In this document: positions 1 to 64,000 of the stretch, piece after piece
How the letters are laid out: the number at the start of each line of letters is the position of its first letter
Numbering within the stretch: the first letter of the stretch is position 1
Assembly: GCA_918797485.1 (NCBI GenBank)
Contig: CAKKNE010000005.1
Location: 1,736,001-1,800,000, forward strand
DNA length: 64,000 nt
Direction: 5' to 3'
Source: Pelagomonas calceolata
Lineage: Eukaryota
Made by a program: the position numbers and the translations under genes
Notes under the pieces: model-generated
What the model saw: only the letters and a program-made list of their open reading frames with translations
The model's database searches: none
Told to the model about the DNA's origin: nothing

Positions 1-144
1 TCTTTCTCTGTCCGGAGAGTAGGCGGAATAACCGCGTTCTGTCGGGTCAGTATCGACGCGACGTTTTACTCTCCACGGTGGCATCGTCGAGCCCCACGCC
101 ATCGACGCAACACGGTCGCGTGTCACTGTTTGATTTATACGCAG

Positions 145-3100
145 GTCGAACGACGAACTCCTCGAGATCCTGGCTGAAACAAAAGACCCGACAAAAGTCC
201 AACCGCATTTGAAGAAGTGTGCGGACTCAGCGTCCCTGAAGCTGCCGTCAACTTGGGAACAGTGCATGAATCACACACGCCATCGAGGTGGCTTCCTCCA
301 AACTTCATGCCAAAAAAGAGATCACCGTGGACTCTCGGGACAGTGCCCACGCAGGCTTCGACGGCGTCGCTGCACTCGAATTCACCGACCGCCTGGACAT
401 TTTGTCGTGTTACGACGGCCCCGTAGATCGGAGTGAACGTCTAGAGTTCTCGTACGGTCCGTGCCATCACAGACCAATTAATCCGCGAGACAGCGGAGGT
501 AACGTCGAGAAGTGGCTCGTAGAAGTGGAGAGCATAATGAAAAAGTCTCTCGCGTTTGCAATAGACGAGTCTTTAGTTGACTACGCAAGGGCCAAGAGAT
601 CGGACTGGCTTCAGAGCTGGCAAGGTCAGACCGTGCTCACGGTGAATCAGATTACGTGGGTTGTTGCTGTTGAGGCGGCTATCATCCAAGGTGGAAATGC
701 GATGGAGGTCCTTTATGAACAACGGCGCGGCGAGCTCCTTGACGTCGTTAAGTCTGTCCGCGGCAATATATCCAAGATGCTTCGGAACACCCTCGGTGCA
801 TTAGTAGTGATGGACGTACACAATCGCGACATCACCGAATGGTTGTCAGAAACATCAATCTGTGCCGTGTCCGAATTTGACTGGCAGGCGCAGCTGCGGT
901 ACTACTGGGCCGATGCTGGCGCGTCGTCGCAAACGGGCAGGCCAGAGACCATTTCTTGCCGCATGATCAATGCCATGATCTTATATGCATATGAGTACAT
1001 AGGGAACTGCGGAAGGCTTGTGATTACACCCTTGACAGATAGATGCTACCGCACGCTGATGGGCGCTATTCATCTCAACTTAGGTGGAGCTCCTGAGGGT
1101 CCCGCAGGCACCGGTAAAACGGAGACCACCAAAGATTTGGGCAAAGCCATCGCTATTCAATGTGTGGTGACGAACTGCTCGGACGGGCTGGACTATAAAG
1201 CGATGGCCAAGTTCTTCAAGGGGCTAGCCGCCTCTGGTGCCTGGGCCTGTTTTGATGAGTTCAACCGTATTATCCTAGAAGTTTTGTCTGTCGTGGCGCA
1301 GCAAGTGCTGACCATTCAGCAAGCAAAAGCGAGGCAGGCGGAGCGGTTCATGTTCGAGGGCACGGACCTCCCTCTGCGAATGACTTGTTGTCCTTTCATC
1401 ACGATGAACCCTGGCTATGCCGGTCGAGCGGAACTCCCGGACAACCTCAAAGTACTCTTTAGGACTGTGGCGATGATGGTGCCGGACTACGCGATGATCG
1501 GCGAGATCATCCTGTACTCCATGGGGTATACCGATGCGAAAGCCATGGCCGTCAAGATCGTTACGACCTACAAATTGTGCAGCGAGCAGCTCAGTGCGCA
1601 GTCGCACTACGACTATGGCATGCGCGCCGTCATCGCGGTTCTCAGGGCTTCGGGCAATTTGAAACGAAGCGAGGGCCACCTTCCGGAGGACATCTTGGTT
1701 TTGAGAGCCATTATTGATGTCAATGCGCCGAAGTTTTTAGCACCGGACGTGCCCCTGTTCAACGGCATCACGTCTGACTTGTTCCCGGGCGTCAAATTGC
1801 CGGAGCCGGACCGCCAGGCCATGCAGTCGAAGTCAAACGAAAGTTGCGTCGAGCGCAACCTGCAACTCACGGACTACTTCTGGGGCAAGATTGTGCAGAT
1901 CTACGACATGATGGTCGTGCGGCACGGCTTCATGATCGTCGGGGCGCCGTTCTCGGGCAAGACGTCCGCTTATAGAGTCTTAGCCGACGCCTTAAGTAAG
2001 CTACACGCAGAATTCCCGGAAGATGGCAGATGGACCGATGTGGTACCTTTTGTGATGAATCCCAAGAGTGTCACGATGGGCCAGCTCTACGGGTGTTTTG
2101 ATCCAGTCTCGCACGAGTGGACGGATGGCATCCTCGCGATCCAGTACCGCAACGCGGCCCAATCAAAAGTGGGCAAACCGGAAGATCGCAAGTGGGTCCT
2201 GCTGGACGGGCCCGTCGACGCGATCTGGATCGAGAACATGAACACGGTCCTGGATGATAATAAGAAGTTGTGCCTGATGTCCGGTGAAATTATTGCGATG
2301 TCCGACGTCATGAGCATGATCTTTGAACCGATGGACTTATTAGTAGCATCCCCAGCAACTGTCAGTAGATGCGGCATGGTCTACATGGAGCCCGAGCAAT
2401 TAGGGCTACGGCCGCTGTGGGAGTCCTGGGTCGTTGGGTGGACGGTTGGCGGCTACTATCACCAAGAACGCGGAGACGAACCGCCGCCCTTTGAACTGAA
2501 GGAGGAGGAACAAGTCCATTTGACGGCGTTATACGACTGGCTCGTCGAGCCGTCCATGGCCTTCCTGCGGAGGACCTGCAAAGAGATGTCTCCTACGGTG
2601 GATTCGGCGCTGCTTACCTCGCTCTTGGGTTTGCTGCGATGTCTACTAGCAGCAGCGATCCCGGGCCCGCACGACGCCAACACGGAGGAGGGGGGCAATT
2701 TTCGGAAAAAACAGCTCGAGTGTTGCTTCCTGTTCGCGCTGTTCTGGTCTACCGGTGTCACCTCGGACGCTGCCGGGAGAGAAAAATACTCGCTCTTTGT
2801 GCGCGAGGTCATGAAGGACGTCGATGTCATTGATGAAAAGTATGGTGGTGTCGCAACTGCACTAGCTGTCCGCAAGTGGCGGAAGCCGGACTACAAGAAT
2901 TGCGAGGACAAGACGGCCTTTTTAGTCCAGACAGACGAGGGGAATTTGCAGGACTGGTGTTATGATCCAAGGAAGGGCAAGTGGGTCAGCTGGGTCCAGA
3001 CCCTAGCTAAGTTTACGATCCCAGATGACGCTGAATTCAGCACAATTATGGTGCCCACTGCTTGCACTGCCCAGCTATCGTACATGTGTCGCACTTTGCT

Positions 3101-6100
3101 CACCCATGGGTTAAGACCGCTGGTCTGCGGCCCGACCGGAACGGGCAAATCTGTATCCGTCATCAAGTGCGTCACGGAGGAGTTGGATCAATCCAAGTAC
3201 AAGCCCATTCAGTTAGGATTCTCTGCAAAAACCTCCGCAACAATGACCCAAGACATCATCGACGGCCAGCTAGGTAAAAGGCGAAAAGGCGTTTTTGGCC
3301 CGCCCATGGGGCAAACGGCCATAGTCTTCGTGGACGACATGAACATGCCTGAAGTTGAAACTTATGGGGCACAACCACCGATAGAATTGCTGCGGCAGCT
3401 CGTGGACTGCGGCGGCTACTACGACCTGAAAGAAAAATCGTGGGTGGACATCGTGGACACGCAGGTCTGCTGCGCAATGGGCCCGCCCGGTGGGGGAAGG
3501 AACGGTACTACTCCTCGCTTCTTGAGGCATTTTTCCCTACTCTGTGTGGATTCATTTGACGACGATACTCTCACATTAATTTTCAGCACGATTGTGAAGG
3601 CCTACTTCATGCGCGGCTACTCTGGCGACGTGTGCCAGCAGGCGGGCAATGTCGTAGACGCGACAATGCGAACTTACAGGGAAGCCATGAAGGGTCTACT
3701 CCCTACACCTTCTAAATCTCACTACACATTCAATTTGCGGGACTTCTCGCGCGTGGTCCAGGGTGTGTTACTCCAAGCCCCGTCGGGCGAGTTCGCTAAC
3801 AAGTCCAGCGTGATGAGATTGTGGACCCACGAAGCTTTGAGAGTCTTTGGGGATCGTTTAACAGACGATAACGATCGGAAGTGGATGTGCGCCCACGCTG
3901 CGACCATGTGCAAGGAGATCTTCAGGTGCGACTTCCAATCGGAGTTCGAGCATATTCGACCCGCGGACGAGACGGAGACGGGCTACGGCACGCTCCGAAG
4001 ACTGTTCTGGGGTGACTACATGACTCCGGCCGACGAGGACGATAGGCCGTATGTGGAGGTTCGCGATCTCCAGTTACTACAAAACCGGACCGAGGACTCG
4101 CTCGCGGAGTTCAACCAAACGTCCAAGAAGCCCATGGAGCTCGTCATGTTCATGTTCGCCATTGAGCATGTCTCGCGAATCGCAAGAGTCCTGCGGATGC
4201 CTGGTGGCAACGCTCTACTTGTCGGTGTCGGCGGTTCGGGCAGACAAAGTCTCAGTATCTTAGCGACAGAGATGGCTGGCTACGCCCTGTTCCGCATAGA
4301 AATCACGAAATCCTACGGCATGGCCGAGTGGAGAGACGATCTTAAAAAAGTACTTATTGAGGCGGGGTCTGGCGATCGGCCCTTAGTGTTCTTGTTCTCG
4401 GACACGCAAATTGCTAAGGAAGGGTTTGTCGAGGACATTAACAACATGCTGAACGCGGGCGAGGTGCCCAACATCTTTGCAAGTGATGAAAAGGTCGCCA
4501 TCTGCGAGAAAGTCGGGCCTTTTGCCAAAGAGCAATTTGGCCGAGCTGCCGGCGACATGACGCCTCTTCAGCTCTATGCGTATTTCATTCAGCGGGTCAA
4601 GCAGTACCTGCACATCATCCTGGCGTTTTCGCCCATCGGCTCCGCCTTCCGAGATCGACTGCGATTGTTCCCTTCCTTAGTAAACTGCTGCGCCATCGAC
4701 TGGTTCACGGCCTGGCCCGGGGACGCGCTCCTAGCCGTAGCGGAGAAGTTCCTCAAGGAAGTCAAGTTGGATGACGAAGTAAGGCCGGCCATCGTCGACA
4801 TGTGTATGACCTTCCACACGAACGCGCATGCCCTGGCGGCGGAATTCCTCACAGAACAAGGGCGGATCACCTACGTCACTCCTACATCGTACCTAGAGTT
4901 GATTGTGGCGTTCAAGCTTGCTCTAGCCGAGCAACGGGAAAAAATAACAGCGGGCAAGGACCGCTACCAGAACGGTCTCAAACAATTGGCGGGAGCCGAG
5001 GAGAACGTCGCGACGATGCAGGTCGAACTCACGGACCTCCAGCCGGTGCTGGCGGAGGCTCAGGTCGCGACGGACGCGTTGATGGAGGAGATCGAGGCGA
5101 AGCTGCCGGGGGTGCGAGAGCAGGAGGAAGTCGTCGGCGCGGAGGCGGCGGTCGCGCAGAAGGAGGCCGATGCCGTCCAGATCGAAGTGGACGCGGTGCA
5201 AGCTGACTTAGATGAAGCGTTGCCGGCGTTAGAAAGTGCGGTCCAAGCCTTGAATACGATCAACGACAAGGACATCGACGCCGTGCGGAAATTGTCGAAA
5301 CCGCCAGCCACGGTCAAGTTGGTAGCAGAAGGTGTTTGTGTGATGCTCGGCGAGAAGCCGGTCAAGATCCCGGACCCCGAGGATAGTTCGAAGAAGATCA
5401 TGGACTACTGGGCGCCGTCCCAGAAGATGATGGGCGACAAGGGCTTCATTCCCCGGCTCAAGGAATATGATAAGGATAACATCAGCCCGAAGATCATGAA
5501 GACAATACGGACGACCTACATGCCCAACGAGAAGTTCAACGCTGAGAGTGCGGCCAAAGCGTCAAGTGCCGCAGCCGGGCTCTGCAAATGGGTCCTGGCC
5601 ATGGAATGTTTTGATCTGTGCGGGAGATCAGGTTTTTGTGGTTCCTTCGATTTGTGATTTCAGTGGTAGTCGATCGCTTTCTCGTACCGATCATCGGTGG
5701 TTGTTGATTTCTACACAGGTTATGATCGAGTTGCAAAAGTGGTTGCTCCCAAGAAAGAAGCCCTGGAGAAAACGCAGGCTGCTTTAGCTATCACGATGGG
5801 CGAGCTTAACGAGAAGAAGGCTTCTCTAAAGGTCGTCCAGGACGACCTCGCATCGCTACAGGCCAATTTAGCTGGGGCTGAGCAGAAAAAGGCGGAACTG
5901 TTGAATCAAGTCGACCTGTGCGGGAAGAAGTTGGTGCGTGCGAAGCAATTAATTGAATCACTGGGCGGAGAAAAGACGAAGTGGGGCATCTTCGTCGAGG
6001 AGCTGGACGCGGCCTATGTTAACTTGACGGGCGATGTGCTGGTGAGCGCCGGTTTGATGGCTTATTTAGGACCATTTACGTCCACCTTCCGACAAAGACA

Positions 6101-9100
6101 AATGGGCGAGTGGATCGCCACATGCAAGAAATTAAATATACCTTCATCCGAGAAACCGACGCTGATCAACACGCTTGGGGACGCTGTGAAGATAAGACAG
6201 TGGAACATTGAAAACTTACCCACGGACGACTTTTCGGTGGAGAACGCCATTACTATTTTCGCGGCGCGCAGATGGCCGCTCATGATCGACCCGCAGGCGC
6301 CGACTCGACGTGAAAAGTGAGCTTCAACTTGAGGCGGTCGTTGTGATGGTGTCATCATGAAGCCACCGTGACACCGTCTTCATGATCGCGAGAGAGTTCA
6401 CGTGTCGCGAGGGAGCTGCGGCACTTTCGCGAAGGCGTCGTTCCACGCAGGGCCAAGCTAATAAATGGATCCGGCAGATGGAAGCCCCAAACAAACTTAA
6501 CGTACTCAAAATGTCTGGGGAATATATGAGAAATATGGAGACGGCCATCCAGTACGGCTTTCCCGTGCTGTTGGAGGACGTCGGGGAAGTCCTCGACGCC
6601 ACGCTCGAACCCTTGCTCCTCAAACAAATATTCAAGCAGGGCGGCATGGATTGTATTCGGTTGGGTGATGCGACAATCGAATACTCGGAAATGTTCCGCT
6701 TCTACATTTGCACTAAGCTAAGAAACCCCCACTACGTGCCGGAGATTAGTGTCAAGGTCGCGCTCCTAAACTTCATGATCACGCCACAGGGCCTACAAGA
6801 TCAACTGTTGGGTGTTGTCGTAGCTAGAGAACGCGCCGATTTAGAAGAAAAGAAGAACGAATTGGTGTTGGAGGGCGCGGAGAATAAACGAAAGCTCAAG
6901 GAGATCGAGGACCAAATTCTCGAAATTCTTTCCGGGGAAGGAAACATCCTGGAAAATGAGACGGCTATCGTCACCTTAAATCAGTCAAAAGTGACCAGTG
7001 ACGACATTAAGGCGAAGCAGGCAGTCGCGGAAAAGACGGAGATCGAGATCGACAACGCATGAGTCAGTGTCCATGTTGCACTTCAGCTTGAATCGGTGTC
7101 CCCACTCGACGTCGTCTACCGCGGCGATGGCGTGCCGGTGGTTTATGCGTGTTCTCTTCCACGCATCCCACAGCGAGTCCTCAAATTGAGTTGTCTCTCA
7201 ACACGCGAGATCCTGTCACTTCTACACTACCTCCACCACGCCATCGACGTGAAGCCTGTGGCGAGCGGACGACAAAGTACTCACCCTCATTCAACACAGG
7301 TGCGCAAGGGCTACACGTCCGTCGCCTACTCGACACAAGTCTTGTTTTTCTGCATCGCGTGCTTGGAGAACATTGAGCCCGTCTACTCTTACTCTTTAGT
7401 TTGGTTTATCAACCTCTTCGTCGCGTCCATCAAGAACTCAGAAACGGCTTCTGATGTTCCCACAAGACTAGATAATTTGTACAACCACTTCATTTATTCG
7501 TTATATAAAAATATCTGCCGAAGCTTACTGGAGAAAGACAAATTATTGTTCTCCTTTGTGCTCACGATTAGGATCCTACAGGGGAAGAATGAACTTGATG
7601 ACGCCGAGTGGCTATTTTTCTTGACCGGTGGGGTGTCGCTAGACAACCCTCATAAAAATCCAGCCCAGGACTGGCTCGCTCCTAAATTGTGGAATGAGAT
7701 CTGCTTGTTGGACGCCATTCCGGCGTTCAGAGGTCTCCGGGAACACGTGGATCGCTGTCCCCACCAGTGGCGAACTTTGTACGATAGCACGGACCCTCAG
7801 GAAGAACCGCTACCGGACACGTGGGACAAGCTGACCGGCCTGAAGAGGTTGTGCGTCTTGCGTTGCGTCCGGCCGGACAAAGTTGTGTTGGGCGTGCAGA
7901 AGTTCGTCATCAGCGAGATGGGCGAAAAGTTCGTGCGGCCGCCGCCGTTCGACCTGCAGGCTTGTTATGATGAATCGTCGTGCATCCAGCCTTTGGTGTT
8001 CGTGCTAGCTCCGGGGAGCGATCCGATGGCGTCTGTGTTGGAAGCAGCGGAAGCGATTGGGCGGGAGGTGGAGCCGATCTCATTGGGTCAAGGTCAAGGT
8101 CCCGTCGCGGAAGCACTCATTGCAAGAGCGTGCAAAGTTCACGGCGACGGCTCTTGGGTCGTGCTGCAGAACTGTTCGTGGCGGCGTCCTTCGCTGCACC
8201 TTCAACCGGAGGCGGCGCGTCGATCGGCCGGAAGCTGGGACGACTCCCCGGACGCCATCGCCGCGACGCCTTCGATGACGAGTGTTCACCGGTTCCTACA
8301 CAACAGGTCACCTCGCCGAGTCGTTCATGCCCCGCTTCGAGGAGATTTGTGATAAACTGGGCGACCCACGGCCCCACGAGAATTTTAGATTGTGGTGCAC
8401 GACATGTCCGTCCCCGATATTCCCCACTGCAGTTTTACAAAACAGCATCAAGATGGCTATTGAACCGCCGAAAGGGCTCCGAGCGAACTTGGTCGGCAGC
8501 TACTCGTCCGCGCCGCTCGCGAACGATGGTTATTTAGAATCGAACGCGAAGCCCGAAAAGTTCCGGAAGTTGTGCTACTCGTTGTGTATCTTCCACGCTG
8601 TACTCCAGGAGCGCCGCCTGTACGGTCCGCTGGGCTGGAACATCCCCTACGGCTTCAACGAGTCGGACATGCTAATATCATTACAACAGTTATTTGCGTT
8701 TCTAGAAGAAAACGAGGAAACACCATTCAAAGCACTGAAGTACTGTATTGGGGAGTGCAATTATGGGGGCCGCGTAACGGACGGCAAGGATCGAATAACG
8801 CTAAATAGCATTATGGAAAGGTTCTTCAACGAGGAGGTGCTGGAGACAGGCTACAAGATGTCCCAGAGTGGCACGTATTCCAGTCCGGGTGTAGAAACAA
8901 GGGAGGAGTTCCTCGAAGTCATCGAGGGCTTGCCTTTAGTTGCTCCCCCAGAAATCTTCGGCTTCCACGAGAACGCGAACATCACAAAGGACACGAAGGA
9001 GACGAACGCCATGTTCGCTACCTGTTTACTGTGTGAAGGCGGGGGAGGGGGAGCCAGTTCCGGCGATAAAGATGCTACTATTGCAGCGACTGCGGGTGAT

Positions 9101-9991
9101 ATTAAAGAAAAATTACCTGCTGCATATGACATGGAGCAGGCGGCGATCTCGTATCCCGTGTTGTGGGAGCAGTCCATGAACACGGTCCTGTGCCAGGAGT
9201 TGGCACGGTTCAACAACCTCACAAACGCGATGAAAAAATCACTAGTGGAGGTGGAGAAAGCGGTGCGTGGCATCGTCGTCATGAGCGGACCCCTGGAAGC
9301 GCTCGGGGACTCTTTAGTGTACGGCGCGATTCCGCTGATGTGGAAGGTGTGTTGTCCGCGTCCGGTCCTCTCCCGTCGTTTTCGACCCCCACGCCATCGC
9401 CGCGACGCAACCCCCAATCGCACACAGGCCAAGTCGTACCCCTCGTTCAAGCCGCTCGCCGGCTACGTGACAGATCTCCTAGAGAGATTGAACTTCTTAC
9501 GAGAATGGCTGGAAGAGAAGCCGCCAGCCACCTACTGGATCTCGGCGTTCTTCTTCCAGCACGCCTTCATGACGGCGAGTAAGCAGAACTACTCGCGGGC
9601 GGAGACGATCCCGATCGACGCGATTGGGCTGCAATTCGAGATGCTGCAGGCGTCGTCCTATGCAAAGCCGCCCGCGCTCGGCGTCTATGTGTACGGCTTC
9701 TTCTTCGAGGGCGCGCGCTGGGACAAGGAGCAGAAGAAGATCCTCGAGTCCGACCCGAAGGTGTTATTCACGACTGCTCCTCTCATGTGGTTCCAACCCA
9801 AAAGGACGGTCCAAATAAGGCACCCGCCGTCCTACCTCTGCCCGGTCTACAAGACGGGCGACCGGCGGGGCATCTTGGCTACCACAGGACATAGTACGAA
9901 TTTTATCCTCGACATCTATGTGCCGAGCGATGTGCCCGAGGCGCACTGGGTGCAGCGCGGGGTGGCGATGCTGTCGCAGCTGGATGACTAA
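145..9991 (+). CDS. Axonemal dynein heavy chain (inner-arm type), 5'-truncated, multi-exon. Inferred exons 145-218, 355-5607, 5719-6296, 6451-7056, 7300-8173, 8307-9346, 9428-9991
   Basis: Motifs [24 protein letters not shown]1 [57 protein letters not shown], stalk/MTBD, C-terminal HW..RGVAML.QLDD. Splicing the inferred introns restores KKC-FDG, AMEC-YDRV, IDPQ-GQANKW, LQNC-HLA, MWK-AKSYPS. Confidence 0.96.
5608..5718 (+). mobile_element. Introner-type intron (non-autonomous TIR element) in dynein gene
   Basis: 8-bp near-duplication GTTTTGAT (5608-5615) / GTTATGAT (5719-5726); element 5616-5718 with TIRs CTGTGCGGGAGATCA ... TGATTTCTACACAG; GT donor lies in the duplication, AG acceptor in the TIR. 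Confidence 0.85.
6297..6450 (+). other. GC-AG intron in dynein gene (probably degenerate introner)
   Basis: Removal restores [12 protein letters not shown]; ends in TTCCACGCAG, like the introner TIR. Confidence 0.8.
7057..7299 (+). other. GC-AG intron in dynein gene (probably degenerate introner)
   Basis: Removal restores EIEIDN-VRKGY; contains CCACGCCATCGACG, shared with other introns in the window. Confidence 0.75.
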
Positions 9992-10068
9992 GTAGAGAGT
10001 GACGTGGCCTCCCCCGAGTAGAAATACCCCCCCCCCCGGCAGCGCTCGCACGCGAGCGACCTCACTGG

Positions 10069-10094
10069 TTAATTAATTAATTAATTAATTAATT
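10069..10094. repeat. (TTAA)n microsatellite
   Basis: Directly visible tandem TTAA run 3' of the dynein gene. Confidence 0.9.
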
Positions 10095-10587
10095 TAGGCG
10101 CCACGGCGAGTTGCCTAAATTTTTTGTGCGGTCGGCGCTTTTTTCTTCGTGGCACCCGCCTTTTAGGCCCTCTGGCGGCCAAAAGTAAATTTGGGGCGCC
10201 TCCCTGCCTGTTTGAGTGCGTTTTGGCCGACCACCGCCGGGGAGTGTCAGTCCCGTGCCCCTCGGGGCGCCTGCTACTACTGCTGCGGTAGTACATTTTT
10301 TACTTTATTTTGCTTTTAATGGCAGTTTCTGGGAACTACATCTTATTCTATCTATCTAACAAAGTGTATAGAACCAAGAATGTACCCTGCGCAGGCACCG
10401 TGACGCGTGCCACAGTGAGTCCCAGTCACTGGCACCTGGGGGGCGTGGATCCTGGGACACAGCGAGTCCAATGCACGGGTTGGTTCGACGCGTAGTGGAA
10501 CGACTAATATCCCCCCTCTTCTTTGTACCTCGTACCTTACTCATACACGTACTCATACACCCCGCCGGGCCTAGGACCTAGGTACTC

Positions 10588-10619
10588 CTAATGGATCTTT
10601 AACTTGAAAGATCCATTAG
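10588..10619. repeat. Perfect 13-bp inverted repeat with 6-nt spacer
   Basis: CTAATGGATCTTT-AACTTG-AAAGATCCATTAG. Confidence 0.9.
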
Positions 10620-10898
10620 TTAGGCTAGTAACTCAGGCTTCAGTGAGTGTAAGACGACCGGAGGCTGCCGGGGCTGGGGCGGCCCTAGAACTAGTAGATT
10701 AAGGCTACAAGAAGGCACAAGCTCCTAGGGGCCTTCTCTCTGCTCGGTCAGGATTGCCAACTGAAACTTCGAAATAAAGCGATAAATAAGGATATGAAGG
10801 GTTTCCTCAGTTGAATCAGTCGGGCTTTGCGCACAATCTGCACCCTTGGCTGATGTGACTGGCACGCACACATCAGGCAACAATACGTGGGGACTGCC

Positions 10899-12188
10899 CT
10901 ACATGCGAATCTGGAAACGCCCTGATTTCGTGATTGTCCGAACGCCCTTGTATGGCCGGTATCGTTCGTTTTTTAATTGTAGGGCTGCAATCTGTATACC
11001 AGAAACGGAGGCAACAGGGACCTTCCACTTGACCTGAATCGGAGGCGGGCCCTCAGCCAAACCTTGGATTATCATTGAGCCAGAAAGCTGGGGGACTTTG
11101 GTGGCATTTGGTGTGAGCCTTCCAATTGTCCAACTAGCCACCTTTGTGGCTTCGTCATAGAGCACTGTACCAACAGTTGCAGATAATGTGGCGGTCTTGA
11201 CACACTTGGGAAACGGGATCGATAATGCAACGTCCTCAATTAGCATCGGGGCTTTGCGATTGGGAGTCACGAGGGACGAAGTCTGCCTTTGACCAATCTG
11301 TATCTGTATGCGGCCATACCCAGCATTGTGCTGATCAGACATTGTTACAACAGGAGTAACGTATATCGGCACAGTCACATTTGTCTTCGTATTCACACGA
11401 TAGCGCATGAGCTCAAAAGTGCCATCAGGTGGCACGAAGCTCACAACGCGGTCCTGCTCGAATCTAGTATAGCGCACACAGGGGTGAAAGGAGCAGTCTT
11501 TTATTACCTCTGGATCTAGAAAGCTTAAGCATAGGTCTGGAATGCCAGAGAGACGCGAATTAGCTACAATAGCCCCAGATACCTCAGAGGATACTACTTG
11601 CCCTTTCCGATCTACAACTGCGTCAACTTCCTCAATAATATCCAGATAAATCTCGTTCTGAGCGTATTTGACCCCTGACTTACGCCAGGGCATGGAGGAA
11701 ATTGTCCCATCCGGAAGCACATCACTTACATTTGACTTCCCAGTTGCAACTGCTTGCAAGCGGCCCATGACAGAAGGAGGAGCGATCATTGCCTTCAATG
11801 CATTTGGTTCAGTTGTGAGCGGATTTCCGTTGTCCAACATCTCTTCGAGGAGCTGGTAAACACTAGCAAAATTGTCCTTGATTAAACCCTCGCTTGCGGC
11901 GCCGAAGTATTCAACAAATATGTCCACGACTCGCTGCAATAATTCAATTACTAGTAGCGGTGGCACCTCTTTGGCTAGAACAGCAATGACATATATGTCT
12001 TCTCTGAAGACAGACACTAAATAATGCTTGGAGGTGTGCAACAGTGGCGAGAGCGTTCCTGAGCGCTTGTCTTGTGGATTAAGTTCGTCCCAGCAAAGAT
12101 CACAAATGTTCCGTGGCGTGACACCACGCCAGTGTCGCTCAATTAAAACTTCGCCTGTCGCGCTTGTGACAAATAGAGAGTTTATCAT
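10899..12188 (-). CDS. AP3M: AP-3 adaptor complex mu subunit (intronless)
   Basis: MINSLF..GEVLIERHWR, IKDNF..VYQLLEEMLDNG.PLTTEPNALK, PWRKSGVKY..NEIYLD, SFHPCVR, YRPYKGVR.ITKSGRFQIR; start at 12188 chosen by similarity to AP3M N-termini. Confidence 0.93.
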   Translation of the reverse strand: MINSLFVTSATGEVLIERHWRGVTPRNICDLCWDELNPQDKRSGTLSPLLHTSKHYLVSVFREDIYVIAVLAKEVPPLLVIELLQRVVDIFVEYFGAASEGLIKDNFASVYQLLEEMLDNGNPLTTEPNALKAMIAPPSVMGRLQAVATGKSNVSDVLPDGTISSMPWRKSGVKYAQNEIYLDIIEEVDAVVDRKGQVVSSEVSGAIVANSRLSGIPDLCLSFLDPEVIKDCSFHPCVRYTRFEQDRVVSFVPPDGTFELMRYRVNTKTNVTVPIYVTPVVTMSDQHNAGYGRIQIQIGQRQTSSLVTPNRKAPMLIEDVALSIPFPKCVKTATLSATVGTVLYDEATKVASWTIGRLTPNATKVPQLSGSMIIQGLAEGPPPIQVKWKVPVASVSGIQIAALQLKNERYRPYKGVRTITKSGRFQIRM

Positions 12189-12799
12189 TTGGACCAGGGA
12201 TATTAAAGTTTGGAGCAGTAGCATGCTAGGCGAGGCTTGATCTCTCTCTCGGAACGGCTAGCCGAGTTTCGCGCGGATTTCTTTTTAGCGAGCCCTGCAT
12301 CGGGTCGGTTACGGCCCCGTGGAGGTGGTTTGGGACTGGGGGCGACCGCCTCAGGCTTTGATTTAGGGACTCGGACTCGGAATTTATTTTGTGACGAAAA
12401 ATGGCCTCGGGATGGGTAACGGTCAACGTAATCGACCCGAGGTGAGCCTTTGCCTCCCCTTACCCCGGGCAGCTCCCCTGACACCATGCGAAAGCTGCTG
12501 CAACTCAAACCCGCCGAGGTGGGGAGGGTGTGTGCGCGGCCCGGCGTCGGCTTGTGGGCTCGGGGTTCGTACGGGAACGAGAACTTGAACTTGCGCTATA
12601 CAGCTCCAGAGCTGAACGGAAGCCCCAAGGCCCTCATACATCAAAACTTTACGCTGTCGACGTAAAAACCCGCGAGCTCTGGAGGCTCGGGGCTCGATCG
12701 CCAGTGATTTATCTTTAGCTTTATTTTACTCTGCAGCCAAATGTGCTCGTCAGGTAAGCCAAAACAGCGTCTCCTCGTCGCGCGTTTCAAACGGACATT

Positions 12800-13200
12800 C
12801 ACGGGAAGATCTCCAAATTGCTGGTAGAGGAGCGCCCGACCCACGCGCACGGCGACGCACCTCAAGAAGTCCACCAGTTGTCCGTCGCCACATGTCAACC
12901 CGCGGTCGGTCGGGAGAGCATATTCGGTGATGTCATGGCGGGCTACTTGGACGCCGCTCGACAAAAGATCGCCCATCAGGACATACGTTTACATTCCAGC
13001 GAACGTTCGAATGACGCGCCGCGCAAGTGGAAAAGACTTTAAGCCGGCGACGACGACCCGCGGGGAATCGGACTCGTCCGAGAGCTTCGTTTAGGACGTT
13101 AGGCGTACTATCCTAGGACCTTTACGAATACCAGGACGGGCGGGGAGTTGGGGCCACTCTCTGGGCTCTGGTATGAAAGAAAACCCGCACCACCCCCATC
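12800..13200 (+). mobile_element. Internal fragment of TIR repeat family A
   Basis: GATCTCCAAATTGCTGGTAGAG...GGGAGAGCATATTCGGTGATGTC matches 36610-36740 and the reverse complement of 29075-29200; similarity to the 28.8-29.0 kb part continues to ~13200. Confidence 0.8.
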
Positions 13201-13433
13201 GTGCTTGCAACGAAGCTCGTGCAACGACATGTCCTCGGAAATGCAAACAGGGCTCCGTCGGACATCCCGGAGGCGAGACGGGCGCCGGGTCGCCCGAGGC
13301 CATCCGAGTCATCGCAAGTGCTGGTCGAAGTTAGGTGTTCTCGCTAGTAAGATTGAAGTTACTAGGGTTCAGACGGTTTACAGTCGTATCATAATAGCTT
13401 TATTTGGAAGCCGGTGACAAGTTGCCGCTCACG

Positions 13434-16400
13434 ATGGCAAGTGACGAACCAACCTATGAGGAACTACTGGAGGAGAATTATGAGCTACACGAAGAGAAAC
13501 GGGCCTTGAGCAGCCGAATACAAGCACTCGAGACAGACCTCGCGGAGCATACCGGCGCTGGCAGAGAGAGTGAGCGCAGGGCGTCTGAAATAGGCCGACT
13601 CGAGAAGGACCTCGCCGACGCAACTGCTCACTCGCACGCTTGTAAGAGAGAGATAGAAAAGCTAAAGACTGAGAGAGACATGCGGCAGAGAGAGCACAAG
13701 CGGCTTGAAACTGCACTGCAAGATAAAGAGGAACGGTACTATGATATATAGCTAATTTTTACCAATGCATACTTGTTTAGATTATCTTCCATTCTGCGAG
13801 GAGGAGTTGTGAATTCAGTAGCTGATGAAGATATCCGGCAAGAGGACCGTCAGATGCACTTGACCTACGAGCGTAATTTGCTGGAAGCCGACCAAGAGAA
13901 TGAGCAGATTCGAGCAGAGATGTCCACCTTGGAATCCCAAGTCCTAGTATTACAAGGCGCTTTGGCAGTCCGGCGCATTGTAAATCCTTTGAATGCTATG
14001 TCCCTACGAATTTAGTTCTGGCAGGTCACGGCAGCTGAACGAGATGAGATCCTTGCTATCCGCGAAAGGAATGACGTGGCACTAGAGCATTCAGAAACCA
14101 AAATAGAAGAGCTGAACTTATTGCTAGAAGAGGCACGCGTGCAAATACAAGAATTATCTGCAGAACGAGATGCCATAGACGATGCGCTGCAAGCGACTAC
14201 TAAAGTGGTTGCACAGAATGAGCAAAAGTTTCGCGCCCAGTTAGAGGATTCGCTTGTTGAAATTGCGAAGCTGCGAGATACAGCTACTCTGGATAATCAG
14301 GAGAAGATGAAGCAGGTGCAGCTTGAGCTTGAGAGAGCATATTTAGACGCTGGGCGCCTTGATGCAGAGAATGTGCCCCATAGCCGAGTCGAGATTTGTC
14401 CATTGCATGTGTCTTGGAAGCTAAGTTAACAGGTGGAACTGACCGTCCTTGCTGACTTATTGCGCAATCGCATAAGGGACCTCGAAAGTGGACATGAGCA
14501 TGAGAGTATACTTGCAAGGAGGAAACATCCTGACACTGGAGATATCTCTGCTGAACTAAGCTCTACAAAAGTGAGCCTCTATGAAAGCAAGAAGAAGCAA
14601 CACCTCATTGAGAGTGAAATTTCAGGACTCGAAGCAGAACTTGCTGATGATCGTGATTTGCTGGACATTGCTGCGCAACAGGGTGGAATTGGCGTAGCAG
14701 AGGCCATTCGTCGCAATAAGTGGCTCAAAACTGTACTGCGAAAACGTGAGACAGAGATTGAGAAATGCCGCCTTGAACTCTCTGTCAGTCTAAAACAACG
14801 CTTTCATCCTTATATGAGACTTCTCCTAGGCGACAAGGGAAGAAAACGAATCGGCCAGGATTGAGCACAAAATGCTTAAAACTGCACTCGGAGATGCAGG
14901 CAAGGTACTTTTGCAAATGACAGCAGGTGCAGGTCATCTCACCGATGTTTGCCCAGCTGATGCCAAGACTATGGCTGCAAGGTGTATTGATCTTGCTAGT
15001 AGCAGTCACCTACAAAAAAGAAGCGCTGATATAAAAGGCGAAGCTGGGAAGGCAGACACCAGGAAGATGCAAGTGCAAATTAATGACCTTGAAAGCGAGC
15101 GAGCACGCCTGCTTAGCCAGCTACATGAAGCTGCACCCAGAGTCTCAGGACAGGGCATTCGGTTCATTGGTCTGACAGATGAAAATCTTAGAAAATTACA
15201 GTTGTATGCAATGAGATTAAGTCGAGGGGTAGAAAATATACCTATCGACGCTAAATGTCTAAGAAATGGGTTGGAAACACTCTCAGATGTCGAGCCAAAA
15301 AGTCCTGCTCTAAGCGAGGTTTGCGGCGAGTAATGCAACCTGCATCAAAAATATTTAATATATCTGAATTCGCCCACAGATGACCTTTAGGTTGCTCAAA
15401 TCTAAAGCTGAGGAGCACATACGCCACCTGCCAGCTTGTGCATCTAGCGCTGGTGCATCTAGCGCGATAGATACTGCAACGGTTATTCCATCTTCAGCCC
15501 AAACTCCAGGCCACAGCACCACTAAGTCAACTAAAGCAATGCACAAAAACACTAGTGTAAATCAACCAAGGGCCCGTGGCACCTCGTGCACCTATGGTGG
15601 TGTTTCTACACCTAACATTGTAGTTGCAAATCTAGGCCACACTGCAACTGGTCCATGTGACACTGACTTTTGCAAAACGGCCATCTTTGGCGACTGGGAT
15701 GGTTGCCCAGTGGCCAATGATCAGCATGTGTTCAATCAACCACGGCTTCCAAATGACATATGGGCAAGGGACTTGCGATGGGTCTATTTTGCGTTTAATT
15801 TTGCACCAAAAATTGTCATTTGCTCAAATAAATAGGCTCATGCAGCACTCGCCGAAGCGCTGGAGCTTTTGGATGTGTCCGAGCGCGAATGCATCCAACT
15901 TGGCTTGACATGTGGTATCTTGAGTGGGCAGGCATCCGAAATAAGGCAAAATATGTCAGCTTGCTACGATGTGCATTTACGGAAAAAGAGAGCAATGGAA
16001 AGCAAGACATCAGCGCTGCGATCTAAACTAGCGGCATTACAAGAACAAAAGGCTATTCTTGAAGCTAAATTACAAATTTACGAGCGTATTCCTGGAAGTG
16101 GACAGGTGACTGTCACCAGGGATGACATTGGAAGTGGACAGGTGACTGTCACCAGGGATGACATTGGGGCGCCGCAATCGAGATTTCAAGAGGTTGCTCG
16201 GCAAATGGCATCATATGAAGTGAACGAGCTACAGATGAAACGACGACACGCCATCCTCCACGAGGAGTTGAAGACCGAAAAAATCAGAAGGGGCCAGGCT
16301 GAAAATGCATTGAGTGAAGTTGAAGCTACTTTGCGCAGTCGCATACTCTACTTAGAATTATGGAAACAGGGCTCAGTGGCTCGCATTGAGCGCTTGCAAG

Positions 16401-19400
16401 CCGAACTTGATGAGTCATCGCCCAATTTGCCACTCTCCTGCGTTAAAGCAAAGAGGCCTGTAAAAACAAGGTTTCTTTCTGCACAGGCTCAACATGTCTG
16501 CGCATAGCCCTATAACTCTGCAAGAAAAATCCTGGGCCAAGGAAATGATGGTTCTTCGTGCCTCGCTTCGTAAATTGAACGAAGAATCCGCCGCAACACG
16601 TAGAGATTGCACCCGTCTCCAGGAACTAGCTTCAATCGCAACAATGCAAGCAATAAGCTTTGTCCTATATTTTCACATCTTTATCCAATTCACATATCAC
16701 TTAGGCCGCCGAACTCCGACGAAAACAGTCAGAGGATGCAGCTGAGCAAAAAAACGATTTAATCCGCATTCGTCAACTTGAGGCCCGATCAGACAATGAT
16801 CGGATAATCGGGAAGCTCCAGCGCGAAATCATTTCAACGCGCACGATGTATAGGCTTTTTGCTCGTGTAGTGCAGTGAAATTCACTACTATCGAAATTGA
16901 CTTGGTATTTTCAGGTAAATATGAAGCAATACATACCGAACTTGCACACAGAGAAAGACTCATGCTCAAGGCGGAATCAAGGCGCATTAGGTGTGATGAA
17001 CTGTTAATTTCGCTCCGTGAGGAAAAGCAACTTCAACTGGAGATACTGAACACAACTCTCAGATGCGCGTTTTGCTTGCCGCATTCAAGTACTTCAAGGC
17101 ACACAATAGCTGGTGCGGACCATGATTCGGAAATGTCATGTAATCTTCTTGGACTACAAGATGCAACCAACCAGCAGGAACTTGAATTACGCGCATCAGA
17201 ACTGGCCCGCGAAAAGCTTGAGCACCGCAATGCACAACTAGAGATTGACCTGGATACATCTAAACGGCTAGCTCTCTGTCTCACTGGTAAGAACAGTACA
17301 TCTGTGAATTTGAGACAATACTTGCCCCCAGGTTCTTTAGCATCTCAAGGTCAGCGAATCACTTTACACTTCTCAGTGCAAGATGCTTAATTTTGGGGAT
17401 CACTCCTAGGTGACACATTCCGCAGAATTGTATCACTAAACGAGGAAGTCAAAGCATTGAAGCTACAAGCCATCCAGGGTAAATACCAAATCACAACTTT
17501 GCAAGAAGAAAAACGACGACTTAATGCGACAGTTTTATCTCGTGAGACTGTGCTTACGAAAGCTGATCGTGCCCGTGTTGAGGCTGAAGCTAGATTGATA
17601 TCGGATGTTAGTGGGCGTGGTAATCCCCTATCAGAGTGCAAGCAGTGTAAGATGCCTTTAAGTAATGGATGTTATCTTCCAGCGTCATACCCCTGGCTGT
17701 GCAGCTGCACATCCAAGTTTGTTGTGCACAGGGATGCTTCCATCGTCCACTCTCGATCTGGAGGAGATGGAAATACCTCTGAAAGAGCTGCATATCAGTG
17801 GTGGGCCAATTCAACAAAGGGAATGCCAACCCGCAGGCTCAGTACAAAACTCCGATCTCCCAGATCAGGTTCTAACATAGTCATTCGACATTCTATGCGC
17901 ACTTGTTGCTAATTTAGCTTCATGACGAGGGTGATGGGGTGGCCACCCAGATATCTTCGCTGGCCCTGAGCCAAACAGAAACCATCGCTGGCAACGTGCA
18001 CAAGCCTGGGTTGGATCTAAAGCTCTATGACAAAGGAAAAAATAGAAAAAAACGGTGTCCTGGAATGATACTAACTTCAGATTATCGCCTGTTGTCGATG
18101 GTCTACACTCAGGTGAGGCCTGCGACAGCAGGAAATACCCTGCTCTTGCTCGGGCCAATTGCTCTGTGGAACAGCAGGCTCATTGGACCTATTCAGATGG
18201 CCACATGCAAAAACTGCAGTGTTTTGCTGATACCAGCCCTGCGGCTAGGGAGCCCAGGAATAGTAGATTAGAACAAGTCGCCGCAAAAACAATCAAATCA
18301 CTAAAGGTGATGCATGTGTACTTATAGCCCATTATTGTCACATACAGACTCTCGTAAAATTCAAAGTACAAGCGCTTACCAACTCAGATACGCGACTGGA
18401 GGAGCGGCATCAAGTAGCAAAACGTGAAATTCGTCGTGACCGGGATAAAGCTGGTCGGATCACTGAGCAGCTATATCATGAGCATGAGTCGGCGATTCGT
18501 CGTCTGCGTTGCGCGGTAGCAAAGTCAAGGAGCAATCCTCCTGACGTGGTTATGGGCGTAAATGCACAAGAAAATACCTCTCATGACGTGTCTGAAGTTG
18601 ACAAAGTCATCAAGATGAATATGAATCTCGAAAGTAAGCTAAAGATTGCCAACACGGCCCGTGAGCGTGCCGAAAGCCGTTGCGCTTTGGTCGTGAGTGA
18701 GCTAGAAGCACAGAAAAATGATCTTATTATGCTTTCAGCTAAGCTACAACGCGCTGAAGAAAAGCAAGCAAACACATCACCCTGCCGCTCAGATGCTCTC
18801 CAAGTGCACTTATTGCGAAAGTCCCTTTCGCAAAGGGATGCACAGCTCAAAGGCCTCCGTGATTCGCTTGTCAAGCTGAAAGCAGATTTGGTTGCCGTTG
18901 AACAGGTCTGGCTGCTCCTGGTTTCTTGCAGCATGACAGTGGCCAACTGTAGGCAAATGCGTTTGGCAGTCCGAGGCGGAAGGACTTACCAACCTATACC
19001 CCAGATGGCGCTGTACAGGACCCTCGTTCAAAGGCAAAAGAGCTCGCCCAGCAGTTGAATTTGATTCGTAGCGAGGCACGAGCTGCTACGCGACCAGCAG
19101 AGTAGCAGAAGGGAAAATTATACTTTTTGAGCAAAATAGTTATTAGGCGCAAAAACGATCTTTTCTGCTCACAACGCGATAAGTATAAGCTACAGCTGGA
19201 TCGTGCTCTCCATAAGATTGAATACTTGCGTTCTAATGCCCAGATGGCGGAGTCTCAATGTCGAGAGTTGGATAGTGCCCTCACCAATGCTCGTCGCGAA
19301 TGCAGCGAACTCAGGGCAGTTGAAGCAAAGTACTCTGTAACTGCGTGTAATTTGGTTCCTATCATATTTAAACTCTTTGAGTTATTTTTGCCTAGGCTTC

Positions 19401-19915
19401 GAAAAGAATTACCTAAGAGAGCTGGCGGTGTGTAACTGTGCATCACGATAAAATCATACATATAGTAGCAAAGCAATGTCTTAGGAGAAGTTTCCACGAA
19501 TGACATCAGGGGGGAGCTCGAAGTTCTCAGGGCTCAAAACTTAGTATTGCGTAAAACACAGGGTGGGCACAGATCAGCTTTGTGTATATCTGCGCATCCC
19601 TATCAAAAGCTGCAGCACAAACCACCAAAGTCTTTAGTTCTGCACGATGTTAAATTAGGACGCTGTGATCCAACCACGCGTGCTGCGCTAATTGCAGCAC
19701 TAAGGCTAGAAAACCAAGATTTAAAGCTATGCATCGGAGAGAGAGAAGGAGAAATTGCAAGATTGAAACCTGAAAGGGCATGTTCCGATGTATACTATCA
19801 TTCGAAGAATAGATATGCAAAGACGGAACTAAAAACTCTGGTTGATGGACTACAGCTAGTGATGCAACGCCAGGGACTCCACATAAGAACGCTAAAAAGT
19901 TATGCTGGACTATAG
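13434..19915 (+). CDS. CEP290: CEP290-like long coiled-coil ciliary transition-zone protein, many small introns; 3' end uncertain
   Basis: Chain of short coiled-coil ORFs separated by ~45-55 bp GT-AG introns (e.g. 13736-13780); motifs EVNELQMKRRH..L.EE, RSRILYLELWKQG and ARSDNDRIIGKLQREI resemble CEP290. Confidence 0.6.
16093..16167 (+). repeat. Perfect 36-bp tandem duplication within the CEP290-like CDS
   Basis: TGGAAGTGGACAGGTGACTGTCACCAGGGATGACAT x2 (GSGQVTVTRDDI x2). Confidence 0.95.
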
Positions 19916-20048
19916 GTGATGATTGGGGCTGATGATTGGGAACTCGCAGGAACTAGTCCGAGCTTGATCAAGTATGTTTAGTGGTTCATCTTCTGATACG
20001 TTTCTTCAAAAACCATCTTATAGCAGTGAGGCCATCTTAGCCTAAGAA

Positions 20049-20141
20049 TCAGATACGGGGGGAGGGCTCTAGACTAAAGGCTTGGTGTATGTCCCTTTTA
20101 GAGTCCCCGGGCCTTTTTTAGGATATTCCTCCCTTACTAAT
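20049..20141 (-). repeat. Short dispersed repeat family B
   Basis: Reverse complement of GGAATATCCTAAAGGAAAGGACATACACCAAGCC, also seen at 29443-29476 and in part at 36384-36409. Confidence 0.65.
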
Positions 20142-20987
20142 TATCTGTCTATTAAGGGAGGGGTCGAGGCCCCGATTCAGCCGGGGGCTGTGGCGCCTCC
20201 CCATAAATAGCCTAAGGGAATCCTGAAACTTACTGCGAATAATCCTCGGGGCGTGCCCCACTGGCACACTGTCATTCTACCGGGCTCAGGCTGTGGACCC
20301 CTGAAAAAGCGACTTCAGGACTCGGAAGGGGCCCCACGCGAACGTCGCGTTAGTGGCGTTTCGTGCCGCATCAGGCCACTGTTTGGGTAATTCTACACTA
20401 AAAGCTGCCGTGTTTGCGCATCCAACCGACGCCACGGGTACCAAAGGGGGCTTCGGGGGAGAAATCACCAGAATAGAACCAATAACCTGCACGTTAAGCC
20501 GCACTCACGTCAGATCATTTTGTCCCTGGGGCCCAACAGCCCCCCCCCCAAGGGGCTATGATTGATTGAAAATCTCACCAATCACCATACCAGTCACGGT
20601 GATCTGGGGGCCGGCTTCCTTTTGTAAGCAAGCCTGAGGACTCCGAGTCCGAGTCGGAAGGAGTACCAGGCCTACCTAGCACTCGCTCGGTGGGCCCCTG
20701 GTCCGCCAACGGGGCGTAGGGAGAGGTGCGGTCCTACCGTGACTACTAGGCTAGTAATAACTTGAATCATGCCCGGGCCATGATCATGTGATGCCAGTGA
20801 TGTTCAAGTTTTATAGTCCGAGTCTCCACTGGCATCCCGGGCCGAGTCATTGCCAGTACGACCTGCCAGTGCAGGCGGCAATGGCGCTTCCCGGAGACAT
20901 CCAAGCCTCCGAAAAAACTCTCACACACACACGGATTGATTGGCGTCTGAATTCCACATCACCGTGATGTTAAAATTTTAATGAATC

Positions 20988-22514
20988 GTGTACTGGTACA
21001 TCATTTACCTGATACCTACGGTACTATGCATAGCTGGGTCAATGCGCGTTGCAATCATTCTGCCGTGGGTAGGCGGTGCAATGCCTCCCCATCTATCGTT
21101 TACATGCCATACCATGATTGGTGGTTTAGGGACAGCAACTTTGCTTTTGTTCCACGAGGTTACTCAAAAGCAGAGTGTGCCCGAGGCATGTCTCGCAAGG
21201 AGTAACATCGAGGTAAAGGAACTACAGGACGGAGGAATCGCAGCGCTTCACGTAAGGCGCATTGCAGAAGCAACTGGATCTCTGTCTCGAGTATGGAACG
21301 TCGATATGCAGCTGAAACTTGAGCGACTTTTGCAGATTGCACCTGCTCTCTTGTCTGAATTCAAACCAAGCTGGGGCTGGGTCTTTGGAGAATATCTCTA
21401 CGAGTACAGTCACTGGACCTATACCGATGTCGACATTGTGTTTGGGCGGCTTAACTCTGAGTCATATGCTGCTTTGATCTCAAATTTATGCCAGTCGCCA
21501 CAGGCTTGATGATTGGCTGGGGGGTGTTGAGTTCGACCGTTATGACATTCAAACATGGTCCTTCTTGGGCGACGCCGGCCGATTGTTCCTAAGGGGCCAG
21601 TGGGCTTTGCATAAAAATGAACAGCGCATAAACTTGCTGTGGCTAAACTGTGGCCATTTAAATGAAGATTTGCGTATCAATATTGAGGCGAAGCTACAAT
21701 TCTATCAAGATATGCTTGAATCGAAGAATTCGTCCTTGTTTGGTGTCAACAATTGAGCCTTCACAACTGCTAGTACATTAGGCATCGCTTGAAGCTGCTG
21801 TACCGCAAACGAATGACAACGGCTGCTCTGCCCCTAGATGAGTCTGGTTTGCATGAATGCAGTGTCCATACCGGAAGGTTTATCTCAGCCGAAGGCTGTT
21901 ACTCCTGTGTGGTAATTTCAAGCAGCCTTGCAGCAGCCCTTGATCTAAGAGTTAGAATTTCACCACTCGTGCTTAGTGATCACAGTGATGTTCCTGTCTT
22001 TTGGTTTCGTGGTAGCCTCGTGAGATGCATAAACCATTGGAACTCCAAAAGGGGCACATGTGGCGAGGCCTTGCGGGCCTGGAAGCATATACGGGCAAAT
22101 TATACTATGCGTGCATATCGAAGTCCAGAGACGCCAATCAACGCTGTGTTTAAGCGCGCAATTGTGATTCACGATTGCTTCAACATGCGCTGGATCTGCA
22201 GATCTGCGCGACGTGCAGCACTTCATGCCCTCGTTGACAAGTTAGAACTGGGTGGCCAGTTTGAACCTCTCGGACAAGAAAAAACTGTACTCCTTCGACC
22301 AGGGAAAGAGTTACTTCCCAAGGCGACCTTGGTGATGACGCCGATGATTAAACCCAGCGTCAGCATCCAAATAATTGAGGCGCCCCTCTTCCATTTTCGA
22401 AAATGGGTTGACTATGGAAGGTGGCATCCAACTTCCCTTGACAAAAATATGCCCCCAGTCATATTCTCAGTAAAGAGTAGCGGCTTTGTGTGCCTCCAAC
22501 GGCACCGTACCTAG
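20988..22514 (+). CDS. DUF6625-like putative glycosyltransferase, multi-exon; start uncertain (ATG 21042 or an upstream exon)
   Basis: MRVAIILPWVG and LSEFKPSWGWVFGEYLYEYSHWTYTDVDIVFGRL (DxD motif), LRGQWALHKN resemble DUF6625 proteins. Confidence 0.6.
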
Positions 22515-24266
22515 ACGTAGGCGGCTAGCTTGCCAGACGCAGCGATCTCCTTCATCCCTCATGGATATGAAATAGACTAGCAACCTGGGTCAGGGACGAG
22601 AAGGAAGAGCACTGGCTCTATAGCGAAGCACGATTGACTCGCTCTGAGTCACAAGCAGTCCGTCGACACTTGCTTACTGGCGGCAGGCTACTCACTGGTG
22701 AGTGGAGCGCAATGCTACATCGTGATGCCCTCCGCTCACGAAGCTACATTGGAGTGCATTTTTTACGATGGCCCCCAGCAGGCCCCGCCGCCCCTATCCA
22801 GGTCCCCGTCTCCTACCTCCGGGAAAGAGCTTAGAGCCCCTCCGCGTCGCGAATATCCTCCGACGAACTGGCAAGCACGTCGTAGATGTGCCATGCTTCG
22901 GCAATAGGGCACGTCAAGCCTGTGGGAGTCGTCGACCTTGTCGTATTTCGCAAACTTCTTTGTAGCGGACGAGCAGCAAACGAGCGGCCCTCTTGGCGAA
23001 GTGGACCAAGAAGCGGCGCATCCAATTAGAGTGGGTGCGAAGGTTTTAAGACTCCGAGTCGGACCAAATTAGACACCCGGAGACTGAAATCGTTGCCAAG
23101 GGCCAAGTGACTGGGTGGCCACGGGGGGTGTCGGGGTGTCACGGAACCCCAAATTTGCCGTATCTCCATAACTAGGCGTCTGGTGCGCAGGCAATTCGAG
23201 GATGGGGGCCTCCTTGCACCTCTGGGGGACATGACCGAAACAGGCGAGCGAAACGATTAGGTTTGGAAAGGAAATTTTAGTGGCCTGCGCACGTCGCGCC
23301 AGTCACTGTGGCGTTTCGTGCCGCGTCAGGCTACCTAGAAGGTTCGGGTTCGGGTTGCATGTCGGATTTTTGGAACTTTTGGGTGTTACCATGGCGGTTA
23401 TTGGTATGTTTCCGCTTAGGGGCTCTACATGCCAATCAAGCAACGCGAGATGAGTATTGAGATGGGCATCTAGTGCCCCCCGTAATAATATTATAATATG
23501 GTTTGGTTAGAGTCAGCCAGGCTATATCCATTTAGCAATTTGACTTCCCGGACTCGGAGGTCTAGCTAGCAAGACGCCAGCGGAGCAGACGAGACGAAGA
23601 GAGCAGAAAAAGGTATAGTTTAAACCACTTCGGGGTCACCTGCCCTGAGGGCAGCTAACCCTGTAGTGGTTCACACCTTTTCCCCTGCCGGGGGCTGCTC
23701 CGCAAGGGTGCCAACTCGGGCGTGGGGGCCTCAGGCTTCCGTGCGGGTTTAAGACTTTTCTATTATAAACCACTGATTTCGGGTAGCGTAAATTTTTTCG
23801 TCTTGGTGTCTTGGTGTCCGACCGGGGGGCGTTCCTGTGCCAATTTAACTATGCTTTGCTAAAAGATCTTACTGTCTTCCTGTCTTCCTGTCTCGTCGGA
23901 ATCCTCGGCCCTGGGGCCCCGGCCGCGATTTCGGCCTATGTTGCCGTCAATGACCCGCTCTTCCTGTCTTGATAGGAAGAGCAGCATCTTCCTGGCTAGA
24001 TCCAGGAAACAAATTCCCACCTTGCTATATCTCTCAACATCGACCACATCGGCCGCCCAGGTCATTCACTGGTAGGGGGTCGCGAGACTACAACCGCGTG
24101 AATGTAAGCCACAAAGCAATGCTGGATCACAAGAATTCAGTCTAGTAGCCCCAGCTGGTGCTCCTAGCCACACCGGACGCATTCTTATGTCCAAAAGCGG
24201 TAATTTGGTATGTAAGGTTGTGGGACTCAAAGCGCCAACTTTGTTCCATCCCTAAGTAATTGGCTA

Positions 24267-27200
24267 TTAAAGGGTGTGATTTGGATTCATTTGATACCTT
24301 CGGTATGCTGCATTCATGGCTGCCCGACGACGTTCATCCATTTGGGCTTGCTGTTGAGCTAGTGCTCTCAGCTGCTCCTTAAGCTGTCTGCATTTTGGTA
24401 CGACACAGGCCTCGCGACGGCACTGACGCGCATGTATCTGCAACAACGCCCAAATTCGACGGCAAATAGCGCAGCCACCCTGCACTCGTGTTGTACAATT
24501 TGCACCATGCTTTAACAAGTTCTGCGAGGACCGATCTAACAATATGAATGCCTGGCGTTCACGCACCTTCATCTTGTTGCAATTGGCAGAAGGACATTGT
24601 TGGTTTCTGCAGCCCGAGGCATGTTGAAGAAGCTGCATATGGAGCTGGATCGATCGATGGCGATCTCGGCGCTGCTCCTCCGTGAGCTGGGCCTGCGAAT
24701 CGCCGCCAACGATTGATCTCCTGAACGGAAACTTATCGGAAAACATTTTATGCATTTTTTTATAGCACTCCTGCAGGCTCAGGGTTCGCTTTACTCCGAA
24801 AAAATAGGGTTCGCACCTGGCACAGGTGAAAATCCGTGTCTTGTTCTGATGTGTAGCAACACCCTGAGTTAATATCAATGTTGCAATTCGAGCAGGTTAC
24901 GAGGAATTTAGGCACATCAGGGTTGTGTGTATGATACAAAGACATCATTGAAGTATGCTTGGCCCTCCTCAGGTCGTCAAATTGATAGTGATTACCCTGG
25001 CATAAATTCAGAAATTGCTGCCGTGTGTCATAAAATTCAGATTCAATAGTTTCATCCTTATCTTCGGTCTCATCAAAGTGTCGCTCTCTATTGATTCTCT
25101 GATCTCGAGCTTCAGGGTCGTTGATATTTGCTTTGGCGGCCGATTGACTTGTTTTGTCCACGCCTGGTGAATTAGGCTTTGTCTGCCCGACTCTGAGATT
25201 GGAAGGTGCCCTCTGTATTTCTGCACCATGCTGATTACTATTATTCAACTCCTTTTTGTGACGAATCCCCATTGCACATGCAAATATGCGTGGTTGCAGG
25301 TATGCAACAATAAAGGCATCTTTCATCGGCTCCAGGATTTTGCCCATCCGCACAATTAGTGAGTCCGTTCCAAGTTCTTCTTCCACTGACCCGTCTGACC
25401 GAAGGCCACGCTGTGCACGTGCCTTCGCTTTTTTCTTCGATTTAGATTCTAGTCGTTCATTGGCCTCGTCTGAAATTGCTTTGGCCACATTCTCCGCCTC
25501 GCCTGGCCAGTAATCACCCTCGAAGTATGGAATCTGGGTTATGTTAAAATCACTCTTGAAATTTTCATCCCAGAGGTTAGTTATGCGAGTAACGACACCT
25601 TCATCGCGCGCTTTTCTGAGTAACGTTATGTACCATAATCTAAGACGGTCGTCTTTGGGCGTCTTTTGGTCTTCAGGATGGCAGAAGAAAATATAATCGT
25701 CCCCCTTGCAAGGTGGGCAGGCCCAGATGTGGGCAGTATGAAAGCCACGCTCTTTTGCGTGCGCTAAGTATGCGATCAACATTTCGTGGTATACAAGAGT
25801 GCGGTTCTCTCTCGGGCGAAAATAGTAGACTGAATCAAGATAACTGACATAAACACGCCTGTTATTTGGCTGTGGACACTTGTGCCCATACTCATAGAGG
25901 TACATGCCAAATAGTATCACATCAACACCGTCCATTTCCTGGAAGAGAAGTACGCATTTTGACCGCATCGGAAATTCACATGGGTACTTGTGCTGTGAAT
26001 AACGCTTGAGAATTTTGGGCTTCACTTGATGCATTTTGTCGATATTTGAAAGCTGTCGAACATAAACAGGAGTTGGTTTGCTGGGTGAAGTCGTTGAGTT
26101 CCTTGTGTGAACATCTTGCAGTGATTTGATGACACGGTCTTCGAGAAAACGAGATAGTTTCGTGTGGCGAATATCTTTTGCGCCAAGTGGTCTCGGATGG
26201 GGGTCCTTTTTGCCACGCTGGGCCATAAAGCAAAAAGGACAATGATATATTGTCGTTCCCTTATTCATCCGACCATTAAACAAGGCGCATATTTGATGAA
26301 CCCACCGGTTGCACTGCGAGCACTCTACCCAGGGCTCTTCATGCATTTCATCATTTTTCTTTTTTTGCAAGTCCTTCTTCCACAATGTACAATCGGCAAA
26401 TTCAAGAGGCTGTTTGTCACGCAGCTCGTTGAAGCACTGTTGACACCAATGATACTGATTTCGACCCCCTGTATAATAATATGAGTTGCGTCGAATACGC
26501 TGTCCATTACAGGACCCGTTGCAGTAGTAAACTGTAGGCTCAAAAAGAAGTTTTTCGCAACCGCATAGGATGCATACGTCGCCATTCAGTTTTCTTTGTT
26601 TTTCTTCTGCTTCGATGGTTGCAATCATGACTTGGTAGAGCTTTTCAAAAGTTAGCTTCATTTCACGTGCTACTTTGCAAACATCTGAGCCATCTCCGTT
26701 GTATGTCACAGCATTATCAAAAGTGAGGCGCACATCAGCAGCAAAATCCAATATACTTTTGTAACAGTTATTCTCCATCCGCTTTTTTATTGAGCCGAGG
26801 TCCATTGGGGTTTTGACAACATCAAAATAGTCAGGAAGATTTAATTCAACTGGATCGACTGGTTGCATGAATATCCAGGAGCATTCGTGATCTGTTAATT
26901 TCTTGAGGACTGGTGCACATTTCTGACGTATCTTAGCAGAGCTCAATCGAAGTCCCATTTTTAGTGACTGAAGGTGTGCATGGACCTGCGTAGGTGTAAA
27001 CGAGTTCAAGAGGCTAGTGCCTTCTTCGATCCGACCAGCGGACGCTAAAGTGGTGTTATGTGCTGCATCTAGAGTCCGGTGGATATTGACATTGCCCACG
27101 ATTTTACTTGAGATTCCACTGATAACACGTGTTTTTTTTAAGTCGTGCGCACCAGAAGCACTACTGTATCTATTTCCGCTATGCGGTTGTAAATACTGGG

Positions 27201-40074: not shown

Positions 40075-41969
40075 ATGGCACACAAGGAGACTCTATGTGC
40101 CCTTGGAGACGCTTTGAGGGGAGATTTGGTCACAGCGGTTCCTGTGGTCACGCACGACATATTGATTGGAGTCGTTCGACGGCACAACAACTGTCTTGGT
40201 GTTCTGCGCGAAGGATGTGATTTGCTTGTCAAAAGCTTGGAGGTGGTCAAGGAACAACAGAGACTTGTAGCACGAGTGTCCACAAATGCTTTTATATTTA
40301 CCTCTTCAGCATAGGCTTTAGCCAGAGTAGGAGCAGCCGATACCACCCTGGGACTGCATGAATCTCGTCTAGACGATCTAGGCCACCGCTTTGAAAAAAT
40401 GGATGCCCAGGTTTCCCATTTGTGGAAACAAATGGATAAGTTGTCTGCTCTAGAAATCCAACAGCAGGAGCAAGTGGTGCAAACGAGGGAACTCCAGTGC
40501 TGCTTCCAAAAGCTTACTATAACCAGAGAGCAAGAAGCACTTGAGAACAAGGAACAACTCGAAACATTCCGAGGTTGGGCTTGGTCTTGTGCTCTATGAT
40601 GAAAGATGATGAGCCATATAGGTGCCATTGCTACGCAGGATCAGTCCATCTTGACCATTCAAGACAAACTAAGTCGCCTCTCAAAAGAGCTCTACATAAG
40701 TTCTGATCAGATACATGTTGTCAGGCGTTCAGATCCCGAAAATGGTGCTGTCTTTGACAACCCTGTCGACATTGGGCGTAACGGCACTAGCAGAGCTTCA
40801 TTGACCAACGAACTAGAGTGCATGAATACCATGGCTCAGGAGATGGCACGTAATATGGAGTTGCAGCGACGCATGGCTACCACGCAGAGCAAGCAACTCG
40901 AATTGAAAGCATGCAAGGAAACCGAAGCGATCGCCAACCAAAATAAAGAGCACCTGGGAAAAATACAGCAATTCCTCGATTCAAATATGGATGTCAACTT
41001 GATGGACATACGTCGCAATCAAGACCTCTTACTGTCGCAACTTGAAGATTATCACATGCTCCTCGACGAGAAAACTACCGAAAAGCAGGTGGATTCTCGC
41101 ATAGAACGCCGGTACGATGATTTGGTGTCCCATCTTCAGCTCGCCATGCAGTCTGTAAAAGCTGACGAAGCCAATTTCAAGGCGTGTATTCAGCGGATCG
41201 AGCAGGCCAATTCTCAGCTCCTGACAAATAAGGCAGAGCGCTCGGAACTAAACGAGTTGTATTTGTCAGAGCATGAAGAACATCTAAACGTTTACTGTTT
41301 CACCCTAGGCGGGCGCAGTTGGGAGTGCAGTTGGCAAATTCGACAAAAGCATCGCAAGAGCTTAGCCCAGAGGTACGTACTCTGTTGCGGAGTGCCGTTC
41401 AGCGCGATGAGATCCTCACGATGCTCAAAGGCAAAGCAGAGAAATCGCTAATGGACGTTCTGTCAACTCAAACTACATCCTTGCTAGAGTCAAGTGACAA
41501 ACTCAACAGTCGCATGTCTGCTTTATCCGAGCAGCAGACGCGGGCTATCTCTGTCCTTGCATTACAGAGTGAGCAGAGCGATGCTCTTCTTGATTCGCGT
41601 TTAAGTCACTTAGAAGCGATTCAAAACTCGTTGTATCCCCAAGCAAAGGGGTCGCCAGCTTCGCAGACACAAAACCTTCAGGAGCAATGTGATTCTATGC
41701 CAATTTCGCAGGATAACACCGCAGAAAAGGCACCAACCCTTCCATATATCAACGATGGAGTCGATTCAGTGCAGAAAATGAAGACGGCAGCCCCATCAAG
41801 CTCATTGCCAAACACTAGTCGACACTCAACCGCACTGCAAGAATCAGACTCAACGATTCCTTCATCTTCTTTTGAGATGCTGCCAAAAAAAAAGAGAACA
41901 TTAAAAGGCGGGCCGTTGGCACCTAGGGCACCATTAGTGTCATTCTTGCAGCCGCAGTCCTCTCCATGA
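40075..41969 (+). CDS. Uncharacterised coiled-coil protein, multi-exon
   Basis: Consecutive + strand ORFs joined by plausible ~50-bp introns (acceptors at 40313, 40621, 41328); heptad-rich sequence; no recognised domain. Confidence 0.6.
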
Positions 41970-42271
41970 GCTGATGTAATCTCCTGTGGTGACAGGCCTT
42001 TATCTCTAGTTCAGAGTACTATACGCGGCATGGAATAGCTCCCCTGGATCAACGAGAAAGTTAGCCAAGCTGCCTAGTGAAATGGAATTTTTAGCCTAGA
42101 GTCTCCTTACGCTTGATCCGCTCCCGTGACTGCCAGTGGGGGCAACTGTTTGGTCCGTGATTATGTACATCCATGATTACTGTTTGCCAGTGGGCCTGAG
42201 GCCGCCAGTAAGCCTCAGGGCGGCCAGGGAACGCCACCACGAACTATTGCCCCAGTTGGAGAGTCACCCTT

Positions 42272-42849
42272 GGGATTTTGTATACTTCATGTCCCATCCT
42301 GACGGATGATACGTATGATATTCAAATACCGATTTTTGAAATCCAATATAAAAATGACCATGACAAAAAAATCGCCAACTTGAAATATTTTTATCCGTTG
42401 GCGTTGATTGTCATCGGCGATGCCCGTCAGAACCCCGAAGAACTCCCAACGATTATCATTTGGGATTAGTGTGGGGGAGCACTTACCTAATGATATTAGG
42501 CCCGGGCCCGGGAAGTAGTATCGCAGACGATTCGAACTTGAAACGTATGAATTTCAAGTTAGTCCCCGGGCCCGGCCCCGGGGCCCCGCCTACGGCGTGG
42601 AACGAATTTCCTACATTTCGTGTGATGGAGATTGTTGTTCGGGGCACATATCATATACCGTGACCGTGACACTACCGTGTAAACGCAACGGACTTGGAAA
42701 ACTTGAAAATATTTTCAAGTTGGCTGCGGCCCGACGGGCAGCGGCGATTTCATCATGATGTCAATTTTTGATGACATATTTTGTACTATATTTTGTATTA
42801 GTTGGTAAAATAAGGGGGGATCCCAGTGGGACAAAGTATACAAAAACCC
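42272..42849. mobile_element. Foldback/MITE-like element (family C) with long imperfect inverted arms
   Basis: GGGATTTTGTATACTTCATGTCCCA vs TGGGACAAAGTATACAAAAACCC; inner inverted match GCCAACTTGAAATATTTT / AAAATATTTTCAAGTTGGC; GGG termini followed by TTA suggest PIF/Harbinger (inference). Confidence 0.75.
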
Positions 42850-43079
42850 TTAACTACTTTCCCGAGCCTGAGGTGTAATTCTGATATTCGATAAGTCACA
42901 GTTTTAAGACTGTTTGTTTTGTTTTTCGATCTAGCGCCTCGGTCGCCACCGGGGAAGCGCCGCGCTACGGTTCATTCAATTTCTTCGCATGTGGCGACTG
43001 TGGCGGCGTGCACAATTCCATACGTGCAACCTACGCATGGCACATGCGACCGCTGCGGCTGCCACGCGCGCGGAGAGTC

Positions 43080-43205
43080 CGCTCAAGTTGAAGTAAAGGT
43101 AGTCAGACTTCCACAAAATCACTCCTACTAGTACTTCTGCTGAGTTATTCCGGACGATTGTGGACGTCTATCCGGGAGCTCGAGTAGGTCCGTTCGGACG
43201 AAGTA
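43080..43205. mobile_element. Solo terminal fragment of TIR family A
   Basis: CTCAAGTTGAAGTAAAGGTAGTCA...GGACGTCTATCCGGGAGCTCGAGTAGGTCCG matches the reverse complement of 28590-28725. Confidence 0.8.
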
Positions 43206-43279
43206 GAATAGTTTAATTTGGCGGCGTCACGGCCAAGGCGTTATGAGTGCAATTGATACAAATTATGTCGAGTGATTGA

Positions 43280-46200
43280 TCAGATATGTGTCTGCAGGCG
43301 AAATGAGGTCCACTTGTCGGGTACCATCATAAAATATTTTTCCATGGCTAATTGAAACCGATTCCGATAATTTGGCGGTTGAATGACAGTTGGCTCAGCT
43401 TGACCAGCAATCATCCCAACTGACTTCCCGACGCGCTCAACCTTTTTTATTATGTCATACTGACGTAGGTAGTCAATGATTCCGACAACAAGCTGGTGAT
43501 TATCATCATCCATACCGACCAAAATTGAGTAGTCAACTACACTGATTAGAGAAAGAAATAGGGTGTCATTCATCACAGCGTTATTAAAGTATGCTTTTGC
43601 TTGGTCACGAAGGGGGAGAGGGCGACCTTCAGTAAACTCCACAAAATTTTCATCCAGCAGTACAGGCTGCACATCGCTCACTCCTACAAAACTTGAAGCT
43701 GTTTTGCTAACTTCGCCTGAAGCATCCACACGTGCGTACCTTGATCGCGTGCTGCCCTTGAGATCAAAAACCCGGTGGATTGAACACTCATGGAATAAAT
43801 TTTGCATAACTACTACCTGTTCCATGGTCCTTTTCCCGTTTGCACGATTATGTGAGCCGATCTGATAAACACCGAAGACTTTAACTAGAAGTGTTGCATA
43901 ACAACAAAAAAATGCTTTGAACAGATATTCAAAGTACGCAGGGGCATACTCCAAAAACATCTGTAACTCAGTCCGAGTAATTTGCTTAACCACAAATCTT
44001 CCATCTGTTGTTTTCAGAAATGTCGCACCTGACTTACCGCCTTGCGCATTCCATGGGCGAGCCATGGAGAGGGACCTTAGGTATCCTATTTCATCTTCTT
44101 CGCTGTTTCCGCAGAATGCCCTGCGCACTGCAACAAATTGAGTAGTCCAGTAGGCCTGACAGACAAACTTGCATATAGTATTCCCTTTTTCATTCATGTC
44201 AGCAAATCTGTGCTTTATATGCGTTTTCTGAGTGGACAACATCTGGTTTTCAAAGTAAGGAGGGGAGGCCTTTACCAGTCTACCCGCATGGCGAAGAGGA
44301 GTTGTAAGCGCCAGTTCCACATTTTGACGTGTATCGGCGACCGTGCGTTCGTCACAACGACCATGAGAAATTCCAGGGTTGCTGTGGTCTTGCATACTAA
44401 AGTCTGGCGATGTTGGCTTTCTCCTAAACAATGCGCCAATTGACCCAACTTGATCTAAAGCAGGACTGCTGGTAGTCGTCCTTGAGCGCAAGAGATTGCC
44501 CTGTTCTGTGATCGTCGACAGCCCGGTGCCGGGCGAGTGAGAGAGGCCACATGGTGCTTTTAAGCCCATTGCTGTTTCAGATATAATTGGCTTCTCATTG
44601 TAGTACATGCTGTTTCTTTTATGCGTTGCGTCTAGGTACGTTGCCAATGAGCGCTTGTACTCCATTGTGCTTAAACTATATGCAATTATTGTAGTCGGCT
44701 CTTCATCATGGACTAGCAAGACTCCACTACAATCACCAATCTCCAAACGCGGTCTTCCACCCTCTAGACTGCGAAGCGGCACAATCCATGGGTCCTCCTC
44801 AGGACTGTATGTACCCAAGAGCCTCGATAGTGCACTAGAAAATCTATAGCCACGGAGCGTAGCTTGCACGTTAGGTATACCTGTAATCACTTCTTCATCA
44901 TGGTATTCTGATTGCTGGCTATCTGAGTTCAGAGTAAGTGGCGCATCAACGCAGTTGCTCTGATTATTGTGATCCTTGATTAGTTCACGAGTTGACACGT
45001 AGTTCGCTGGTGCAAAATCTCCCAGGACCTCCTCAGAACTACCAATCACAGTTCCTATGTGTTCTGCGGCCATCATTTTGGTACCTGAAGGTAAGCCGGG
45101 AGGCAAGGCCTGGCCTTCACCGTCTTGGAAGTCGTCGCCCTCGTCTATATCTTCTTCTATAGCCGATGTCGATACAAATCTGGGTTCTGTCAGGGTTCTA
45201 AGATGTAAAAGCTCTGCCTCTATTATATCACTACTGCAGCCAACAATAGTTGCTATGTAACTGGATGCATCAGTTGTGGTACTCGCATATGACCCAGCTT
45301 TATCTTGTATAGAACTCAAAAGCTGACCTAATAATGCAAACCTCTGGTTCCAGTTGCTCATTCTAACGTAAAGCTCCCGGCGGAATTGTGCAGGGAAGCG
45401 CAACTGCACAGAATTGTCGGACAGCCACATTTTTTCATGCAAATGAGGCTCATCTAAAAGCTGATGACGCAACCAGGATGAGTAGCTTTCGATGTCCATT
45501 GATATCTGGCTTAGCTCGCCCAACACCGTGGCTAATAAAGAATATGTGGAATTATCATTGCTAGTCGTAGTAAACACTAGGACTATTGAATCCATAACCA
45601 CTTCTAATTCACTATGCTTTGCACGAAATGATCTGAAAAGGTCTAAGGTTAGTAATTTCAAACTCTGACATTCAAGTGCAAGCTCATGATAATAAAATGA
45701 CCCGTCAAAAGGAAGTTGCTGTCTGACATAAATCTCATATGGCCTGATGCGTTCGTAATCAAAGCGAGCAATCAGATTTCGGGACCCATAGAAAAACACG
45801 TGGTTGGTTTGCAGGCAATGTCGACAGTTTCCGGTGCGACAAGTGGCAGTTCTGTTATAGAAGCGCACCTCCAAAAACTTGCCGAACGACATCTTCCAAG
45901 TGTCCTCCGACATAGGAACTAAAGGAGAGACTATTTCTTCGCAAGCTTTACAATAGCTCCACATGAAAATCGTATTGTCATGATTTACACTGCACAGAGA
46001 TTCTGCGGATTCGTTCTCCGTCGTTGGAGCCACAGACAATGCCTGGTCCATCTTCACGGTAATGAGGAGTCTGCCATCATTGTGATAAAATATTTGGGTC
46101 ATGTCAAGCACCGATTTTTTGTCGCCAGGAGGGAACTTCGACTTCAGATTAAAGCAACAGTTGAGGAGGAATTGACCCAAGCTCACGTCCTGTGGAGTGT

Positions 46201-48289
46201 AGTATAGAACGCCCTTGACCTCTGCGGAGGCACACTGCGTACGATGACTCATCCACACGCTCGTGACCAGCAACATTTGATGATCAAAGGCAGATGTTGA
46301 TACGAACTGCTTTTTTATGAGTTGACCGGGAGAGGAACTTCTGGAATCAATTGTTCCGTCCCCGAAATCAACTGATAGAGATGAAGAGAAGATGGATGAT
46401 CCGTGCCACTGTGCAGGCACAGCAGCGTGCCTTGGCATTGCACCGCAGTCTCTCAGAAAAGAACATTCTAGGCGGAGATGATATGCTACAAATACAGCAA
46501 AGCCAACAATCCTCTTAATTTTCTTCAGCTCTGATTTTCTGGCACCTCTCAATATTAGCGTGCAACCAAGGAATCTAGGAGAGCCCGACAGATAAACATA
46601 GCTTACATACCCGTGCCCACGCATGCGTTTATAGTGAGGCTGAACATGATTTAGCTTAGGTATCGACTTGACATGATATCCTTCAAGTGGTACAGATGGG
46701 TATGTTGTGATTTGGAGGTGCTGACAGGTTCCAAGTGCTATGTCTCTGTAATCACTCATGCTAGTAACGTAATCAGTTGACGGAACAATAGCCGCCCCGG
46801 TCATGCGCGCAATTTGCTTCATTAGTCTGGGCTTGACATGTTGAACTGCAACTACATCATGCTGGTTAAGGTACTCTTGGGCCTGGCGAGATATCGAACT
46901 TCCTACACACATCAAATCAGGCTGCAGTCGAATTATCTTCTCCACTATTATTTCTGTGTATTTCTGCTCTTGTTCTAGCAATGTTGTAAAAGTTGCCAGT
47001 TTCGAGTGGGTGCGCTGAAAGTCCACGCCACCTGAGAGCAACAATATGCGAGGCGAGCAGGCGGACTTTCGCATCTTTTTATGGACTACTCCCTTCGAAA
47101 AGACAATGCCATCAACATAGCGACATTCCAGATACGATCCTCCTGGTATCACCTTGATCTTGACGTATGGTCGAATGTCCATGGTATCAGCGATGCGGAC
47201 ATTTGGTGTGACAGTGTCACTAGCTTCTTGAGCTAGGCGAAGTATAATGGCACCCCAATTTTGTTCGTGTGGTCTTTCATACGCGCGGTCATATTCCGAC
47301 AAGAGTCCTTGAACCATAGATTCAAGTCTCAAAATTGCGCTCTGCCGAAGCAGGTCTGCAATATGCAGAAGCTCAGCGCGAGATTCCTGATTACGTGAAG
47401 TTGCATTCAGGAGAGAGATAGGCGCAACAAAAGATGACGTTCCGAGAAGCCTCCTTCGCAGACAGGCTTCCGGGCTATCAATCATCGATCTATTCCACGC
47501 GTCATACACAGACCACACGCAGGGCAATTTGCTTGAATCTGATTCTAAATTAGATTCTCTGGTTGCTTGATGTTGACATCTAAAACGATTTTTGTTATGT
47601 GCAGGTATGTTAGTAGCATGATCTGTAGTCTCACTAAACTCTTGCTGTAAATTTAGTTTATCATGCACAGTGAGGCTAAAACAATCATGAGCGACATTTT
47701 CCGCTTCCTCAAATCGCCGGGCAATACTTGGGCTACAGGCAGGAACATACTCATGTAAAGATTGCGAGTTCTCGACTGCAATATGATTTTTTTGCAGTGA
47801 TCTGCCATGTTTCTCGCATGCACCTAAGAAAGACGAATTCACTAACACCCTATCCGACTGCACTTGGTATGGTGCTTTGTGGGCTTGGTGACAAGTCGTA
47901 CACACCCGAACCATGCCGGTCAGCAGTACGAGTCGACCATCGATCAAGTAGGACGAACACTTGTGACAGAACACCTGCCCACATAATCGGCAGTGATGCC
48001 TCCGACGAAACATGTTGAACGGCATTTCACATTCATAACAGGTCCTGCACAATCTATCAGGCATCCAGTACTCCTGCGCACATGGCAACGTCGATTTTTT
48101 TTTCACTTTGAATTCTGGTCCTTGCGATGAGGTCACGACAGATTTCCTTTCAACGTCATTAGACAGCAGTTCAACAGCTAGGTGGCTTCTGGCACTATTG
48201 CCGTATACAGGAAAATATGTCAGATCATCTTTTTTTTTCCCGTCATTGCTGACAAGCGAAAACAGCCTCCACGACCCTTTCTCCTTCAT
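43280..48289 (-). CDS. FAB1: FAB1/PIKfyve PtdIns3P 5-kinase (FYVE, CCT-like, CHK, PIP kinase), apparently intronless
   Basis: YWMPD..C..CYEC..PF.MFRRRHHCRLCGQVFC, MDIRPYVKIK.IPGG, WKMSFGKFLE, W.AQGGKSGATF.KT.DGRFVVKQI, FDLKGS.R.R, VDYSILVG, GIIDYLRQY. Confidence 0.97.
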   Translation of the reverse strand: MKEKGSWRLFSLVSNDGKKKDDLTYFPVYGNSARSHLAVELLSNDVERKSVVTSSQGPEFKVKKKSTLPCAQEYWMPDRLCRTCYECEMPFNMFRRRHHCRLCGQVFCHKCSSYLIDGRLVLLTGMVRVCTTCHQAHKAPYQVQSDRVLVNSSFLGACEKHGRSLQKNHIAVENSQSLHEYVPACSPSIARRFEEAENVAHDCFSLTVHDKLNLQQEFSETTDHATNIPAHNKNRFRCQHQATRESNLESDSSKLPCVWSVYDAWNRSMIDSPEACLRRRLLGTSSFVAPISLLNATSRNQESRAELLHIADLLRQSAILRLESMVQGLLSEYDRAYERPHEQNWGAIILRLAQEASDTVTPNVRIADTMDIRPYVKIKVIPGGSYLECRYVDGIVFSKGVVHKKMRKSACSPRILLLSGGVDFQRTHSKLATFTTLLEQEQKYTEIIVEKIIRLQPDLMCVGSSISRQAQEYLNQHDVVAVQHVKPRLMKQIARMTGAAIVPSTDYVTSMSDYRDIALGTCQHLQITTYPSVPLEGYHVKSIPKLNHVQPHYKRMRGHGYVSYVYLSGSPRFLGCTLILRGARKSELKKIKRIVGFAVFVAYHLRLECSFLRDCGAMPRHAAVPAQWHGSSIFSSSLSVDFGDGTIDSRSSSPGQLIKKQFVSTSAFDHQMLLVTSVWMSHRTQCASAEVKGVLYYTPQDVSLGQFLLNCCFNLKSKFPPGDKKSVLDMTQIFYHNDGRLLITVKMDQALSVAPTTENESAESLCSVNHDNTIFMWSYCKACEEIVSPLVPMSEDTWKMSFGKFLEVRFYNRTATCRTGNCRHCLQTNHVFFYGSRNLIARFDYERIRPYEIYVRQQLPFDGSFYYHELALECQSLKLLTLDLFRSFRAKHSELEVVMDSIVLVFTTTSNDNSTYSLLATVLGELSQISMDIESYSSWLRHQLLDEPHLHEKMWLSDNSVQLRFPAQFRRELYVRMSNWNQRFALLGQLLSSIQDKAGSYASTTTDASSYIATIVGCSSDIIEAELLHLRTLTEPRFVSTSAIEEDIDEGDDFQDGEGQALPPGLPSGTKMMAAEHIGTVIGSSEEVLGDFAPANYVSTRELIKDHNNQSNCVDAPLTLNSDSQQSEYHDEEVITGIPNVQATLRGYRFSSALSRLLGTYSPEEDPWIVPLRSLEGGRPRLEIGDCSGVLLVHDEEPTTIIAYSLSTMEYKRSLATYLDATHKRNSMYYNEKPIISETAMGLKAPCGLSHSPGTGLSTITEQGNLLRSRTTTSSPALDQVGSIGALFRRKPTSPDFSMQDHSNPGISHGRCDERTVADTRQNVELALTTPLRHAGRLVKASPPYFENQMLSTQKTHIKHRFADMNEKGNTICKFVCQAYWTTQFVAVRRAFCGNSEEDEIGYLRSLSMARPWNAQGGKSGATFLKTTDGRFVVKQITRTELQMFLEYAPAYFEYLFKAFFCCYATLLVKVFGVYQIGSHNRANGKRTMEQVVVMQNLFHECSIHRVFDLKGSTRSRYARVDASGEVSKTASSFVGVSDVQPVLLDENFVEFTEGRPLPLRDQAKAYFNNAVMNDTLFLSLISVVDYSILVGMDDDNHQLVVGIIDYLRQYDIIKKVERVGKSVGMIAGQAEPTVIQPPNYRNRFQLAMEKYFMMVPDKWTSFRLQTHI

Positions 48290-49091
48290 TCGACCGCCCT
48301 ATATGCCCCGTGGCACACGTCTCCAGCCAAATACGCCTGGATCATGTTGCCCTGATCCCATCGAACCGGCCTGCATTTGATGCTCCTGCCCCTCTCGAGG
48401 TCTAGGGCGCTGACACTCACGACACTCACGAGCGTAACCATGCCGAGGTTTGTAGGATCTCCCAAGGAGTGGTTGGGGGGAGTGGTAGTGGGGTAACCCC
48501 CCCCTAGTAAGAGCCTAGTAGGGGGCGTAGTAGGGGGGTCGAGCCACAGCAGAGACAAGCCGCTGGTCGACTTGTGCGACTGTTACTTGTTCTAGTCCGT
48601 AGGATCGTCCTGTCGCGAGCTCCTGACGCGGCAAACTCGTCGAGTCGACGATACGCTGGTCGCGGTGGACCCGCGGTGCCTGCCGCGGGCAAAAAGGGGG
48701 GGTTAGTAAAGTGGAGCTAGTGGGATTTTTCTAACGCAATTTTCTCCCAGGGACCCCTGAAGAGGTGTGGTAGGTAGTGGCCTGCTGTCGGGGGTAGTCC
48801 CCGCCCTGCTGGAGCCTGAGCGTAACCCGTATGCGGAATACGCTCAGGTGCATGAATACGTCTGACGCATCCTCGCGACGTGCGGGGGAAGGATAATACC
48901 CTAGCGCAAACACATACATGTAATCTCCCTAGAGCTAGGCCGAGTAGAAAGTGGGGGCGCGAGAGCTCCGGGGGCGCGCGCAAAGACAACACGTAAAACC
49001 GGAATATATTATCCCCAGCGGCCGCAGACTAGATGCAAAGGACCCCGCAGCCGCACGCAAAGGCCACACGACGTCCGCAATCCGCATTAGT

Positions 49092-49122
49092 CCCTCCCTC
49101 CCTCCCTCCCTCCCTCCCTCCC
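49092..49122. repeat. (CCCT)n microsatellite
   Basis: Directly visible. Confidence 0.9.
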
Positions 49123-49451
49123 CCTGCCAGTGCCAGTGGATCCCATGCCACCCGCCTGCGGGTTTTTCCGGGATGCCAGCGGTAAAAGCCGAGCCGCCCT
49201 TCTTGTCTGTTGAGGGGGGAATGGCGGCGGAGGCCTCCGCAGGCGGGTGGTGCGATGCCTCAGAGGTCTATATAGTCGTTTTGTAGTCGGTGTAGTCTGA
49301 GACCGGCCCGGGAAATCGACGTATCTTTCCAAGCTGGATCAATCCCCAGAGTTCCTAGGAAATATCCATACCCGGGCCTGCAAAATTTCGGTACTTTCGG
49401 CGATACCACGCCCGGAATTGTATCCGAGGCTCCGTTTACGGTACTTGACCT

Positions 49452-50190
49452 AGCTCACTGGGCAACGGACCCTAGTAGGTTCGTTGTCGACGCTGGATTG
49501 GCTCAATTAATTAATGCCAAACGCACGTCCTTAAAATGAGTGCACTCGTATGGTGATACCGTGACCTGAAAAACCACAAGCAGCACGCAGCGAAAGAAGC
49601 TCGTGGTTTTTTAGGTGTAACCATACGAGTGCACTCATTTTAAGGACGTGGCAAACCGCCATATTTACTTCGAAAGCCCCCGCGCTCGTCGTGCTGCCCC
49701 GTATGGGGACACCCGCGCGGCTGCTGCCCCGCGACGTCAGGGACGAGCTGCGGTCGAAATTTGGGTGTCATCGACCGAATATTGAACGAATGGTGCGACC
49801 CATTCGTTTCGGCGGCTCGATTGAACGAATGGTTTACGACGAATTTTGGCTGCGGACGAGCTGACTGCTGATTATCGTACTCCCCGGCGACGCGCTGCGG
49901 ATTCCGGGGGCGCGGGCCGCACAGCAACCGGTATCGGGCGGGAAAAGGGCGGCGTCGAAAGGCTGCTGCTGGGGAGGGGGCCATATCTCGCCACGCCGAC
50001 GTCGGCGTGCAATGCACCCAGCGACACTCATGCACCCAGCGACACTCCGGGAGATCGCGCACGGGCGGGCCATTGTGTAAGTGGACTTTTTTGTGTACTC
50101 GACGATCTAGTGAGATAGAGGCAATTAAAGGCTGAGCTGTGGCCGAGGCGGGCAGCGAGCCGGATCGGGTCCGTTGCCCAGTAGGGCCTA
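49452..50190. mobile_element. TIR element (family D) containing a nested hairpin element
   Basis: Perfect 16-bp inverted match ACTGGGCAACGGACCC (49457-49472) / GGGTCCGTTGCCCAGT (50167-50182), weaker similarity over ~60 bp; exact ends unclear. Confidence 0.7.
49524..49650. mobile_element. 127-bp near-perfect palindromic MITE with CAC...GTG ends
   Basis: 31-bp perfect TIR CACGTCCTTAAAATGAGTGCACTCGTATGGT; flanks GCCAAACG / GCAAACCG may be a degenerate 8-bp TSD. Confidence 0.85.
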
Positions 50191-51019
50191 GTCATGGCCT
50201 GTTAACGGCCCCAGGATGTACTGGCCAGCGTGGGAAGGCCCAACGACTACGTATAGTAGCCCCCGGGCTGCCCGGCCCATGCCCCCCCTGACGGAAGTAG
50301 TCGGGAAGTAGCCGGACCCCGGATTTCGACCACTATCTCAGGCCACCCGGAGCCGCCCTTGTAGTCGGTAGAGGGGAGCCTGGGGAGGGTCTTGCAGGTG
50401 GGTGGTACCCCCACGCGGTCGACCGTTCTGCGTCATCATGATTGCAATTACTAGGTCACGGTTCGAACTTCGAATAGTAGCCTGAGTCACGGTCACGGCA
50501 TATCGTGATGCCAGTCACGGTGATAACTTGAATTCCATACCGGCGTGACTATTCAAAGTCGCAAACTATAGTACGGTGAATACCCTGTGCTCCCGCCCTG
50601 AACGGTCACGGTACGGTGCGGCCACCGTGACGGCCCGGGCCCGGGTGCTTTGCAAAAGTTCAATTTATTCAAAAGGTATAATCGCAAAAAATTGGTACTC
50701 CTCCTAAAATTACTGCGCGCGCGGGGTACCCCCTCGGGCCCCGGCCCCCGACGCGACGGCCCATTCAACTTGAACTTGAAGTGACCACTCTCCGGCCCGG
50801 GGTGTCCCCCGCCCCGGCCCGGGGCCCGGGCAGGCTGGAATAAAAACATTGAATTCCAACGGGCCTATCATCATAACGCTCTTGACCGCCCAGGCGTCCG
50901 AAATGAGCTACTAGTTTAAATTCTTCTGTGATCTAGGCTAGGTAGGATACTGCGGTAGTAAATATCAGTATCCGCTTCCTAAGCGTGCACCCAACGCATC
51001 CAGCGGACAGGACGCCGAT

Positions 51020-51796
51020 ATGACCAAATCTCTAGGACTTGACCACTCAATCATTGACTCATTCAACGCGACGAAGAAAACATCGCCGTCCTATCAATTT
51101 GGATCGGCAATACGGCCACGACTTTCCGACGCGGAGCCGACTCCCGGCGCCGGGGCGTATTCGATTAAGACCACGATCCTAGGCAATGTTCCAGACTCGA
51201 GGATAGTTTCAACGCCGCAATTCTCTCTTCGCTCCCGCGAGAAGTTTGGAGATCCAATGCTTAGAGCGCTTGATGCTGGAACTGCAAGCGAGCCTGGCCC
51301 TGGCTGGTATACTCCCAAGCAGATCAATCCAAATGATGACAATCCACCAAAGTACTCTTTTCCGAAAGGCCATTTTATCAAAGACAAAGCTCGGTTTTCT
51401 CCCGGTCCTGGGGCATACGCCATCCCGTCGTCGGTTGGCAGACAAGTTCTCTCGACAAAATCCAATAACAATGGTATGGGGTTCGGACAAGGCGAAAGAC
51501 CACCGCTCCTTCGTGTCCAGAATGACGTTGGCCCGGGTGAATATGGCGTTGGCATCTCGGCATGCAGAAAGCAGGTTGACTCGCGCAAAAAAACATCTGG
51601 ATTTGTTAAGTTCTCTCGCAGTGCACGTGACAAGACATCATCAATGACTATGCAGGATGAGCTGCAGGCTCGCCCAGGCCCAGGCACATATCAGTTACCA
51701 TCTGGACTTTGCGGTAGTGGCTCATCATATCCTTTCAGAGCTGCCCCTAGGGCTTCACTCTCAGGCCGCGAAAAATTTGGCAGTCCTTTCTCATGA
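51020..51796 (+). CDS. SHIPPO/ODF3-like PGP-repeat (axonemal) protein
   Basis: Repeated (T/E/S)PGPG.Y motifs alternating with P.YSF/P.FSL..R segments. Confidence 0.8.
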   Translation: MTKSLGLDHSIIDSFNATKKTSPSYQFGSAIRPRLSDAEPTPGAGAYSIKTTILGNVPDSRIVSTPQFSLRSREKFGDPMLRALDAGTASEPGPGWYTPKQINPNDDNPPKYSFPKGHFIKDKARFSPGPGAYAIPSSVGRQVLSTKSNNNGMGFGQGERPPLLRVQNDVGPGEYGVGISACRKQVDSRKKTSGFVKFSRSARDKTSSMTMQDELQARPGPGTYQLPSGLCGSGSSYPFRAAPRASLSGREKFGSPFS

Positions 51797-52466
51797 TGCA
51801 GAAAGGCACATTTAGCCCACGATGCGAAGGTCCAGGCGATTGATTCACAGCAGCGAGCGAGCTTAGTACTGGCCTGCACTACATCTACTTGAGCCTAGGC
51901 GTCCAAAAAGCGCCACATCCCTGGGGCAGTAGTAAGGACAAAACGCAAGATTAGTTCCCCGCCTATCGGCGAGGCTCGACGGCGAGGCACAAATTTCATA
52001 CATTTTGTTGGGTCAGAGCGCCGGCCCGGGCGAAGTCGCAACGGCAACTTAACTTGAACGCGAGCCCCACCGAACCGCGACTTGAACGTCGATTACTAAG
52101 TTTGAATGAGAGAATTCGATCCATTCTGCGATTTCAGGGCGAATGTGCGGGAAATCTTACCCTACCCGGTGACCCCGGGCCGGACTCCGAGCCTGAGTCC
52201 GCCGGCGAGTCGGACTCGCCGGAGGCTCAGGCTGCGGCCGGGCCAGTCACGGTGCCTCGGGTACGGGGGCACTCTCTCTCTCTTGGCCGCCTAGGACCCT
52301 CGCTACATTATACCGCGCTACGGCATTCTCTTGCTAGCCTCGATACGCGCTTGTAGCGTCCATAATTAAATAGATACATGGCGGTCTAGACTCGGAAGAT
52401 ATAGTACATGCTACATGCGCGTATCCGAAACCGGGCCGGTGCCGCAGGTGCGCCGCACGACCACAA

Positions 52467-54623
52467 ATGGACGCGCCGCCGCGCCGCGCCCCGCCGGAGG
52501 CGTTGCGGAACGAGACCGCCCGCAGCCGCGCCATCGCCCACTTCGCGGCCTACTGGCTCTTCCTCCTCTTCATCCTCGCGGCCGTCTTCACGCCGCGCTA
52601 CACGCGGCACTTCTACAGGCAGACCGCCGCCGTGCGGGAGCCCCTGCTGCGGAACGAGATCCTGGACAACGTGTTCCTCGAGAACGCCATGAGCGCCGAG
52701 CAGGTCTACCTCGCGCTCGAGACGCTGCTTGTGCCGCACGCGTTCCAGGATCGCTACTACGCCGGCCTCGTGCCGGGGTCCGTGGACGCGCGGGGGCGCT
52801 ACGGGCGCGGGCAGGCCTTCTCGCGCGACGACAAGACGCTGAAGTACCGCCCGCGCTACACGGCCATGGCCCTGCTCGCGCTCGGGCGCGTGCGCCTGCG
52901 GCAGCTGCGCGTGCGGGCGGACGGCGGCGCGGCGTGCCGGGCTCCCGGGTTCCTGAAGGCATTCTACGCGACGCACGCCGGCGCCGGCGCGCCGGCGCGG
53001 TGCTTCGCACGCTACTCGCGCGCGGACCAAGACGCGGGCGACCTGGCGCTGCGCGACCCCGCGGACGGGGCGGACCTGGCGCTCGAGTACCGGGCCTCCA
53101 GCGACGGCGGGGGGTGGGTGTCGCCTTACTCGAAGGTGGACTACGGGCCGGGCGGCCAGGTCAAAGACCTGCGCGTGGGCGCACGGCTCGCGCGCGAGGA
53201 TCTGCGCCAGCTGCGGCGCGCGGGCTTCGTGGACAACGCCACGCGCGCCGTCTTTGCGGACATGAGCTGGTACAACCCGAACGTCGACATGTTCACGCAC
53301 GCCCGCCTCGCGTTCGAGTTCCTGCCCGCGGGCAAGGTGCGGCCGACCGTCGCCGTCGACTCGGCGCCCCTGCTGCACGACCAGCGCGCGTTGAAGGGCG
53401 AGCCGCCCTACGCGCCGCGCGACCGCGCGGCCGTGCTGCTGGAGATCGCGCTCTACTTGATGAGCTTCTGGTACCTCGTGCGCGTGACCGAGGACGTCAC
53501 CGACTACGCGTCGCTCAAGGCCTACCTCGCCGTCGGCTGGAACGTCGCCGACGTTGCCAGCGTGGCGTGCTTCGTCGTCGCCCTGGTCATGCGCGTCGTC
53601 ACTTATTTAAAGATGTTGATGGGCCACGTCAACACCTTCAGCGAGGACGTGGCCGCCGACCAGCACGCGGACCTCGGCGGCGCGGCGAGCTACGACAAGT
53701 ACATCCGGCTGCGCCTCACGTTCCAGTACTACCGCTACGGCCGGAACTTCCTCGCGGCGGGCGTCCTCGTGAACTTCGTCAAGGCCTTCAAGTTCCTGAG
53801 CGTGTCGCGGCAGCTGTCGCAGTTCACGCGGACGATCTACGTCGTGTCGGCCGAGATGCTCAACGTGCTGCTGATCCTGGCCATCGTCCTCGTGGGCTTC
53901 GCGATCGCGTTCCACGTGCTGCTCGGCCACGCGATCGCCAAGTACCGGACGTTCTCCGACGCCGCGATCACGCTGCTGCTGGTCGTGTTCGGGGACTTCG
54001 ACCTGGAGGAGATCATCGCCTTCGCGCCGCTGCTGGGCGTGGCGCTCATGCTCACGTTCGTCGTGATCATGACGTTCATCATCCTCACGATGCTGCTCAA
54101 GATCGTGGACGTCAGCTACGGCGAGGTGCTGGAGGAGATATCGGGGGGCGAGGGGGACCTCGCGCGGGACATGCGCCTCGCGCTCTACCGCGTCGCCTAC
54201 GACGCCTACTGGACGGTCCAGATCCGCTGCACGCTCTGCCGCGCGCGGGGCGCGCTCGCGCGGACCGCCGGCCCGGGCGGGGCGCACGCCCAGAAGCCGC
54301 CCGCGCGAGTCGGCGCGGGCCCGCGCGCGCCGCCCGACGGGGCCGCCGCCGCCGAGGAGGCCGCCGCGGCGGTGGCGCCCGCCGACGGCCGGAGCGACCT
54401 GCGGCGCGCGCTCGCCAAGCGGGAGGCCCACCTCAAGAAGCGGTCGCGGGCCTTCGACCCGGACGCCGAGCGGAGGCTGCTCGTCGACCACTTCATACGC
54501 GAGGGCAGGGACGTGTTCGAGGGCGACGTGGAGGGGTCGGACGTCGGCGACCGGTTCGCGAAGGTCCTCGGCCAGCAGGCGGCCCTGGCGGAGCTCTCGG
54601 GGAAATTCGCAGAAGTATCCTAG
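52467..54623 (+). CDS. PKD2: Polycystin-2 (TRPP)-like cation channel
   Basis: LGRVRLRQLRV, GFVDNATRAVF.D.SWYNPNVDMF..ARLAFEF.PAG, WN.ADV, KAFKFL, AFHVLLG....YRTF..A..TL...FGDFD, multiple TM helices. Confidence 0.88.
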   Translation: MDAPPRRAPPEALRNETARSRAIAHFAAYWLFLLFILAAVFTPRYTRHFYRQTAAVREPLLRNEILDNVFLENAMSAEQVYLALETLLVPHAFQDRYYAGLVPGSVDARGRYGRGQAFSRDDKTLKYRPRYTAMALLALGRVRLRQLRVRADGGAACRAPGFLKAFYATHAGAGAPARCFARYSRADQDAGDLALRDPADGADLALEYRASSDGGGWVSPYSKVDYGPGGQVKDLRVGARLAREDLRQLRRAGFVDNATRAVFADMSWYNPNVDMFTHARLAFEFLPAGKVRPTVAVDSAPLLHDQRALKGEPPYAPRDRAAVLLEIALYLMSFWYLVRVTEDVTDYASLKAYLAVGWNVADVASVACFVVALVMRVVTYLKMLMGHVNTFSEDVAADQHADLGGAASYDKYIRLRLTFQYYRYGRNFLAAGVLVNFVKAFKFLSVSRQLSQFTRTIYVVSAEMLNVLLILAIVLVGFAIAFHVLLGHAIAKYRTFSDAAITLLLVVFGDFDLEEIIAFAPLLGVALMLTFVVIMTFIILTMLLKIVDVSYGEVLEEISGGEGDLARDMRLALYRVAYDAYWTVQIRCTLCRARGALARTAGPGGAHAQKPPARVGAGPRAPPDGAAAAEEAAAAVAPADGRSDLRRALAKREAHLKKRSRAFDPDAERRLLVDHFIREGRDVFEGDVEGSDVGDRFAKVLGQQAALAELSGKFAEVS

Positions 54624-55232
54624 TACTAGTAGTAGGCCGCGTGATTGTATCGAGCTAAGTCGAGTGATAAAGTCGACGCTCGCGAGTCGCCGCCTAAGCG
54701 CCTCAGTGGCACCCCAAATTGAACGCGAGAGAGAGAGAGACGAGAGGAGAGAGAGACGGAGAGAAACGGTTCAAAATACCCGCTCCGCCGTAGTCGCAAG
54801 GCGCGCTAAACCCGTAATCATCTATCAGGGGGGCATCCCTTTTCGAGAAGGAGGGAGGCCCATGCGACCACCTTACTCCGTCCTAGCCCGACGGATGGGC
54901 CCCGGAGGAGCGGGAGCGACTAGGGGGTCGCGCGCCGAACTACCCTTCTGTTAGCGTCGGGCCTCGGGCGCCGCGTCGACAGTCGTAGGCGTAGTCGGCG
55001 CGGCGCGGCTCGACGACGCGTCCACCAGTCGCACCACCTCTGGCGCAGAGTCCAGGGAGCTTTGGCGACTTGTATATTGCTCCGCTCCGGCGAATCATTT
55101 TCCAATAGCGAAGAGCTTCTATCCCTAGGCCTGTAAGACACTAGCACACCAATCGACGCAACAGGTCGGTTATCGCACTAATTATCGCCTGTACGGTTAT
55201 CGCCTGTAAGAGGCACTCCGACTGTAGAAACC

Positions 55233-57506
55233 ATGGACGCGTACGCCGCCCCGGCTGGCGACGCCTTCCGCGCGCCCAAGTGCACGCCGGTGACGCTGTA
55301 CCAGAGCGAGGAGAAGCCCCCCGCCGAGTCCGCGTCGTCCCAGCTCGCCGCCTGCGAAGGCTTCCTGGCGTATGCGATCAAGGGCGGCAAGATCCGCGTC
55401 CTGGCTCGGGGGTCGGCAACTCGCACGCTGCTCCGCGGCCACTCCCAGCGCATCGTCGACCTGGCCTTTGGCGGCGGCGCCGCCGGCGCCGCCGCGTCCC
55501 TCGCCTCGTGCTGCGCGGGCGGCCGCCTCTGCACTTGGACCGTGCGCGAGGGGCCCGGCGGCGACGAGGTCGCGCACGAGCGCGGACCGGAACTAGAAAT
55601 CGCGGGCGCGGTCCGCCTCGCGTGGCGCCCCGGCCCCGCGCCCCCCCCCGCCCTCGCGGTCGCGGGCGAGGCGGGGGCGGTCGTCGTCGCCGACGCGCGC
55701 GACGCGGCCTCGCTGAAGCAGCTCCCGCGGGGCGGCTCTAGTTGCCACGACGTCGGCTGGAGCGCCGACGGCGCGGCGCTCGCGACGGCGGCGGCCGACG
55801 GCCGCGTCCGCGTCTTCGACGACCGCCTGGAGCTCGTGGCGGACTTCGCGCCCGCCGGCGGCGCCCCCGTGCACGCCGTTGCGTTCCTCGCCGGCGACCG
55901 CCTCGCGACGGCCGTCGACGGCGGCGAGACGATTAGCCTGTGGACGGTGGCGCCGGGCGACGCCCCGCGCCGCGACCACGCCCTGGCGCTCGCCCGGCCG
56001 CCCGCGAACACAAGACCCGCCCGCGCGCGCCGCGTCGCCGCGGCCGGCGGCGGCGCGTTCGTCCTGGTCACGGCGGCGGCCCCCGCGACGGACGCCGCCG
56101 CCGACGAGAGCGCCGGGGCGGCGCTCTACGTCGCGCACGTGGACGCGGAGACGAATAAAATCGACCACGTCGCGCCGTTCGCCGTGTCTCAGCCGGTCCT
56201 CTCGCTCGCCGCGCTCGACGCGGACCTCACGGACGACGCCAACGACGCCGAGGCCGACGCGGAGCCGGCGGGCTTCGAGATACAGCTCTTCTGCGTCCAG
56301 ACTCGCGCGATTCAGCAGTACTTTCTCCGTCCGTCCGCCCTGTACCCCGCCACGACGGCGCCCGCCACGACGGCGCCCGCCACGGCGGCGGCGGCGGCGC
56401 CCGCCACGGAGGACCCGCCAGCGCGCCAGCGTGCGACCGGTCGCCCCCTCGCCGTGATATTTTGATTTCCGCACAGGCTGCAGAAGTTCGCGGCGCTCCA
56501 TCTCTCGCCGGAGCCGCGGCCGACGCCCGCCGCGCCCGCGCCGCCGCCGGCGCCCGCGGCGCTCGCGTTTGACGTAGCCGCCGCGCCCACGCCGCCCCCG
56601 GCGCCAGCGGCGCTCGCGTTTGACGTGGCCGCGTTCGCCGCCGAAGCAAAGGCCGAAGCGGCCGCTGCGGCGGTGTCCGCCGTACGCACCGTCACCGCCA
56701 CCGTCACGCAGCTCGTCGACGCGTCGCTGGCGCGCGCGGCAGCGGCGCAAGAAGCATCGACGCGCTCGATCGCGACGCAGCTAGACCGCATCTCTGCGGC
56801 AGACGCGGACGCCCCGCGTGCCCGCGCCGCGGCGATGCGGTTGGGGGCCATGGAGGGCTCGGGGGTCGCCATCAAGCAGGTGCTGCCCGAGGTGCTCGCG
56901 CGCGTCGACGCCCTGGAGAAGAAGATAGACGTGCGCGTCGACGCCCTGGAGAAGAAGATAGACGTGCGCGTCGACGCCCTAGAGAAGAAGATAGACGCCA
57001 TTCTGGCCGCAACCGCTTCGGCTCCACCCGCTTCGGCCGCCACCGCTTCGGAGCCACCGGCCGCAACTTCCTCTACCGATGTGCGCACGCGGTGCCGAAT
57101 GCTCGCTAGCAGTGGCGACTACGACAGCGCGGTGTATCGGGCCGTCGAGCAGTCAGACGTCGACGTTCTCTTGTATGCGTTAGATGCCGTCGGCATCGAC
57201 AAGGTTCGAACGATGTCGCCTTTGCCGTTCGGACAGCTTACCTTGCTCTGCCTTGTTCAACAACTCGGGACAACACTGGCTCGGGACGACGCGGTTGATT
57301 TCAAGCTCGAATGGCTCCAGCTAGCTGTGCTCGGCCTCGACGCGTCCAACCCACGCATCGCGGACCACGTGCCGGCAGTCTTACTGCAGGTCAAAGCCTG
57401 CATGGAAGGGCTCCCTGCAGCCGTAACGGCGAGGCACCGCGAGCGCATCTCGCTGCTCGTCCACGTGTGCCAGTCGATCGGGTCGTCCGCCACGCGCCGG
57501 GCCTGA
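55233..57506 (+). CDS. EDC4: EDC4/Ge-1/Varicose-like decapping enhancer (WD40 + C-terminal domain); intron ending 56476 (donor probably GC at 56417)
   Basis: LAYAIKGGKIRVL....RTLLRGHSQRIVDLAF, QLFCVQTRAIQQY, C-terminal PLPFGQLTLLCLVQQL...KLEWLQ.AVL.LD..NP.I..HVP.VL. Confidence 0.82.
56900..56997 (+). repeat. 33-bp tandem repeat x3 in the EDC4-like CDS (RVDALEKKIDV)
   Basis: GCGCGTCGACGCCCTGGAGAAGAAGATAGACGT x3, nearly identical. Confidence 0.95.
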
Positions 57507-57640
57507 CTTCTGCCACCCCCTACCCATAGTTCTAGATGCACTTACTAGTTGAGGGCCCCAACAATTATTCGGAAAGGAGAGCCCGTCGTTCAACGGTCGT
57601 TGCCGGGCGTTGCTAGCCTATAGATGGTGGTTGCTAGGGG

Positions 57641-58778
57641 CTAGGTCTGCCGCCGGCCCGTCGCGCGACATAAATGCAGCCCGGTGCCGCGCCACTCAGC
57701 GGGGACGGCCTCGGGCGCCGTGAACGCCACGCGGTCGAAGAGATTTTCCAGGTCGGCGAAGAACGGTGCTTCGCGCGCGTCCACGCGGCGCTTGTACGCG
57801 AGGTAGACGACGGTGCGCGCGTCCGATACCTCTCCCAGCGTTCGCAACAGGGCCGGGAGTGCCGCCACGTCGTAGAGGCAGTCGGCGGCGACGACGACGT
57901 CCCACGGCCCCGCGAGCGCCGCCGGCAGGGGGGCGCCCCACGCCAGCGGTTCCACGCGCAGGCCCGCCGCGGCGCCGACGTTCGCCGCCACGTTCGCGCG
58001 GGCGAGTTCGATCGCCGCCGGCAGGTCCGTCATCGCGACCTCGCGCGCGCCCCGCAGCCAGCACGCGGTGCCCACGAGTCCGGTACCTGTGCCCAACTCC
58101 AGAACTTTCCCTGCAAACCGCCCCTCCTCCCGCCATTCGGGCAGCCGCGGCCTGTGCAAAAATCAACCAGTGAGTCGGGTGTCTTTCTCGGCAAAAACGC
58201 GGCCGTGTTGGCCAAGTCACGCGGTCAAAGAGAACCACACCGCCACACCATCGAGCTTGCGCCGCGTCAATGGCGTGGAGGTCATGATTCAGCAGTGGCG
58301 GAGACGCGCTGCGAAAATTGGATTTATGCACTGGCCGTGGCAACATGAAAGTCAAGGCCCGGCCCGCATTCCACAGGACGCCTGCAATACCGCCTTCTGT
58401 CATCTGCTGCGCGAGACGCAGCGTCTGCTTTCGCGGCCTGCCGTGGATCTCGGGCAGCACGCCCACATCCGCGAGGACGAACGGTTCCCGGGCAGCAGTG
58501 AAGTCGACGCCTAGCCTGTATTGATAATTCTTAGGGTACCTGATTCCGCAATAATTCTTAGGATAACCTGACGCACTGGTCGATTTCCACGCAGGGTCGA
58601 ACGCGCCGCCGCTCTTCGACGCGGGCCGGGCGAACAGGTCTGCGGCGGTGAGACCGAAGGGCACTGGAACAACCGGCAGAGAGCGTCGTCGGGCGGATGC
58701 AAACCATTCGCGCAACTGCGCCTTTTTATCGTCAGCAAGCGCTGCCATCTGATCGAGGTAGCCCCGTACCAGTACCAT
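57641..58778 (-). CDS. METTL21-family (Methyltransf_16) lysine methyltransferase; introns 58152-58341 and 58516-58590 (or -58602)
   Basis: GIAGVLWNAG, KVLELGTGTGLVG, V.MTDLP, LAWG, DVVVAADCLY, LAYKRR; splicing restores FMLPRLPEW. Confidence 0.88.
58152..58341 (-). mobile_element. Introner-type intron with 8-bp TSD and TIR
   Basis: TSD GCCGCGGC (58144-58151) / GCCGTGGC (58334-58341); TIR CTGTGCAAAAATC ... GATTTATGCACTG; GC donor from the TSD, AG acceptor in the TIR. Confidence 0.9.
58516..58594 (-). mobile_element. Second introner-related intron in the methyltransferase gene
   Basis: End CTGCGTGGAAATCGACCAGTGCGTC resembles CTGTGCAAAAATCAACCAGTGAGTC of the neighbouring introner; internal ATAATTCTTAGG duplication; TSD not recognisable. 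Confidence 0.65.
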
Positions 58779-58789
58779 ATCAGCAGCGG

Positions 58790-59248
58790 ATATGTTCAGG
58801 GGGGGGGGGGGGGAAAGCGTACCATACACCACCCTGGAAACCGGAAATCTCCCAGGCAGATCTACCTACCTACCTTTCTCAGCCGGAAGTCGTCCAACGC
58901 GTCTCAAAAAGGGCGGAAATGATTAAACAACCCGTGGGAGGGCGCCCATTGGCTTTAATTGCTTTTAAAAGTAATTAATTTTTTAGCATTTTTAGCAAAA
59001 CACGAAAATAATTTCGACGTTCCAGGCGTCGCTTGTGGCGCCCCTACGACCCCAAACCTCCTCCATTCACTGGCGCATCACATCACACGTTCATGCGCGC
59101 TGCGCCATACCGCGGCGGTCAGCCGCGCGCGCGGAAACGCAAAGCCTCTATTGGTAAAAACAGAATCTCAGCAGTGACCTACCTACCTACCCCTCTAGTA
59201 GGTTCGGGGTGGTGTCTAGTACGCAAAATTTCCCCCCCCTTGGATATG
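58790..59248. mobile_element. MITE-like element with G-run TIRs
   Basis: Left (G)nAAAGCGTACCATACACCACCC vs right GGGTGGTGTCTAGTACGCAAAATTT(C)n; subterminal CTACCTACCTACC near both ends. Confidence 0.65.
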
Positions 59249-59260
59249 TTAGTTATTAAC

Positions 59261-59366
59261 GACGCTACGGACAATGCCGAGCAAAGGGCAGCTATTATCA
59301 CCAAGCTGGCCGACCACATGCGACGCTACGGAGAGCGCTGAGCAAAGGGCAGCTAGTATCACCAAT
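59261..59366 (+). repeat. Imperfect 61-bp tandem duplication
   Basis: GACGCTACGGA...GAGCAAAGGGCAGCTA(T/G)TATCACCAA twice. Confidence 0.8.
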
Positions 59367-59427
59367 CCCCCCTGACGAACACACAAAGTCCTTACTGAGG
59401 ACGCCGGGCGACACCGGAGAGGCCAAC

Positions 59428-61335
59428 ATGCTCTCGCTCGCCGGGCGACGGCCAGGTGCTCGTCTCTATGCGCGGGAGGACAAGCCCTCGCACCGCAGCA
59501 AGACGACAAGCCCGTCCTACCTCCGTCCCCTGCACCGCTCGTACCGCGTGGAGGCGCTGGGTCCAGACTCGATTAAACCTTTGGTCGAACTTGGGTTCTG
59601 GTCCAAGTCGGTTGAAGTGCGGCGGGACAGCGCCGCAGCCCTATCAACCTTAGCGCGGAATCCGGATAACCTCGGGACGCTAGGACGCTCGGGCGCCCTT
59701 GGCGCCACGCTGTCACTGCTGATTTCCACCGACGACGCCTGCGTGCGCGACGCGACGTTGACGTTGGGCCAACTCGTCCAGTGCGTGGAGCTGGCGGACC
59801 GCTTTATGGAGCGGACCGGGGGGCTCGAGACCGTGCTGGGCCTGCTGCGTTCGCCCGCGCCACGGCCCGCGCTGGTGGTGGTCGCGAATTTGGCGTGTCA
59901 GCGGGGCGCGGCCGACGCGATCGTCGCACGGGGCGGGCTCCGGCCGCTCGTCGCGCTCTTGCGCGCGCCGCGGCACGACATTCGCAACGAGGCGGCGGGC
60001 GTCGTCGCAGAGCTCGCGCGGCGCGCGCGCGACCGGACGGCGCTCGGCGCGGACGGCGCGGTCGTCCGGGCGGTGCTCGCCCTGCTCGCGGGAGAGTTCA
60101 CGGACCGCGAGGCGGCCGTCGAGGCCGCAGTCGTCGGGTTCGTCGCCGCGCTCGCGGCCGGGCCGGCCGCCGCGGCCGCACTCATCGAGCACGGCGGCGT
60201 GACCACGCTGTGCGCAAAGCTACGGGATCAGAGCCCGCCGCTCGAGATGGTCGCGAAACTGCTCCGAGCCATCCTGGCCCTCGCAGCGGCGCCCGCCGCG
60301 CGCGCGGCGCTGGTGGCCGCCGGCGCGCTCGACGCAGTCGCGGCCTGCGCATTTGCAGAACTCCCGGCCCGTTACGGCGTAGTGTCACTGTCGGTGCTTG
60401 GGCCAGTCGACGGTGCTGCGGGCGGCACGCCGGCGCCGCGCGGCGGGGGCGAGGGGGGCGGCGCGGGCGGCGCGGCCGCGCTCGCGGCCGCGCTCGCCGA
60501 CCCCCATGCTGCCCCGCGTCGTGTCGTCGTGACCGCAGTAGAAGTCGTCGACGCTCTCTCGCAGGACGCCGAGGGCGCCGCCGCGGTCGTCGACGCCAGA
60601 GTTCTCCCGCACGTCTTGCCGGTGGCAACGGTAACCTTTCGACGCGACAGACGTTTAGGCCGCGCGTCCGCGCATATCATCCGGCGCTGCGCGCTCGCCG
60701 CGCGCGACCAGCCATCCGAGGCTGCGTCGCGCCGCTTGGCGCATGCGCTCGCTTCCCAAGGAGCGATCGCTGCGCTGGGTCATCACTTGGGAAGCAGTGA
60801 TTTGGATTCGCAGTCGTCTTCGGCACACGCCTTGGCTGCCCTCAGCGACGCGCGCGACGTGACCGCCGCGTTGACGCGGCCGGCCGTCCTTACTTCATTG
60901 GTGGCGCTCCTTCACCTCCCGGAGCCCGAGGCGGCATGTCGGCTAATCGCATGCGTCGCCGACAAACCGCGCGCCGCGAGGGTTCTGCTGGACGGCGGCG
61001 CCGCGGCTTCGTTGTTGGGGTTGTTGGGGCCCGCCCTGGGCCGGAGCGCCCGCTACGCCGTGGACCTGCTTAACGCTGTACAACGGCTGCTCGAGGCCGC
61101 GACGCCTGCCGAGCGCGACGCCGCGGCCCGCCATGGTGGCCTTCGTGTCGTCCGCCGCGTGGCGAACACCGACCACCCGGCTAGGGCTGCGGCGAAGGGC
61201 GTTTTGCGAGCTCTCAAGGAGGAGGCGTCGCTATTGCTCGTGCAGCTGGCGATCCTCTCGTTCCTTAGACGCTTCCGCGACCCGGCGTGGCGGCGCAGGT
61301 TCCGCGCGCGGCAGAGGCCGAGAAGAGATGGATAA
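59428..61335 (+). CDS. Armadillo-repeat protein
   Basis: 635-aa ORF with repeated helical units (GALGATLSLL, GGLETVLGLL, GGLRPLVALL, GAIAALGHHL); GC3-rich coding pattern. Confidence 0.75.
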   Translation: MLSLAGRRPGARLYAREDKPSHRSKTTSPSYLRPLHRSYRVEALGPDSIKPLVELGFWSKSVEVRRDSAAALSTLARNPDNLGTLGRSGALGATLSLLISTDDACVRDATLTLGQLVQCVELADRFMERTGGLETVLGLLRSPAPRPALVVVANLACQRGAADAIVARGGLRPLVALLRAPRHDIRNEAAGVVAELARRARDRTALGADGAVVRAVLALLAGEFTDREAAVEAAVVGFVAALAAGPAAAAALIEHGGVTTLCAKLRDQSPPLEMVAKLLRAILALAAAPAARAALVAAGALDAVAACAFAELPARYGVVSLSVLGPVDGAAGGTPAPRGGGEGGGAGGAAALAAALADPHAAPRRVVVTAVEVVDALSQDAEGAAAVVDARVLPHVLPVATVTFRRDRRLGRASAHIIRRCALAARDQPSEAASRRLAHALASQGAIAALGHHLGSSDLDSQSSSAHALAALSDARDVTAALTRPAVLTSLVALLHLPEPEAACRLIACVADKPRAARVLLDGGAAASLLGLLGPALGRSARYAVDLLNAVQRLLEAATPAERDAAARHGGLRVVRRVANTDHPARAAAKGVLRALKEEASLLLVQLAILSFLRRFRDPAWRRRFRARQRPRRDG

Positions 61336-61547
61336 GTTGCACGTCGAGGACGCTCCCCATGTGTAACATCAGGAATCCTCGGCAGCGTCCTCCCTTGGCC
61401 GATAAGACCGCCGCCGATTAAAGCGGTCTGCCTCGGCCCTCGGACTCCAGGAGTTTATTTATTCCGAGTCAAGTTCACACTGACAACCAGAGAAGGTAAA
61501 AAGAAGCGGTCGTGTGATTGAAAAAGCGTAAACATACTACGGCGTTG

Positions 61548-62690
61548 TTAGAGGAGCGACGACTTCTTCTTTTCGTCGAGCTTCGTGGGGTCGCACCGGC
61601 TCTCCCGGACGAGGCAGTCGCCCCGCGCGTCGAAGACGAAGCCGAGGCGTGCGGCGAATGCCCGCGCCTCCCCGGCGTCGTCGAAGCCGAGCTGCGCGGC
61701 GAGGCACGCCGGCGGCACGGTCGGCCGGAACGCGCGGAGGACCCGGGCCGCGGCGTCGGTCCGCACCGCGTCGGCGACGGCGTCCAGCAGGTAGGCGCCC
61801 ATGTTGGGGCAGCTCTGGTGCAGCCGGAGGAACGCGACGGCGTTGCCCTGCGCGAGCGCCGCGCGCGCCGCGAGCGCGTGCGCGACGGCCGGCGCGTCCC
61901 ACAGCTTCTCGGGCAGCTCCGCGAGCGTCCGGAGCAGCTCGAGGTCCGCCGCGTCCGTGCTCTTCGAGTGGCCGAGGTGCACGTAGTAGAGGATGCGGTA
62001 CGCGAGGAACTCGGCGCGGTGCGGCGAGTCCGCGGAGTGGAGCTCGCCGAGCCGCGTCTGGCACTGGTTGTACTCGTTCAGGTCGCCGGACTCGAGCGCG
62101 ATGCGCGCGTGCGTCTCGTAGGCGTGGACCGTGAACGCGTTCTGCAGGTTCTGGACGGTCAGGTCCTGGCGGATGGCCTTGAGCTGGTTGCACGCCCAGG
62201 CGTAGTCGACGTCGCCGCCGCGCCACCGCTCCTTGAGCCGCTGGAGCGCCGCGCGGAGCACGCGCTCGGGCCGCACCGTCGCCGCGTCTGGCGCCGCCGT
62301 AAGCCGCAGGTAGTCCTTCTCCAGCGCCTCGCACGTGCCGACGATCGGCGCGCGCGCCGCCGACGGCGTCGCGGCGCGCGACCTCTTCGCGCGGCCGTCG
62401 TCGCGGAACCGCGACGCGCGCGCCGCGCGCGCCCGCTGCTCGCTCGCGTCGGGCGCCGGCGCCGGCGGCGCCGCCCCGCGGTGCTGGCGCCGCCGCTTCG
62501 GCGCGGGCTCCTCGGGCCGGTCGAGGGGCGGCGCCGGCGCCGACGCCCAGTCAATTTCTCGCACTCGTCCGTTCGCTAGCGCGCCCGAGATGATGGCGTG
62601 CAGCTTGCGCTGCATGACGCTGCGCTCGCCGTCGCCGCTGCAGGACGCGAAGCACCGCTCCGCATAGGCCCGCACCGCCGGCATGTCCAT
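61548..62690 (-). CDS. LENG8: LENG8/THP3-like SAC3/GANP-domain protein
   Basis: IVGTCEALEKDYLRLT.APD..TVRPE.VL, Y.WACNQLKAIRQDLTVQ, FTV.AYETHARIALE.GDL.EYNQCQTRL, EFLAYRILY. Confidence 0.9.
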   Translation of the reverse strand: MDMPAVRAYAERCFASCSGDGERSVMQRKLHAIISGALANGRVREIDWASAPAPPLDRPEEPAPKRRRQHRGAAPPAPAPDASEQRARAARASRFRDDGRAKRSRAATPSAARAPIVGTCEALEKDYLRLTAAPDAATVRPERVLRAALQRLKERWRGGDVDYAWACNQLKAIRQDLTVQNLQNAFTVHAYETHARIALESGDLNEYNQCQTRLGELHSADSPHRAEFLAYRILYYVHLGHSKSTDAADLELLRTLAELPEKLWDAPAVAHALAARAALAQGNAVAFLRLHQSCPNMGAYLLDAVADAVRTDAAARVLRAFRPTVPPACLAAQLGFDDAGEARAFAARLGFVFDARGDCLVRESRCDPTKLDEKKKSSLL

Positions 62691-62910
62691 GGACGACTTA
62701 CAGCGGGCTCCAAAGCCCGGCCTTTTACAGTGAAGCTGTGAACTAGTCTAGCCCAGCTTATAGACCCTCTAGCTCCGCGTGTGTGAGATTGCGGCTAGAC
62801 TAGCTCTAGGCTAGGCTGCTCCTCCTGTGCATTATTGGGGACGGGAGACTAATAGATCAGCCCGGGGCAGCGACGTCTTGCGATCTTAGCAGGGCGGGCG
62901 GAGGGGACGC

Positions 62911-64000
62911 ATGGTGGCCTTCGGCAAAAAGCTCGCGGCGGCGGCGGCGGAGGCGCCGTTCGACGCGGCCCACTACTTGGACTACGAATCGCTGAAGGCG
63001 CTCCTCTACGACCTGCAGCCGCTCCACCTGCGCGCGCCCGTCGCCGAGAACGCCCTGAGCCTGGCGGTGGCCCCGGCGACGAACGCCGCGGCGATGCCGC
63101 TCGCGCCGCTCGCCGAGGGAGAGACGCGGACGCGCGGCCACGAGGTCTTCCTCGAGCGCATGGATGCCGAGCTGCGGAAGATGGACGCGTCCGTCCCGGC
63201 GCCCGCCCCGCGCGCCCGCCCCGCGCGCCCGCCCCGCGCGCGCGCCCGGAGCGCCCCGCAGCCCGCCCGGCGCGCAGGTTCGCCCACGAGCGCGTGGTCG
63301 CCGTGCGGCGCGAGGTCCGCGCGCTCGAGGCGCTCGACGCGGGGGCGGACGTGGGCGCACGCCTGCAGGCGGCCGGCGACGCGTTCCTGGAGGTGGAGCG
63401 CTACGTGAACCTGAACGTGACCGCGGTGCGCAAGCTCCTGAAGAAGCACGACAAGGTGCTGCCCGAGCGGCCGTGCGCGGCCTTCTACACGGCGCGCATG
63501 CACGACATGCGCTGGGTGCGCAACGACTACTCGGACGTCGTCGTGCGCCTGTCGCGCCTCTACGCGGCGCGCGCGCCGGCCGCGGCGCCTGCGGACGGCC
63601 CGCGCGGTGTCGTCGACGAGCGGTCGTTCGTGCGCGCCACGACCAAGTACTGGGTGCGGAGCGACGACCTGAGCGCCGTGAAGCTGGCGATCTCGCGCCA
63701 CCTCCCCGTGCTCGTGAGCGGCGGCCGCGTCACCGAGGGCGAGTCCAAGGACTCGCAGCTGGTGAACTCGGTCTACCTCGACTCGCCCTCCCTGGAGCTG
63801 TACCACGGGCGCCTCGCGAAGCTGCCGGGAGCCGTCGCGCTGCGGCTGCGGTGGTACGGCACGGGCGAGCCGGAGGAGGTCTTCGTCGAGCGGAAGACGC
63901 ACCGCGACGCGTGGACGGGCGACGCGAGCGTGAAGGAGCGCTTCCGCGTCCTGCCGGGCGACGTCCCCCGCCTGCTGCGCGCCGAGTACGAGCCGCCAGC
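62911..64000 (+). CDS. VTC4: VTC4-like vacuolar polyphosphate polymerase (SPX + VTC domain), intron 63189-63277, 3'-truncated by window end
   Basis: SPX MVAFGKKL..YLDYESLK, NLNVTAVRKLLKKHDK; VTC SFVRATTKYWV, DSQLVNSVYLDS, LRLRWYG, VFVERKTHR..WTG..SVKERF. Confidence 0.9.

Follow-up and report, generated by a model that had tools for sequence, protein, structure and literature searches.

An 8-bp relational word pattern in intergenic DNA of Pelagomonas calceolata: 6-bp insertions as candidate transposon excision scars

Rule words in the window and in independent loci

The window, i.e., the whole stretch of 64,000 nucleotides analysed, contains genes separated by spacers in a low-GC, centromere-type trough, followed by a high-GC end (Table 1). 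Hundreds of 8-bp words recurring between the genes obey one rule, in which a dinucleotide XY, formed by any two letters, is extended to XY-C-rc(XY)-G-XY, where rc denotes the reverse complement. The initial annotation, which read these words as transposon excision scars, named the word at 68 coordinates, and it is present at all 68. The scars cluster in intergenic hot spots of 100-300 bp within the low-GC trough, which probably correspond to open chromatin in weakly selected, non-recombining DNA; no clear nucleosome periodicity was seen in scar spacing.

Table 1. Features of the window, by position.
Positions	Feature	Remarks
6365..6372	ACCGTGAC in a probable (inferred) dynein intron	GTGAG donor at 6317 and ORF break
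9992..10898	Spacer separating the dynein heavy chain and AP-3 mu genes	4 rule words (10397, 10427, 10601, 10632)
12190..13429	Spacer	5 rule words, including tandem scar 12368/12374
19916..20984	Hot spot upstream of DUF6625 gene	17 rule words (15.9 per kb), densest at 20593-20871
20106..20113	CCCGGGCC scar	Absent from allele L005 (-6, plain CC)
20160..20165	Empty site	GTCACGGT here (+6) in allele L005
22515..24266	Spacer	3 rule words
27935..30519	Spacer	4 rule words; full-length family-A repeat (28585-29419, ends TA-CT...AG-TA)
33199..34491	Spacer	9 rule words
36533..36540	GTCACGGT scar within a family-A copy	In 4/4 alleles of the locus; absent from 20/20 paralog alignments (16 exactly -6)
41970..43279	Hot spot flanked by convergent genes	16 rule words
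43126..43133	TACTAGTA scar	Clean +6 relative to paralogous copies of the repeat (9/9 alignments -6)
48299..50941	Spacer	22 rule words; hot spot 50435-50830
49148..49250	103-bp C...G inverted repeat (14/14), flanks TG/TG	Only tidy candidate donor, ambiguous
49305..49378	Scars 49305 GGCCCGGG and 49371 CCCGGGCC in a multi-copy repeat	6 bp left out at both in contigs of 4/4 runs
49558..49565	ACCGTGAC scar within an inverted-repeat element (127 bp, CAC...GTG)	In one arm, missing from the opposite one
51797..52439	Hot spot at the low-GC/high-GC boundary	8 rule words
54624..54631	TACTAGTA just 3' of a stop codon	High-GC part
61463..61470	TCCGAGTC in a spacer	High-GC part

In the non-coding DNA of the window (15,149 nt, hand-masked, positions 1-52,439), the sixteen rule words occur 90 times, against 4.8, 5.5 and 6.4 expected under Markov models of order 1, 2 and 3, and dinucleotide shuffles of the same DNA yield only 4.2-4.5. 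The low-GC genes of the window present 9 rule words for 8.9 expected (37,290 nt). When independent loci were considered (48 of 49 loci, without the GC-rich L048; 122,207 nt of non-ORF DNA after removal of redundancy), 459 rule words were found against 36.6 expected; their ORFs hold 36 against 21.4, a count for which the stop-to-stop mask may take in non-coding margins. Three words are individually weak in the window, namely CGCCGGCG (n=1), GCCGCGGC (n=2) and TACTAGTA (n=1). In the 122,207 nt, every one of the sixteen exceeds its expectation, as had been predicted, the weakest being CGCCGGCG (9 vs 3.6) and GCCGCGGC (16 vs 4.0). The Markov and shuffle controls are exceeded 12-16 fold, and neither base composition nor a single repeat family accounts for the pattern.

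Controls with other fixed letters had been expected to show no enrichment. In the window's non-coding DNA this holds for twelve of the fifteen other letter pairs, which give 1-10 words (expected 3-4), and fails for G..C, C..C and G..G (25, 16 and 12, respectively, with 5.5 expected); the G..C excess consists of tandem scars read in a shifted frame. Other junction grammars show no enrichment; their observed and expected counts are 270 and 274 (XY-CG-XY, +4), 3 and 1.1 (+8), 8 and 14.8 (T..A), and 21 and 14.8 (A..T). Target flanks hardly depart from background (C at -1, 0.33 vs 0.26), and a preceding C together with a following G is found at just 71 of 594 scars (12% vs about 7%, a mild enrichment), so the target is not the source of the fixed letters.

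The scars had been described as a genome-wide, frame-preserving record in introns and intergenic DNA. The record is strong in low-GC, centromere-type loci; a genome-wide extent is not established, because density falls in the high-GC end of the window (two intergenic rule words, 54624 and 61463, in about 1.85 kb) and the sampled loci are all low-GC, centromere-type DNA bar a few fragments. Within 52.4-64 kb, CGCCGGCG and GCCGCGGC occur 13 times each against 7-8 expected (Markov order 3-4), which is an effect of GC composition. The intergenic location stands, and the intronic one comes down to a single apparent case (6365). The +6 length also stands, yet frame preservation seems irrelevant, with no polymorphic scar in 35 kb of aligned ORF.

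Six-base insertions between alleles and repeat copies

Comparison of wild alleles gave 158 clean indels; 25 measure 6 bp, and 24 of these 25 obey the rule. The predicted spike is thus present, 6 bp being the largest class after 1 bp (25 vs 18, 11, 6 and 4 for 2-5 bp). Tandem slippage is impossible for 21 of the 24 rule-obeying indels, while the other three can also be read as tandem duplications. Between paralogous repeat copies, the rule is obeyed by 20 of 27 indels of 6 bp. Polarity is that of insertion wherever testable (36533, 43126 and 49305); the scar at 36533 is a derived insertion because it is missing from every paralog alignment and present in every allele of the locus. Near 42604, the window has an empty site where alleles L013, L019 and L043 carry AACTTGAA.

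These allelic and paralog indels confirm that rule words arise as +6 insertions at an XY of any sequence, and not by substitution. The target duplication is of 2 bp and unconstrained, i.e., every one of the sixteen XY occurs as a target, and the two inner letters vary with it. An excision footprint is expected to add a few bases, with target duplication, to a site that was plain before, and these indels do so.

Excision geometry, donor search and rival explanations

We consider it probable that the words are de novo 6-bp insertions left as excision scars by a cut-and-paste transposon, so far unseen, that has C...G ends and a target site duplication (TSD) of 2 bp, similar to CACTA, Mirage or Plavaka elements. 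Judged from the words themselves, the geometry fits a pair of 5-nt overhangs derived from hairpins, each with C invariably at its centre, that were joined through 2 nt of microhomology. Insertion would produce XY[C...G]XY, which is also the occupied form to be expected. At excision, the non-transferred strand would be nicked one base inside the element, each flank retaining the terminal C, and the flank 3'-OH would close a hairpin XY-C-rc(XY). A host nuclease would open each hairpin at least 2 bases past its tip, leaving 3' overhangs XYC-rc(XY) and rc(XY)-C-XY, and annealing via rc(XY)/XY followed by fill-in would yield XY-C-rc(XY)-G-XY. Nearly all events would funnel to this product because rc(XY)/XY is the sole microhomology available at every target. 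With a self-complementary XY, whole 5-nt overhangs could pair around a C:C mismatch to give +3 (XY-C/G-XY), and at GG/CC a one-base slip would give +5.

Small numbers are consistent with what this hairpin and annealing geometry would predict: all three non-tandem +3 XY-S-XY allelic indels lie at palindromic XY (Fisher P=0.007), and two clear +5 events at GG were found in repeat copies. Together with the scar geometry, these side products suggest a covalent flank hairpin. Non-conforming +3 events (AT-A-AT, AT-T-AT, GT-C-GT and GG-A-GG) also occur. One "+5" allelic event was discarded as an A-run artefact, and a 5-mer test for +3 words does not discriminate in the larger sample, where A/T-centred controls are raised too. 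Palindromic XY account for 7 of the 90 window words and the twelve non-palindromic XY for 83; in the larger sample the predicted depletion is half borne out, the CG and GC words being depleted and those of TA (30) and AT (22) not, and strong depletion as a general rule, seen in the window only, was rejected.

Of the initial excision reading, the +6 at any XY stood and the hairpin geometry gained indirect support, yet its other elements were sought and not found. No occupied allele at scar sites, as an empty/occupied/scar trio requires, appeared in 47 larger indels or in 7 runs at two stretches, a sample of less than 1% of the 32-Mb genome, and none of the 47 is a polymorphic C...G element with a 2-bp TSD. 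No family of C...G elements bearing terminal inverted repeats (TIRs) plus a 2-bp TSD emerged from the listed matches of TIR scans, from large indels, allele breakpoints or repeat-family ends; TIR scans over 512 kb (about 270 kb non-redundant) gave, among the matches listed, counts that were much alike and at the level of chance whichever of the four letters was terminal. CAC...GTG elements are present, without a matching TSD. The inverted repeat at 49148-49250 is doubtful as a donor: its left arm resembles the neighbouring repeat's normal sequence in loose ends, a microsatellite just to its left breaks contigs, the 49 loci hold no second copy, and neither an empty nor a scar allele was seen. 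As for a transposase, Pfam scans of 210 ORFs (140 and 70) revealed no CACTA, Transib, Plavaka or hAT domain, only piggyBac fragments in L007, and PF02992, PF18758, PF18759, PF18803 and PF05699 are absent from the rows listed of the published P. calceolata gene table, built with repeats masked before gene calling. In scans of viral contigs, neither the family-A pattern nor the TIR pair of 49148 had a match (0 in both). Since donor element, transposase and occupied allele were not found, we infer the mechanism from its products.

The missing donor and transposase would also suit an origin with no mobile element, in which a Spo11/topoisomerase-VI-like cutter with a 2-nt stagger, or a domesticated transposase, makes ends that are filled, receive an untemplated C, close to hairpins and are repaired as in the transposon model. 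The stagger of Spo11 is 2 nt, which matches the scar duplication, and target preference is almost nil. Spo11 is present in P. calceolata (PMC9481584). This origin is nevertheless unlikely, given the same untemplated C would be required on both ends every time, with A, T and no-addition variants at background, and given that scar density peaks in the low-GC trough, a region in which meiotic breaks are argued to be suppressed (PMC9481584, Supplementary Note 4). A transposon with another end geometry is quite unlikely as well. It would have G...C ends, with second-strand attack one base inside and the terminal G's complement at the hairpin centre, or would make a hAT-type nick on a fixed CNNG target. 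Some observations do favour it: Ac/Ds palindromes have at their centre the complement of the base beside the element (PMC5873905); Transib relatives that start with G and have 2-3 bp TSDs have been reported (10.64898/2026.08.26.747230); the window holds, at 42272-42849, a GGG...CCC element with TT/TT flanks; and C/G flanks are mildly enriched. However, the CNNG version demands C and G flanks at every scar and is ruled out by the 523 of 594 without both, a G...C element would presumably lose one base per end each cycle unless the 5' flap were retained, and the remaining copies of the GGG family follow a TA and lack clear-cut ends.

Footprints of several Tc1/mariner-type families, each leaving its own terminal bases, are a very improbable source. 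Although the P. calceolata annotation includes a Tc1-like gene, TA-CTG-TA +5 indels are seen, and family A could give TACTAGTA directly because of its ends, symmetric inverted ends cannot provide the inner letters of the twelve non-palindromic XY, to which 24 of 26 polymorphic scars also belong. As a general cause this is refuted; it could account for some of the TACTAGTA words and no more. The least credible origin, and a refuted one, is that the words are regulatory or centromere motifs under selection, or that they result from slippage or composition: the words do cluster between genes in centromere-type DNA, and the three ambiguous tandem duplications would fit, but sixteen unrelated words under one relational rule, new insertions in repeats, allele differences and the shortfall of the Markov and shuffle controls all speak against it. 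Later co-option of some scars is possible.

Known systems and recent activity

Flank hairpins with P-nucleotides and microhomology joins are described for hAT, Transib, RAG and MULE elements (PMC5499845), and for Ac/Ds, with footprints in plants, S. cerevisiae and C. albicans (PMC5873905). As in Ac/Ds, the scars contain short inverted flank copies around a single central base, apparently joined by microhomology after hairpin opening. In Ac/Ds, however, the base at the centre complements the flank base and is variable, with 28 footprint types in 128 clones (PMC5873905), whereas here the centre is always C/G and one product dominates (24/25). The hAT TSD is usually 8 bp (PMC12730594), against 2 bp here; thus, neither a complement-of-flank centre nor a 5-8 bp TSD is observed. 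The CMCT clade (EnSpm/CACTA, Mirage, Chapaev, Transib and Plavaka) has mostly CA..TG ends and TSDs of 2-5 bp, or 2-3 bp in PlavakaB (PMC12730594). Its C...G ends and short TSD match the putative donor, flank hairpins are shown for Transib, and the 2-bp duplication of unconstrained sequence can be read from the scar itself; yet no such element was found here, nor a DDE transposase, which in this clade carries C(2)C and H(3-4)H motifs, nor any CMCT footprint retaining the terminal C in the literature searched.

Flank hairpin chemistry is likewise shared with RAG and Transib (PMC5499845), and an active RAG-like transposon, AanRAGL, is known from the related pelagophyte Aureococcus (PMC9435367). 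Their TSD is 5 bp, against the 2-bp duplication here. RAG and Transib nick at the border, adding no extra base, and the corresponding XY-rc(XY)-XY is barely over background here (296 vs 241). Canonical Tc1/mariner footprints are TA-CAG/CTG-TA and TA-CATG-TA, which resemble the scars in the terminal element bases left behind, the 2-bp duplication and the stereotyped +5/+6. Tc1/mariner has a fixed TA target, inner bases fixed by the element and no inverted target copy, whereas here all sixteen XY serve as targets and the inner letters follow them. Pelagophyte introner elements are abundant non-autonomous TIR elements, with 956 putative ones in P. calceolata (PMC9481584; 10.1101/2022.06.06.494994); they are located in genes, with an 8-bp TSD reported for Aureococcus sp., whereas the scars are intergenic. 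The invariant C/G predicts a cleavage position absent from described pathways, and the pairing of an internal nick in the element with hairpin formation on the flank is not one of the three set out in PMC5499845. No description of this scar grammar or cutting geometry was found in the literature searched, whose coverage excluded most subscription journals and Repbase.

Across ten allele pairs, 21 scars accompany 446 non-coding SNPs (about 1 per 21), and none accompanies 159 ORF SNPs; rule scars make up 21 of the 162 non-coding indels (about 13%). Alleles L015 and L039, which are 99.9% identical, differ by 3 scars and 9 non-coding SNPs. The scar-making process has been active very recently. More tentatively, an undescribed transposase chemistry may be at work today, joining a Tc1-like nick one base inside its own end to a hAT/RAG-like flank hairpin, with a single repair route that leaves a self-decoding 6-bp record per visit, about one per 20 substitutions, while the element is almost never kept. 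On the same reading, the centromeric spacer DNA would be substantially built from scars; repeats reportedly make up little of the genome (about 6-8%), and no accumulation of transposons is reported for its centromeres. If true, this chemistry operates in one of the ocean's most abundant picoeukaryotes. As a scar can be recognised and reversed by script, it would permit a dated map of transposon visits, and polymorphic scars would be near homoplasy-free haplotype markers for wild populations in non-recombining regions.

Nested and chained scars are also present, as 12- and 18-bp multiples, with 48 nested and 23 tandem cases against 12 and 3.8 under a uniform null. That scars attract new scars was considered and rejected, as 7 of 26 polymorphic scars lie within 3 nt of old ones for 5.2-6.9 expected from local density; the excess reflects regional hot spots.

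Enrichment of the rule words and their origin as insertions

The sixteen 8-bp rule words, XY-C-rc(XY)-G-XY, each lengthen a plain XY by 6 bp. All 68 word coordinates of the initial annotation are correct (68/68), and the enrichment it claimed for non-coding DNA is present, with 90 rule words in the window's non-coding DNA versus 5.5 expected, and 9 versus 8.9 in its genes. In a scan across duplication-plus-inversion grammars, the one with n = 2 and C..G stands out (90 versus 4.2 in shuffles). The replication set of 49 loci (L001-L049), about 219 kb of non-redundant DNA and all outside the window, came from metagenome contigs matched by a 22-mer of a repeat family. Enrichment of all 16 words had been predicted, and in the 122 kb of these loci outside ORFs each word exceeds its expectation, the total being 459 versus 36.6. 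Given most of the 49 loci have a GC content of about 50%, troughs (low-GC, centromere-type DNA) were sampled rather than the high-GC chromosome arms. The spacers in the high-GC end of the window have 2 words in ~1.85 kb in total, versus 6.8-11 if words were as dense there as in troughs (P 0.03-0.001). Multiplying ~1.9 excess scars (rule words) per kb over six troughs, we infer roughly 3,000 scars in the whole genome.

The accompanying prediction, a spike of 6-bp indels creating these words, agrees with the alignments. Within the window, clean +6 events are found in three repeat alignments, at 43126, 36533 and 49558 (the last against the opposite TIR arm). Comparing wild alleles from overlapping loci, with 12-column clean flanks required, 158 distinct indels were kept: 46 of 1 bp, 18/11/6/4 of 2-5 bp, 25 of 6 bp, and none of 7 or 8 bp. 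Twenty-four of the 25 six-bp indels convert XY into a rule word, tandem duplication being an alternative reading for 3/24, and the sole exception falls within the cluster of CC/GG scars at 42565. Among 259 repeat-copy indels, the rule is obeyed by 20/27 six-bp events, some of these rows being one event seen via different copies. Indels of 12 and 18 bp break down into nested or chained scars. Since scar 36533, present in 4/4 alleles, is missing from 20/20 paralog alignments, scar 43126 is missing from 9/9, and scars 49305 and 49371 are missing in contigs of four further runs, the polarity at testable scars is insertion. The rule-coded 6-bp insertion is real, replicated and polymorphic.

Rates were taken from ten allele pairs, with L015 in two of them. 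Their non-coding DNA presents 21 scars per 446 SNPs and 162 indels, and their ORFs 0 scars per 159 SNPs. One pair has 3 scar differences versus 9 non-coding SNPs, which indicates very recent scar activity. Attraction of new scars by old ones was rejected, as no excess exists beyond regional hot spots.

Scar geometry and the proposed mechanism

The inner two letters of the scar read as the target XY reverse-complemented; hence, a strand served as its own template, as happens in a flank hairpin. Given base composition around 310 isolated scars is close to background, and C before plus G after is found in only 71/594 scars, the fixed C and G are not target-derived. This rules out hAT chemistry acting at CNNG, because the centre of a hAT footprint complements the flank base (PMC5873905) and the target does not supply the scar's C/G. 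Tc1-type footprints are excluded for the 12 non-palindromic XY (83/90 words), since fixed element ends cannot yield target-dependent inner letters. Junction variants are at background, namely +8 (without microhomology), +4 (without inversion), and A/T replacing C/G.

The scars are quite probably transposon excision footprints, made by an unseen donor in the following manner. The simplest source of the fixed C in both flanks would be the terminal C of an element with C...G ends, retained in the flank because the first nick would fall one base inside the element. Both flank hairpins would be opened at least two bases beyond the tip, and the product would be uniform because rc(XY)/XY is the one microhomology every target offers. 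Under this model, +3 is expected where XY is palindromic, and +5 at GG/CC. The three non-tandem +3 XY-S-XY allelic indels are all at TA or GC, i.e., 3/6 events at palindromic XY versus 0/21 elsewhere (P=0.007), and two +5 events at GG are found in repeats. Against the model stand four non-conforming +3 events, the numbers being small, and TA/AT words that show no depletion in the large sample (122 kb non-ORF). The word TACTAGTA may have a second source, as repeat family A ends TA|CT...AG|TA.

The putative donor and known systems

A C...G family with a variable 2-bp TSD, put forward in the initial annotation as the donor, was sought in a sample of <1% of the genome, and none was convincing. One copy of the 103-bp candidate (see table) is present among the loci, and it is intertwined with an adjacent repeat. 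No occupied allele (a scar site still holding its element) was found in this sample, nor was a CMCT (EnSpm/CACTA, Mirage, Chapaev, Transib, Plavaka) or hAT transposase found there or in the listed entries of the published gene table. Given the sample size, and that repeats were masked before the genes of the table were called, these absences are weak evidence.

The Ac/Ds-type hairpin footprint works similarly to the scar, yet it is distinct, with a variable centre and a TSD usually of 8 bp. The putative donor may belong to the CMCT clade, whose CA..TG ends and 2-5-bp TSDs (PMC12730594) fit it. Aureococcus has an active RAG-like transposon with a 5-bp TSD (PMC9435367). None of the three cleavage pathways, as outlined in PMC5499845, combines a nick inside the element with a hairpin on the flank, as proposed for the scars. 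The literature searched yielded no account of the XY-C-rc(XY)-G-XY grammar, nor of DNA-transposon TIR work naming Pelagomonas.

Genomic setting and other repeats

The window has a GC content of 43-58% in its first 52 kb and of 59-76% in the remainder, stepping sharply from ~51% to ~69% at ~52,400, past which scar density is lower. The step probably marks where a centromeric low-GC trough ends, and the profile agrees with the margin of such a trough in P. calceolata, where they are described as having 52% GC and a length of about 259 kb (PMC9481584). The window's eukaryotic genes include dynein heavy chain, AP-3 mu, p300-like HAT, CFAP58, PIKfyve, EDC4 and VTC, among others; AP-3 mu has ~80% identity to the cluster that contains Aureococcus anophagefferens, and its identity to Pelagophyceae CCMP2097 is 76%. 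The dynein-intron motif is possibly an old introner family. In wild alleles (L013 10389-11005 and L019), unrelated segments of 0.6-1.2 kb stand in place of the spacer at 36226-36346, which indicates structural turnover of trough spacers.

Features and repeats in the window and metagenome loci
Feature	Position	Characteristics
Candidate donor	49148-49250	103 bp, C...G ends, TG/TG flanks
Repeat family A	28585-29419, 12807-13204, 36415-37004, 43103-43216; many loci	~830 bp, imperfect TIRs
CTAGGTTG...CAACCTAG family	L015 19415-19705, L041 6736-7121, L022 15913-16310, window 36216	bounded by these sequences
GGG...CCC inverted-repeat element	42272-42849, 36246-36317	TT/TT flanks, many rule scars
TIR element	49440-50186	~730 bp, CCTAG/CTAG duplication
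CAC...GTG element	49524-49650	127 bp, nested in the ~730-bp element
Insertion in a family-A copy	L041 2918-4760	1.84 kb, G-run...C-run TIRs
p300-like HAT and nucleoside-hydrolase-like genes	24267-27934, 30520-33198; L031, L028	one paralog each in other low-GC loci, 69-75% identical
Repeat D20	91, 7233, 8247, 9386	short motif common to dynein introns
TA-CCG/CGG-TA and TA-CC/GG-TA chains	21017, 28544, 34387; non-ORF DNA of L001-L049	second enriched word class

The non-redundant set has as many as 16 overlapping family-A matches, in low-GC DNA in every case, and in L007 the family's sequence continues into piggyBac-like transposase C-terminal fragments (PF13843). The 161-aa ORF of the 1.84-kb insertion has no Pfam match. 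The ~730-bp TIR element is missing in contigs of 3/4 runs, and the CTAGGTTG...CAACCTAG family is apparently another CTAG-target TIR family. Fragments related to the GGG...CCC element are found in L015, L037 and L039. The TA-CCG/CGG-TA and TA-CC/GG-TA chains resemble Tc1/mariner-type footprints; TACCGTA is found 55 times versus 10 expected in the non-ORF DNA of the loci, and two TA-CTG-TA +5 indels are found in repeats.
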